64,000 bases of DNA, taken from positions 29,578,464 to 29,642,463 of the forward strand of contig NC_068985.1 in the NCBI RefSeq assembly GCF_001194135.2, written 5' to 3'. The notes under the pieces are model-generated. The model was not told where the DNA came from. It did not search any database and saw nothing but the letters and a program-made list of their open reading frames with translations. Below are positions 1 to 64,000 of the stretch, piece after piece. Position numbers and translations under genes: made by a program. Numbering within the stretch: position 1 is the stretch's first letter; the number at the start of each line of letters is the position of its first letter. The stretch comes from Octopus bimaculoides (Eukaryota).

Positions 1-152
1 GCGAAGACTTGTCGGGGCAAGCGAGCTCAGCTTGCGAAGACTTGTCGGGGCAAGCGAGCTCAGCTTGCGAAGACTTGTCGGGGCAAGCGAGCTCAGCTTG
101 CGAAGACTTGTCGGGGCAAGTGAGCTCAGCTTGCAAAGACCTGTTGGGGCAA
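1..152 (+). repeat. 33-bp tandem repeat (4 near-perfect units plus a degenerate fifth)
   Basis: Unit gcgaagacttgtcggggcaagcgagctcagctt starts at 1, 34, 67 and 100, with a decayed partial copy at 133. It leads into a retroposon 3' region ending in (ATG)n at ~620. Confidence 0.9.
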
Positions 153-159
153 GTGAGAT

Positions 160-620
160 TGAAACTGAACCAAATTCGATGACTGGCACCGGTGCTAGTG
201 GAGCGCTAACAGCGCCATCTGAGCGGGATCACTGCCAGAACAGTGGTCTCGCTTCTGTGCCGTTGGCATGTAAAAAGCACTATTTGAGCGCGACCGTTTC
301 CAGCTTTGCCTTACTGGCACTCGTGCTGGTGGCATGTGAACAAAACATTGGACTGACTCCTGTGCAGGTGGCATGTAAAAAAACACTATTTGAGCGTGGC
401 TGTTGCCAGTACCACCGGACTAGCCCTCGTACCAGTGGCACGTAAAAAGTACCCACTACACTCTCAGAGCAGTTGGTGTTAGGAAGAACATCCAGCTGTA
501 GAAACTCTGCCAGATCAGACTGGAGTTTGGTGTAGCCATCTGGTTCGCCAGTTCCCAGTCAAATCATCCAACCCATGCTAGCATGGAAAGCGGACATTAA
601 ATGATTATGATGATGATGAT
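160..620 (+). mobile_element. RTE-LINE-related 3' end/SINE with (ATG)n tail
   Basis: Shares the ...ccaacccatgctagcatggaaagcggacgttaaa(tga)n 3' end with the LINE at 1098-2178 and with further copies (~2815, 12600, 12995, 34760, 36205, 43340, 45500, 45780). Confidence 0.75.
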
Positions 621-1097
621 CTTAATCTTCTGTCATCTCATCTAACCTCTTTTCTTCCAAGTCTTTATTACTCTGTAGTTATCAAACCACATAATCTTAG
701 ACATCAATTCATGAAACATCTTTTTGTAACCAGAATTTAACAACTATTCATTTGTGTGTGTCTCAAACAAAACCTTTGATACCAAGCAATTTACTTAGCT
801 TGTTATTTAATGTTGTTTGTGCATCTGGAGCAGTTGCTCCCAGTCAGTGCACCATAACTCATTAGTGAGCCATCAAAATAATGAAATTATATATTAAAAG
901 TTTGAAAAGCACAAATTGAAATTCTAAATATAAAATTTCAATATCATACATAATATATCAGTAAATATATCAACCAAACTAAACTCAGAAAGGTTTGAAT
1001 TATTCCATTGATTGGTTCAAAAACCTGAAATTACTTTCTGTAAATGCATTTTTAACGTTACGTTGAAAGTATGCCAAAATCTTTATTATTTTTTCTA

Positions 1098-2178
1098 AGA
1101 TGTACCCGGTGCAAGCTATGGACACATAAGAGGTGCAGCAACATCAAAGGCAGGTTAACTAGCAAGTTAGTTTTTGTTTGTGGCAGATGTTCAGGTGCAA
1201 TAAAGACTGCAAACAAACAGGAAACAACTTCTATCTCATTCCAGGGTGAAAAACTAGAGGTAGTCGATAGCTTCCGCTATCTGGGCAACCAAGTTAGAAG
1301 TGGGGGTGGGTGCGCTGAAAGTGTAGCTGCTAGAATAAGAATAGCCTGGGCAAAGTTTAGAGAGCTCTTACCCCTGCTGGCGACAAAGGGACTCTCACTC
1401 AGAGTAAAAGGCAGACTGTATGACGCATGCGTANNNNNNNNNNNNNNNNNNNNNNNNNNNNNNNNNNNNNNNNNNNNNNNNNNNNNNNNNNNNNNNNNNN
1501 NNNNNNNNNNNNNNNNNNNNNNNNNNNNNNNNNNNNNNNNNNNNNNNNNNNNNNNNNNNNNNNNNNNNNNNNNNNNNNNNNNNNNNNNNNNNNNNNNNNN
1601 NNNNNNNNNNNNNNNNNNNNNNNNNNNNNNNNNNNNNNNNNNNNNNNNNNNNNNNNNNNNNNNNNNNNNNNNNNNNNNNNNNNNNNNNNNNNNNNNNNNN
1701 NNNNNNNNNNNNNNNNNNNNNNNNNNNNNNNNNNNNNNNNNNNNNNNNNNNNNNNNNNNNNNNNNNNNNNNNNNNNNNNNNNNNNNNNNNNNNNNNNNNN
1801 NNNNNNNNNNNNNNNNNNNNNNNNNNNNNNNNNNNNNNNNNNNNNNNNNNNNNNNNNNNNNNNNNNNNNNNNNNNNNNNNNNNNNNNNNNNNNNNNNNNN
1901 NNNNNNNNNNNNNNNNNNNNNNNNNNNNNNNNNNNNNNNNNNNNNNNNNNNGCACATAAAAGACACCATTTCGAGCGTGGCCGTTTTCGTGCGGGTGACA
2001 CCTAAAAGCACCCACTACACTCTGAGTGGTTGGCGTTAGGAAGGGCATCCAGCTGTAGAAACTCTGCCAAATTAGACTGGAGCCTGGTGTTGCCATCCGG
2101 TTTCACCAGTCCTCAGTCAAATCGTCCAACCCATGCTAGCATGGAAAGCGGACGTTAAACGATGATGATGATGATGAT
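1098..2178 (+). mobile_element. 5'-truncated RTE-like LINE, 3' part (interrupted by N gap)
   Basis: ORF segment LEVVDSFRYLGNQV...RIRIAWAKFRELLPLL...KGRLYDACV is typical of the region downstream of the RT core in RTE-type LINEs. It includes a C-x2-C...H-x2-C...C-x2-C segment and ends in a (GAT)n tail. Confidence 0.8.
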
Positions 2179-3016
2179 AAGGTGAACCACAAGTACAAAA
2201 AGATGAAAAAATAAACTTCAACTGAGAACCAATGATCTAGAGTCTCATAATCACTTATTTTAATTAAATTAAATTTATGTTCCAAATATTTAGATGCAGT
2301 AGATATGCAACTGACTTTGAAGCATTAAACTTTCTTTCACCATTTGCATAATGTGGCTCTTGTACATGGAGAAAAAGACTTTGTTGTTGTCATAGCTTAA
2401 CTTCAGAGCACACGTCTTATTGAGTACAGCAAGGTGCCAGACATCCTGGTCCTTTTGTCATCTTACCTGAGAAGTGTAGTGCTCTGACATTCCATTTGAA
2501 CTATTGCAGGTTAACACTTGTAAGAAAGACATGAGCAGAGAGAAGATTCCAGAGGACTGCTGTTCTTGGAATTAAAAAGAAAAGGATTGGGAAAAAGGTA
2601 ACTTAATCACTCAATAAATCGAGATTGATAGAATAAGTGCTAGACTGAAATAGTTACAGGTGTGACTGTATTGTAAGAAGCTTGCTTCCCAACCGCATGG
2701 TTCTAGGTTCAGTCCCACAGCATAGCACCTTGCACGAGTGTCTTCTACTTTAGCCTTGGGCTGACCAAGTGGATTTGTTAGATGGAAAGAGAAAGATGCC
2801 CATCATGTTTATGTCATCATCATCATTTAACATGTTTTCCATGCTGGCATGGGTTGGACAGTTTGAAAGGAGCTGGTAATGCCTGGGGCTGCACCAAGCT
2901 TCCTTGTCTGTCCTGACATGGTTTCTATAGCTGATGCTCTTCCTAATGCCAACCGCTTAACAGAGTGTACTGGGTGCTTTTTATCTGGTACTAGCACCAG
3001 TACTTTTTGCATGGTA

Positions 3017-3047
<31 letters not shown>

Positions 3048-3460
3048 NNNNNNNNNNNNNNNNNNNNNNNNNNNNNNNNNNNNNNNNNNNNNNNNNNNNN
3101 NNNNNNNNNNNNNNNNNNNNNNNNNNNNNNNNNNNNNNNNNNNNNNNGTTTAGAATAGTTGAAAATCAGTCTTTTTCAATCATTATAAGAATTTGGGCCA
3201 TCTTTAATAGATGAATTGTCGATAAAAACTTAATATTTTAGGTAGATAGTGAGGTTCACTACAAAGTTTGTAAAAATTTTTTAATGAATTGGGATTTGTT
3301 TTTTAATTGGAGAAAAAAACCCAAAACTCATGACAATTGTTAGTAACTTTCAAAGAAAACAGGAGATAATTTCAAGAAATTAGGATTAATTTCATAGAAA
3401 ATTCAATTTTTATTCCTTGGGGAAAATCTTTACTTTGAAGAGTAACTTTTATAGACTTAC

Positions 3461-6400
3461 CAAATAAATTTTGGATATCCTCTTCAGTAGTATTGTAGGG
3501 TGGACCTAAAGAAACATGAAGATATAAATCATTATTGAATATGATATGCTAAATTCCTTTCATGAACTTGTGAATTTTGTCTCCTTATTCTCTATATAGA
3601 TTTACATGTAGCTTTTCATATCAGCATTAATGGTATGTTTTAGGAAATTCTGCATAAATAGGAGCGAATTTGGTAGACAGTAACAATGCAGAAGTATGCC
3701 ATATACATATCATAATCATTACCATTATCACTTCATGTCCATTTTCCATGCTTGCATAGGTTGTGTGGTGTGTATTTCAGTCTCTCTGTTCGACAATTGC
3801 TGTTGGCTTGTTCATGTCTCTGTAACTTAGCAGTTCAGCAAGAGAATGGTACACTAAATACACTAAACTGAAAAATAATTACTGGGTCAATTTCATTTGC
3901 TAAATCCTTCAAGATGGTGCCCCAGAACAGTTGCAGTCCAATGACAGAAACCAGCAAAGGAGTCAAAGGAAAAGGAGTCTATATCTGCTTAGCTGTGAAG
4001 AGATTTAAGCCCTGGTTGTTCAGCTCTAGCTTCATGAGGAGTAGATGAAGAGGAAATTTTACTCTGGTTATGACTACAGGTCACTATTGTTGTTTGTTGT
4101 CCTTACAGACGTATGTAATACTGAACACACTCTGTGTGGCATACATGCAGCTCTTGCAGAGTACTTTACTATCATAGCTCTTGCAGGGTACTTTACTGCA
4201 ATATTTAGGAAGTGTGGCATCTTGAGGAAGTATCTACAATCATAGTCTCAGATTTACCAATGCTTTTCAAGTGAAATTTGGTAAATAGAAATTATACAGA
4301 AGCAAGTCTCCCACCATCACCAACACAATTGCTGCTTTTGCATCATAGATACAATCCATCTAATACTGAAACCCTTCTATGCAGTCTTTGACTACCCTAT
4401 TTCACTTTTTAACCATTTTGTCATATGTGTGTGTATGTTAACATTGCTTATATACTACATAAGACAAAGTCAAGTAACTTGGTGATTCAATGTGTAAAAA
4501 TATGGAATAAAGTTCCTTAACTGGAAATAAGAGTTGACACCAGGAAAGGCATGTGGCCATAGAAAACTGCCACAAAATGTCTCATTCCAACCATGCAAGC
4601 ATGGAAAAAGCAATTACAATAGTGATAATGATAATGGGGTATGATTTGAGGTGGATTTGGTGGCTATTTCTAGTAGATTAAATGATCACATAAAACCTCC
4701 CTCATTGGTCCATGTATTTAAGCATGCTGTTCCGTTTTTAACTGCAGTGTATATTTTGCACATTCACTGCACATATTGACTGTGCGTATTTACTATACAT
4801 ACCATGTTTCTATCATTTCTTTCACTTAGGACACACTGTTCACTCTTATATTTCCATTATTTCACCTCATTTCTCCTCCACCTTCCTATCTCTAATCATA
4901 GACCAATGCATGAAATCTTTCTCAGTCTTTGCCAATTTTCTTTCAAACAATTTTAACCATTCCATTAAAGCTCCCCACCTACTTCCCTCACACTATTTCT
5001 TCTCCAAATCCAACGTTGTGTGTATTTATTTCATTCTCTAATGTGTCCCTTTTTCTACAGTCCATACGTAATCATCTCTCACCACTTCCCTTCCATTTCA
5101 ACTGACCTGGCTCTTGCTAATACTTTTCACTGCTCCTCACCCTCATTTTACTTCTTCACACATTACTCTATTTCCATAATACACTGTCCTTTTCCTCTCC
5201 TCCCACCATACAAACACCCTACACTGCTCTGTNNNNNNNNNNNNNNNNNNNNNNNNNNNNNNNNNNNNNNNNNNNNNNNNNNNNNNNNNNNNNNNNNNNN
5301 NNNNNNNNNNNNNNNNNNNNNNNNNNNNNNNNNNNNNNNNNNNNNNNNNNNNNNNNNNNNNNNNNNNNNNNNNNNNNNNNNNNNNNNNNNNNNNNNNNNN
5401 NNNNNNNNNNNNNNNNNNNNNNNNNNNNNNNNNNNNNNNNNNNNNNNNNNNNNNNNNNNNNNNNNNNNNNNNNNNNNAAATATACTCAAATATAAAATGG
5501 AGGATTTTTTTTCTTTTACAGTGTCCCTCAAAAATGAAAGGTCCTTATTTTTAAGTCTTTTTGGAAAGTGTTTCATGTTTACTTAGAAATTTATATGAAC
5601 TTCAATATAAGTGGTTCATATTCTTGTGAGGGATGATTTTCAAAGAAAGGAAAATCTCACCATATATTCAAGTGGTTATAGTGTATCTTGCTCTATCATT
5701 CTTCATTTACCTGGAAATAACGAAGGGTCATACTGCATTGCGGAAATCATATAGCGACAGTCAGGGGAAAGTAACCCTTTTATCACCTGGGCATACCTAA
5801 ATGCAACAACAACAACAATTATATCTTTCAAAATAAAATATTTTCTCTTTATACTGTTGAAGTTCAGAGGAAAGAATAAAGAAAAGAAAATTTTAAAAAA
5901 AAGTAATTCAATTGCATTTTTTAAATACTCCTGATATTGGATTCAAATTTTGGCTAAAAACACCCATGTTTCCAGAGGTGAATTATTGAAACCCCAAAGA
6001 ATTCCTCTTAACACATGGCTATGATGCTCCCTCACTACTTCTGCTCATGATCAGAGATACACATAACATCATCCATTAAGGGACATGCTCAACTGGTTAA
6101 AGTCAAGCAACCGACAAGCAAATCTGCGATATTAAGCAGAATATTTGCTGTAGCCCATCTTTTATACCAAGACAAAACAATGTACATAACACTTTTAATC
6201 AGTTAAGATCAGAAGCCATGAGAGCCACTGCCTGGTACTGCATCCGGGCATTTATTATTATTATTATTGAGTGGGAGACGTACATGCCATCACAGTGAGA
6301 CTGGGGTAAAATGTATGAAGCCCAGGATACCCATCATGACTACCCATCTGATAAGGGTACACAAGGCACATGCATCACAACTATATGTGCGTGACATGGT

Positions 6401-9400
6401 GAGCTCATATCAAGATTAACAGTGCATGACCTTGCAGGTGGGGCCCAGTTAGAATTTTCTTCAGGTTGAGTAGCCCATCCCGCTCAAATGGTCCTTGAAT
6501 AAGGGTTGTTTAAGGATGATGAATGAAATACCCATGTTTCCAGAGGTGAATTATCCAAACCCCAAAGAATTCCTCTCAACACATGGCTATGATACTCCCC
6601 ACTGCTTCTGGTCATGATTAGAGATACAGGTATCATCATCCATTAAGGGACATGCTCAACTGGTTAAGGTCGAACAACCGACAAGCAAATCTGCGGTATT
6701 AAGCAGAATATTTGCTGTAGCCCATCTTTTATACGAAGACAAAATATCATTATTATTATCACCATTATTATTATTATTAATATTATTACTATTATTAAGG
6801 TAGCGAGTTAGCAGAATCATTAGCATGCCGGGCTAAATGCTCACCAACATTTGATCCATCCTTGTTCTGAGTTCAAATTCCGCCATGGTCAACTTTGCCA
6901 TACCTACTTTTGGGGTTGATAAATTAAGTACCAGTGAAACACTGGGGTTGATGTAATTGATTAGTGCTCTGCCCCAAAATTTCACTATGCAAGAAGGTTT
7001 TCTTATAATTAATCAATATGAATGACAGTTAAGTCAAATATGCAAATACAATCATTCATCAACAGGTGCTATGCGTAGTATACTTAAAATCAGATGGCCC
7101 GAACACATAAGCAATATGGAGCTATGGCAAAGAATGAATCAAGTTTCAATTAGGGAGCAAATATTTAAGAAAAAGTGGAAGTGGATTGGTAACATAATTA
7201 GAAAGGACACACCAAATGTAGCGAAAAGTGCTTTACAGTGGAATCCGGATGGATATAGGAAGAGGGATAGGCCTAAGAACTCGTGGCGTAATTCAACACA
7301 AAAGGAACTAGAGAAAGGGGGACATTCATAGCAGAGTATAAGTACAGAAGCGAAAACTATTGTGACATGGAATTCTATTATAAGTGGCCGATACTCTGCA
7401 TTGGAGAATTACAGGCAAGAAAGAAAATATATTACCATCATTAGTAATATTATGCAATTAACATATATTATATCATCATGACTATGTAATTATGTTGTTG
7501 TCATTAAACAATTATTACCAACCTTTCTCTGGTTTTGGGGCTGATAGCAACAAGAGCTCCTCGATCCCAAATAGCATTAAACTGTCCTTCAAAATCCCTG
7601 TGATTTGGCAGAAAAGAAAAAGAAAAATTAATTGCAAGATTTATTACAATTGGTTGAAATGTAAAGCACTTCTAATTATATTCTGGAAGAAAAGAAATAA
7701 CCTATTTTTACTTCCTTTATTTTAGTTCAGTTAAAGGAAGGCCTGGAAGGAATTACTGCAAGTGAAATAAATGTCAGAGATGCTTTGCCCCATGCAGAAA
7801 CTAGGAGCTACTTCCTGTACACATCACATGAATGGGGCAGTAAGGACTGAAGTAGCCTTTGTCTGAAAAAGGATTCCATCTGCAGTTCCTTGTCAACCAC
7901 CACCACTTTNNNNNNNNNNNNNNNNNNNNNNNNNNNNNNNNNNNNNNNNNNNNNNNNNNNNNNNNNNNNNNNNNNNNNNNNNNNNNNNNNNNNNNNNNNN
8001 NNNNNNNNNNNNNNNNNNNNNNNNNNNNNNNNNNNNNNNNNNNNNNNNNNNNNNNNNNNNNNNNNNNNNNNNNNNNNNNNNNNNNNNNNNNNNNNNNNNN
8101 NNNNNNNNNNNNNNNNNNNNNTAATAATAATTAACAATCATTGTAAATTAAAGAAGAAAGCAAAACAGCCACATTCATTAATAAAATAACATCTAATTAT
8201 ATTTTATCAAAATTTAAATAGATAAATTAATAATAACTGTCGTCATTGTCCATTTTTCTCTGCTTGGACACTGAAAAGGTCAGCAACCTGTAGAAAATCT
8301 GCCTCGATAAAATCCATCTGATTTCATGCAAGCAAAGAAAAATAGAAGCTGAATGATGATGATGATGCAAATGAGGATCTCTAATTATCAAATGGCTAAT
8401 TAATACATGTAGCTGATATAGAATAAAGATATGTAGCTGGCATGGAATAAATGCTACAAAGCACTTTTATTCAGTTTATCAATTTACGAGCAATTCCTTT
8501 CTCGCATCTGTCCCAAATCAATACCATTGGCATTTCTCTCTGAAGATTTTTTTCTACAACAGGAGGAAATTGAAATTCTTGGACATGAGAAACAGCTACC
8601 ACAGCCACTACTACATCACCACCAATACTGCCCTTCCTGTTGCCAACTCTCATCTGTTTCCAAACAAGTTAATATTTCCCCATATCCAGACATCATGTGA
8701 TCACGTGATATACATCACTGGTTACAATGTGCTCCTCATCATTTTAGCTTTCAAATGATACCATCCCATTGGCTGGGCGAGCAGGCCAATGTCCACAATT
8801 GATATTGGAAATGAATGACATTGCTTCTTTGACAGTGACACACATTTACAACTACAACATGATGTTAAGTCAGGGAGAGACAAACCCATGCACCACCACA
8901 CACATACACACAACTGGCTTTTTTTAAGCTCTAGGCTATAGGAGATTCCTATAAGGTTGCTATTCACCCCTGATTGGAACTCTCCCGTATGACATGTATG
9001 CATGCTCAGTGACTTGCTTTAACTTCCGCAGACGCAAATACTGCTGTATATGCAGCCACTATAGAGGGAAGAATGTAGACGGCAAAGTTATTTCACTACA
9101 CAGATATCCTGCAAATGAAGCTATTCGTTGTATTTGGCTTCAGAGATCAAGACTTGTGAGGAAAGACTTTGTTTACACTGCAAATAGCCAAATGTGTTGG
9201 CAGCATTTCGTCAATTTTAATGGACCATCGAAAGATCACTCCTTGCCATCTGTTTTTCCAAACAAAGTATTTAAAATATCAGTAAGTGCATGATCATATA
9301 CGCAGTTAGTAGATGAGAGAAATGTCTCTTTGATTTATCTCCTCATTAACAGATTAGAACATGTTAAAATTCAAGAGAGAAANNNNNNNNNNNNNNNNNN

Positions 9401-12400
9401 NNNNNNNNNNNNNNNNNNNNNNNNNNNNNNNNNNNNNNNNNNNNNNNNNNNNNNNNNNNNNNNNNNNNNNNNNNNNNNNNNNNNNNNNNNNNNNNNNNNN
9501 NNNNNNNNNNNNNNNNNNNNNNNNNNNNNNNNNNNNNNNNNNNNNNNNNNNNNNNNNNNNNNNNNNNNNNNNNNNNNNNNNNNNNNNNNNNNNNNNNNNN
9601 NNNNNNNNNNNNNNNNNNNNNNNNNNNNNNNNNNNNNNNNNNNNNNNNNNNNNNNNNNNNNNNNNNNNNNNNNNNNNNNNNNNNNNNNNNNNNNNNNNNN
9701 NNNNNNNNNNNNNNNNNNNNNNNNNNNNNNNNNNNNNNNNNNNNNNNNNNNNNNNNNNNNNNNNNNNNNNNNNNNNNNNNNNNNNNNNNNNNNNNNNNNN
9801 NNNNNNNNNNNNNNNNNNNNNNNNNNNNNNNNNNNNNNNNNNNNNNNNNNNNNNNNNNNNNNNNNNNNNNNNNNNNNNNNNNNNNNNNNNNNNNNNNNNN
9901 NNNNNNNNNNNNNNNNNNNNNNNNNNNNNNNNNNNNNNNNNNNNNNNNNNNNNNNNNNNNNNNNNNNNNNNNNNNNNNNNNNNNNNNNNNNNNNNNNNNN
10001 NNNNNNNNNNNNNNNNNNNNNNNNNNNNNNNNNNNNNNNNNNNNNNNNNNNNNNNNNNNNNNNNNNNNNNNNNNNNNNNNNNNNNNNNNNNNNNNNNNNN
10101 NNNNNNNNNNNNNNNNNNNNNNNNNNNNNNNNNNNNNNNNNNNNNNNNNNNNNNNNNNNNNNNNNNNNNNNNNNNNNNNNNNNNNNNNNNNNNNNNNNNN
10201 NNNNNNNNNNNNNNNNNNNNNNNNNNNNNNNNNNNNNNNNNNNNNNTTTAGTAGAGTTTAAAAAAATGCAATACTTACTTTGAAAATTTAAACATATCCA
10301 TGCAATATAGTTTGATTTTCCCATCTTTGCTCTAGATGAAAGATAAAATTCAAATGAAATACTTATTGAAACAATTTTTGAACAGCTAACTTCATTTTTC
10401 TGGATTTCTTTACTATAATATTATAATTTCAGTTCTTAAGTTGCCATTTATTATAAACTCATTAGTATTCTGATCACTCTGTCAAATATGATTGCTTATT
10501 TTATTCTCATCATTCTGTATTACTCATGCATTGTCTCATAGCTTCGAGATTCCAGTGCTGTGATTGTTTCTTTTTAGAATGACATTGTAGGGAAGGTGAT
10601 AGAGGCTGGATCTGACCAGTTTGAACATAAAACACAGAATATTTCAGCCAGATTTGACCGGTTTAAATGCAAAACAACTAAGCATCATGTATGTGTAAAT
10701 GCACTTAAGGTGAGAATGAACTCACAAACACCACCACCACCAAAATGAATATTTACTGTAAAGAGTTTTCCTGTGTTGTCCTTTAATTCTTCAACAGTAT
10801 ATTCCAAATTCTGGTCTGTAAAGAATTCCTGGAAAGCTTGTTCTGCAATATCAACTCCAACAACATTATGCCCTTTATCTGCTAATCTGAAAAATAAACA
10901 AATTACACATGTATATATATGCATCATCATCATCAACATCGTTTAACATCCACCTAAATTTATACACACACATCACTGGAGATAATGTTCTGTTGGATCC
11001 TCATAAATTTATTGGGTGAGGTAAAAACAAGAGCAGAGAAGGAGTTCCAGAGGGATGTAAGGCTGAGAAAAGGATTGGAAACAGTATTTATTACAGGATG
11101 AGAAGTTGCATCTCAATGGGTGATTGCTAAAAAGGGACATCATTTTTATTAGAAGTTGTTCTCATTACTTGGAAGTAGATCAGCTCCCATTAGCAAGCTC
11201 TTGAACAAGTATTTCAGCATGTGGGTAACCTACACCCTTGACACAGAGCCACTGTGTCTATGTTGCTACTGGTATTTACAGAATACTAATGCAAAAGATT
11301 TCCAATCAAAGACCTGCCGTTAGTTAATGAAGAAGCTTGAATCCATAAGTAATGGCCTTGGAAGCTATTGCATCTTTCAGACGGTGCATAAAACTTGTGG
11401 ACTATTTAGTATTAATTAGTGATNNNNNNNNNNNNNNNNNNNNNNNNNNNNNNNNNNNNNNNNNNNNNNNNNNNNNNNNNNNNNNNNNNNNNNNNNNNNN
11501 NNNNNNNNNNNNNNNNNNNNNNNNNNNNNNNNNNNNNNNNNNNNNNNNNNNNNNNNNNNNNNNNNNNNNNNNNNNNNNNNNNNNNNNNNNNNNNNNNNNN
11601 NNNNNNNNNNNNNNNNNNNNNNNNNNNNNNNNNNNNNNNNNNNNNNNNNNNNNNNNNNNNNNNNNNNNNNNNNNNNNNNNNNNNNNNNNNNNNNNNNNNN
11701 NNNNNNNNNNNNNNNNNNNNNNNNNNNNNNNNNNNNNNNNNNNNNNNNNNNNNNNNNNNNNNNNNNNNNNNNNNNNNNTGCTGCTTTTTTTTATAAGGTG
11801 TTCAAGTAATCTCCTAACTTCAGGATCATGTTATTGAGTCACTGTTATTCAAAGACAATACTTACTTTTTCATATCTACAGATTTCCCACAGAGGGGAAA
11901 CAAAATTTTTATTCCATTTCTTCCATCAATAAATTTGTCCAAATGTTTCTCAAGCGATCTTAAAGACAAAGGAAAAGAACAGCAAAAATAAACAATTATT
12001 TCAATAATATTCAATACAAATAATATTTTTTTTTGACAGAGTACCATGCCAATTTTTTTGACAGAGTACCATCTGATTGTGAGAACAATGACTGCAAAAT
12101 GTATTTGCTAGCAAGGAAAAGAAAACAGACATTAAACAAATAAATTAATTTTCATGTAACAGAAATAGTGGATTGACCCCTCTAATTCTTGTTTCCCTTC
12201 ATCTTCTCCCTACCCCTCTTACATGCCACCCCTTCATTTCTGTTACCATTTGCTGACAACACTACTTCTCTCTCTCTCTCTGTCTCACTTGGAAGAAAAG
12301 GTAAGGGCGAAAGAATGGTAATTAGACTTAGCAAACTCTTCTAAGAACTTTACTTATAGGTTAACCCATTTGAAACCAACCCACCAGAGTTTGACCCTCA

Positions 12401-13830
12401 TTTTATGATACAAATTTCTCATTTTAACCCTTTAACTTTTAAAGTGGACATATCTGGCCAAAATGTTCTACTTACTTTATGTTCAAACTGGCCAGATCTA
12501 ACATCTCACACCTACCCTGAATGTCATTTTGAACATAAACAAACGCATCATCAAAATCTCAAGGTTATAAGATAATGCAGGATAAATTCAAGACAATCAT
12601 CATCATCCTCTTCCTTTTCCTCTTTATCATCAGCATTTAGCATCTGCTTTCCATGCTAGCATGGGTTAGATGGCTTGTTTGAAACTGCTAAACTGGAAAG
12701 CTGCACCAGGTTCCAATCTGATTTAGCATGGTTTCTACAGCTGGATGCCCTTCCTAAATGCCAACCACTCCGTCTGACAGAATAATCTGAACACTAAAGG
12801 GTAAAGTGATCTAAATAAAAAGTTTCTTTTAAAATTTCATGTTGATTTATGTTTCAAACATCATTTTAATTACTGCAAAGTTATTTTATTATTAAACTCT
12901 TCATTATTTTCAGAATTAATTAAAACAAAGACTGTGTATTTTAACAGAAATATGGTAACAAACGAGTTGACTATGATGCAGCATCAGTGATGTCATCATC
13001 ATCATCCTCATCATCGTCGTCGTTTAACGTCCGCTTTCCATGCTAGCATGGGTTGGACGATTTGACTGAGGACTGGTGAAACCAGATGGCTACACCAGGC
13101 TCCAATCTGATTTGGCAGAGTTTCTACAGCTGGATGCCCTTCCTAATGCCAACCACTCAGAGTGTAGTGGGTGCTTTTACGTGCCACCCGCACGAAGGCC
13201 AGTCAGGAGGTACTGGCAACGGCCACGCTCAAAATGGTGTATTTTAAGTGCCACCTGCACAAGAGCCAGTCCATGGGCACTGGCAACGATCTCGCTCGAA
13301 TGTCCTTACACATGCCGCGGACACAAGTGCCGACAGGAAATAGTCATCCCTCAGCATCCTTATCAATTCAAGACATGTAAGGGAGCCTCTAGGCAGTCAC
13401 CTATGTGTTAGAAGTCGCAGATGAGCCTCCCTCAAATAACACTGCTATCTTATAAAGGGTAGATCACCTGTGCTATGTAGCTCTTAAACAATAAAAAAAA
13501 CAGCCCCTGGGATCATATCTTGGGTCTAGTGGGACTGACTTTAGGTCTGTCATAAGTTTAAAGGCTCATTAGGTCAAAGTTTATTTCAGTTTCCATGGCA
13601 TATGAAAATAACTAAATAGTATGGCAACACAATCATGGCAAAACTAGACAGTTACAACTTGAGCCAAATGTGGTGCTTGATTAAGTTAACTAGTTAAAAG
13701 ATAATTGAGTAGCTTACATGTGCATTTCCTCCCTGTGGAAAGGAATATTTCTAGTGGTCCACCGATTGATCCAGTAACCATTTTCATCAAATTCGGCATC
13801 AGAGGTAGCTTTCTTTTCACTCTCAGTCAT
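3461..13830 (-). CDS. TPMT: Thiopurine S-methyltransferase-like gene, copy A (7 coding exons visible; canonical last exon not seen, possibly in gap 3048-3147)
   Basis: GT-AG exons 13830-13718, 11958-11866, 10886-10757, 10331-10279, 7597-7523, 5796-5711, 3505-3461 (113/93/130/53/75/86/45 nt) splice in frame. Motifs: [54 protein letters not shown]. Exon sizes and phases match human TPMT as recalled (93/133/53/75/86/45). Confidence 0.95.
4800..5232 (+). mobile_element. Decayed Penelope-like element (GIY-YIG endonuclease remnant), left-arm copy
   Basis: Broken reading gives SKSNVVCI...C, FHFN*PG and LILLLHTL, resembling PLE endonuclease motifs (SSNVVY.I.C, HFN.PGH, LIF.LGTL). Mirrored at 40310-40800. 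Confidence 0.45.
7013..7425 (+). mobile_element. RTE-type LINE C-terminal fragment, copy-A-specific
   Basis: LRSILKIRWPEHISNMELW...WKWIGNIIRK...ALQWNPDGYRKRDRPKNSW. Absent at the matching site of the right arm (~38990). Confidence 0.8.
8994..9293 (+). CDS. THAP (C2CH) zinc-finger domain ORF/exon, probably the 5' part of a THAP-transposase element
   Basis: CCIC...ISLHRYP...IW...MCWQHF...LPSVFP has the C-x2-C/C-x2-H ligands plus the conserved P, W, F, P of THAP domains. Donor gtaagt at 9282 in phase 0, followed by an 865-N gap. Confidence 0.8.
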   Translation: MYACSVTCFNFRRRKYCCICSHYRGKNVDGKVISLHRYPANEAIRCIWLQRSRLVRKDFVYTANSQMCWQHFVNFNGPSKDHSLPSVFPNKVFKISVSA

Positions 13831-14479
13831 ATTTGGTTCTTCAAAACAAACAGAAGAATAAATTCAAAAAGGAACAACACACATTTATTAAAAGACTGAT
13901 TCAAGAGTGTCAAAGTGATAAATTTTTCAGGCAAGAATTTACCCTTCTTCACTAAGTGCTTTTTTCATCATTACTTTGGTAAGTATGGCAGAGTTCATTC
14001 TTTGCTGAAGAGAGCTAATCCGATTTAAATGTTTGGAGTTATCTCCCTTATGTACTGAAATAACACTTGCCATTGAATTAACGTTGACTTTTCATCAGTA
14101 GATTATTTATAATTATCTTTCTGCAACTTGTGACATTAAATACATTAACATTAATTCAAATAAGATAAGCCAATATGAAGCTGTGTGGTCTTAGTTAGGG
14201 TGTTGGATTCATGATTATAAGGTTGTGGTTTCAATTTCAAGACTGGCTAGCATTCTTGAACAAAACACTTCATTCTGCACTGTTTCACTCCTCTCAGCTC
14301 CTTTCTCTCTAACTCTCTCCCACCTTCCTCTCCATCCCTGTGCTACTGGTGTAGTCAAGTACCTCCTCTATAATAAGACAACTATCCCTGTCCCTCTGTT
14401 TTATCTGAGCCGCTTCCCTGGCATATAGCCACTTTCCACAGTTCAACTCCCTCTCGCAGCTGAGAGGTTTTTGTCTTGT

Positions 14480-14860
14480 AAGGTACATGGTGACCCCACT
14501 GGTGCTGGTGTCACAAAAAAAGCACCTGTGGTGGTTGCATGTAAATAGCATCTGTGCTGGTGCCACATAAAAAGCACCAAGTACACTCCATAAAATGGTT
14601 GGCATTAGAGAGGGCATCCAGCTGGAGAAACCATGCCACAACAGATAAATGGGGCCTGGTGCAGCTCTCCAGCTTACCAGCTCCTGTCAAACTGGGAGCC
14701 GTCCAGACTCCAATTGTCTGTTGTGGTACGGTTTCTACAGTTGAATGCCCTTCCTAATGCCAACCACTTAACAAAATGTTCTGGGTGCATTTTACATGCC
14801 ACCAGCGCAGGTGCATTTTCAAAGCACCAGCAAGGGTGCTTTTCATGTTGCACCGGCAAC
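14480..14860. repeat. Two fragments of the (ATG)n-tail retroposon in inverted orientation
   Basis: ggttggcattagagagggcatccagctggagaaacc (~14597) is mirrored by ggtttctacagttgaatgcccttcctaatgccaacc (~14730). Confidence 0.7.
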
Positions 14861-14978
14861 TGAAAGAACAAGCCTTATCACCCCCACCTTGAGTGATAGC
14901 GTATTGTCCAAAAATCAAGATCTTATTTTAAAGTTGCCATGGAGTTTTTTAAAATAAATAAATAAAATGGATATTTGT

Positions 14979-15025
<47 letters not shown>

Positions 15026-15036
15026 ACCGGATAAAT

Positions 15037-15752
15037 GGCATACCTACACAAGTGTACCCCAGCGACATTGTTTTCTTACAAAATCCAGGAGAATGGATAT
15101 TTTTCTAATGAATAATTTTTACAAATATGCTTCAGATGGAGAAGATTCTGATCGTTTCAGAATTTGTTATAAAAATATTTTTCCGAGGGTTTGAAGGGAA
15201 GTTTCTGAAAATTCACAAAAGTCAGTTTTGTTTCCTCATAACATTCAGAAAATTGGGTATTTTTAAATGAAACGTTCTACAAATAACTTTCAGATGATGT
15301 AGATTATGATTATATCGGAATTTAAGACGACAAAGGACAAATAATGAAAAAAAAAAAAAAGAATTAAAAAGTGGGCGTTCACACATACATTAAGAGACAC
15401 ATCACAAATTTTTTTCGATATTTCACTTTTCATTTTGTGATGTGTGCCAATAAGCAATTTTTTTTTCCATATAAAATTGGAATATAATCGTAATATACAC
15501 CATCTGAAAGGTATTTATATAAAATTTTAAAATCCAGTTTTTGGAAAGTTGTGAGGAGACAAAGACAACGCAAGTGAATTTTTCGAAACTCCTCTCCCCG
15601 TCCTTGGAAAAACCTTTTCATAAAAACATTAAGATATAATCGGAATCTATAGCACCTGAAGCATATTTATAGAAGTTTTCAGTAGAAAACATCTATTTTA
15701 CTGGCAGTTATGAGGAAACAAAATCGATGGGGCACACTTGTGTAAGTATGCT
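15037..15752. mobile_element. Non-autonomous DNA transposon (MITE), 8-9-bp TSD (Mutator- or hAT-like)
   Basis: TIRs gcatac(c/t)tacacaagtgt(a/g)cccc at 15038-15060 and 15729-15751, flanked by ggataaat at 15029-15036 and 15754-15761. Confidence 0.75.
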
Positions 15753-17118
15753 GGGATAAATAACGCGTATGAATTACGGTAAGTTGAATAACGAAAACAA
15801 CGTAACAGTTTACGGTGTGCGACCTACAAAAAATAACAGCCAAATCTCTCTCAAATTACAGTTCTAGATGCACTAAGTCTGAATAAAATACTGAATGATA
15901 ACAGATAGGTTGTCTTCGATCATAGATCAGAGTTATACGACTTATCGAGTATTTTTACTCTGTTCAATAGAGCATATAAATATTAACTTTTCTAAAAAAT
16001 ACTTGAAGATAATGGATGCGGCTATTACTGCCTTACAGCTGATGGCAATCTAGTCTTTTATCTAGACTCGGTGCATCGAGGACTGTGATTTGAGAGATCT
16101 ACCTGCTCTTTCTAATAGATCGAGCGACGGCATAAAAGCTATTTTCTTAATTGTCACGTTGTATTTGCTATTCAACTTAAACTATTCACATGGTTAATAA
16201 AAATATTTTAAAAGTTGACAAAGAAGTTCGTTTCTTAACCTCCCTATTCCAGGTTCGATACCACTGAGCAACACTAGTACCTTAGCTTCAATATAGTACT
16301 TAATTGTTGATCAGCCTAATAGGGAATACTTATGATCAATAACGTTCCATCCACACTCATCTTATCTTCCAAAGTACATAACCCACTGTCTCTCTCTTTT
16401 AATTGTAGAAAAACTTCCCTGCTCGAAAATCGTATTAAAGGCTCATATTTAAATAAAAATTTCCGATGCAAACCTTGTAACAAGAATATTTTCTTTTTTA
16501 CTCTAAGCACAAGGCCCGAAATTTTGTGGGAGGGAGATAGACCTACAGGTACTTAATTCTACCGATTCCGAAAGGATGAAAGGCAAAGTCAACCTCAGCG
16601 GAATTTGAACTCAGACCATAAAGACAGATGAAATACCGCTAAGTATTTTGCCTACCGAAGGGGAACGAGCGTAGATGGAGGAAAGAAAACAAAGAAGAGA
16701 TAAAGACGAGTAATTAAACGTTATCATTCTCTCTCATTTCGCTTTTTAGGGGTAAATCTGTAAACTTTGCGCTTGTGAAGCAATCAATTTAGTGCATAGG
16801 TAAAATATTTAAGGCGATAAAAGTTAAATGGATAAGTGTATTCGATCCGATTTTAAAATAAAATACAATAATACAGACAAAGATCCGTGCTTACCGTTAG
16901 ATTAACCGATTCAGTAATTATTATAGACAACAAAGTAGTATATATGTATCGAATGAGATCATAAACATTTGCACAAGGTTGCACCCATGTAGGAGGAAGA
17001 ACTCAAACACTGGTTTTAATTATGCCAAGGGACGTAACTGAACTGTATTGTTTGTAAAACAGATTTTAGCAGAAAACATTGTAAAAGCCCTCTTTTAAAA
17101 CCACTACACCATATGCCC

Positions 17119-17359
17119 ATGGCGAAGTGGTTAAGAGCGCGGGTTACTAATCCCAAGTTCGATTCCAGGCAGTGACCTGAATAATAATAATAATAATAAC
17201 AACAACAACAACAACAACATTGAAAAATACCTTAGGAATGAGAACCCAGGTTTGAAATTTCCCCAAGACACCTGATGAAGGTTGGAGGGTATATCAGCGG
17301 AAACGTTGTGTTAACAACAAACAACATGAGGACAAATATCCGTCAATTGTAAATAATGT
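17119..17359 (+). mobile_element. tRNA-headed SINE with microsatellite linker and hammerhead-containing 3' part
   Basis: Pol III box A (tggcgaagtgg) and box B (gttcgattcc), then (AAT)n(AAC)n, then a unique tail with CTGATGA...GAAAC. Confidence 0.75.
17267..17312 (+). ncRNA. Minimal type I hammerhead ribozyme motif (Penelope-type)
   Basis: Stem I gacac/gtgtt; core CUGAUGA 17272-17278; stem II gttg/cagc; GAAA 17300-17303; palindromic stem III AC|GU; cleavage triplet GUU. Confidence 0.65.
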
Positions 17360-17699
17360 GTTTTAAAATTCTTTAGCGAACAAGCACCGAGTCACTTAGA
17401 GGAATTCATGTGGCGTTAATCACACGAAAATGATGCTTGAAACAATTTATTTAACCCTATATCTTAACTGCTATCGTTTAAATTGAATATATAAAAAATA
17501 CACCTTTTCAAATTCAACGTTTCAATTTCATATATAACATAAACATGTACTTCTTTTAGAACATTGTCATTTTATAAGATTTTGCTGGCAAATTTTTGAA
17601 TTAACAAACATTTATTTACATGAAAGAAAATTACCAGAGAACTTTCATCTAATTCTTCCAAATCTTTCTGTTAAAACTATTGAAACAATTTGTGGGGGA

Positions 17700-18224
17700 T
17701 TTTTTTTTTTTTTTTTTTCCATCATAGCAACTGGTCGCACATCGCAAAGTTTAACGCTAGCAGCATGACCACGGGTGATGGCGAGGCTAAGGCATTGGGA
17801 AAGTCAAGCGTTCTGACTGGCATCACGTGACACCTCAGTGAAGCGAGCTGCCAATGTTGACAAGAACTTCGCGGTTAGTGGCCCAGTTCCTCCGAGCATC
17901 TCAAACGTCACAGGCTGGAAGAGGTAGTTCACTGTCAGGTCGCGATACTACAGGGTTTTCTTCCGTTCGGCTACGGAAGCAGTGACCCTCCCATTAACTG
18001 CAGCATCCATGACATGGGAGAGAGTGTGGCTTGAACCTTAGTAATGCCGACGCAACTCCTGTGGTAACTTAGACGACACTAGAGGCATTTGATGGTCTGC
18101 AAATAGTGACTTGTGCGGGTGCAGAGAACACAGCTTGGAGGTGAACTGGCAGTATTAGTGGGGTCAGCTTTAGAATTCAGAAGGGGAGGGGGTAGCGGTG
18201 GGGAATGAATAGCGTTGGAGGTAG
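17700..18224 (-). mobile_element. Internally deleted copy of the CRE-like retrotransposon (PHD part fused to 3' end, polyA tail)
   Basis: 18027-18224 matches 27778-27980, 17720-18026 matches ~30650-30990, and poly(T) lies at 17700-17717. Confidence 0.85.
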
Positions 18225-18309
18225 TTTCATCCTTTCGGAATCGACAAAATAAGTACCAATCTAAAAGCGGAACTGTAAGAACATAGCACCGGATGCCTTG
18301 CGGTATTTG

Positions 18310-18929
18310 GGATCTTTTTTAAAACGGGGGCCACATTTTTCATTAATGTTTTACGTAGTGTTTTTGGTACCGAAAGACTTTCAAACTTCGTATACTTATC
18401 TATTTTGTGTTATAGAACAGAAAAATATTTTTGTATTCGAATTTATTTCATGTAAAAAATTGTCTTATTTCGATAATTTCAACCAATCACTGACAAGTAT
18501 TCAGTTGTTTATATTTACTCCTTTGGCTGATTAAGCGGTGTAAAGCGTATTTAATTTCCATAGCTTCGTTTTGCTTTTTTCTTTTTAAATTTGNNNNNNN
18601 NNNNNNNNNNNNNNNNNNNNNNNNNNNNNNNNNNNNNNNNNNNNNNNNNNNNNNNNNNNNNNNNNNNNNNNNNNNNNNNNNNNNNNNNNNNNNNNNNNNN
18701 NNNNNNNNNNNNNNNNNNNNNNNNNNNNNNNNNNNNNNNNNNNNNNNNNNNNNNNNNNNNNNNNNNNNNNNNNNNNNNNNNNNNNNNNNNNNNNNNNNNN
18801 NNNNNNNNNNNNNNNNNNNNNNNNNNAGACTAAGAGAAAAAGATGTTTTATATGACACATTCTACCAGTGTTCCAAGTTTCAAAGTGTTTCGTTAATGAA
18901 AAATGTGGCCCCCGTTTTAAAAAAGATCC
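18310..18929. mobile_element. MITE with 37-bp TIRs starting GGATC and 8-bp TSD (Merlin-like), copy-A-specific
   Basis: TIR ggatcttttttaaaacgggggccacatttttcattaa at both ends. TSD ggtatttg at 18302-18309 and 18930-18937; the empty site is seen once in the right arm (~27693-27700). Confidence 0.85.
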
Positions 18930-21781
18930 GGTATTTGTTCCGACTTTTCGCGTTTTGAGTTCTTGGGTGGTAGACTTAACTTGCCACCCGGTATTTTTAA
19001 CGGAGTTCGTTATGTGTGTTAAAGCATTCAGGCCAGGTTTTAGTTTGAGGATACCTTCTTCCCGCTAATTCAATGTCAGAAGTTATGGGCACCGCATCTT
19101 CTTTGATCTCACCCACACCAAAAATGGCCCTTTGTATCAGGAACGAAATATATATTAGTTTTATCGAAATGTTACTATATGTATTCAGGGAAAACAAAAC
19201 AAAATAAAACTAGTTACGCAAATTAGAAATAAAATACACTTTATGTTTTTACCTTTGTATATATCTGATGGACTTTCCCGACGATTTCAACGTATCTACA
19301 CCCAAGTTGTTTGATCAACTGAATGGTCTACTAACAGAACTAATCTCTACTCTTAACATACTTATCAAGTATAATCAACATGACACAGTGTGATAAGGCT
19401 GAATTATCACAGTAAAGCTTTCAGTTATTTATAAATGCAGTACATATTTTTAACTCCATTCCTGCCAACCCAAATTCATTCACAAGCGGTTATATGATCC
19501 GCGATAATAACGAAAGCATTTACCCATGTTGTTATACATGCGGATTGATTCCGGGATCTGAAGGTTACGAAGCACACTTAACCACACCTCGTTTTGTGTC
19601 CTATATATAGATATATACAATATTATTCCATATATGTTTTTCAGTCCAATTGCTAAACCGAAGAAGTGCCCTGTCAACTTCTTATCAATAAAACCGTATT
19701 TGCATATATGACACATTAAATCTTTTTTTTTTAACGTACTAAAAAATAGTCCTGTGCCTGATACTGCCCTATTTCGGATGAGAGACAGTGATGCTCACTA
19801 GGGAGCCGGATGTGCGTAAGACCACTAGGAACAATAATTGCTGCTAATAATAAAGTATTGAAGACAAACCAAATTATAATAGGCTGTTAGCACAAACAAA
19901 ACATTTGCTTATAGGAGGTCAGCAGTTATGTAAGGAGATAACATTATCTGTTTGCGCATATTATTGCTTAGTCACCAAGGCGGCGAGCTAGCAGAAACGT
20001 TAGCACGCCGGGCGAAATGCTTAGCGGTATTTCGCCACTTTCTGAATTCAAATTCCGCCGAGGTCGTCTTTACCTTTAATCTTTAAACGACCGCGCGAAA
20101 GGAGAGGTGACGAGAATGGCTCCTTTAGTATATCGCACGGTCGATACAAATAAAATATGAAAAAGGATTAAGGAGTATAAATGCCGGAAGGAAAAGAGAG
20201 ACACAACCGGAGTAGAATATTTAAGAGAAGATTTTATTTATAGGTTTACATGTGTCTGTGAGTGCGTCATGTATACATAATGTGTATGTGTGTACAAACG
20301 TAGATGTATGCGTGTGCGTTAAGTACGGAGCATTGAAAGAGTCTATAATATGACGTTATAAGGATTTCAGACACAAGGATGATAAATACCAGTTCGTAGT
20401 CAAGGTATACAGTAGTTGAAGTGCTGTATCAAGAAGTTGAGGCTGCAAGGCAGAGCTGGGGAGAGGCACATGTCATAGATGCAGAGCCGGTCTCTTGTTA
20501 CAGAAGGTTGTCGCAGGTTGTATTTGCTGTTAACCATGGTGAAGTATTTCACAAACAGTGTGGAGATAGAACTTGTGCGAGCGTTGCTGGTTGGTGTATA
20601 CATAGAGAGACAATATTGACGTCGGCGTTAAGAAGATGGAGATTACCGTATGCTGCTGCCGATTGTTGATGAGTTTCCATGTGGCTGCTGTTGTGCCGTC
20701 GCCGGAACTAGCTGTGTGGTCAGTGGCTAGACCTCAAAAAGGTTTGGAACCAAAAGACCTCGACGTGTCACTGAAGTTTTATAGCGTGCCGTCGGCTCAC
20801 CGGAAATTTAGAAAAGACTGTCTCACGTGACTTTATCTGAAGGCTGCGATTGGTTGGGTTGCATCTTGGCGCGCAATAGAGCAAGAGACAAATTGCGCCA
20901 GTACCAACCAATCAGAGTGGTGGACACAATAAGGCACAAAAGGGCGGCCGAAGGCGAGCTGCTATCTACTACGTCCGTATTTATGTATATATAACAGAGA
21001 GAGAGAGAGAGAGGAATTTCCCTTCAAACGTACACTACATATCCTTTCAGGGTCCATAAATTGAGTACCAAATGTTATCGACTAGTCCCCTCCTCACAAA
21101 TTTCAGGCCTTGTACTTATAGTAGAAAGGATTATTGCTTAAGCACCGTTGCTTTGAGATCGCAATGTTGAATGTGGTTGAAGACCATAGTCGTGGGGCCC
21201 AGCTGGTTGCGTGTATAATAAATGAAGCAACTCACGAACTTTTAACTTTTAACTTATTTATTGCTGGACATGATTTATTGCGTTGGCTATTTACAAAAGA
21301 AACATGCTGGTTTTATAACCGACGACTGAGAAGAGAGAACTGTGCTGTGTCTTGTAGAACGCTAGCTGTAATACGTCGCGTGTGAGTGTTCAAAATCGTT
21401 TCTTCCGGAGGTGACTCGCTCTTAGTGGTCAGCTTTCTATGAGTGCTCAAGGCCCGGCAGAGGTAAGTGCCAAATGGTTTTTATAGAGTGAGAAGGTGGT
21501 GAATTTTAGGTCATCCGAGGAACTATGTCACCCACAGCTCCACGCTGATTGTCGATTTCTGTGAAACTGTGGTAGCTTTGTCGTGATCTTCAACTGAATG
21601 TCTTGCGGTTGAAATTCGAATCCTAACAATCTCATTATACCTCCTTTTTCAACATACACAACCCACAGAAACTTACAANNNNNNNNNNNNNNNNNNNNNN
21701 NNNNNNNNNNNNNNNNNNNNNNNNNNNNNNNNNNNNNNNNNNNNNNNNNNNNNNNAAAAAAAAAACCCAGCCTAGATTAGT

Positions 21782-22143
21782 CAAGACAACGCCTGACAGC
21801 ACGTCGCAAAAATGACATTGGCGAAAGTACAGGAGTTGGAGTTGGAGGCTCTCCATCATCCACCATACTAACCTGACTACCACTTCTTCCAGAATTTGGA
21901 TAACTTTTTAAAAGGAAAAAAATTTTAATTCCGACGATGCTGTAAAACAGGCTTTCCAAGATTTTATTGACTCTAGATTGCCAGGCTTTTACAGTTCCGG
22001 GCTGGACAAGCTACCGCTGAAATGGCAAAAGTGCATTGACAACATGGGTGCATACTTTGATGAATAAAACTATTCCTTGTATTTATAAAACATTATTAGC
22101 ATACTTAATTTCTTTTCTACAAATTTCATACTTGACGACCTAA
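21782..22143 (+). mobile_element. Mariner transposase 3' remnant with right TIR
   Basis: QDNA*QHVAKMTLAKVQELELEALHHPPY*PDYHFFQNLDNFLKGKKF...KLPLKWQKCIDNMGAYFDE*, ending ...gacgacctaa|TA. Confidence 0.9.
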
Positions 22144-23084
22144 TAGCTATGAATAAAAGATGCGTAGATTATGAATTTTGATTGAGGGATGGGGTCTCGA
22201 AACAAAAAATCGCAGGTGTCCTCTAAAAGTCACGCAACGAAACTGATGCTAAGTATGAGAACTTTTGCTCGAAGTGTAAAATTTATGCGTGTATTAGTTA
22301 CATGCATGCTGATATGCTAATCCTCACATTATGTGAGCACGAAACGGTCAATAAACTTTAATCTTTATTAACCATCTTATCAGCTTTTTATGCGGCCGGT
22401 TTGTACCTTATCTCAGATTTGAATAAAGTTAGGTGATCTAGAGTAACTGTTAGATCTATTTTCTTTGCTTCTTTCTCCTTCTTTATTAGTTCATACAAAT
22501 AAAGTATTTTTCTCACAGTGATACAAAGCCAAATGAATCTCATTTGTTATGGTGAATTTTGAACTCACCGGAGTAAAAACAGCACCGGTTGATATTCCGT
22601 CGGTTACGACGACGAGGGTTCCAGTTGATCCGATCAACAGAACAGCCTGCTCGTGAAATTAACGTGCAAGTGGCTGAGCACTCCACAGACACGTATATCC
22701 CTAACGTAGTTCTCGGGGAGATTCAGTGTGACACAGAATGTGACATACAGGTACAACAGAAGCAGGAAGAAAGAGTGAGAGAAAGTCGTGGTGAAAGAGT
22801 ACAGTAGGGTTCGTCACCATCCCCTGCCGGAACCTTGTGGAACTTTAGGTGTTTTCTCTCAATAAACACTCAACGCCTGGTCTGGGAATCGAAACCGCGA
22901 GTCCGCTGCCCTAAGCACTGGGCCATTACGCCTCCACAGTAAAAACAGCAAGCAGGTAGAATCGTTGGAGCATCGGAAAAATTTCATGTGGTATTTGATC
23001 CCGCTCTTTACGTTCTGATTTCGTATTCCGACGTGGTCATCTTTGTCTATCATTTCTCTGAGGTCGATGAAATAAAGTACCAGT

Positions 23085-23680
23085 CAAATATTCGGGTCGG
23101 TGGTATCGACTAAACACCTCCACTAAAAATTGCTGTGTAATGGTTCAAACCCTAACCGCCATATACTCGGTTAGGCAGTTTCATGTGACTGGTCTATAAA
23201 TCGACCGATTAGCGTGAAGCTGTGTCGTAATATGACTTCATGGATGTTCTAGAATCTACCCTCTTTTCACTCAATAGAAATCTTATAGTACCTAATTCAC
23301 TTGGCAGTCGACCTCCGGCTTTCGTACAGCTGGTTTTGGACTTTCGCGCAGACGGCTTCGGGTACTCTGAGAGATCGATTCTGAATCTGCACACAATGTC
23401 CCATAAATAGCTTCCTACGGATGCGGCACGGTTTTCTCAACTTTTGGTCTCAATTATATTATTAGCATCTTTGATTGTAAATAGCCAACACAAATATTTG
23501 GGTCGGTGGTATCGACTAAACACCTCCACTAAAAATTGCTGTGTAATGGTTCAAACCCTAACCGCCATATACTCGGTCAGGCAGTTTCACGTGACTGGTC
23601 TATAAATCGACCAATTAGCGTGAAGCTGTGTCGTAATATGACTTCATGGATGTTCTAGAATCTACCCTCTTTTCACTCAA
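23085..23680 (+). repeat. 190-bp direct repeats (23085-23274, 23491-23680), period 406 bp
   Basis: Near-identical caaatatt...cttttcactcaa blocks separated by 216 bp of unique sequence. Confidence 0.9.
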
Positions 23681-23708
23681 CAGGACCGCCACATTTAGTT
23701 GGCAAATA

Positions 23709-24553
23709 CAGGCATACCTCACCCTACATCGTTAATTGGTTCCAGGAGACACGACTTAAGTCGAAAAACGACTGAAGCCGAATCAACTTGTCTCTAGGCA
23801 GGGCTAGGCCGAATTTACTTGTCTCAAGGCTAAACCGATAATAACCATTCCCAGTTATGTACTTAATTTATGAATGCATTTTCAATAATACATAGTTAAC
23901 AAAAACCATGTGTGCTAAAATATTGTCCTTATCATGTACAATCGTTGATACAATTGTCCCACTCATCTCAAAAGATCGTGCAATTGCTACCGTTTTTTTC
24001 ACCCTTTTCATGGCGTTTTATCATAGCCAGTTTATGTTTCAGCATTATAGCATGATGCTTAGCACTTTCACTATGGATTTTCTTAGGAGCCATGGGGTAA
24101 AAAATAAAGTCACAAACGAATGAGAATGAGAAAGTAGCCGATAAACAGACGTAAACAAATCTGAATTCAAAACAATCGCTGGTATCACGAGTGACAACGA
24201 CGGCTAACGCTAGATGTTGGAACTAAAGTGCAATATGAACTCCGAAAGACAGATAAATAAGACAACACAGCTGATTTGATGATTTCGTTCACTAAGCTAC
24301 ATTAGTTTATGGTGTGCATCTTAACATTTACTATACGTATTTTAATATGATTTTATATGCTTTTATTCTTATTTATTTCACAGTAACATGATTTTATGTG
24401 CATTTAATGGTTTCCTAGTGATTTTACGATTCCAATATTTGTGGCGGACAGACGTAAAGTCGAATAAAATAATTTAACTTGATCTTTATTTTTCCATATA
24501 TTATTTTTGAAAACCGACGTATAATCGAAACGACTTAAGCCGAGGTATGCCTG
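23709..24553. mobile_element. Tigger/pogo-like non-autonomous DNA transposon
   Basis: TIRs CAGGCATACCTC...GAGGTATGCCTG with TA TSD; the pre-insertion target is preserved at 24883-24915. Confidence 0.9.
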
Positions 24554-24711
24554 TATATTTTACGATTCCGTATTGTCATTGTTTATCTCTCGCTCGGAGA
24601 TTTAATATAACTTATGTCTCTCTCTTTACGAGATCAGTAGCAGAGTGTCGCTAGAAAAAGGATATAGTATTTTGCGAGTGGAATGAGTTCTTCATCACTA
24701 GCCAGTGATTA

Positions 24712-24758
24712 ACACACACTGAAGACGGGTAACCACTCAGAAACCCGGGTCTATGTGT
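24712..24758 (+). ncRNA. Minimal type I hammerhead ribozyme motif
   Basis: Stem I acacaca/tatgtgt (6 of 7 paired); core CUGAAGA 24719-24725; stem II gggt-aacc-actc; GAAA 24740-24743; palindromic stem III ACCCGGGU; cleavage triplet GUC. Confidence 0.7.
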
Positions 24759-25444
24759 ATCATGTAAGTCTAGAGATGGGAACGATGACCTCCCTCACAA
24801 TCAGACACAGACAGTGTGTCGTTGGCTAGCTGGAGGAGATGTCTTTCTGGGACTAAAACAACAGTAACACCATCCTCTACAAGACCGCCACATTTAGTTG
24901 GCAAATATATTTTACATTATAAATAATTATAGCAAAAAGAAAAAAAAAAGAAATTAATGACTAATGTTATTTTGATTCATTTCGACACACAAGAGAAATA
25001 ACTATACACGTTTTAGTATTAATAGACCTCGTTAATAAAGCATAGACATCAATCAAACGCTATTCCATACTATTTACTGAAGTAGTAATGGGGTAATGAT
25101 TAAGTAGACGTTCAATAACATAAATGAGAAAGCATAAACAATTACCAGAAGAAATAACTCAGAGACGCCGTCCAAATGAAATGTAATAGGTAAGTGTCAA
25201 CATGTTTAAATACTAATGGACAACGATAGAATTATACTAAGCTGGTGTGTCGTTAAAAGTCAGGTTGTTCAGTCACTTGCTGGACAATAATAGTTCCGAG
25301 ATCCACTTCTTTATATAAATACAAGGAAATAATTATCTTATCAAAATAAATTCTGTTTGTTACAATTTGCAATAATTCAGTGAAAAGGAATATATTTTAC
25401 AAAAGAAAAACAAAAAATAAAAAGAAAGAAAAAAGAAAAAACAT

Positions 25445-26615
25445 CAATACAACAAATGCCTCTATTGGTCGCACACCACAAGGGTCAACGGAACTTACTG
25501 AAACAAGCCAACCTGCTCGCAGCATTGCTATGGGCAATGGCGAGGCTAAGGCGTTGGAACAGTCAAGCACCTAACACCTTGGTAAGGCGAGTCACTAACG
25601 ATGACAACAACTTCACCGTTTGCGGCCCAGTCCCTCCAAACGTCTCAAACGTCACAGACTGACAGGTCTCGATACTTCAAGATTTTGTTTCGTTCGGCTA
25701 TGGAAGCAGTGACCCTCTCGTTTGCTGCAGCATCCAGGATGTAGGAGGGAACAGAGGTGCCACAGACTGTGGCATCCCAGATGAGTCACTTACCTCTTAT
25801 CCAGGGACAGAGGGTAAGACCATCTGGTCTCCTCCCATCACTTCTGGATAATCCCATCGGCTCCAGAACTGAAAGGATATTAACTCCAGCCAGGGCCCGC
25901 TTAATGATTAAGTTTAGCTCAGTGTAACGAGCAAAACGATCAGCATTTAGGCGACAAGATAGACGTGACGACCTGTGAAGTCGAAGGATCTATTGTAGAA
26001 ATGTCTCAGTCCCCCCAATGATGTGGATCTCACTCTGAGTGCAATGAAGATGTAGAACTCATCTAGACCGAGTAGACCGAGTAGACCTCGATTGTTGGCC
26101 ACAGGCAGGGCATCAATCCTGTCCCCTGAGAATTTTGCACTAGCAGAAAGTAGGCGACATCATGAAAATTAACCAGATTGATCAAGGAGAGAGCTGAAAG
26201 TGGTACATGAACGCATAATGTCCCATACTCTCTGTTTCCGTCTATCCTCCACTGTAACCGGAACTGACAAACGCAGCTCTCTCCACTGTCATAGAGCTTC
26301 ATCCATCTCCCTGTTGGAACTAGTCTATGTTGGAGAGGAGAGGATGTTGTCTACTAAAGAGGAGCAAGGATGGAGGAAAGAAAACAGGGAAGAGATAAAG
26401 ACGAGCACTTGCGTAGACCTAGACCACCAAACCATTTGGGCAAAGCAGCCTGATTGCGGGACTCTGGAGAGAGTTTGACATGGACCAAGTATTCGAGTTT
26501 CCTGAAGATCAGGTCGTCAGTGTATTGAAGAGACGACGAGAATCTATAAGAGGGACTAATTCTGAGAAAATACAACTTAGGAATCAACAAGTAATTCCTA
26601 AGTATTAAAAAAAAA
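25445..26615 (-). mobile_element. 5'-truncated, more diverged copy of the CRE-like retrotransposon
   Basis: Reverse-complement similarity to ~29515-30960 without the solo LTR; ORF piece LPKWFGGLGLRK. Confidence 0.85.
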
Positions 26616-27777
26616 AAACCTTGGTGGGCTCAATTACCTCGAGATTTTCTAAAAGTTGCTCTTTGTAAATGCAGTGTAAGCCAGTCTAGATACGTTTATA
26701 GCTCCAGGAATTCCAGAGTTTCAAACAAACTGCAAAGAATTTAATAAGAACAATCTACCTATCTGTCTATTTGGTTCTCTATTTGTATCTATCTATGTCT
26801 GTCTATTAGCTTGTCTGTTTATTTGATTGTCTCTGTCTGTGTATTTATCTATGTATAGACACACACGCATATGCACATGATAATCTAGACTAGAGTCGCA
26901 TTTTTAATACTGTGCATGCGCACACATGCTCATCCTTACTATTGTGTAACATTCTAAAGTCTAGCATTGTCATACATTGCAAGTGTGACTCCATTGTTCT
27001 ATTTCAATGACTGAACAATAAAATCTGTTTAGTTTTATTTGCAGATTGCAACGCACTCACATACACTGCCAAGATCAGTACCTGCTTTGTGGAATAAGCC
27101 TTCCTTCGTTGTAGCTCGCTTTCATTCCAGTTATCGTTCTCTCTTGTTTTGCTCAGCTTTTGAAATTTTGGAATAAAGTGGAAATTTTTGCATTTGGTAT
27201 ACTGATGTAATTGTTCACGCTGAATTAAATTTTGGGATCCTGTCGGTTTGGCTGCCAGTGTCAGTTCTGTTTGAACTGATTTCGGCGGAGACGGACTATA
27301 TGTAATCTGAACCTTTCTCCCCCTTATTTATTAATTTTTTTTTACGGAATCCCACATTTTAGGCTATGGAGATTCCGATTCTGAAAAAAAATTTATTTTG
27401 TTTTGTTTTCCCTGAATACATATAATAACATTTCGATAAAACTATAATATATATTTCGTTCCTGATACAAAGGGCCATTTTTGGTGTGGGTGAGATCAAA
27501 AAAGAGGCGATGCCCATAACCTCTGACATTGAGTTAGTGGGAGGAAAGTATCCTCAAACTAAAAACTGGCCTGAATGCTTCCAACACACATAATGAACTC
27601 CGTTAAAAATATTCCAGCTGGCAAGCGGTGGTGTTAAACCGGGTGGCAAGTTAAGTCTACCACCCAAAAACTCAAAACGCGAAAAGTCGGAACAAATACC
27701 GCAAGGCATCCGGTGCTATGTTCTTACAGTTCCGCTTTTGGATCGGTACTTATTTTGTCGATTCCGAAAAGATGAAA

Positions 27778-30700
27778 CTACTTCCAGCGCCATTCATTCC
27801 CCACCGCTACCCCCTCCCCCTCTGAATTCTAATTCTAAAGCTGACCCCAATAATACTGCCAGTTCATCTCCAAGCTGTGTTCTCTGCACCCGTACAAGTC
27901 ACTATTTGAAGACCATCAAATGCCACTTGTGTAGTCTAAGTTACCACAGGAGCTGTGTCGGCATTACTAAGGTTCAAGTCGGAAGTTTTTCTAAGTGGAC
28001 ATGCAACTGATGTCACTTCAGCTCTGACGTCCTTAGTAGGACAGAACCTTGCTCTGAATTCCAGATCCCTGTGTTTGTCCAAGCTAAGGCTTGTCAATCG
28101 GATCCCTAAGGGTGCTCGGACTTGTTTCGCCCTTGTTCTCTCAAAACTACTGAAGAACCTCTGCCTATCCAACAACACCTCGAATTGGCAGGAACTGTCT
28201 CTGTTCCCTTTGGTCTTCCTCCACGTGTCGAATGGGAATAGTAGATCCCTCACTTCTTCCCTGAAACAGCAGTTCGAGCTGTTTGAATCTACCCCAACCA
28301 CTATATCTCGGGTCGGTCGTCATCTCTACTCCGAACAACGGTCGACCACCTAACTTAAAGAATGCTGTTAATGCCAAATTCAGCGAATTTGACATTAAAG
28401 GAGCTGTTCGTCTTCTTTCGTTTCTGTCCTCTTTCGTCCCGTGTACCACAGACTCCCTCTACCAACTGAAGAAGAAACATCCTCCGGCCCCACCAGATGA
28501 TCACCTACACTGGTGCGACCCACCAAGTTTTCTACAACCCATCGTCACCCATGATAATGTCAGGAGAGTAATTGCATCTTTTCCAGCAGGTTCTGGCGCT
28601 GGGATCGATGGCTTACGACCTCAGAATCTCAAGGGCGGTATCTCCCTGTCAGCTAAGTGATGTTGAGCTCGAACTCTTGGAGAACCGAACACAGTTCATA
28701 AACTTGTTCTCGTCCGAGAGTATCGATGCCTACATTCATCTCCTGTTCTTTGAGGCCAGAGTATTTGGTCTCACCAAGCCCAACGATTACCTCCGCCCCA
28801 TAGCAGTTGGTTGTACTCTGCAATGGCTCACAGCAAAAGTGTGCCGGTCCTCAGTTTCTAACTGCCTGACCGAGGAATTTTGCCCTACTCAGCTAGGAGT
28901 GGATACTAAGCTAGGTTGTGAGGCTGCTGCTCATACCACCGGGACTTTCGCCAACTTGTCCTCTGAGTCCCCAAAGGTCATCCTCAAACTTGACATTAAG
29001 AATGCTTTTACCTCCATCAGTCGAGACTTCATCCTCCGCACAGTAAGGGAGAATTCCCCACCACTTTATCACTTTGCTTGGTAAGCCTATCACCTCCTTT
29101 GGTGACCACCTCGTTCTATCTGCCACTGGAGTCCAACAGGGTGATCCACTTAGTCCTGCCCAATTTGCATTGGGTATTGAGGATGTCACCAAGATGAGAG
29201 CCGTCCTAGAGTTAAATGTCTGGTACCTCGATGACACTTGTTTAGGAGGTCCTCCTGACATGGTCCTTGCAATTGCGAGGACGATGATCGAGGAATATGG
29301 TCGTAGAAGTCTTAGCGTTAACAGCTCCAAATACGAGCTCTGGCTCCTCAACCACTCAGTTTCGCATGAGCAGACTACTAAATTATTTGTTCACTCTCTC
29401 CCCTCTATCATGATTCCTCCTTCATCAGCGTGGTGTTCCCTTGGATCCCCAATTACTGACCTAGCTTTCGAGTCCATCTTTTGATCCAAAATGGCTAACC
29501 TCGAACAACTTGAAGTATACTTAGGAATTACTTGTCAATTCCTAAGCTATTGTGTTTTTTTTAGAGCTAGTCCCTTTTGTAGATTCCTGTCATTCCCCAA
29601 TACTTTGACGACCTAATTTTCAGGAAACTCGAATGCTTGGTCAATGTCAAACTCACCCCAGACTCCCGCGACCAAGCTCCTTTGCTCAAACGGTTTGGGG
29701 TCTAGGTCTGCGCAAGTGCTTGTAGTAACGCCTGCGCATGCGTAGTCTTACGCATGCGTAGAATTAAACAAGCAAGCGTTTCCCGCTCAATTCATTCTCT
29801 TTCTCGCTGGCCAGCGATTGAGCATGGACGTGTGTTTAAGCTGTCTCTACATCTTTCGGTCTTACGCTCGACAGCTAGTTATTCTCACCTCTAAAGATGT
29901 ATAACTAAAGATATGTATGTTTACCACCTAAATAAATGTTGTTTAAGTTGTTTAGTCTGGAGTTCAGCGTTCCGTGTATTCCTTTAATTTTATAGTAGAA
30001 AGTCAGGTATACAATCTAAAGATGTATAACCCACTTTCTACTAAATGCTCATCTTTATCCCTTCTCTGTTTTCTTTCCTCCGTCTACGTTTGCTCATCTT
30101 TGGTAGGCAACATCCTCTCCTCTCCAACATGGTCTTATTCCAACAGGGAGATGGATGAAGCTCTATGACAGTGGAGAGAGCTGCGTTTGTCAGTTCCGGT
30201 TACAGTGGAGGATAGATGGAAACAGAGAGTACCACTTTCAGCTCTCTCCTTGATCAATCTGATCAATTTTCAATGTGTCGCCTACTCTCAGCTAGTGCAA
30301 AATTGTCAGCGAACTGGATTGATGCCTTGCCTGTGGCCAACATTCGAGATCTACTCAGTCTAGATGAACTCCGCATTTTCCTCGCACTCAGAGTGGGAGC
30401 TAACGTCTGTAGGGTACTGAGATGCCGCTGTGGTAGGCCACAGTTCACAGTGTGTCTTGCGCCTAAATGCTGGTCGTTTCGCTTGTCACACCGAGCTAAA
30501 CTTAATCATTAAGCGGGCCCTGGCTGGAATTAATATCCCCTCTGTTCTGGAGCAGTCGGGGTTTTCCAGAAGTGATGAAAAAAGACCAGATGGTTTTTCC
30601 CTCTGCCCCGGGATTAGAGGTAGGTGCCTCATTTGGGACGCAACAGACTGCGACTCTTACTTTCTCACATATCCTGGATGCTGCAGTTAATGGGAGGGTC

Positions 30701-31002
30701 ACTGCTTTCGTAGCCGAACGGAAGAAAACCCTGAAGTATCGCGACCTGACAGTGAACTACCTCTTCCAACCTGTGACGTTTGAGATGCTCGGAGGAACTG
30801 GGCCACTAACCTCGAAGTTCTTGTCAACATTGGCAGCTCGCTTCACCGAGGTGTCACGTGATGCCAGTCAGAACGCTTGGCTTTCCCAACGCCCTAGCCT
30901 CGCCATCGCCCGTGGTCATGCTGCTAGCGTGCTGGCTTGCTTCAGTTTGTTCCGTTAAACTTTGCGGTATGCAACCAGTTGCTATGATAAAAAATTAAAA
31001 AA
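27778..31002 (+). mobile_element. Frameshifted CRE-clade non-LTR retrotransposon: PHD finger, RT, zinc knuckle and restriction-like endonuclease
   Basis: PHD CVLC...IKCHLC...YHRSC...WTC; RT motifs GIDGLRP, RPIAVG, LKLDIKNAF, GVQQGDPL, WYLDD; C-terminal CRCG, HTELN, KRPDG, LIWDAT; A-rich tail. Spread over several frames. Confidence 0.9.
29721..30044 (+). mobile_element. Solo LTR inserted in the CRE element
   Basis: Starts TGTAGTA and ends TACTA(C)A, contains AATAAA, 5-bp TSD gtgct/atgct. Absent from the paralogous copy at ~26405. Confidence 0.65.
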
Positions 31003-34000
31003 TTCCCCACAAATTGTTTCAATAGTTTTAACAGAAAGATTTGGAAGAATTAGATGAAAGTTCTCTGGTAATTTTCTTTCATGTAAATAAATGTTTGTTA
31101 ATTCAAAAATTTGCCAGCAAAATCTTATAAAATGACAATGTTCTAAAAGAAGTACATGTTTATGTTATACATGAAATTGAAACGTTAAGTTGAATTTGAA
31201 AAGGTGTATTTTTTATATATTCAGTTTAAACGATAACAGTTAAGATATAGGGTTAAATAAATTGTTTCAAACATCATTTTCGTGTAATTAACGACAAATG
31301 AATTCCTACATGTGACTCGGTGCCTGGAATCGAACTCGGAATTAGTAGCCCGCGCTCTTAACCACTACGCCATATGGCCGTGGGCGTATGGCGTAGTGGT
31401 TTTAGAAGAGGGCTTTTACAACGTTCTCTCCAAGTGTTTTCTGCTAAAATCTATGCAAACAATACAATTCAGTTACGTCCCTTGGCATAATTAAAACCAG
31501 TGTTTTGAGTTCTTCTTCCTACATGGGTGCAGCCTTGTGCAAATGTTAGAAATGATTTTCTGATCATTTCTTTATGATCTCATTCGACATATATATACTA
31601 CTCTGTTGTCTATAATAATTACCGAATCGGTTAATCTAACGGTAAGCACGGATCTTTGTCTGTATTATTGTATTTTATTTTAAAATCGGATCGAATGCAC
31701 TTAACCATTTAAATTTTATCTCCTAAAATATTTTACCTATGCACTAAATTGATTGCTTCACAAGCGCAAAGTTTACAGATTTACCTCTGAAAAGCGAAAT
31801 GAGAGAGAATGATAACGTTTAATTGCTCGTCTTTATCTCTTCCTTGTTTTCTTTCCTCCATCTACGCTTGTTCCCCTTCGGTAAGCAAAAGGCTTAGCGA
31901 TATTTCATCTGTCTTTACGATCTGAGTTCAAATTCCGCCGAGGTCGACTTTGCCCTTCATCCTTTTGGAGTCGGTAAATTAAGTACCAGTAGGTCTGGCC
32001 CCCTCCCACAAAATTTCGGGCCTTGTGCTTAGAGTAGAAAAGAATATATTCTTGTTACAAGGTTTGCATCGGAAATTTTTATTTAAATATGAGCCTCTAA
32101 TACGATTTTCGAGCAGGGTAGTTTTTCTATAATTAAAAGAGAGAGACATTGGGTTATATACTTTGGAAGATAAGATGAGTGTGGATGGAACGGCATAAGT
32201 ATTCCCTATTAGGCTGATCAACAACAATTAAGTACTATATTGAAACAAGGGTACTAGTGTTGCTCAGTGGTATCGATCGAACCTGGAATAGGATAGTTAA
32301 GAAACAAACTTCTTTGTCAACTGTTTAAAAAACTTTTTTTAATTTTATTTATTTATTTATTTATTTTTAATCATGTGAATAGTTGAATAGCAAACACAAC
32401 GTGACAATTAAGAAAAGAGCTTTTATGCCGTCGCACGATCTATTAGAAATAGCAGGTAGATCTCTCAAATCACAGTCCTTGATGCACCAAGTTTAGATAA
32501 AAGACTAGATTGCCATCAGCTGTAAGGCAGTAATAGCTGCATCCGTTATCTGTCAGTACTTTTTAGAAAAGTTCATATTTATATGCTCTGTAAAAATACT
32601 CGGTAAGTCGTATAACTCTGATCTATGATCGAAGACAATCTTCCTGTTTTCATTCAGACTTAGTGCATCAAGAACTGTGGTTTGAGAGAGATTTGGCTGA
32701 CCAGAAGAGAAGGGCGCGCAGGCAGGGGACGATTGGGCCTTTTCGATCGGGGTAGCTGAGAGCGCTGGACGTGTGAGCGCTTCGACACGGTGAGGGACAG
32801 CAACTGCTATTTTTAGCGTTCGGGTCGGGTCACGTGGAAGGGTACGTTACCACCGGAGAGGTCTGCGTCGACGAAGAGATGGTAGGTGTCTTATTTCTAG
32901 CCTCCCGCATACACCACATCTATTATGATTATATTCGAATTTAATATGAAAAAAAATTGGTTATTGCCATACATCATAAAATGAAAATTGAAATATCGAT
33001 AAAAATGTGTGATGTGTCTCTTAATGTACGTGTGAACGCCCACCATTTTTTTTTCTTTTCTTTTTGTCCTTTTTCGTCTTAAATTCCGATATAATCGTAA
33101 TCTACATTATCTGAAAGTTATTTGTAGAACGTTTCATTTAAAAATACCCTATTTTCTGAAAGTTATGAGGAAACAAAACTGACTTTTGTGAATTTTCAGA
33201 AACTCCCCTTCCCACCATCAGCTGGTGGTGGAGGTGTTGGGAAGGTGGGTTGTAGGTGAGGTTTGACAGAGGAGAGACTGTGTGTTTGAGGGAGTTCATG
33301 GCAATAGAGGACCTGCTTGTATATGTGGATAGCCACACTTTTACTTACCTTGACATGACCTTTCATTTGACTGCTATGTCTTGCAGTTCAAGTGATCCTG
33401 CAAAGACCCCATCATAGGCTCAAGTTTAGGTCTGTCATGAGCCTACAAGCTTTTTACATCAGAGCTTATCTTGGTTTCTAGGGCTTATGGGCAACTCAAG
33501 AAGTCCCCCATGAACATGATGTCAGTCCATCACAGTTGCTGGTACTAATTTTCAGCTGAAAGGAGTGAAACAGTGTAAAATGAAGTGTTTTGTTCAAGAA
33601 CACCAGCCAGTCTTGAAATTGAAACCACAACCATATAATCATGAATTCAACACCCCAACTAAGACCACATAGCTTCATATTGGCTTATCTTATTTGAATT
33701 AATATTGATGTATTTATTCTCACAAGTTGCAGAAAGATAATTATAAATAATAATCTACTGTTGAAAAGTCAACATTAATTCAATGGCAAGTGTTAGTTCA
33801 GTACATAAGGGAGAAAACTCCAAAAATATTTCAATCGGATTAGCTCTCTTCAGCAAAGAATGAACTCTGCCATACTTACCAAAGTAATGATGAAAAAAAC
33901 ACTTAGTGAAGAAGGGTAAATTCTTGCCTGAAACATTTATCCCTTTGACACTCTTGAATCAGTCTTTTAATAAATGTGTGTTGTTCCTTTTTGAATTTAT

Positions 34001-34027
34001 TCTTCTGTTTGTTTTGAAGAACCAAAT

Positions 34028-36519
34028 ATGACTGAGAGTGAAAAGAAAGCTACCTCTGATGCAGAATTTAATGTAAATGATTACTGGATCAATCGGTGGA
34101 ACACTGGAAAAATCCGTTTCCACAGGGAGGAAATGCACATGTAAGTTACTCAATTATCTTTTAACTAATTAACTTAATCAAGCACCACATCTGACTCAAG
34201 TTGTAACTGTCTAGTTTTGCCATGGTTGTGTTGCCATACTATTTATTTAGTTATTTTCATATGCCATGGAAACTGAAATAAACTTTGACCTAATGAGCCT
34301 TTAAACTTATTACAGACCTAAAGTCAGTCCCACTAGACCCAAGATATGATCCCAGGGGCTGTTTTTTTATTGTTTAAGAGCTACATTGCACAGGTGATCT
34401 ACCCTTTATAAGATAGTGTTATTTGAGGGAAGCTTATCTGCTACTTCTAACACATAGGTGACTGCCTAGAGGCTCCCTTACATGTCTTGAATTGATAAGG
34501 ATGCTGGGTGACCAGCTGAGGGATGACTATTTCCTGTCACATCACTGATATTGCATCATACCTATAGTCAACTTCTTTGTTACCATATTTCTGTTAAAAT
34601 ACACAGTTTTTATTTTAATTAATTCTGAAAATAATGAAGAATTTAATAATAAAATAACTTTGCAGTAATTAAAATGATGTTTGAAACATAAATCAACATG
34701 AAATTTTAAAAGAAACTTTTTATTTAGATCATTTTACCCTTTAGCGTTCAGATTATTCTGTCAGACGGAGTGGTTGGCATTTAGGAAGGGTATCCAGCTG
34801 TAGAAACCATGCTAAATCAGATTGGAACCTGGTGCAGCTTTCCAGTTTAGCAGTTTCAACCAAGCCATCTAACCCATGCTAGCATGGAAAGCATATGCCC
34901 TTCATCACCTTAAGCCTTACTTGTTTCCCTGAGTTAAGGATTTATCTTTTATTTCCTCTTGCATCTTCAGCAGTATGAAGCTGGGAGATGTTAACAAGCA
35001 TCACATTTTCTCACCTCAATACTTTTCATGCAAAGCATCGATACAGGCATACAATCTGAAGCCTCTATTCATGCACATTTGTATGCTTGCACATGTACAC
35101 ACACGCATACTGCTACATTTGTAGTGCTGCAGAGATCCACAAAACCCCAGGCTGGATACCATTGAAGGGTTTAGCTGTTATTACCAGGGGTTTGTGTGAT
35201 CTCAGAAAGGCTCCCTATCTTGTTCTTGGTTTCTAATTCTGCCAGGATTTCTTTGCTACTTGTTCCTACATTACCGACAAAACAAGTACCAGTAACATAT
35301 TGAGGTTCAATCTCTTGATTACACTTTTCCCTTTAAATAACTGGCATGGTACTCTGTCGAAAAAAAATTATTGTTGTTTTTATTGAATATTATTGAAATA
35401 ATTTTTTTTTTTTTGCTGTTCTTTTCCTTTGTCTTTAAGATCACTTGAAAAACATTTGGACAAATTTATTGATGGAAGAAATGGAATAAAAATTTTCTTT
35501 CCCCTCTGTGGGAAATGTGTAGATATGAAAGGGTAAGTATTGTCTTTGAATAACAGTGACTCAGTAACATGATCTTGAATCCTCATCCTGTAATAAATAC
35601 TGTTTCCAATCCTTTTCTCAACCTTACATCCTTCTGGAACTCCTTCCCTACTCTTGTTTTTCCCTCACCCACTAAATTTATGAGGATCCAACAGAACATT
35701 ATCTCAAGTCATGTGTGTGTGCGTGCGTAAATATAGGCAGATGTTAAACGATGATGACAATGATGATGATGCATATATATATATAGGTGTAGTTTGTTTA
35801 TTTTTCAGATTAGCAGATAAAGGGCATAATGTTGTTGGAGTTGACATTGCAGAACAAGCTTTCCAGGAATTCTTTACAGACCAGAATTTGGAATATACTG
35901 TTGAAGAATTAAAGGACAACACAGGAAAACTCTTTACAGTAAATATTCACTTTTACAGTAGAAGCTTTTATAAAAAGTTGAAATAATGGTGCAGGTGTAG
36001 CTGTGTGGTATAAAATTTGCTTTCCAACCACACAGTTTGAAGTTCAGTCCCAGAGTGTGGCACTGTAGCCTCATCTATATCTCCAGGTTGACCAAAGCCT
36101 TGTGAGTGGATTGGATTTAGTTGACAAAAACTGAAAGAAAAATCCTGTCATAGATTTATATATCATCATTAAACATCCATTGTTCACACTGCCATGGGTT
36201 AGACATCAGCATCGTTTAACGTCCGCTTTCCATGCTAGCATGGGTTGGACAATTTGACTGAGGACTGGTGAATCGGATGGCTGCACCAAGCTCCAATCTG
36301 ATCTGGCAGAGTTTCTACAGCTGGATGCCCTTCCTAACGCCAACCACTCCGAGAGTGTAGTGGGTGCTTTTACATGCCACCAGCATGAGGACCAGTCACA
36401 CGGTACTGGCAACGGCTACGCTCAAAATGGGGTTTTTTACATGCCACCTGCACAGGAGCCAGTCCAGTGCCACTGGCAAACGACCTCGCTTGAATGATTT
36501 TCTAATGTGCCAAGTGCCA

Positions 36520-36564
<45 letters not shown>

Positions 36565-39500
36565 CATACATACATACACACATACTTATGTAACCACATG
36601 TGTGCTATTGGTGATTGTTTTCCTTTGTCTTCCTCTTCTCTTGGACTTTCCTCTGTCTCCTGTTTTTGAAGAAGAGCTTTGCTCGAAACATAAAACACCC
36701 TTTTTTTTCCTTCTCCGAGCGTCTTATTAATAAGTTGTATGTACCACGTCCTCGTGTTGTTATTTTTTTTTTTGTCCTTTTTATTCAGCAGCAGTAGTGT
36801 ATTGATGGTACAGTGGGTAGTTGCATTGACATTCTATTTGAAATATAATTTTGTGAGTTCATTCTGACCTTAAGTGCATTTACACATACATGATGCTTAG
36901 TTGTTTTGCATTTAAACCGGTCAGATCTGGCTGAAATATTCTATGTGTTTTATGTTCAGACTGGTCAGATCCAGCCTCTATCACCTTCCCTACAATGTCA
37001 TTCTAAAAAGAAACAATCACAGCACTGGAATCTCGAAGCTATGAGACAATGCATGAGTAATACAGAATGATGAGAATAAAATAAGCAATCATATTTGACA
37101 GAGTGATCTGAATACTAATGAGTTAATAATAAATGGCAACTTAAGAACTGAAATTATAATATTATAGTAAAGAAATCCAGAAAAATTAAGTTAGCTGTTC
37201 AAAAATTGTTTCAATAAGTATTTCATTTGAATTTTATCTTTCATCTAGAGCAAAGATGGGAAAATCAAACTATATTGCATGGATATTTTTAAATTTTCAA
37301 AGTAAGTATTGCATTTTTTAAAACTCTACTAAATTTTCAATATTTGAACATGGACATAGAGGAATGACTGAGTAGCTAGCTTTGCAACCACATGGTTCCA
37401 GGTTCAGTCCCTCAGTGTGCACCTTGGGCAAGTGTCTCCTACTATAGCCTGGAGCTTAAAAAAAGCCAGTTGTGTGTGTTTGTGTCTCCCTGACCTGACA
37501 TCATGTTGTAGTTGTACATGAGTGTCACTGTCAAAAAGACTATGTAATTCATTTCTAATATTAAGTGGAAATATATCTGGATATCAGCCTACTTGCTTAG
37601 CCAATGGTGTGGCATCATTTGAAAGCTAAAATGATGAGGAGCACATTGTAACCAGTGATGTATATTACATGGTCACATGATGTCTGGATATGGGGAAATA
37701 TTAACTTGTTTGGAAACAGATGAGAGTTGGCAACAGGAAGGGCAGTATTGGTGGTGATGTAGTAGTGGCTGTGGTAGTTGTTTCTCATGTCCAAGAATTT
37801 CAATTTCCTCCTGTTGTAGAAAAAAATCTTCAGGGAGAAATGCCAATGGTGTTGATTTGGGACAGATGCGAGAAAGGAATTGCTCTAAATTGATAAACTG
37901 AATAAAAGTGCTTTGTAGCATTTATTCCATGCCAGCTACATATCTTTATTCTATATCAGCTACATGTATTAATTAGCCATTTGATAATTAGAGATCCTCA
38001 TTTGCATCATCATCATCATTCAGCTTCTATTTTTNNNNNNNNNNNNNNNNNNNNNNNNNNNNNNNNNNNNNNNNNNNNNNNNNNNNNNNNNNNNNNNNNN
38101 NNNNNNNNNNNNNNNNNNNNNNNNNNNNNNNNNNNNNNNNNNNNNNNNNNNNNNNNNNNNNNNNNNNNNNNNNNNNNNNNNNNNNNNNNNNNNNNNNNNN
38201 NNNNNNNNNNNNNNNNNNNNNNNNNNNNNNNNNNNNNNNNNNNNNNNNNNNNNGGTGGTGGTTGACAAGGAACTGCAGATGGAATCCTTTTTCAGACAAA
38301 AGCTACTTCAGTCCTCACTGCCCCATTCATGTGATGTGTACAGGAAGTAGCTCCTAGTTTCTGCATGGGGCAAAGCATCTCTGACATTTATTTCACTTGC
38401 AGTAATTCCTTCCAGGCCTTCCTTTAACTGAACTAAAATAAAGGAAGTAAAAATAGGTTATTTCTTTTCTTCCAGAATATAATTAGAAGTGCTTTACATT
38501 TCAACCAATTGTAATAAATCTTGCTATTAATTTTTCTTCTTTTTCTTTTCTGCCAAATCACAGGGATTTTGAAGGACAGTTTAATGCTATTTGGGATCGA
38601 GGAGCTTTTGCTGCTATCATCCCCAAAACCAGAGAAAGGTTGGTAATAATTGCTTAATGACAATAACATAATTACATAGTCATAATGATATAATATATAA
38701 AAATAAATGCACCCTTTTAAAGCCTAGCCAGGCTCATGGTCCGGGTTTCAATGGCGTATGTGTTCCCCAACTGGACGGGACGCCAGTCCATCGCAGCGTT
38801 ACTCATTTTTGCCAGCTGAGTGGAGTGGAGCAACGTGAAATGAAGTGTTTTGCTCAAGAACACAACGCGTCGCCCGGTCCAGGAATTGAAACCACAATCT
38901 TACGATCATGATGCTGACACCCTAACCACTAAGCCATGCGTCTCCACGATATAATATGTTAGTTGCATAATATTACTAATGATAGTAAAATATACTAATT
39001 AATTGTAAGAAAACCAGAGCACTAATTACATCAACCCCAGTGTTTCACTGGTACTTAATTTATCAACCCCAAAAGTAGGTAATGCAAAGTTGGCCATGGT
39101 AGAATTTGAACTCAGAATGTAAGGATGGATGAAATGTTGGTGAGCATTTCGCCGGGCATGCTAATGATTCTGTTAACTCGCTACCTTAATAATAATAATA
39201 ATAATAGTAATAATAATATTAATAATAATAATAATAATGGTGATGATAATAATAATAATAATATTTTGTCTTCGTATAAAAGATGGGCTACAGCAAATAT
39301 TCTGGGCTTCATATATTTTACCCCAGTCTCACTATGATGGCATGCACTGCTCTCACTCAATAATAATTATAATAAATGCCCTGATGCAATACCAGGCATT
39401 GGCTCTCATGGCTTCTGATCTTAACTGATTGTACATTGTTTTGTCTTGGTATAAAAGATGGGCTACAGCAAATATTCTGCTCAATACCACAGATTTGCTT

Positions 39501-42500
39501 GTCAGTTGCTTGATCTTAACCAGTTGAGCATGTCCTTTAATGGATGATGTTATGTGCATCTCTGATCACGAGCAGAAGTAGTGGGGGAGCATCATAGCCA
39601 TGTGTTGAGAGGAACTCTTTGGGGTTTGAATAATTCACCACTAGAAACATGGGTGTTTTGTGCCAAAATTTGATTCCAATATTAGAAGTATTTAAAAAAT
39701 GCAATTGAATTAATTTTTTTTGTTTATTTTCTTTTATTTAAAAATATAATTGTTGCTGTTGTTGTTGTTGCATTTAGGTATGCCCAGGTGATAAAAGGGT
39801 TACTTTCCCCTGACTGTCACTATATGATTGCCACAATGCAGTATGACCTTTCCTTATTTCCAGGTAAATCAAGAATGGTAGAGCAAGATACACTATAACC
39901 ACTTGAATATATGGAGAGATTTTCCTTTCTTTGAAAATCATCCCTCACAAGAATATGAACCACTTATATTGAAGTTCATATAAATTTCTAAGTAAACATG
40001 AAACACTTTCCAAAAAGACTTAAAAATAAGGACCTTTCATTTTTGAGGGACACTGTAAAAGAAAGAAAATCCATTTTATATTTGAGTATATTTATATAGT
40101 GTTTACTTGCCTTCTTTTTACAGTTATTTGTATTTCTTAATTACTTTTTTATTAGTTTTAGTCTTGAACATTTCACATCAGCATTGATATATTAGATAGA
40201 ACCTGGAATCTAAAGAAGTTGGTGGTCTCCATTGACAAACGTTATTTCATAAAAGTTCATGGACAAAAAGTATATCAAATTACAATGAGTTGATTTACTA
40301 TGAGGAGTGAAAAACCCAATGTTTCAGACAGTTGCCCTTCTTTGAGGATACAGAATAGAGAGGCTGATAGCACAGTGTCAGAAAAATAAATGGAAAAGAA
40401 GGGACAGAGCAGTGTAGGGTGTTTGTATGGTGGGAGGAGAGGAAAAGGACAGTGTGAGTATTATGGAAATAGAGTAATGTGTGAAGAAGTAAAATGAGGG
40501 TGAGGAGCAGTGAAAAGTATTAGCAAGAGCCAGGTCAGTTGAAATGGAAGGGAAGTGGTGAGAGATGATTACGTATGGACTGTAGAAAAAGGGACACATT
40601 AGAGAATGAAATAAATACACACAACGTTGGATTTGGAGAAGAAATAGTGTGAGGGAAGTAGGTGGGGAGCTTTAATGGAATGGTTAAAATTGTTTGAAAG
40701 AAAATTGGCAAAGACTGAGAAAGATTTCATGCATTGGTCTATGATTAGAGATAGGAAGATGGAGGAGAAATGAGTTGAAATAATGGAAATATAAGAGTGA
40801 ACAATGTGTCCTAAGTGAAAGAAATGATAAGTAGAAGCATGGTATGTATAGTATATACGCACAGTCAATATGTGCAGTGAATGTGCAAAATATACACTGC
40901 AGTTAAAAGCGGAACAGTATGCTTAAATACATGGACCAATGAGGGAGGTTTTATGTGGTCATTTAATCTGCTAGAAATAGCAACCAAATCCACCTCAAAT
41001 CATACCCCATTATCATTATCACTATTGGACTTGCTTTTTCCATGCTTGCATGGGTGGGATGAGACATTTTCCTGGTGTCAGCTCTTATTTCCAAGTAAGG
41101 AATTTATTCTATGTCTTCACACATTGAATCACCAAGTCGCTTGACTTTGTTTAATGTAGTATATAAGCAATGTTACCATTACCCTAATGGTATCAATATG
41201 AAGATATGCAGAGCACCTCCCCCCCCCCACATACACACAAACACACTTATGACAAAATGGTTAAAAAGTGAAATAGGATAGACAAAGACTGCATAGAAGG
41301 GTTTCAATATTAGATGGATTGTATCCATGATGCAAAAGCAGCGATGGTGTTGGAGGTGGTGGTGGGTGACTTGCTTCTGTATAATTTCTATTTACCAAAT
41401 TTCACTTGAAAAGCATTGGTAAATGTGAGACTATGATTGTAGACACTTCCTCAAGATGTCACACTTCCTAAATAGCAAAACTACGGCAGTAAAGTACCCT
41501 GCAAGAGCTGCATGTATGCCACACAGAGTGTGTTCAGTATTACATACGTCGGCAACCAGAGGAAAATTTCCTCTTCATCTACTCCTCATGAGACTAGAGC
41601 TGAACAACCAGGGCTTAAATCTCTTCACAGCTAAGCAGACGTAGACTCCTTTTCCTTTGACTCCTTTGCTGGTTTCTGTCATTGGACTGCAACTGTTTTG
41701 GGGCACCATCTTGAAGGATTTAGCAAATGAAATTGACCCAGTAATTATTTTTCAGTTTAGTGTATTTAGTGTACCATTCTCTTGCTGAACTGCTAAGTTA
41801 CAGAGACATGAACAAGCCAACAGCAATTGTCGAACAGAGAGACTCAAATACACACCACACAACCTATGCAAGCATGGAAAATGGNNNNNNNNNNNNNNNN
41901 NNNNNNNNNNNNNNNNNNNNNNNNNNNNNNNNNNNNNNNNNNNNNNNNNNNNNNNNNNNNNNNNNNNNNNNNNNNNNNNNNNNNNNNNNNNNNNNNNNNN
42001 NNNNNNNNNNNNNNNNNNNNNNNNNNNNNNNNNNNNNNNNNNNNNNNNNNNNNNNNNNNNNNNNNNNNNNNNNNNNNNNNNNNNNNNNNNNNNNNNNNNN
42101 NNNNNNNNNNNNNNNNNNNNNNNNNNNNNNNNNNNNNNNNNNNNNNNNNNNNNNNNNNNNNNNNNNNNNNNNNNNNNNNNNNNNNNNNNNNNNNNNNNNN
42201 NNNNNNNNNNNNNNNNNNNNNNNNNNNNNNNNNNNNNNNNNNNNNNNNNNNNNNNNNNNNNNNNNNNNNNNNNNNNNNNNNNNNNNNNNNNNNNNNNNNN
42301 NNNNNNNNNNNNNNNNNNNNNNNNNNNNNNNNNNNNNNNNNNNNNNNNNNNNNNNNNNNNNNNNNNNNNNNNNNNNNNNNNNNNNNNNNNNNNNCTTTTG
42401 TTAGGCATGCCATTCAGAAAGTCCCGTGGGTCACAGTTCGCCCACAACTGAACTATACCAATACAATAATCATTTTCACAAAGTTTTTACTAAATTTCCT

Positions 42501-43107
42501 GCTCAGATTCAAGTCAGAGTACATTTTACTCTATTATCATTATTCTGTCTTCTCTGATTTTTACTAAACACTCTCTCTAAGGTCATCAGGATAATCAACT
42601 ATTTAGTTTTGAATATCTAAATACTTTAATAGTGTTCGCATTAAAGCTAAGCAAGGAACATTCTAGAATTTGATTGTAATGGTTATTAACCCAACAAATA
42701 ATTAAAAAAAAAACAATTTCCATATTGTTCCTCATTGGACCAACTAATGTGTCAGGATGGTGTGATTTTGAACTTTTAAGTTGTAGGTGAACTATGCAAT
42801 ATTCTTAATTATCAACAAGTATTATGCAGCAAGTACAATTGTACAGCTATTTTGAATAGCCAAAATTACTTCATCAAACTACAACATTATGTATTTCAAA
42901 ACTTTGTTTCACTTTGAAATGCTTTACCAAGCAAGTACAATGTATCAGCTGTCATATATTAATTATTATGTACTTGATATATATTTCTATTTGAAAGGTG
43001 ATATATGCAGTGTTGAAGAAATTGATGAAAATGACTACGGTCCACAGTTCAAAGGAAGGGGATTGGATGTGATTTTTGAACTGATCTACTTTTTGAAAAT
43101 TAAATGA
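34028..43107 (+). CDS. TPMT: Thiopurine S-methyltransferase-like gene, copy B (7 coding exons visible; exon 7 expected in gap 41885-42394)
   Basis: GT-AG exons 34028-34140, 35440-35532, 35809-35938, 37249-37301, 38564-38638, 39778-39863 and last exon 42998-43107 ([10 protein letters not shown]...[15 protein letters not shown]). Phases are compatible; no stops or frameshifts seen. Confidence 0.95.
38697..38947 (-). mobile_element. Full-length tRNA-derived SINE, copy-B-specific
   Basis: Head gtggagacgcatggcttagtggttagggtg..., 10-bp TSD gatataatat (38687-38696 and 38948-38957); empty site in copy A at ~7462. Confidence 0.85.
40310..40800 (-). mobile_element. Decayed Penelope-like element with degenerate hammerhead at its 3' end
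   Basis: Mirror of 4800-5232. On the minus strand it ends cctcaaagaagggcaactgtctgaaacattg, a mutated CTGAAGA...GAAAC motif. Confidence 0.5.
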
Positions 43108-44692
43108 AGGGAAGCTGATTTTATTTTTAAAGGTTTGTACTTCTGTTTTCTCCTATTTTCTATAAATCTGGTTTCAGAAAGGCTTCTATACCCATTTCAT
43201 CATATAATAGATGTTACACTGGAAGGATTTTCCCTTGTGTATCTGGTTATAGTATCTGTCTCACTATAACCTTTTCATCATCACCTCCTCCAATGCCTTC
43301 TCCCCTCTTAAAAGTTTTTGCCTTGAAAGTACTTGGTGACGCTGCCAGTGCAGGTGCCTCTTAATAGCACCCAGTCCACACTGTAAAGTGGTTGATGTTC
43401 GGAATGGTATCCAGCTGTAAAAACCTTGCCAAAACTAACCTCACCTATAAAAAAAACACTTCTCACCTCACCTGTGCTTGCGCCACATAAAAAGCATTAA
43501 GTCCACTCTGCTGAGTGGTTGGTGTTAGGAAGGGCATCCTATGTAAAAAAAATCCTGCCAAAACAGTCACAGAAGTCTGGTGCAGGCTTTGGCCTGGCCG
43601 GCTCTTGTGGTACTGTCCCACCCTTGCTAGCATGGAACACAGACGTTAAATGAAGATGATGATGAGGATGATGATCTTTTCAACCATAGGTTTGAACATA
43701 GCTTTAGTTGTGTAAGCTGATAGTGTTATCAAGCAACAGCAATGTAGTTAATAGCGAAGAAACATATTTTATTAAACTTGACAGATCAAATATTATATTG
43801 ACCTTGTGTAATCCAATTTTGCAACTGTAAACTGTAAATGTGATGTCACTATAATCACGAATCTCCTACCTTAATCAGCAATGAAGATTGGGGATCTGCA
43901 ATGACTAGAGAAAAATGAGACTTAACCATTCAGCATTCTCTGTCAAATGTAATGCTTATTTATTCACATTGATCATGCAGCTTCAAGATTTCAGTGATGT
44001 GATTGTTTATATTTAGAATGACATTGTAGGGTAGGTGTGAGAGACTGGATTTGACCAGTATGAATATAAAACAGGTGAAATATTTGAGCCAGATATGGTT
44101 GGTTTAAATGCTAAAGAGTATGGTATATTGGATGTACTATGTCAATTTAGAGAAGGATGAAGGGCATGTAAATGACAAACAAAATGCATATTGATGAATC
44201 ATCCAGATGTTTATGGACGTTTATTGTTAATAGATACCTCAAACTTATTTTTATATCATTATTATTATTGGTTATATATACATATCTGCTCTTAATTTAC
44301 TATTAAATTCTGCTTAAGCACTAACTTGTTTATTTTAAGCACATGAATGACACAACTAACCAATATATATTATGTATAATTACTTATAAAAGCTTAAAAT
44401 TTTTATCCATTTACATGGTAGATTGGATTATAATAAAGAGTGAGCCTAAATTCTTTACCATATTTACAAACACTTCANNNNNNNNNNNNNNNNNNNNNNN
44501 NNNNNNNNNNNNNNNNNNNNNNNNNNNNNNNNNNNNNNNNNNNNNNNNNNNNNNNNNNNNNNNNNNNNNNNNNNNNNTTCTCTCGAACTGGATTTGTACC
44601 AAGGAAAAAAATCTATACCATTTTATTCTCCCTTCACTGAGGTTAAACATGTTTCTCTCTCTTTCTCTCTCTTTCTCTCTTTCTCTTTCTCT

Positions 44693-44739
<47 letters not shown>

Positions 44740-46731
44740 ACTCCTACACACACATTAGGCAGCCTTTCTATCTTCTTTTCTCATTTGGTAAGGGGACTTT
44801 TAACTCTTGCAAGCTACAAGACAATCTTGCTAATGCTGCTGGTGTTGAACAGGCACCCAGTACACTCTGTAAAATAGATGATACTAGAAAGGTATCCAGC
44901 CATAGAAACCATACCAAAACTGAGGTACTGGAAGAAAATGTGGTCCTCTGGTCCATTCAATCATATCTAACCAATTCCAGTATAAAAAGTAAATGTTAAA
45001 ATTAAGGGGACAGTGTTGATAGCAGTGATAACAACAATTATGACAACATGAAATTTTTTCTTTATTTAAAAGTATGAATAACACTTAAAAACCATATATT
45101 TTCTAATTGCCTCTTAATCATAATACTGCGAAATAGTACTAATGTACAAAATATGCAGAATGAATTGCAATTATATGATCTATTTTTTTAATCCTAATTT
45201 TGTATAAATAAAGGAAAAACAAAATGTTTAAATAAAAAGAAAAACTTTACATAATTCAAGAATTGTATACAAATAAATCATTTAAAATTATTTATTCTTG
45301 TGTTTTGGTGACTTTATTTTCACTATGAGGACAAGAGACAAGAGGTTGCTGCTGTCATTAATCAATGTTCTGTGTCTCTGATTAGTACTGTAGTGGCAGC
45401 ACTGTGTAACTGACTGATGTTTGGTTATTCTACATATAACTGTAACTAAACTGCAAATGACTGAAACAAGTAAAAGTGTATATATATATATATATATATG
45501 GTGCCGTGCAAAAGTACCAGTGCTAGTACCAGATAAAAAGCACCCGGTGCACCTGTAAAGTGGTTGGCATTAGGAAGAGAATTAGCTATAGAAACCATAC
45601 TAGAACAGACAATGAAGCCTGGTGCAGCCCCAGGCATTACCAGATCCTTTCAAACTGTCCAACTTATGCCAGCATCTTTCTCTTTCCATCTAACAAATCC
45701 ACTTGGTCAGCCCAAGGCTAAAGAAATGTTAAGTCTGGCCTCCTTGGTGGAGAGGACTGACTTGCAAGAGTCCTGTCTTAGTGCCACATAAAAAGTACTT
45801 GTGGTGCTATGTAATAGTGCCTGTGCGGTATCATGTAAAAGCATGCATGCAGTAACATGTAAATGCACTTGTGCAGTGCCACATAAAAGCACCTACGTTG
45901 TACCATGTAAAGGTGCCTGTGCAGTACCATATAAAAGCATCCAACATCCAACAAGTTGTTGGTGTTAGGAAGGGCATCCAGCTGCAGAAACCATGACAAA
46001 TCAACTGGACCCTAGTGCAGCACTCTGGTTTACCAGCTCTGGTAAACTGCCCAACCCATACTAGCATGGACAATGGATGATAATGTTAATGTCTTCAAGG
46101 TCATCAGATTCAGAGGCCCTATACAGGCAAGAATATTGTCCTTTCCCCTAGAAGCATCATCATATTTACATCAACTTTCATGCTTACATGGGTAAGAGAG
46201 AATTTGTTGAGGCAGCTTTTCCAAAGACCAAATGCCCTCCCTGTTGTCAACCTTTTCTTATTTCCAAGCATGGCTGGACATGTTTTCATGGAAGACTAGA
46301 AATGAACAAAATCTGGATCTTATCGGTTTGGCTGCCAGCATTTCAATAATTAAAGTTTACCCAAAATTTTAAAATTTGGCACAATAATACACTTGCTCAA
46401 ACTGAATTACTGGAGTTATTTAATTTTTTCCAGAAAAATGCTTTTAAAAAGTTATAGAGGTTTAAAGTTTGATCATTTTCACCCAGTCAAGAAACAGGAT
46501 TTGGAAGCTGTCATTTTGTGCGTGGACATCCTGAGAATAGCACGTGTTGTCAATATTGCTAAACAATACGTGTTATGTCTCCGGTAATTTTCTTTCGTGT
46601 AAATAAATGTTTATGTTAATTCAAAAGATTTATCCAAAAAAAACCTTATTTAGCAGTTATTTTTAGCACCTCAATGCTCAATGACAAAAAGAAGCGAGTA
46701 AACAAACATTTAAGCATTCAATATACGGCGG

Positions 46732-47270
46732 AGACGGACTATATGTAATCTGAACCTTTCCCCCCCCCTTATTTATTTATTTATTTATTTTACGGAATCC
46801 CACGTTTTAGGCTATGGNNNNNNNNNNNNNNNNNNNNNNNNNNNNNNNNNNNNNNNNNNNNNNNNNNNNNNNNNNNNNNNNNNNNNNNNNNNNNNNNNNN
46901 NNNNNNNNNNNNNNNNNNNNNNNNNNNNNNNNNNNNNNNNNNNNNNNNNNNNNNNNNNNNNNNNNNNNNNNNNNNNNNNNNNNNNNNNNNNNNNNNNNNN
47001 NNNNNNNNNNNNNNNNNNNNNNNNNNNNNNNNNNNNNNNNNNNNNNNNNNNNNNNNNNNNNNNNNNNNNNNNNNNNNNNNNNNNNNNNNNNNNNNNNNNN
47101 NNNNNNNNNNNNNNNNNNNNNNNNNNNNNNNNNNAGAATCGAAATTTTGAAATTGAGATTTTTGAAAAAAATTTTTCACAATCGGAATCTCTATAGCCAA
47201 AAACGTGGGATTCCGTAAAAAAAATAATAATAAGGGGGGGGGGAAGGTTCAGATTACATATAGTCCATCT
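46732..47270. mobile_element. MITE with long TIRs (centre in N gap)
   Basis: agacggactatatgtaatctgaacc... mirrored by ...ggttcagattacatatagtccatct; the same end occurs at ~27290. Confidence 0.75.
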
Positions 47271-49479
47271 GGACCATTTTTTGATTACGTACACGCATAC
47301 ACTTACATGCATATACTGATGTGTGTGTGTGTGTGTGCGTGCGCAAGGGTGGATTTCAGTTACACGTACACACAAGCAGAAGACAGGAGTGAAATGATGG
47401 TAGTAGTGGTTGTGGATTATTGTCAGAATATTGTATGTGTAGTTCTGGGAAAGGAAAGAAAAGAAAATGAAGTAAAACCTTCTCCAAAAAAAAAACTTCA
47501 ATTCGGCTTCTGTTATAAGAATGAGGCGGAAACTTAAGCTCCACTCCCTTTCTCTGCCTGCCAACTTCCTTCCTCTGCCCTACATTCTACACAGAAAAAG
47601 GAACAGAGACATTAGGGCGAGTTTCGGCGAGTTTCCTGTTCGTGTTTGAGTTAATCCATACACATACAGAGGCATATCTGAACATATATAAGCATATATC
47701 ACGCACACATAGCCATGTGAAAATGACAGTGCGACAAAACTCACATACACACATAAGCTACATATATACACAAGCGCAGCATGCATACACACAAGTCACA
47801 CAACACTCTTTCATCTCTCTTTCCCCTTTTATTCTGCTTTTTACTTGCCTCTCTCTTTCCTATATATTAATTTTTTTCTCCTTCTCTCTTTTTCCCTTGT
47901 TTTATCACTATTTCGACCCGTCAGTCTTTGACTCTGTTTCTCTTTCTTATTGTCTTTTTGTTCACCCCACCCTGTTTNNNNNNNNNNNNNNNNNNNNNNN
48001 NNNNNNNNNNNNNNNNNNNNNNNNNNNNNNNNNNNNNNNNNNNNNNNNNNNNNNNNNNNNNNNNNNNNNNNNNNNNNNNNNNNNNNNNNNNNNNNNNNNN
48101 NNNNNNNNNNNNNNNNNNNNNNNNNNNNNNNNNNNNNNNNNNNNNNNNNNNNNNNNNNNNNNNNNNNNNNNNNNNNNNNNNNNNNNNNNNNNNNNNNNNN
48201 NNNNNNNNNNNNNNNNNNNNNNNNNNNNNNNNNNNNNNNNNNNNNNNNNNNNNNNNNNNNTTTCTCTTTTTAAAAAAAATAGCCTCTCTTTTCCCATCTC
48301 TGTTCATCTCGAGCTATCTTGTTTTTATTTCTTCTTTCTCTCTCTTCTATTTTATGTACCTTCATATTTCGATTTGTCTTTATTTCTCGTTTTCCATTTT
48401 CTCTCTTTTCCTTTTTAGAGTTTTTGATTAATTTTCTCTTTTTCTCCTATGTAGTATCTGTTAATTATCTAGTTTTTCTTTCTTTCTGTGGTTGTCCACC
48501 GTCTTTTTATGTTGTTTAACCTCAGGTCCGTCTGATCGATCTGACCTATGATCAAAGGCGTTCCTGCCTTGATCACCTAATTTTTGTATACTTTGATCTA
48601 CATTGTTCAAAATATATCTCCTTATTAAAGACGAGAGATTTGAAGGAGACTTGGCTGCTATTCTAAGCAAGTCGAGCGAGCGCACACAGGACTCGTTGGC
48701 TCACGTCTTTGTACGTTTCTCTCTATCTTTCGTCCGCTAACAAATCGTATGGCGACGATGGACTCGATCTCTTTAATACTGCAGATTTTGAGGATCAGCT
48801 GGAAATTATACACTAATAAGGGAGCCTCTACGTGGTCGTTCGCCCTGCTTCAAATAACAGCCGAATCTTTCGCAGAACACAACTTACTGAAGAAAGACAC
48901 AGAACCATTGTAGCCTTGTATACAAAAAGACAGGATGGTAATGATTTGTATGCCTTCATTCAGTCCTGTTCGATCAAATTGACCGAGTGTTAAAAAGTCA
49001 TAGACACAAATACATACATACATAAAGCTGCTTATTAATTAGAATTATGTAACTCTACTAAAAGAAAACAATTATTGAAGTCGAGTATACGAGTATATAT
49101 ATAACGGCGAAATAAAATCAAGAATATATCCTTTGTCTTTTGTATATAAATAGATAGATATGTAGAACTTGTTCTCATGTCATTAATTCAAAACAAAGAC
49201 CGGCACAAGAAAAATTCACGGACGGAAAGAGAGAAGAAAGAAAGAGGAAATGAGTGATTACAATTAATAAATAAATCAGAAAGGAAATGCTGAAGAATCC
49301 GCGATGAAAAATAGTACCGTATCGAACCGAATACTAAGCGATGATATAATGAACAAAACGAATTAAATGTACTTTTAAGATTTAATTCATGATGAAAATT
49401 TTCCATTTAAGAAAAGATGAAAAATAGAAAATAATTATAATGATGATAATAAATGAAGATCAAGGAAACACATGAAGGT

Positions 49480-49682
49480 AGTGGTAGTGGCGGCGACAGG
49501 TTCTCGTCTGCTCCTGCTTCTCTTACTAATACTCCTATACTAACTACTCCTTCCCTCCGACTTATTTTCCTTGAGATTCTGATTCATTTCCTTCCTGCCT
49601 TATGTGCGTATGACTACATCGATGTTGATAGTCAGAAAAGAGCGGAAGTTTTGGTTGTGATTCGGCAGGAACTCTGGTAAGT
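49480..49682 (+). promoter_or_regulatory. Candidate promoter/non-coding first exon of the ZNF gene
   Basis: Locally GC-richer segment with gtggcggcg and an Ets-like gcggaagt, followed by a strong donor ctg|gtaagt at 49677. The ZNF coding exon begins at an acceptor and needs an upstream exon. Confidence 0.35.
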
Positions 49683-50537
49683 AAGCATTTGCTTTCACTT
49701 TCTAGAAGTGCGCACTGTGTCCGGCTTAACTTTTTCTATATTTAACCGCAGCTTTCTTGACATATTTTCATCTCATATTTTTAATAATTTCTCTCATTAA
49801 AACCTAGCTTTCCCTTTAAAACCATCATGGCTACTATCAAACCATCTCATTCTTGGAAATTTTCATTGTTCTCGAGCGAAATTGTCAAACCTCGACTATT
49901 TTTTGAAATACTTTCTCTCTGTTTCCGTTTGGCCTCTCTAAATCTCCCCTCTCTGTTTAGATATCTTCCTCTCTCGCTCTCTTTCTGTCTGTTTATGTTT
50001 CCTGTTTATTTACATTTTAGCCATGTGAACATTTCATGGAATACATCGCCAATGGAACCAGTGTTCCATTTTCACGTCTACACACACACACACACACATA
50101 CATTTATATTCAAGTTGCAGTTTTTTGTTTTTTATTTTATTTTCATTTCATTCTCACAGTTTTTCTCTTCATCAAGTCTAATACTTGTTAAATACTTTTT
50201 TGCTTCTTGGAGTCTTGGAATCATATTTTGTTTCCATGTTTGCTTTTTCCTAAATTATGTATATTTAATAAAGGAAATCAAACATTGTAAAAATAGAAAA
50301 ATAAAGCTGAAATTACATGTATGCAGGTATGTATGTATACGCTGCATTTTTTTTTTTTTTTGTGTGTGNNNNNNNNNNNNNNNNNNNNNNNNNNNNNNNN
50401 NNNNNNNNNNNNNNNNNNNNNNNNNNNNNNNNNNNNNNNTGTGTGAAAAAGGTTATTTTGAATTTTTTATATAGCAAAGAAAATTTTTTAAATAATTTCA
50501 ACAACATATATAATTCTGGTGGAGATGTATACAAGAA

Positions 50538-50586
<49 letters not shown>

Positions 50587-53033
50587 ATCGGGCTATTAAT
50601 ATTTCTAATATTTGATTAATGAAATGGGGAAAATTCCACTTGAATTTTCGAGGGTTCCGATAAAGATATTTTCTTTAGCCCCCGATAAAAGTTAGCTGAG
50701 AGTCAAGAACACCGAATGAAATGTATTACATCTTGTTTCCTCTCTACCGTGTCACCGCTTCGGTATTTCATATACCAGTAATATACTGCTCATTAAATTT
50801 ATTATACTTGATGATTTCACTATGAACAATTGGCCCTTTAAAAAGAAAAAGAAAAATGGAAGAAACAAATAACTTTTCGTCAAGCCGAGGGATTCTTAGA
50901 GATAGTTGCTCAACATGCTTGAAACAGTAACCAAATCTGTCTTTAAAATGTGGTGGACACATTCGCTGATGCAGTAAGTGTAATCTTTGATCATAGGTGC
51001 GTTCGGTCAGGTCCAACAGTAGACTAAACAGCAGGCAGTTTTCTTTTGCTTCACAAAAATATCATTTATGCACATACATACCCCCACAATCACCCCTACC
51101 TCTCTCACCAGCGGGCGCGCACGCACACACACACACACGTCACTGTGAACATGTTATCTTACAAGCGGACTTGATATTAGCAATGAATTTTGTTCTATGT
51201 ATTATTGTATAGATGGTGAGAGAGGTGTAAAGGAACAAACAACAGTAATAAACTAAGATTTTTTTCTTGATTTCCTGTTCATTTATATTATTGAAGGTGA
51301 TAGGATATTTTCAAAAAAAATTGGTGATACATATGTATGGGTATTTATACATGTTTATGTGTGCCTTGAAATCACGTGATGGTTGTAAACAAGGATCCCT
51401 GTCATACCAGCGATGTTTATTTCCAGTCTGCCATGAAAAACATATCTGTCCATGGAATATATTACCTAACTTGGAAACAGGTGAGAGTTGGTAACAGAAA
51501 CGGTATCCGGCCACTGAAAATCTGCCTCACTAAAGTGGATGTTAAGTAACAATGATGATGATGATGGTTACACACACACACACACAAGTGGTGTGCTGGC
51601 GAAATCGTTAGCACATGGAATAAGATGCTTAGCGATATTTCTTATGTTTCTTTACTTTCTGACTTCAAATCCCGCCGAGGTCAGCGTTGTCTTTCATCTC
51701 TGGGAACAGATAGCATAAAGTACCAGTCAAGTGCTAGGGTCGATTTAGTTGCCCACCCCTCAAAATTGCTCACTTGGAGGGAACATGTGATCTCAGCCAT
51801 TTATACACCATGGAAACCGAATAACCAGCCTTGTGATTCTAAGCCCAGCTGTGGCTGTGTGATAAGAAGCTTGCTTCCTAATCACATGGTTCCGGGTTCA
51901 GTCCCACTGCATGGTACTTTGGCCAAGTGTCTTCTACTATAGTTTTGGGCCAACCAAAGCATTGTGAGTGGAAACTGAAAGAAACCCGTCAAATATATGT
52001 ATATGTGTGTGTATCTTTGTGTCTGTGTTTGTCCACTACCGCTTGACAACAGGTGTTGGTATGTTTGCGTCCCCGTAACGTAGCGATTCGGTAAAAGAAC
52101 GATAGAATAAGTACGAGGCTTGAAAAAGTCCTGGGTTCGATTTGTTCGACTAAAACCCTTTAAGGCGGTGCCCCAACATGACCGCAGTCAAATGACTAAA
52201 GCAAGGAAAAGCTACATGTGTATATATATATATATATATATATCAACGTGTGTGCGTGCGCGCGCGTAGGTACTATGTAGCCAAATGGCTAAGAAGTTTG
52301 CTTTGCAGCCACGGATACCCTGGATCGATTCCACACATACTACTAAACATCTTAAGTAGGTTTCTTTTTTTTTTTTTTCTTTTAATAGCTTCAAATTCTT
52401 TACATGAGAAACCTACCAGGTCGATTGAAGATTTCGTTAACGAACGTTCGCCGACTGACATGATTCAGTTGATTGAGCTGAGTCCTCATCGGATAATCCG
52501 CATCCACCACATTATATATGTGCGTTTGTATTCACACACACACACACACACACACACACGAGATTTAAGATCAGGCATGTTGGTGGAAGATAAGACAGAA
52601 GGTAAACGTGGAAAGAAAAGTTGGTTAAGTACTTTGAAGTAAATTGGTGTGATACAAATCATTAACAGTAAACAGTAAAACCCAGGAAGGTGATTATGCA
52701 AACATGTATACACCCATATTTCTCTCTCTTTCTCAAATATATACATACATACATACATACATATATGTGTGTGTGCATATGCATTTAACAAATCATGACA
52801 TGGTCTGCCAGAAGACTCCCTCCCTTTCTCTTGTACAGCAATAATATTTTTAAAAACCGTTTACATTCTTATTTAATCCACGGTGAAAATTTATATTTAA
52901 ATTTGGTCATGGATATAACATATCTATCTATCTATCTATCTATCCACAAACATACATATATGCATACATACAAATATACATACATGCATACAAACGTTTC
53001 ATTAACACAAAGTGATTATTAATTTGACATTAA

Positions 53034-53254
53034 CCCTTTTGTCTCCATATTTCTGTTGAGATGCTTTGTGTTTCTCTCAATTATTTTAAATATAACAAAG
53101 AATTTAGTAAAATAACTTAGTTATCATTAATCTAATGTTAGGAACATTAATTTTGACTAAGGTTTTGTGGAAGATTTTAATTCAAAACTTATGAAAACAA
53201 GACATTTGTACTACAGAACCAGAGGCGATTTCAGCCAGGCTGGTAACAAAAAGG
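53034..53254. mobile_element. TTAA-flanked (piggyBac-type) MITE
   Basis: TTAA|ccctttt...aaaaagg|TTAA. Confidence 0.7.
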
Positions 53255-53673
53255 TTAAGTTTTAATTATGCAATACACATTGTGTGACTAATAGTAATCC
53301 TGTCTTAATGAAATGTACGTAAGATGATCTTATAAACAATCTCTCACGTTTTTGTTTTTCGTACTTCTACACGTACACTGAGAAACAACCAAACTCTGGA
53401 TTCTTAAATGATAACGCGCGCACACACACACACACACACAATGTACATGTGTATGTGTGTGTTTTTATATATATATATATATATACATATATAGTATTAT
53501 ATATCCATCACGGACGGGTGATGTTACCAATCGGTTTCTTGCAAGGATGTCAATGGACAGTTAGGTAACAATCTAATTATATAACCTTGCGCTCATCAGA
53601 GTTAGCCGATATGGAAGGAAATATGACGACTGCTTAGGCGATTCGCGCAGGTATGTGTGGGTGTGTGTATGTG

Positions 53674-53705
<32 letters not shown>

Positions 53706-53738
53706 TACATACATCATACATATATATATATATATACA

Positions 53739-53769
<31 letters not shown>

Positions 53770-54526
53770 GTGCGTGTATGTTTGTATGTATGCATAAATG
53801 AATGTATGCAGGACCGGCTCAAGGTACCGGCAACTTTGGCAGTGACCCGGGGCGTCAGCAACCTTGGAGCGGCCTTGTATGTATGTATGTATGTAGAATC
53901 TCTTCTTTGATCCAGTCGTTGCTCAACGGCCTTGCTGGGGCACCGCCTTGAGAAGTTTAATCGAACAAATCAATCCCAGTACTTATTTTTGTATGTCTGG
54001 AACTTATTCTATCCGTCTCTTTAGCTGATTCGCTAAGTTACATAAACAGACCTATTCCAGTTGTCAAGCGGTTGGGGATACACACACATACATACATACA
54101 TAGATGTACACAACTTCACTCTTTTACCGCTTTTCGTAGACGTCTTCAACACCATAGTTCTCGTTTTTCAGTTCAAGGGGCATAATTGTAAAAGGAAATA
54201 GTGTTTATTTTGGAATAGTTTCCCCTTCCGGTAATATGACTTTACTGCTCTTGTGTAGTTTATCAAAAATCCGTCATGTATATACTCACGTATAAGCAAT
54301 ATGCTGTGTAGCATGTTACAGTTCACGTAACTGTAACTTATCGGTAAACAATGCCATCACATTTTATGAAAACGATGGTACCTATTTAAGTATCGAATTG
54401 GAAATTTGAGTTACCTCCCCTATCCTTATCGCAACAAAGTAGTTTCAAATGTTGCTACAAGGGCAACCATGTTGGGAGGAGGGGATAAGTTGATTACATC
54501 GACTCCGATGTTTCACTGGTACTTAA

Positions 54527-54746
54527 CCCATTAAGTCCTATTGTCCTATAAATAGGACACTAAATGAGAACATCAAATAAGCTATATTACATTGTCTCAG
54601 TGTCCTATTTATAGGACACCGTGTATTTCCATTTCTACATGAAGTAAAGGAGTTTTAATAATTTTTTTCATTTTAACCCATTTTCAATCATTTGTAAAAA
54701 TTTAAAAGTGATATTCAGAAATTTAAGTACTCTGGGACTTAATGAG
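54527..54746. mobile_element. TTAA-flanked (piggyBac-type) MITE nested in a SINE
   Basis: TTAA|cccattaagtcc...ggacttaatgag|TTAA; SINE sequence continues on both sides. Confidence 0.8.
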
Positions 54747-56451
54747 TTAATTTATCAATCCCGAAATGATGAAAGGCAATGTCGACCTCCACAGTATTTG
54801 AACTCAGAACTTAGTGACAGGCGAAATACTGCAAAGCATTTCGCCCGGCGTGCTAACGATTCTGCCAGCTCTGACCAAGTTGATCTCTGATCAAAAGTGT
54901 TACAGCTCTGAGCATCCCGTCTTTTGATGGGGATGTCTATGAGACATGATGTAATATTATTTCATTAAAAATAAAATGGCACAGTGTGATTTGAGGAAGA
55001 TTTGGTTGCCAATTCTTGAGCTATATATACTAATTTCTTCTTCTTCTCAATCCTCCCCTTCCCCTCCTCCCTCTTCTTCGTCTTCATCATCGTGAACTGT
55101 CTCTAAGCAGCAAGCTACAGCAGAAACGTTAGCACGCCAGGCAAAATGCTTAGCAGTATTTCATCCACCTTTATGTTCTGAGTACAATTCTTTGACTTTT
55201 ATCCTTTAGGGATTGATAAAATAAGTACCAGTTGAGCCCTGGGATCGATGTAATTGATTTACCCTCTCCCTGAAATTACTGGCCCTGTACCAAAATTTGA
55301 AACCATTATTATTTTTGCCTTACATTTATAAGTATTTATAAATGGAATATTTTGATGAGCATTCTTACTTCAAGTATGGTAAGAGACTAGACTAGGGAAA
55401 CCCAATTGCTGTTTAAACATTGTTTCAGATATGAATGTTCTCCATTTCAACTTCTTTCTTCTGTCTTCTCATATTAAGATTCAAAACCTCTAATTTCTAA
55501 GTGTTCATAGTTTTAAATTTTGCAGCATAATTATCATAATTTTAAGTCATAAACTTTCATTAAAAGATACATTCCAAATACACTGCCTGTGTGTTTTAGT
55601 TGATTGTGAAAATAATCAAAAATTTTTGTGGAATTTAATAAAATAATGTTTCCAGTATTAAGATGAGGATGAGGATTCTTTTCTTTTTATACTTTTACTT
55701 GTTTCAGTCATTTGACTGCGGCCATACTGGAGCANNNNNNNNNNAGAAGACACTTGCCCAAGGTGCCATGCAGTGGGACTGAACCCATGACCATAATATG
55801 ATGATAATGATAATAATTATGATAGTGATAATTATAATAATCCTTTCTACTATAAGCACAAGGCCTGAAATTTTGATAGGAGACAGCTAGTTAATTACAT
55901 CAGCTCCAGTACTCAACTGGTGTGTATTTTATCAAGCATGAAAGGATGAAAGGAAAAGTCGACCTTGGTAGTATTGGAACTCAGAATTTAAAAGAGTTGG
56001 AAAAAAATACTGCTGAGCTCAACAAGCTTATTTTATGCAGAGCTCAGGTAAACTGCAGCAATAATTTCTAATATCATCACAAGGCCATCAATTTGCAAGG
56101 AAGAACATTCATTTAAATTAAGTCATTTAAATTAATGCTAATATTTGACATGCACTAATGATCTAACAAAGAAAACTCAGCATGATTGCTCACTCATATT
56201 ATTATTATTATTATTACTATTCAGATAGCAAACTGGCAGAGTTGTTTGCACATCTGAGAAAATACTTAGTGGCATATCATTTGGCACTTAACATTCAAAG
56301 TTTAAATTCCACTGATGCTTCACTTTGCCATTCATCCTTTTGAGGTTGATAAAATAAGTACCATTTGAGCACTGGGGTCAAAGTAATTGATAATTCCCCT
56401 TCCCCAAAATTGCTGGCCTTTTTACAAAATTTGTAAAAATTATCATTATTA

Positions 56452-56642
56452 TTAGGTCGGTGCATAATTATTGCGGCTTTTTTCAATAAATTTTATTCAA
56501 TAAAATATTTAAACAAAACGCCAAGCAGAAATTGAAGTAGATGGTGAATATGCTCCGGAATAATCATTTAAAGATGTTTTTGATAAATGTTGTTATTGTT
56601 TTTGTTGAATAAAATTTATTGAAAAAACGCCACAATAATTAT
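56452..56642. mobile_element. Mariner-type MITE (right end clipped)
   Basis: TA|ttaggtcggtgcataattattgcggcttttttcaataaattttattcaa is mirrored by ttgaataaaatttattgaaaaaacgccacaataattat. Confidence 0.75.
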
Positions 56643-57170
56643 AAGAATTGTTAGCATATCAGACAAAATGCAAAATGCATTTTTTCTGGCTCATAACATT
56701 CTGACTTGGAATTCTGCAGAAGTCAACTTTGCCTTTCATCCTTTCGAGGTCAAGAAATCAAAGTACCTTTCAAGTATAAGGTATCAATGTAATTCACTTA
56801 CTTCTTCCTTAAAACTGCTGGCTTTGTAACAAAATTTGAGATCATCATCATCATCATCATCACCACCACCACCACCATCATCATCATCATCGTCATCATT
56901 AAGGCAGTGAGCTGACAGAAAATTTAGATGTCTGCTAATTACCTTGGTTTCTAATTACAATATTGATGATGATGATGATGACGACGATGATGATGATGAT
57001 GCCAATGTTGACAAATTTTATTCATTACCTCCTTATGTTTTCTTTTATTTATTTCAGATTATTAAAACAAAAGTGTTGTGCACTTGAAGAAAAAAGATTC
57101 TGTAACAGATTTTTCTGTACATTACCTACCTTCCCCTGCCCTTCAGAAAATTTTAATCCAAAATAGCATT

Positions 57171-58466
57171 ATGGATTCAGTCAGTCAAAATATTGCTGAT
57201 TCCTCACTAAGACCAAAGGATTTCAGCAGAAGCTTTAACCAAGATATGATCACTAGTCAGAACAGAAATGATCCTTGCAAATTCTATGGTATATCATATA
57301 CTGAAACTGCTTGTGCTGTGTCTGCATATATTCCACCAGCATCACATCCTTTGATACCCTCACAGTCATTGGATAATAATGGAAGTTTAATGATATCAGT
57401 TACTTCACAGTCAGTACATACTGGAGTGCTGCCTGCATTACCAGATGCACCCTTACAACCTTCATCTAATTCAAAGACAATAAATTCTAAAAAATTAGAT
57501 CAGCCCAGGCCATACAACTGCCATTTTTGTTCAAAGAAATTTTCACAGTCAGGTCACTTAACAAAACATCTCCGAGTTCATACTGGTGAGAAACCTTATG
57601 AGTGCACTTTCTGCAAAAAGCGGTTTTCTCAGTCAAATAATCTTACTGCACATATGCGTACACATACTGCTGAGAAACCTTATGAATGCCCTTGTTGTGG
57701 ACTTGCCTTTTCTCGATCTGACAACCTTGCAACCCATGTCAGGACACATACTGGTGAAAAATGTTTCCCTTGTACGATGTGTCCTAAATCTTTTTCTCAC
57801 TCTGGTAACCTCACCGAACACATCAAAACACACACAGGAGAAAAACCATTTGAATGTGAATACTGCAACAAGAAATTTTCACAGTCAGGCCATCTTACCA
57901 AACACCTCAGGATTCACAAGGGAGAAAAACCCTATATATGTAACTTCTGCTCAAAAGCATTTTCCCAGTCAAATAACCTAACTGTACACTTGAGAATCCA
58001 TACTGCAGAACGACCATTTTTATGCAACTTTTGTTCAAGTACATTCCCTCGTTCTGACTCTTTAAAGAGACATTTACGTGTGCATTCTGGAGAACGTATT
58101 TATGAATGTAATCATTGTGAGAAAACATTCTCTCATGCAGGGAATTTGAGTGAACACTTGAAGACACACACAGGTGAAAAGCCTTATGCATGTACACTTT
58201 GTGAAAAGAAATTTGTGCAGTCAGGACACTTAACAAAACATCTAAGAACACACACGGGAGAAAAACCATTTTCATGTTCAGTTTGTAAGAAATCTTTTAT
58301 ACAATCAGGACACCTGTCAAAACACATGAAAATTCATCAAAAAGACAGTTTATATCTTGGTACATGTAGTAAGGATTCAAGTTCCACAGATCCCCCAGAA
58401 GCTCTAACAAAGCCTCCAACGTCAGAGAGTGTGTGTGCAGAAACACAGCCCACAATATCGTTATAA
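57171..58466 (+). CDS. C2H2 zinc-finger protein, 431 aa, 10 tandem fingers, single coding exon
   Basis: Acceptor tttcag at 57058, in-frame stop at 57063, first ATG at 57171. Ten C-x2-C-x12-H-x3-H fingers with TGEKP-type linkers; TAA ends at 58466. Confidence 0.93.
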   Translation: MDSVSQNIADSSLRPKDFSRSFNQDMITSQNRNDPCKFYGISYTETACAVSAYIPPASHPLIPSQSLDNNGSLMISVTSQSVHTGVLPALPDAPLQPSSNSKTINSKKLDQPRPYNCHFCSKKFSQSGHLTKHLRVHTGEKPYECTFCKKRFSQSNNLTAHMRTHTAEKPYECPCCGLAFSRSDNLATHVRTHTGEKCFPCTMCPKSFSHSGNLTEHIKTHTGEKPFECEYCNKKFSQSGHLTKHLRIHKGEKPYICNFCSKAFSQSNNLTVHLRIHTAERPFLCNFCSSTFPRSDSLKRHLRVHSGERIYECNHCEKTFSHAGNLSEHLKTHTGEKPYACTLCEKKFVQSGHLTKHLRTHTGEKPFSCSVCKKSFIQSGHLSKHMKIHQKDSLYLGTCSKDSSSTDPPEALTKPPTSESVCAETQPTISL

Positions 58467-60654
58467 AAAAAATGCTGGCAAACTGAAAGAGATTCTATTT
58501 AATGTATTCAATATTTATGGCAGTTAGTTGCGTAAGAAAGTCTGTTTAATTGCCTTTTATGCAATTACAACATTAAAAAAGCTAACCAGTTGAAAAATTA
58601 TCTGGGTAATGCTTGGTGTATGCATTACAAGAAATCCTACTCTCTTAGTTTTTTGTTACTTTTGTTTACTTGTGTTGTATTTTGTTAGATAAACCTCACT
58701 TTTTTCTGCTTAAGAAGTATATTTGACCCTATAGATAAAGTTGTATATTAGGAGTTAATGAATTATTTAAACTGATCATCATACAAAAGACACCCTGTTT
58801 ATTTTTTTTGAAGCCTTAGAAAATATCAAAATATTTTGTTATTGTCCAATGAAAAAAAAAAAGGTAAATATAAATTAAATCAACTAGCTCAGTCATACTG
58901 TATGTGTGTGCATATTTACTAAGAGTGCCCATACAAATTTACAGGAAATGTGAAAATAAATTTAAAAACGGTACTGTATGACACACATAAAACCCATATC
59001 CTCTATTTATTGTCCTGATAGATTAACCAGTTATGCTGCCAGTATTCCACTGTTTCTCAGTACAACTAAATCTCAAACAAGTTATGCCATATGGTTAAAT
59101 TACTTCCATTATTTTAGTGCATCTGTATTTGTTTCTTAGCATATATCACTTCTCATAAACTAATGTAAATCGACAAGTTGTTCATTAGCTAATCTTTATA
59201 TCTATTTCCTAGTTACATTATTCCAAAATGGAGACCATTTAGCCAATGTATATGACTCTCAAAACAAATACTTGATATATTCTATCTTTAAAAATTAAAT
59301 GGTTTATAGCTAATTTTCCATTCTTGTATGAACCAAATATTTTAGTTGTTGGAGTAACTATTTTTATAGCTAGATGAAGCTTTTCCCACTGTTGCCAACT
59401 TCAAATTTGAAGTAGGGAGTTTAGTCAATTAATGGCTGTAGTAAGATCCGAAATTTCAACTGTTTTTTATTTCTTTCAGTTTGATTGGTCTGGAGGAAAA
59501 GGTTGTGCCAGCGTCAATTTTAACATTTCTCTTAAGCAGTTGCAAGTTGATAGTTGTCAGCAGTCCCAAACCTTAACTGCACAGCAATTACATTGTCTTG
59601 ATAAATGGTCCATAAATTATATAATGAGTTAAATCAAATGAAGATTGTTCACTGAATTTATTCACATCAAATTATTTCTATTTTGTTTGTAACTTTCATG
59701 TCTCTGTTCTTGTTTATATTTAATATTTACTAATGTATTTGTTGAAAAAAGCTTAACTAACCCTTTAATTTATGGATTGGAAATAATCTTATATAATGTG
59801 TGTGTGTGTGTGTGTTTAAAATGTACAGTGGGTGAAAATTGAAGGTGGACAATTACTGATTAAATGGTCATAAGTTCAGACCTTATTGCCATAACTTTTT
59901 TTTTTTTTTGTGATTTTGGCTATAAAACATAATGCTACTGCTTTGCTAATGAACAGGTACCATTCCTATTACACCTTTATTTGAGACCTACTTTATGTTA
60001 ACCACTCGGGGCAACAACACTACTTTCACTGAATTTCTCAAGAGCAAGATCTTTTAAGAAATTTACTGAAAGTAGTGATTCCAGTAAAGCTTTGTTCCTT
60101 ATCTGGAAAATTTCCTACTGTCTGTGGGCTCCATTTATCTCTCATCTCTTGAATTGGTAACAACTTCTTGTCACATCATACCCACATAATGTGTGCTGAT
60201 GGAGCTCTCACAGACACAAATTCTATCAACACTGCAACTTTTCTATTTACTCATTAATGACCTGCTTTGTTATCACCTCTAACAAGGTCTTTTCCTTTGT
60301 TACCACCCTTCAGTTCTCGCTAACCTTCCACCCTTCAGTTCTCTGTAACCTTCTACACTCAAGCATCATTCACATGTAACTTAAACTCCTCATACCAAAT
60401 CTGCCCCAACACTATGAACAGAGATTTCAAAAACATCTTCTATTGAAGCCATGCCAATTTCATCTCCTTCATCAGCACAAAAACACAATACGTACACTTA
60501 TCAAGAAAACATTAGTACAACCACAACCATCACACAAGGACCATCAAAATGCCTACAAATGCTTGATGGAAGATCTCTTCCGCCAAACACACCTTTAACA
60601 ACAAGGACTGTATCATAAAGAATGGCCTTTCACTTCAGAGCCAGTAAAATATTT

Positions 60655-60887
60655 ATTTCTTCATTGCACACTGGGGGCTAAACGTAGAGGGGACAAACAA
60701 AGACAGACAAAGGGATTAAGTTGATTACATCAACCCCAGAACACAACTGGTACTTATTTAATTGACTCCAAAAGGATGAAAGGCAAAGTCAACCTTGGCA
60801 GAATTTGAACTCAGAACATAACAGCAGATGAAATACCGCTTAGCATTTCGCCTGGTGTGCTAATGATTCTGCCAGCTCGCCGCCTTT
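60655..60887 (-). mobile_element. Full-length tRNA-derived SINE (ggcggcgagctggcagaa head; many other copies in window)
   Basis: 17-bp TSD gagccagtaaaatattt at 60638-60654 and 60888-60904. Confidence 0.9.
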
Positions 60888-63048
60888 GAGCCAGTAAAAT
60901 ATTTCAACCTCCAACAACTACTGATTCTTGCAAAAAGTTCAAGTGTGACTCAAAATAATGTACTACACCCATATCTAGGATGATGCTACTACTACATATA
61001 CAAACATCCTAGACTGCATATAAAAATGGTTACTTGATAATTAACATGAAATCACTTACTAACACACTCCAGTTTCTAGCACAAATGCCTGCTGTTTCCT
61101 CTGTGTGCTTACCTGCCACAACTACAATAGCATCTGTTCCTTGAAACTGACTACTATTGTGCCAACTACCCCTGATTCACATACACCTCATCTGCTCATC
61201 ACCCATATTGCATTCTCCCTTTCTCATTTACCAGTGCACCCACTTCAACCTCCTTAGAACCTCAGTCCACTGGAATTCTTTCCGTAAACATGTATTTTCT
61301 TGCAGCAATCAGTTTGCAACATTAACTACATTGATGTCATTGACCTTGGAATGCAGACCACAGACATGGTCACCACCAATAAGAAAAAAGTTAAATGATT
61401 AGTTACTTGTAAAGTATCCTGCATTAAAAAACAAATTCACAAAAACCATCCTACAGTAAAAATAAATGATGATTACTACAAAATATTTGTTCTATGGTTT
61501 GTATTCATGACCATTTGATCAGGATTCCAAGAACTTAATTCCAGTCATTGTACCTGCACATCCAAAATATATGGTTTATTATTTGCTAGTTTCTTTAAAT
61601 GGAAGGTTTGAACATAAATTGCTTGCCTTGCTGTGAATATTGTTGTTGTTGTTGAGTGGCTCTAGTTGAGTTTCTAATTTTGGTACAGCATTCCAATTTG
61701 TGGTAGTGGACCAAGCATGATACTTGGTTTAACACCAGCAAATATTCTATGAAAGTCTTCAGAAAAGTTTATTCTGGTATTATCTCTCCCTCACTGCACC
61801 CTTTTTCCTGTTGCTGTTCAGGATGAACATCGGTCGATTTTACTTTTTATTTATATTAACTGTTGAAATCTGGAAATGTGTTTGTTATACACAACTCTGA
61901 TTGTGCACACCTAGGATAAAAGGTATTTTAGATATGACTGTCTTGTTTTGTTTTTTTTTGTTTTTTTTTCAAAAGATGTAATAGGACTGTATTTTCTAAG
62001 ATGGTCTTTCTGTTTTCAAACGGTCAGTTGTATTTTGTGGAAAATTCGCCTGCCATTTGTAACAGCTCTACGACCATGTAGATCAGGCATGGGTAGCATT
62101 TTTCGCGAACTGGACTCACGTGGGAGATGGCTCATCATCATACGGACCATACTACTAAAGAATTTTAAAGTAATTTTACGTTAGACATGCCGTTCAGAAA
62201 GTCCCACTGGCCGCTTGTTGCCCATAACCAATGTAAATGTCAAATCATCTTGAGTCGGTTAGAATTTCAGGGGAGATAACTTTTCAAATGCATCGTAACT
62301 AATTTGNNNNNNNNNNATTTTCAGCCTATTGACTAGACTGAAGCGAAGATGAAAAAAAAAAAAATAATAATTGTTAATATAACGAAATTATTATATGAGT
62401 AAGGTATAAAGAAATAATCAAACTTAATTTTTTTTTATAGAGTTAAATACGCAGTGAACAGGAATAGAATGACAAAAGAAAGTGATATTATAAATCATAG
62501 TTAAAGTTATTAATATTTTAAGTCGCTTGATAAGTTATAACGTGACTTGTGTAAAATAATACTATACATATAATGGCATCACAAGTTTGATGGGAGTTGG
62601 GGTGGAAATCACCTTTATACAACAACTTACATAAAACAATAATAAAATAAATTATTCAATGATACATTAAATCACACATCAAGGAAATTTTCAGGTATTT
62701 TTCCTTTTTTTTTTATTATTAGATTTGCAAATATGTTTTAATGCAAGATTTGGTGAAACAAATTCCTATATTTGTTGTGTTACTAAAGTTATTTCCCCTG
62801 AAATATCTTTGGTCCAGAAATATCAAATTGAACTCAAGCTTTTCCCCCACTTTTCTTCTAAATTACATATGCATTTGGAGAAAATGGGTAGTATGCATGA
62901 CAATGTACCATGTTGCACGTATGAGCAAACCATCTTAACTTCGAATGATCACGTTCGCCTTATTTTAAGTGTAGCTCACGCATTATTCACTGCAGGAATT
63001 TCCTATTGTAGTTCTCTGCAGTGGTTTATCGCCATTGTTTACTGTTGT

Positions 63049-63152
63049 AGTTCACTGCTATGGTTCACCAATGTAGTATAATTGCAGTAAAATCGATGAG
63101 TGTAACACTCATCGATTTTATTGCAAGCGAAATTGAACTATAACAGTGAACT
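63049..63152. repeat. ~100-bp palindrome with a 22-bp near-perfect core
   Basis: ttgcagtaaaatcgatgagtgt-a-acactcatcgattttattgcaa (63082-63126), with outer arms agttcactgctatggttca / tgaactataacagtgaact. Confidence 0.85.
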
Positions 63153-64000
63153 TGAAAAAAAAAAAGGAGGGGAAACGAGCAAACAAGCACTGTCCTTCTT
63201 CTCAAGAAAGGAAGTTAGGGATATAGGGATATAGTCATCAACTTGTCCCATCCCCATAAAACACAAACTCTGTACAAACCAGTGAACCAAAGTCTTGTAT
63301 TTTCTCAGCCTTGTCTCCTTTAATGTGTTTCAAGGTAAGTGGAAAGTCAGGGTTCTGTTGAAATGAATATCATTGAATATGAATATTTGTTTAACCACTC
63401 ATTATCACCAGTATCTGTCATTGGGATTTAAAAAAAGATGTTATTGTTTAGTTGTTTGTGGATAGACAGTACTCTGTTGAGTTTTGCTAAGCCTCCCACA
63501 AGAATATTAAGGGCAGGTGTCCCAGTTTTTATGTTTTTTTTTTTATTTTTGTTTGCCAGATCATGTAGAGTCAATAATTCAGTGACTCTGACTGCTGGAA
63601 ATGGCAGATACATCTCCTTCGAATCAAACCCTACTGTTTTGAAAATTAAAGAAGACATTAGTTAATATAATCTAGAAACAGTTATTGCTCTATGATACCT
63701 AGCAACAAATAAAGAATATAATAGATGCTGATATTGTGAGGAATGTAACATAAATCCATTTTCTTCTTGTTACCCTTAGTTTTCATTTTATCCATAATAT
63801 CATCATTAACACAGAACTGTAACTCCCTGAAACTTCCTGTTTACCATTTGTTGTTGCTTAATCCAAAGTCAGTCATGATAGAGCAGACCTATGATCAATG
63901 ACATTCAGACTGTAATTATCTTATCTTTTTTTTTTTTTTTTAATATATAATATATCCAAAGCTGCATTATACTGGATACATATGTCCTCTTCCCTTTTTA

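What the first reader, a model, noticed from the sequence alone, without database searches (positions are those of the whole stretch)
3461..43107. Head-to-head pair of apparently intact TPMT paralogues made by an inverted segmental duplication
Seen: two TPMT-like genes on opposite strands with start codons ~20 kb apart, identical exon sizes, and no stops or frameshifts in any visible exon. Each arm has private TE insertions with empty sites in the other arm. Known: TPMT is single-copy in human; it methylates aromatic/heterocyclic thiols and selenium compounds, and its physiological role in invertebrates is unclear. Inference: a retained duplicate pair in a probable cephalopod could be a diversifying small-molecule methylation or detoxification system.
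Basis: partly seen in the sequence, partly recalled or inferred. Interest (0 to 1): 0.75.

Follow-up and report, generated by a model that had tools for sequence, protein, structure and literature searches.

The report
Head-to-head octopus TPMT gene pair
Two neighbouring, oppositely oriented copies of a thiol-methylating enzyme gene (TPMT) in the Octopus bimaculoides genome are real and already annotated; they belong to a small cephalopod gene family whose copies stay alike by exchanging sequence, which is a tidy case of gene-family evolution but not a new kind of system.

Summary
The window is Octopus bimaculoides chromosome contig C5:29,578,464-29,642,463. It carries an imperfect palindrome with arms at about 2841-19208 and 27392-45675 and an 8-kb spacer. 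The arms differ by 4.5% in aligned bases. Each arm holds a TPMT gene (PF05724, 156-177 bits). The genes lie head-to-head, with ATGs 20,198 bp apart, identical exon sizes and canonical splice sites.

"Intact" is true only for the visible exons. The left copy's last exon (E8) falls in the 100-N gap at 3048-3147. The right copy's E7 falls in the gap at 41885-42394. RefSeq already annotates both genes, each with a false C-terminus caused by these gaps.

The pair is not an assembly artefact. A gapless O. sinensis assembly has the same arrangement, A(-) B(+) C(+), with the A and B start codons 23.2 kb apart. A cuttlefish also has a head-to-head pair, 21.8 kb apart.

O. bimaculoides has at least four TPMT copies. 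Paralogues are mosaically more alike within a species than between species, and O. sinensis shows 100%-identical tracts of 0.5-1.5 kb. Together with paralogue-specific residues shared across species, this points to an old duplication homogenised by gene conversion.

The right copy evolves faster, at dN/dS of about 1. Functional diversification is plausible but not shown.

The parts
2841..19208 (.). Left arm of the palindrome. It contains the 100-N join at 3048-3147, which hides about 4.7 kb.
   Evidence: Collinear inverted HSP chain to the right arm. Collinear with the O. sinensis gene A region.
19209..27391 (.). Spacer between the arms. Its central part, 21782-24879, is inverted relative to O. 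sinensis.
27392..45675 (.). Right arm of the palindrome
13718..13830 (-). L TPMT coding exon 1, starting at the ATG at 13830
   Evidence: Matches RefSeq protein P0037.
11866..11958 (-). L exon 2 (FPLCGK SAM-binding loop)
   Evidence: AG/GT
10757..10886 (-). L exon 3
   Evidence: AG/GT
10279..10331 (-). L exon 4
   Evidence: AG/GT. The gap at 9383-10246 begins 32 nt past the donor site.
7523..7597 (-). L exon 5 (WDRGAL motif)
5711..5796 (-). L exon 6
3461..3505 (-). L exon 7 (GPPYN)
3048..3147 (-). 100-N scaffold join where L exon 8 is expected
   Evidence: The flanks map to O. sinensis positions 6136 and 10801. The 4,664 nt between them include gene A's E8. No L-like E8 exists anywhere in the assembly.
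34028..34140 (+). R TPMT coding exon 1, starting at the ATG at 34028
   Evidence: Matches RefSeq protein P0003.
35440..35532 (+). R exon 2
35809..35938 (+). R exon 3
   Evidence: Only 1 difference in 130 nt from L, against 9.7% in the flanking sequence.
37249..37301 (+). R exon 4
38564..38638 (+). R exon 5 ([10 protein letters not shown])
39778..39863 (+). R exon 6
41885..42394 (+). 510-N gap where R exon 7 is expected
   Evidence: The flanks map 675-676 nt apart in O. sinensis A and C, and that interval contains E7. Unplaced contigs C112642 and C42946 carry intact E7 copies.
42998..43107 (+). R exon 8, with the stop codon at 43105-43107
12994..13331 (.). SINE-like insertion private to L intron 1
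   Evidence: Clean empty site in R. The repeat has at least 10 copies in the window.
8945..10246 (.). Insertion private to L intron 4, with a THAP-domain ORF fragment at 8955-9293. Part of it is an assembly gap.
   Evidence: R and O. sinensis have only about 105 nt here. THAP match at E = 2e-5.
35955..36849 (.). Insertion private to R intron 3, made of a SINE-like copy plus a microsatellite
   Evidence: Empty site in L at 10728-10742
27979..30658 (.). Segment upstream of R carrying fragments of a degenerate non-LTR retroelement (RVT_1). It is absent from L but present upstream of O. sinensis gene A.

Best explanation
The window holds two of at least four O. bimaculoides paralogues of thiopurine/thiol S-methyltransferase (TPMT, a SAM-dependent class I methyltransferase).

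Structure. The two genes sit head-to-head on the arms of an imperfect palindrome with arms of about 18 kb. The palindrome arose by an inverted DNA-level duplication that predates the O. bimaculoides / O. vulgaris-sinensis split. Since then the copies have repeatedly exchanged sequence by gene conversion, including between inverted copies. That is why arm divergence (4.5%) is about half the between-species divergence and varies block by block.

Gene content. Each gene has eight coding exons. All visible exons are open and spliceable. The missing exon of each gene lies in an assembly gap and has not been lost.

Inferred function. Both genes most likely encode active thiol/selenol S-methyltransferases. 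Exons 2-4, which encode the conserved SAM-binding core, are held nearly constant. Exon 1 (N-terminal region), exons 5-6 and exon 8 differ between paralogues, which could tune acceptor-substrate preference. The right copy corresponds to the 'C-type' paralogue of O. sinensis/vulgaris at exons 1 and 5, and it is the faster-evolving member.
For: Identity of the genome. The contig length of 127,476,059 equals that of the contig carrying the NCBI O. bimaculoides TPMT proteins. L equals P0037 and R equals P0003 letter for letter, including their read-through tails.

Family.
- PF05724 scores of 177 and 156 bits against a cut-off of 26.
- The O. sinensis orthologue hits mouse and human TPMT structures at E = 1e-59 to 2e-56 over its full length.
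- FPLCGK, GVD and WDRG are retained in both copies.

Reality of the duplication.
- 4.5% mismatch over 8,091 aligned non-coding nt, plus many indels and private TE insertions. Reported heterozygosity is 0.08% (PMC7656900).
- The gapless O. sinensis region has A(-) B(+) C(+), with A and B head-to-head.
- The window's left flank is syntenic with the sequence downstream of A.

Gene conversion.
- Within-species identities exceed between-species identities in every block, and the closest partner changes from block to block.
- O. sinensis has 100%-identical runs: A=C 1,519 nt over E1, B=C 990 nt over E2, and A=B up to 1,062 nt around E5.

Old paralogy.
- The AAII signature in E5 is shared by R, O. 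sinensis C and O. vulgaris C.
- Asn25 in E1 is shared by R, C55761 and O. vulgaris C.
- ALVAIS is shared by L and O. vulgaris A.
- O. sinensis A, B and C each pair with an O. vulgaris orthologue in the tree.

Constraint pattern.
- Variable residues per exon: E3 9% and E4 11%, against E1 37% and E6 43%.
- E3 has 1 difference in 130 nt against 9.7% in its flanks, p = 5e-4. E1+E5+E6 show 6.2% against 3.0% in their flanks, p = 0.011, but this grouping was chosen post hoc.
Against: - No transcript, read-depth or enzymatic evidence is available here.
- L E8 and R E7 are unseen, so intactness is unproven.
- L-R dN/dS is 0.75, and the R lineage has 13 nonsynonymous against 3 synonymous derived changes (omega about 1). 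This is what a decaying copy would also show. R has L->F in WDRGAL and P->L in YDP.
- In O. sinensis, exons are on the whole less diverged than their flanks. The excess of exon divergence therefore does not replicate, except weakly at E6.
- The 100%-identical tracts in O. sinensis could in principle be polishing artefacts of a long-read assembly.
- Orthology of L and R to A, B or C cannot be resolved in the tree.
Confidence: 0.75

Rival explanations
1. Assembly artefact. A single TPMT locus was represented twice, by uncollapsed haplotypes or a mis-scaffolded duplicate, and joined in inverted orientation in a gap-rich short-read and Hi-C assembly.
For: The region has 16 N-runs, including 100-N joins at 3048-3147 and 44478-44577. 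Both arms have a gap at the same homologous position in intron 4. Several TPMT fragments are unplaced.
Against: - The arms differ by 4.5% plus kb-scale indels and private TE insertions with clean empty sites. Heterozygosity is 0.08%.
- There are 18 amino-acid differences between the copies.
- The same head-to-head layout is present in a gapless O. sinensis assembly and in a cuttlefish.
- Three orthologous copies are annotated in O. vulgaris.
Confidence: 0.03
2. The pair is real, but the right copy is a decaying duplicate, functionally redundant or already inactive. Only the left copy, or another copy, is the working TPMT.
For: - The R lineage has 16 derived exon changes against 6 in L (binomial p = 0.05), with N:S of 13:3, omega about 1.
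- Overall exon divergence equals non-coding divergence at 4.5%.
- R has substitutions in otherwise conserved motifs, GAL->GAF and YDP->YDL.
- R's branch is three times longer in the tree.
- A cuttlefish paralogue shows similar decay, with WDR->WDH and a C-terminal deletion.
Against: - Seven visible exons covering 660 nt have no stop, no frameshift and all splice sites intact.
- E3 is almost identical to L despite 9.7% flank divergence.
- R-type states (Asn25, AAII, Gly69) are shared with other intact copies or with orthologues in other species, so they are lineage signatures and not random damage.
- The YDP proline is not invariant in molluscs: it is E in scallop and T in cuttlefish.
Confidence: 0.2
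3. Independent recent duplications. O. bimaculoides and the O. sinensis/vulgaris lineage each duplicated TPMT after they split, and happened to produce similar head-to-head layouts. Gene conversion plays no large part.
For: Paralogues are always closer within a species than between species. The O. bimaculoides copies do not resolve with A, B or C in the tree. Argonauta and decapod copies also cluster by lineage.
Against: - The model requires repeated origin of the same orientation and of similar ATG-to-ATG spacing: 20.2, 23.2 and 21.8 kb.
- The mosaic of 100% tracts with alternating partners in O. sinensis shows conversion directly.
- O. sinensis C carries A's E1 exactly, while the O. vulgaris C protein keeps a divergent E1 sharing Asn25 with O. 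bimaculoides R and C55761.
- The AAII and ALVAIS signatures are shared across species.
Confidence: 0.12

Closest known systems
Vertebrate TPMT (human and mouse; PDB 2BZG, 2H11, 2GB4, 3BGD, 3BGI)
   Same: Same Pfam family. The O. sinensis orthologue aligns over its full length to the solved structures at E = 1e-59 to 2e-56. The FPLCGK loop, the acidic residue after strand 2 (GVD/GVE), WDRG and GPP motifs are conserved.
   Different: From my own knowledge, TPMT is single-copy in human. Here there are at least 4 copies in a palindromic or clustered arrangement. The position that the HMMER alignment pairs with the vertebrate Arg of 'EERHK' varies among octopus paralogues: R, W, K or Q. This rests on an alignment with a gap next to it.
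Palindromic or inverted gene pairs homogenised by arm-to-arm gene conversion, such as primate sex-chromosome palindromes and the Drosophila hsp70Aa/Ab inverted pair (from my own knowledge)
   Same: Inverted arms with a unique spacer. Arm identity is higher than expected from the age of the duplication. Conversion tracts form a mosaic. The spacer is inverted relative to a sister lineage.
   Different: Arm identity is only about 95.5% in O. bimaculoides, so homogenisation is patchy. Conversion also involves a third, directly oriented copy and dispersed copies. Parts of the coding sequence (E1, E5, E6) are more diverged than their flanks.
RefSeq models 'probable thiopurine S-methyltransferase' of O. 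bimaculoides, O. sinensis and O. vulgaris
   Same: These are the same genes. L is XP_014778196 / XP_052824204-7. R is XP_014778197-8 / XP_052824208-9. Locus 3 is XP_014777183.2.
   Different: The O. bimaculoides models have false C-termini, reading through into intron 7 (L) and intron 6 (R) because of the gaps. In O. sinensis the separate paralogues are partly annotated as isoforms of overlapping genes, and in O. vulgaris two copies are fused into one 470-aa model.

Membership tests
TPMT family (Pfam PF05724) | Profile match above Pfam's gathering score | tested here: met
   L scores 177 bits and R 156 bits against a cut-off of 26. Exon-wise genomic hits were also found.
TPMT family (Pfam PF05724) | Full-length homology to experimentally solved TPMT structures | tested here: met
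   O. sinensis paralogue B, which is 88-89% identical to L, matches 2GB4, 3BGD and 2BZG at E = 1e-59 to 2e-56 over residues 20-232.
TPMT family (Pfam PF05724) | SAM-binding core motifs (glycine-rich loop FPLCGK, acidic residue in GVD/E) and the WDRG arginine | tested here: met
   Present in L, R and all octopus copies. The assignment of roles to these motifs comes from my own knowledge of TPMT structures.
TPMT family (Pfam PF05724) | Complete open reading frame covering all 8 coding exons | tested here: inconclusive
   Seven of eight exons are visible and open in each copy. L E8 and R E7 lie in gaps.
TPMT family (Pfam PF05724) | SAM-dependent S-methylation of thiol, selenol or halide acceptors | not testable with these tools
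   Requires an enzyme assay.
Palindrome / inverted duplicate with concerted evolution | Two inverted arms of high identity around a unique spacer | tested here: met
   Arms at 2841-19208 and 27392-45675 with 4.5% mismatch, and a spacer of about 8.2 kb.
Palindrome / inverted duplicate with concerted evolution | Paralogues more similar within a species than orthologues are between species, although the arrangement is shared | tested here: met
   Block identity matrices. The head-to-head layout is shared with O. sinensis.
Palindrome / inverted duplicate with concerted evolution | Discrete conversion tracts (mosaic of identical stretches with changing partners) | tested here: met
   Clear in O. 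sinensis, with runs of 0.5-1.5 kb at 100% identity. In O. bimaculoides only block-wise incongruence and blocks at 98% were seen, with no long identical tract.
Palindrome / inverted duplicate with concerted evolution | The duplication predates the species split, shown by trans-specific paralogue signatures | tested here: inconclusive
   The AAII, Asn25 and ALVAIS signatures are shared across species, but the tree does not resolve the O. bimaculoides copies.

The most novel reading that the evidence does not exclude
Coleoid cephalopods have kept a head-to-head TPMT palindrome since before octopuses and cuttlefishes diverged, with start codons about 20-23 kb apart in two octopus species and one cuttlefish. 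Gene conversion holds the SAM-binding core uniform, while selection keeps the N-terminal, exon 5-6 and C-terminal residues different. The result would be a small, diversifying battery of thiol/selenol methyltransferases with distinct substrates.
Probability: 0.15. Interest if true: 0.55.

Novelty: new member of a known kind. Interest (0 to 1): 0.3.

Why it matters
Practical value. The two RefSeq models in this window have wrong C-termini because of gaps, and TPMT copy number in O. bimaculoides is at least 4, not 2. Anyone using these genes for expression or enzymology needs paralogue-aware mapping and a long-read fix of the locus.

Evolutionary value. The locus is a compact example of concerted evolution across inverted and direct duplicates in a cephalopod. 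O. sinensis and O. vulgaris offer a natural comparison: C's exon 1 has been overwritten by A in one species but not the other. There is also a hint that substrate-side exons escape homogenisation.

Limits. This opens no new class of system. The physiological role of invertebrate TPMT remains unknown.

Tried and rejected
- Haplotig or assembly-artefact reading. Rejected on divergence against heterozygosity and on cross-species synteny.
- Unplaced contigs as the missing exons.
  - C23921 (E8) is only about 80% identical to R's E8 region and 78% to O. sinensis A. It is therefore not L's E8 but belongs to a more diverged copy.
  - C42946 (E7) is 90% identical to R's flank and 89% to locus 3, so it belongs to neither.
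  - C112642 (E7, 322 bp) fits inside R's gap but has no overlap with the flanks, so it cannot be assigned.
  - C71703 is 100% identical to C83329 and merely fills its gap.
- Exact look-up of five hypothetical full-length L and R proteins, as a search for spliced transcripts. None is in the collection.
- Literature. No paper combines thiopurine and cephalopod in a relevant way. The Albertin 2015 paper was not held, so the heterozygosity figure comes from PMC7656900.
- Conserved coding element in the spacer that might explain the similar spacing in octopus and cuttlefish. tblastx found none.
- Rfam and tRNA scans of the window. Nothing found.
- Replication of 'exons more diverged than flanks' in O. 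sinensis. Not replicated, except weakly at E6.
- Resolving orthology of L and R to A, B or C by tree. Unresolved.
Full report
WHAT THE WINDOW IS

The window is G000:C5:29,578,464-29,642,463 of a 2.34-Gb assembly with 145,327 contigs. C5 is 127,476,059 bp long. That is exactly the contig length recorded for the NCBI Octopus bimaculoides TPMT proteins. Two RefSeq proteins are reproduced letter for letter by the window, including their aberrant tails. The genome is therefore O. bimaculoides. The window has 16 N-runs, among them two 100-N joins at 3048-3147 and 44478-44577.

THE OBSERVATION

- An inverted repeat is present. A collinear chain of 21 HSPs links 19208-3739 to 27392-41884 at 87-98% identity.
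- A further pair at 2841-3039 / 45675-45479 lies beyond the 100-N joins. The arms are thus about 18 kb long and the spacer about 8.2 kb.
- Over 8,091 aligned non-coding positions the arms differ at 4.5%.
- Each arm carries a TPMT gene. The coding exons, all with AG/GT borders, are:
  - L (minus strand): 13830-13718, 11958-11866, 10886-10757, 10331-10279, 7597-7523, 5796-5711, 3505-3461.
  - R (plus strand): 34028-34140, 35440-35532, 35809-35938, 37249-37301, 38564-38638, 39778-39863, 42998-43107.
- The start codons face each other, 20,198 bp apart. Exon sizes are identical, and no visible exon has a stop or frameshift.
- Private insertions with clean empty sites exist in both arms:
  - a 338-nt SINE-like element in L intron 1;
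  - an insert of about 895 nt in R intron 3;
  - a THAP-bearing insert in L intron 4.

THE GAPS

I compared every gap with a gapless 93-kb O. sinensis region, CM016863.1:34,011,142-34,104,492.

- The flanks of 5233-5477, 7910-8121, 9383-10246, 11424-11778 and 38035-38253 are collinear and in the same orientation. The corresponding O. sinensis intervals (104-833 nt) are intronic and hold no exon.
- The flanks of the 100-N join at 3048-3147 map 4,664 nt apart in O. sinensis. That interval contains gene A's exon 8, so L's last exon is unassembled. No L-like E8 exists anywhere in the assembly.
- The flanks of 41885-42394 map 675 nt apart, and that interval contains exon 7, so R's exon 7 is unassembled.
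- RefSeq's models therefore read through into introns. L (P0037, 227 aa) ends ...NLFGKSIKVTLQSK.... R (P0003, 194 aa) ends ...[14 protein letters not shown].

"Apparently intact" holds for seven of the eight exons in each copy.

NOT AN ARTEFACT, AND NOT ONLY A PAIR

- Reported heterozygosity of O. bimaculoides is 0.08% (PMC7656900). That is far below the 4.5% arm divergence with kb-scale indels.
- O. sinensis has three complete eight-exon TPMT genes: A on the minus strand, B and C on the plus strand. A and B are head-to-head, with ATGs 23.2 kb apart.
- The window's left flank is syntenic with the sequence downstream of A.
- O. vulgaris has orthologues of A, B and C.
- The cuttlefish Acanthosepion pharaonis also has a head-to-head pair, with ATGs 21.8 kb apart and its own inverted repeat.
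- Argonauta hians has two copies on the same strand, 69 kb apart.
- Within O. bimaculoides there are further copies. A partial one lies at C5:39.84 Mb, bounded by a 100-N join. At least one more is on unplaced contigs: C83329 (of which C71703 is an identical gap-filler), C55761, C42946, C112642 and C23921. None is close to 100% identical to L or R.

The minimum is therefore four copies.

CONCERTED EVOLUTION

- In every aligned block, paralogues are closer within a species (about 93-100%) than any copy is to a copy in the other species (about 90-95%). For comparison, genome-wide O. vulgaris / O. bimaculoides similarity is 92.4% (PMC6472339).
- The closest partner changes from block to block.
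- In O. sinensis the mosaic is explicit:
  - A=C at 100% over a 1,519-nt run covering exon 1;
  - B=C at 100% over 990 nt (exon 2) and 702 nt (exon 3);
  - A=B at 100% over runs of 800-1,062 nt around exon 5;
  - A and C nearly identical (99.2-100%, one window 97.1%) across intron 6.
- These tracts include exchanges between inverted copies.
- Paralogue-specific residues are shared across species:
  - WDRGA(L/F)AAII in R, O. sinensis C and O. vulgaris C;
  - Asn25 in R, C55761 and O. vulgaris C;
  - ALVAIS in L and O. vulgaris A.
- O. sinensis C's exon 1 is identical to A's, whereas the O. vulgaris C protein keeps a divergent exon 1 that shares Asn25 with O. bimaculoides R. This looks like a recent A-to-C conversion in O. 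sinensis.

I conclude, by inference, that the inverted duplication predates the O. bimaculoides / O. vulgaris split and that arm similarity is maintained by gene conversion. The protein tree pairs O. sinensis A, B and C with their O. vulgaris orthologues but cannot place the O. bimaculoides copies. That is what such mosaics would be expected to produce.

SELECTION

- L and R differ at 25 of 550 exon positions. By the NG86 method this is 6 synonymous and 19 nonsynonymous changes, giving dN/dS of 0.75. The exon divergence equals the non-coding divergence.
- Polarised against O. sinensis, R has 16 derived changes (13 nonsynonymous, 3 synonymous; omega about 1). L has 6 (4 nonsynonymous, 2 synonymous). 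The binomial p is 0.05.
- Constraint is uneven:
  - Exon 3 has 1 difference in 130 nt against 9.7% in its flanks, p = 5e-4.
  - Exons 1, 5 and 6 together show 6.2% against 3.0% in their flanks, p = 0.011. This grouping was chosen post hoc.
- Among the nine Octopus copies compared, variable residues make up 9-11% of exons 3-4 and 31-43% of exons 1 and 5-8.
- The excess of exon divergence does not replicate in O. sinensis, apart from a weak trend at exon 6.

The data fit either diversification of the substrate side of the enzyme or relaxed constraint on R. They do not decide between the two.

FUNCTION

Both proteins are clear TPMT-family members (PF05724, 156-177 bits). The orthologue aligns to mouse and human TPMT structures at E = 1e-59 to 2e-56. 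The FPLCGK loop, GVD and WDRG motifs are retained. The mechanism I commit to, by homology only, is SAM-dependent S-methylation (or Se-methylation) of small thiols. In the HMMER alignment, the position paired with the vertebrate Arg of 'EERHK' is R, W, K or Q in different octopus paralogues. This hints at different acceptor pockets, but the alignment has a gap next to that position, so it is only a lead.

NOVELTY

The genes are already annotated, though with wrong C-termini. A full-text search found no relevant paper on cephalopod TPMT. The finding is a new member of known kinds: a duplicated small-molecule methyltransferase family, and a palindrome or cluster under concerted evolution. It is useful for annotation and as an evolutionary example, but of modest general interest.

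Noticed in passing
window 57066-58466 (+): An uninterrupted 466-aa open frame encodes a C2H2 zinc-finger protein with about 10 tandem fingers (zf-C2H2 190 bits, zf-H2C2_2 239 bits). It is probably a single-exon member of the large octopus C2H2 expansion.
   Followed up: partly
window 21679-24879: Across the 77-N gap at 21679-21755 the orientation relative to O. sinensis flips. The left flank, 21041-21678, is collinear. The segments 21782-22584 and 22938-23494 match O. sinensis 38911-37563 in reverse, and 23676-24879 matches the B-C intergenic region in reverse. This is either a real flip of the palindrome spacer or a scaffolding error.
   Followed up: partly
window 349-620, 1986-2178, 2814-2981, 12618-12770, 13001-13275, 14554-14803, 34768-34892, 36212-36466, 45954-46070: An interspersed SINE-like repeat of about 270 nt has at least 10 copies in the window at 77-95% identity. 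Two of these are insertions private to one palindrome arm. It gives no tRNA or Rfam match.
   Followed up: partly
window 27597-30958 (+) and 1056-1433 (+): Degenerate non-LTR retroelement fragments carry RVT_1 and PHD-finger ORF pieces interrupted by frameshifts. The copy upstream of R is also present upstream of O. sinensis gene A but is missing from L. L therefore lost it, or R and O. sinensis retain an old insertion.
   Followed up: partly
window 7910-8121 and 38035-38253: Both arms have an assembly gap at the same homologous position in intron 4. This suggests a stretch the short-read assembler could not resolve between near-identical paralogues.
   Followed up: no
G000:C5:39,837,759-39,840,588 (L010/L012) and unplaced C83329, C55761, C42946, C112642, C23921: Additional TPMT copies. 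Locus 3 shows exons 2-5, is open, reads WDRAAL, and is bounded by a 100-N join just upstream of exon 2, so its placement 10 Mb from the pair may be a scaffolding choice. C23921 carries a much more diverged exon 8 (about 80% nt identity) with an open frame.
   Followed up: partly
L024/L026 (Acanthosepion pharaonis CAHIKZ030001235.1:233,434-312,153): In the cuttlefish head-to-head TPMT pair, one copy reads WDHASVV where the other copies read WDRGSLV, has a 3-residue deletion in the last exon, and sits on a long branch. It may be decaying. Upstream non-coding arms are 96% identical, whereas the exon-1 region is 85.5% identical.
   Followed up: partly
L021/L022 (O. sinensis CM016863.1:34,011,142-34,104,492): RefSeq annotates the three O. 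sinensis paralogues as overlapping genes and isoforms that share upstream 5' exons. In O. vulgaris, copies B and C are fused into one 470-aa model (CAI9722665). These annotations conflate paralogues.
   Followed up: partly

Follow-up and report, generated by a model that had tools for sequence, protein, structure and literature searches.

Why do two neighboring genes for thiopurine S-methyltransferase (TPMT), a small-molecule methyltransferase, differ in Octopus bimaculoides (copies A and B) so unevenly along their coding sequences? The two genes lie head-to-head on the arms of an inverted segmental duplication within a 64-kb stretch of the genome, which we analyzed at its full length and refer to as the window (Table 1). 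A first-pass annotation of the window noted that the residue changes between the copies are clustered, placed them in segments that line the cofactor and acceptor pocket, and proposed divergence in substrate specificity. We recounted the differences, placed them on known TPMT structures, and compared both copies with their relatives in O. sinensis and O. vulgaris.

Table 1. Features of the TPMT locus. Positions are those of the window; N, undetermined nucleotide.
Feature	Position	Strand	Remarks
Source of the 64-kb window			O. bimaculoides chromosome CM046605.1
A arm, inverted segmental duplication	19208-3739	-	Partner of the B arm
B arm, inverted segmental duplication	27392-41884	+	Partner of the A arm
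TPMT copy A, exons 1-7	13830-13718, 11958-11866, 10886-10757, 10331-10279, 7597-7523, 5796-5711, 3505-3461	-	
TPMT copy B, exons 1-6	34028-34140, 35440-35532, 35809-35938, 37249-37301, 38564-38638, 39778-39863	+	Splice sites canonical
TPMT copy B, exon 8	42998-43107	+	AG acceptor in phase, TGA stop, 36 aa
Exon 1 high-divergence tract	34063-34116	+	9 substitutions in 54 nt, all B-derived: 7 nonsynonymous, 2 synonymous
Intron 4 tract shared by B and C	37484-37609	+	13 consecutive informative sites grouping B with C amid sites grouping A with B; permutation p<5e-6
Copy B codons 145-149 (F-A-A-I-I)	38607-38620	+	Ala146 GCT and Ile149 ATC are also the codons of O. sinensis paralogue O3
Gap in copy B intron 4	38035-38253		Run of N; flanks align in the same order in A and in the O. 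sinensis locus, which has no gap
Gap at the expected site of copy B exon 7 (45 nt)	41885-42394		510 N
Gap at the expected site of copy A exon 8	3048-3147		100 N, size unknown

Organization of the locus

The duplication arms are separated by a spacer of ~8 kb and are 86-98% identical per block. The full gene is expected to have 8 exons and to encode ~234 amino acids. TPMTs of O. sinensis and O. vulgaris (XP_029637164, XP_029637123, XP_029637125 and CAI9722665) have the same 8 exons, a head-to-head first pair and a 234-residue product. Exons 1-7 of A and exons 1-6 and 8 of B are visible in the window. The six comparable exons (550 nt per copy) have canonical AG/GT splice sites in both A and B, and all copies share one phase at the exon 4/5 junction. 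No mark of a pseudogene (stop codon, frameshift or broken splice site) was found in the visible exons 1-6 and 8 of B. Exon 8 of B is 81% identical to the last exon of the O. sinensis O2 gene (X4), or 83% over the 36-residue alignment. A tRNA scan of the window gave no match.

The window contains 16 runs of N, and contig breaks are found at the edges of the duplicated segments. The gap in intron 4 of B begins 733 nt past the exon 4 donor and ends 310 nt ahead of the exon 5 acceptor. It is thus intronic, and the orthologous O. sinensis interval (312 nt; L004 14884-15195) is exon-free, so the count of differences between A and B is unaffected. At the expected site of exon 7 of B, the last position of the B arm aligns to position 3739 in A, exon 7 of A lies another 233 nt beyond, and the B sequence that restarts at 42395 aligns to O. 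sinensis intron 7. On the A side, 4069-3148 aligns to the O. sinensis O1 locus at L006 29805-30726 and 3023-2699 aligns to L006 35391-35712. The 4.7 kb missing at the gap in between includes O1 exon 8 (L006 31416-31523), and exon 8 of A was not found in the window or up to 10 kb downstream of A. With exon 7 of B and exon 8 of A in gaps, the comparison of the two copies covers 550 of ~705 coding nucleotides.

The NCBI model of B (XP_014778197, 194 aa) runs past exon 6 into intron 6, and that of A (XP_014778196, 227 aa) runs past exon 7 into intron 7. Their truncation is most likely an artefact of the assembly gaps, the short B model being accounted for by the gap at exon 7. Both genes are probably complete and expressed.

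TPMT identity and conservation of the cofactor site

Copies A and B are members of the TPMT family. Against Pfam PF05724 (cut-off 26 bits), A scores 175.9 bits over 198 residues and B scores 156.3 bits. Over the 183 residues common to both, the scores are 161.4 for A and 155.8 for B, and the three complete O. sinensis genes score 146.6-156.5. The copies also match TPMT in the PDB (E=7e-55). Human TPMT (2BZG/2H11) and mouse TPMT (2GB4/3BGD/3BGI) belong to the same Pfam family and are 42-46% identical to the octopus copies. An AlphaFold2 model of B, from the 194-residue public model, has a pLDDT of 82.8 and a pTM of 0.81. Its best PDB matches are 2GB4, 2BZG and 3BGD (E ~1e-19 to 1e-18, TM 0.78-0.82; 0.82 for mouse 2GB4), and it shares the class I SAM-methyltransferase fold of the mammalian enzymes.

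In human TPMT, SAH is contacted by residues 26, 29, 33, 40, 69, 70, 90, 91, 133, 134, 135, 152 and 153 (PMC9640560). By alignment, these correspond to octopus residues 17, 20, 24, 31, 60, 61, 81, 82, 123-125, 142 and 143. The changed segments do flank these contacts, as the placement in the pocket would have it, but 12 of the 13 contact positions themselves are identical in A and B. The sole differing contact is position 125 (human I135), which is Met in A and Ile in both B and the human enzyme. In the B model, residues 16-25 form a helix and 26-37 a loop, and both carry SAH-contact residues. Trp20, Trp24, Phe31, Leu60, Cys61, Ile82, Arg142 and Gly143 are the residues found in human TPMT (W29, W33, F40, L69, C70, I91, R152 and G153), and the arginine is needed for S- and Se-methylation. 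Human R152, a substrate-binding arginine whose equivalent Arg142 is kept in both copies, is needed for activity (PMC10844679). The substrate-binding R226 of human TPMT (PMC13089183) is not conserved. The equivalent position, in exon 8, is Gln in B, falls in the unassembled exon of A and varies among cephalopod TPMTs; it is Arg, Trp or Lys in the O. sinensis copies, so that Arg, Trp, Lys and Gln all occur among the Octopus paralogues. Since the cofactor contacts and the catalytic arginine are kept, the visible frames are intact and the changes are milder than random ones (see below), both A and B look like working SAM-dependent methyltransferases.

Coding differences between A and B

Over the 550 coding nucleotides, A and B differ at 25 positions in 24 codons, with 18 residue changes. 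Our recount (Nei-Gojobori) is identical to that of the first-pass annotation, with 19 nonsynonymous and 6 synonymous differences. The locations that it gave also agree: seven changes in residues 15-30, three between DRGALVAIS in A and DRGAFAAII in B (L145F, V146A and S149I), four in exon 6 (R169H, S173A, A174T and P179L), the change of CGKS to CGKC (S64C), and none in exon 3, where we found one synonymous difference. L57F, K69G and M125I, absent from its list, are also among the 18. The dN/dS between the copies is 0.75 (Nei-Gojobori) or 0.68 (one-ratio maximum likelihood).

With O. sinensis or other Octopus paralogues setting the polarity, 14 of the residue changes are B-derived and 4 are A-derived. 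B had been described as further from the family consensus. It is the more derived copy, but the description fails for the N-terminal segment, where the exon 1 changes alone improve the fit to the TPMT profile described below by 2.0 bits. Gly27, Lys28, Ile125 and Thr174 of B are the residues usually found in TPMT family members.

The clustering was likewise borne out in part. The N-terminal cluster is significant (residue scan permutation p=0.01), but the groupings in exon 5 and exon 6 are not (p=0.16-0.30). The exon 1 tract has 9 substitutions where 1.1 are expected (P=3e-6), and so many B-derived nucleotides within 54 nt are seldom reached by permutation (p=0.0008). Upstream of the tract, 120 nt are identical in A and B; downstream, intron 1 shows background divergence. 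Synonymous changes in the tract are ~9-fold up, a figure that rests on two sites (2 in 10.8 sites against 0.22 expected, P=0.02), and the local omega is ~0.8. This rise in synonymous changes indicates that the tract has an ancestry of its own, rather than that individual residues were selected.

Rates of change and the state of copy B

Coding divergence between A and B (25/550, 4.5%) is close to non-coding divergence (388/8125, 4.8%; substitutions in both cases). When polarized by O. sinensis, the coding changes divide into 6 A-derived and 17 B-derived, whereas the non-coding changes divide into 100 and 92 over 4463 sites (Fisher p=0.026). On the A branch, 4 nonsynonymous changes are observed against 9.9 expected (p=0.03), and copy A is under clear purifying selection. 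On the B branch, 8 are observed outside the exon 1 tract against 8.2 expected, and copy B has taken up replacements at close to the neutral rate. The nonsynonymous rate of B compared with the intron rate gives P=0.046-0.13 under different ways of counting events. An omega above 1 on the B branch was not seen; the maximum likelihood estimate is 1.00, and the likelihood ratio tests (p=0.42 against one ratio, p~1.0 for another) are codon-model tests on three taxa, which have no power.

An independent profile built from 16 non-Octopus TPMTs scores the inferred ancestor at 262.9, A at 261.2 and B at 258.9. The 14 changes in B cost 4 bits, compared with ~25 for random ones: sequences with 14 random replacements score 237.6±6.7, and none of 2000 reaches B. 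Seven random changes in codons 15-30 score 252.0±4.9, and again none of 2000 does as well as the exon 1 changes of B. Free decay of B is ruled out by this simulation. The changes in B showed no significant bias toward conserved or variable positions, as defined by the outgroups only (hypergeometric p=0.26, entropy p=0.22).

Signs of exchange among the Octopus paralogues

TPMT is a single functional gene in mammals, but Octopus carries a cluster of three or more paralogues, a family common to O. bimaculoides, O. sinensis and O. vulgaris. The paralogues cluster by species, not by genomic position. Over 3232 non-coding sites, the within-species distances are 4.2% for A-B, 2.9% for O1-O2, 2.9% for O1-O3 and 4.5% for O2-O3, whereas the between-species distances are 6.8-7.5% for every pair at any position (A-O1 7.0%, B-O2 6.8%). 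By their flanks, A pairs with O1 and B with O2, and the head-to-head layout is common to both species. Grouping by species despite the positional orthology of the flanks fits repeated gene conversion.

Several patches within the copies have conflicting histories. The intron 4 tract that B shares with a third copy, C, is, from its run of informative sites, a mark of exchange between paralogues. In the coding sequence, sites 229, 249, 460 and 461 group A with B, sites 205 and 206 group B with C, site 191 groups A with C, and sites 437 and 446 group B with O3. The dinucleotide behind K69G in B is common to copy C. In codons 145-149, O3 (XP_029637125) carries DRGALAAII against DRGAFAAII in B; Phe145 is specific to B, and Ala146 and Ile149 are old states that also occur, with identical codons, in one O. 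sinensis and one O. vulgaris paralogue. In O. sinensis the AAII type comes third, as a tandem gene, but B occupies the position of the second gene. Each of the three species retains AAII in one paralogue although the flanks are homogenized. This could reflect selection that maintains a functional difference, which would favor the proposed divergence in substrate specificity.

The exon 1 tract has no donor in the window, at the copy C locus (where C exon 1 is unassembled) or at the O. sinensis loci, and its NVND...NTGKIR pattern is absent from other Octopus sequences in the protein collections searched. One of its seven changed residues is seen in another Octopus paralogue (Asn25, in O. vulgaris), and Asn15, Val16, Asp18, Gly27, Lys28, Arg30, Phe145 and Leu179 of B are not seen in the O. 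sinensis or O. vulgaris paralogues. The tract was presumably acquired by conversion; with just Asn25 shared elsewhere, it may instead record a burst of selected substitutions.

Discussion

Mosaic gene conversion among functional TPMT paralogues offers the best explanation of the patchy divergence between A and B, and we hold it with about even confidence. The TPMT copies evolve in concert, repeated conversion would yield mosaics, and the uneven differences would mainly be tracts imported or retained from another paralogue. A different history is clearest for three patches: the 54-nt tract in exon 1, the dinucleotide at K69G that copy C also has, and the AAII codons that recur in O3.

Concerted evolution by gene conversion is known for palindrome arms and for duplicated globin and opsin genes. 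The octopus locus resembles these systems in that paralogues of one species are more similar to each other than to their positional orthologues, ancestry shifts block by block, and short divergent patches lie inside homogenized arms. It differs from them in that homogenization is incomplete (4-5% divergence) and the exon 1 patch has no identified donor.

The two copies may have diverged in function and may differ in substrate preference. A less probable account, which we consider unlikely, is that, once the gene had duplicated, positive selection reshaped the N-terminal lid of B, by Trp20, Trp24 and Phe31, together with the strand after Arg142-Gly143, so that B would prefer a different acceptor. 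B has ~14-15 replacements where ~4 are predicted at the constrained rate of A, and these are benign rather than random, a pattern that relaxed constraint by itself leaves unexplained. The significant N-terminal cluster falls in the helix and loop that bear SAH contacts (PMC9640560), AAII is kept in three Octopus species, and the Octopus paralogues differ at the R226-equivalent position (PMC13089183). Against this account, no test places omega in B above 1 and the excess over introns is marginal, synonymous sites in the exon 1 tract are equally raised, and Arg142 and 12 of the 13 cofactor contacts are unchanged. The groupings in exons 5 and 6 are non-significant, and several of the states in B are common in the family. 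A bolder extension, which we regard as speculative and slightly more doubtful still, is that octopuses possess a specialized type of TPMT. Its marks would be AAII after the catalytic Arg-Gly, a residue other than arginine at the R226 site and an N-terminal lid that was rebuilt in O. bimaculoides. Selection would protect these patches from the conversion that makes the remainder of the gene uniform, and the enzyme would be a neofunctionalized small-molecule S/Se-methyltransferase whose specificity residues could be identified from the patches.

It is improbable that constraint on a redundant B has relaxed and that the gene is becoming a pseudogene, with its differences due to neutral drift. Such a copy would be expected to show the omega of ~1 and the intron-like coding divergence that we observe. 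In addition, the NCBI model of B is short, and no full-length or transcript-derived B-type protein was found in the collections searched. However, the gap at exon 7 accounts for the short model, the visible frames and splice sites are intact, exon 8 is intact and in phase, and random replacements are far more damaging than those in B. Furthermore, the complete O. sinensis genes span a range of Pfam scores that includes that of B, and the B model is a confident TPMT fold. The gap-rich scaffold, with its contig breaks at the edges of the duplicated segments, could also suggest an assembly artefact in which two haplotypes, or a collapsed repeat, were misplaced as an inverted pair, but this is highly improbable and is ruled out by the 4-5% substitution divergence and many indels over >8 kb, by the different flanks of A and B, and by O. 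sinensis, whose gap-free chromosome assembly shows the same head-to-head layout with homologous flanks.

For now, the locus serves mainly as a caution: a dN/dS of ~1 with clustered changes in young paralogues can come from mosaic gene conversion. The physiological substrates of TPMT (selenium, tellurium, reactive sulfur species, drugs) are still being worked out. If selection keeps the patches that resist homogenization, these patches would mark residues that determine TPMT specificity, and the locus would also be an example of the expansion of detoxification genes in cephalopods.

Gene structures and assembly gaps

The window derives from O. bimaculoides chromosome CM046605.1 (~29.58-29.64 Mb) and contains two TPMT-like genes, copies A and B, arranged head to head within an inverted segmental duplication. 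All splice sites visible in the two genes are AG/GT, and their visible exons contain no stop codons or frameshifts. Both proteins match the Pfam TPMT family and the solved mammalian TPMT structures (E=7e-55). The AlphaFold2 model of B (pLDDT 82.8) aligns with mouse and human TPMT with TM-scores of 0.78-0.82.

Coordinates of the TPMT genes, duplication arms and repeats (positions within the window)
Feature	Position	Strand	Remark
Copy A exons	13830-13718, 11958-11866, 10886-10757, 10331-10279, 7597-7523, 5796-5711, 3505-3461	minus
Copy B exons	34028-34140, 35440-35532, 35809-35938, 37249-37301, 38564-38638, 39778-39863	plus
Copy B last exon	42998-43107	plus	TGA at end
Inverted segmental duplication around A/B	arms 19208-3739 and 27392-41884		~8 kb spacer
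Long intron 6, B (up to the gap)	39864-41884
Long intron 6, A	5710-3506
Dispersed-repeat copies	36204-36496, 13012-13302, 1987-2170, 346-612, 45954-46083, 34768-34892 and others

Three assembly gaps touch the genes. The N run at 38035-38253 lies within intron 4 of B. On either side of it the sequence is collinear with A and with the O. sinensis locus, which is free of gaps and in which the counterpart of the N run is 312 nt long and contains no exon; the N run leaves the A/B comparison unaffected. The B arm ends at the gap 41885-42394, precisely the expected site of the 45-nt exon 7. The sequence of A breaks off at the gap 3048-3147, and the DNA beyond it matches a region 3.9 kb past the last exon of O1, the positional orthologue in O. 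sinensis, which places exon 8 of A in that gap. The public models of both genes run on into introns (B, P0003, 194 aa; A, 227 aa), and an older B model of 239 aa has spurious exons at its end. These truncated or spurious models are most simply explained as artefacts of the assembly gaps, which conceal an exon of A and an exon of B.

A repeat of ~130-290 bp, with copies in both orientations that are 73-91% identical, is spread over the introns and flanks of A and B and looks like a SINE; ARAGORN predicted no tRNA in the repeat or in the window. An ORF fragment in the spacer (28572-29081, plus strand) matches reverse transcriptase weakly (RVT_1, 26 bits, under the cut-off) and is probably a retroelement remnant. 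Elsewhere in the window, the ORF at 1071-1433 has a weak PHD-finger match, and the product of an unbroken 462-aa ORF (57078-58466, plus strand) is a C2H2 zinc-finger protein with multiple fingers (nine repeats; Pfam zf-C2H2 and zf-H2C2_2, E=2e-73).

Differences between A and B and the TPMT pocket

Only 550 of about 705 nt of coding sequence can be compared between A and B. Our recount agrees in every detail with the 25 nucleotide differences of the first-pass annotation (19 nonsynonymous and 6 synonymous, giving 18 residue changes), and yields a dN/dS of 0.75 (Nei-Gojobori). Residues 15-30 hold seven of the changes, the exon 5 motif (DRGALVAIS in A, DRGAFAAII in B) three and exon 6 four; S64C is a further change, and exon 3 is free of residue changes. 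The claim that the changes are non-random holds for the N-terminal group (residue scan p=0.01) but not for the exon 5 and exon 6 groups (p=0.16-0.30).

The changes had further been proposed to cluster in pocket segments. In human TPMT, SAH is contacted by residues 26, 29, 33, 40, 69, 70, 90, 91, 133-135, 152 and 153 (PMC9640560), which align with octopus residues 17, 20, 24, 31, 60, 61, 81, 82, 123-125, 142 and 143. The changed segments do carry SAH contacts (helix 16-25 and loop 26-37 in the model), but the contacts themselves are the same in A and B at 12 of 13 positions. The exception is position 125, which is Met in A and Ile in B, as in human. Octopus R142 is the equivalent of human R152, which is required for S- and Se-methylation (PMC10844679). 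The equivalent of R226 lies in the last exon and is visible in B but not in A; it is Arg in O1, Trp in O2, Lys in O3 and Gln in B, and thus differs in all four (window 42998-43107 and the O. sinensis loci of O2, L005, and O1, L006). Human R226 is a substrate-binding residue.

Concerted evolution of the TPMT cluster

The three TPMT paralogues of O. sinensis lie in a single cluster, in the order O1 (minus strand), O2 and O3 (both plus strand), and the three types are also found in O. vulgaris. A third O. bimaculoides copy, C (XP_014777183, partial), is placed on the chromosome of A and B at a distance of 10 Mb (L001, CM046605.1 39,827,756-39,850,630). Its exons 2-5 are visible, and exons 1 and 6-8 are in gaps. 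It has the motif DRAALVAIS, G69 as in B and S64 as in A, and may be the counterpart of O3, moved or mis-scaffolded.

By their flanks, A corresponds to O1 and B to O2. Non-coding distances nevertheless group the copies by species (A-B 4.2%, O1-O2 2.9%, every between-species pair 6.8-7.5%), indicating concerted evolution. In an exchange tract at 37484-37609, 13 informative sites in a row unite B with C, surrounded by sites uniting A with B (permutation p<5e-6), and coding sites conflict likewise over the grouping. Ala146 and Ile149 of B, counted at first among its changes, are not new: their codons are identical to those of O3, and the third O. vulgaris copy has the same residues. They represent an old paralogue-type state, leaving Phe145 as the only B-specific residue of the motif.

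Intron 6 is short in O2 (~0.7 kb, L005 39377-40084) and long (2-4 kb) in A, B, O1 and O3, which points to a deletion in O2. Part of the A-B spacer (23676-24879) matches O2-O3 intergenic DNA in inverted orientation (L005 45843-47055), suggesting that the cluster was rearranged between the two species.

Rates of change and the exon 1 tract

The two arms differ by substitution at 4.8% of non-coding sites (388/8125) and at 4.5% of exon sites. With O. sinensis as the outgroup, non-coding changes split evenly (A 100, B 92; 4463 sites), whereas coding changes number 6 in A and 17 in B (Fisher p=0.026 against the non-coding split), with 4 and 14 derived residue changes, respectively. The 4 replacements in A fall below the 9.9 expected from the intron rate (p=0.03), and A has therefore been subject to purifying selection. 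In B, 14-15 replacements are seen where 9.1 are expected (P=0.046-0.13), and 8 against 8.2 outside a tract in exon 1. A three-taxon codon model puts omega at 1.00 on the B branch, against 0.48 on A and 0.58 on the branch of the outgroup; none of the likelihood-ratio tests on this model is significant.

The exon 1 tract (34063-34116) has nine substitutions in 54 nt, every one derived in B (nucleotide scan p 0.0008; Poisson P 3e-6 against the intron rate). It is preceded by 120 nt identical in A and B and followed by an intron at background divergence. Two of the nine substitutions are synonymous, a ninefold synonymous excess (P=0.02), and local omega is ~0.8. Since selection on residues leaves the synonymous rate unraised, this excess suggests a patch with a different history. 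No donor of the tract was found, because exon 1 of copy C is unassembled, and this is the chief weak point of a gene-conversion reading.

Discussion

The reading best supported by these sequence comparisons is that gene conversion between functional paralogues gave rise to a mosaic, in which the N-terminal cluster would be a patch of different ancestry. The observation made at first pass stands, and its interpretation as substrate-specificity divergence does so in part only. Adaptive divergence of B is less likely but has some support: B has accepted benign replacements several-fold more than A, the Ala-Ala-Ile-Ile type of the exon 5 motif is kept in one paralogue of three species although its flanks are homogenised, and the R226-equivalent site varies between paralogues. 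However, no omega above 1 is seen, and the cofactor contacts are unaltered except for M125I.

Decay of B is unlikely. Scored with an independent profile of 16 TPMTs from outside Octopus, the inferred ancestor of A and B reaches 262.9 bits, A reaches 261.2 and B 258.9, while fourteen random replacements give 237.6±6.7 bits (0/2000 simulations as high as B). The seven N-terminal changes of B contribute +2.0 bits, and seven changes placed at random in that stretch of codons give 252.0±4.9 bits (0/2000 match B). The Pfam score of B (155.8) falls within 146.6-156.5, the span of scores of the three complete genes in O. sinensis. It is also unlikely that the A/B pair is an assembly artefact; O1 and O2 have the same head-to-head arrangement. 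Both copies join the TPMT family as ordinary new members, and the pattern of their concerted evolution is instructive.
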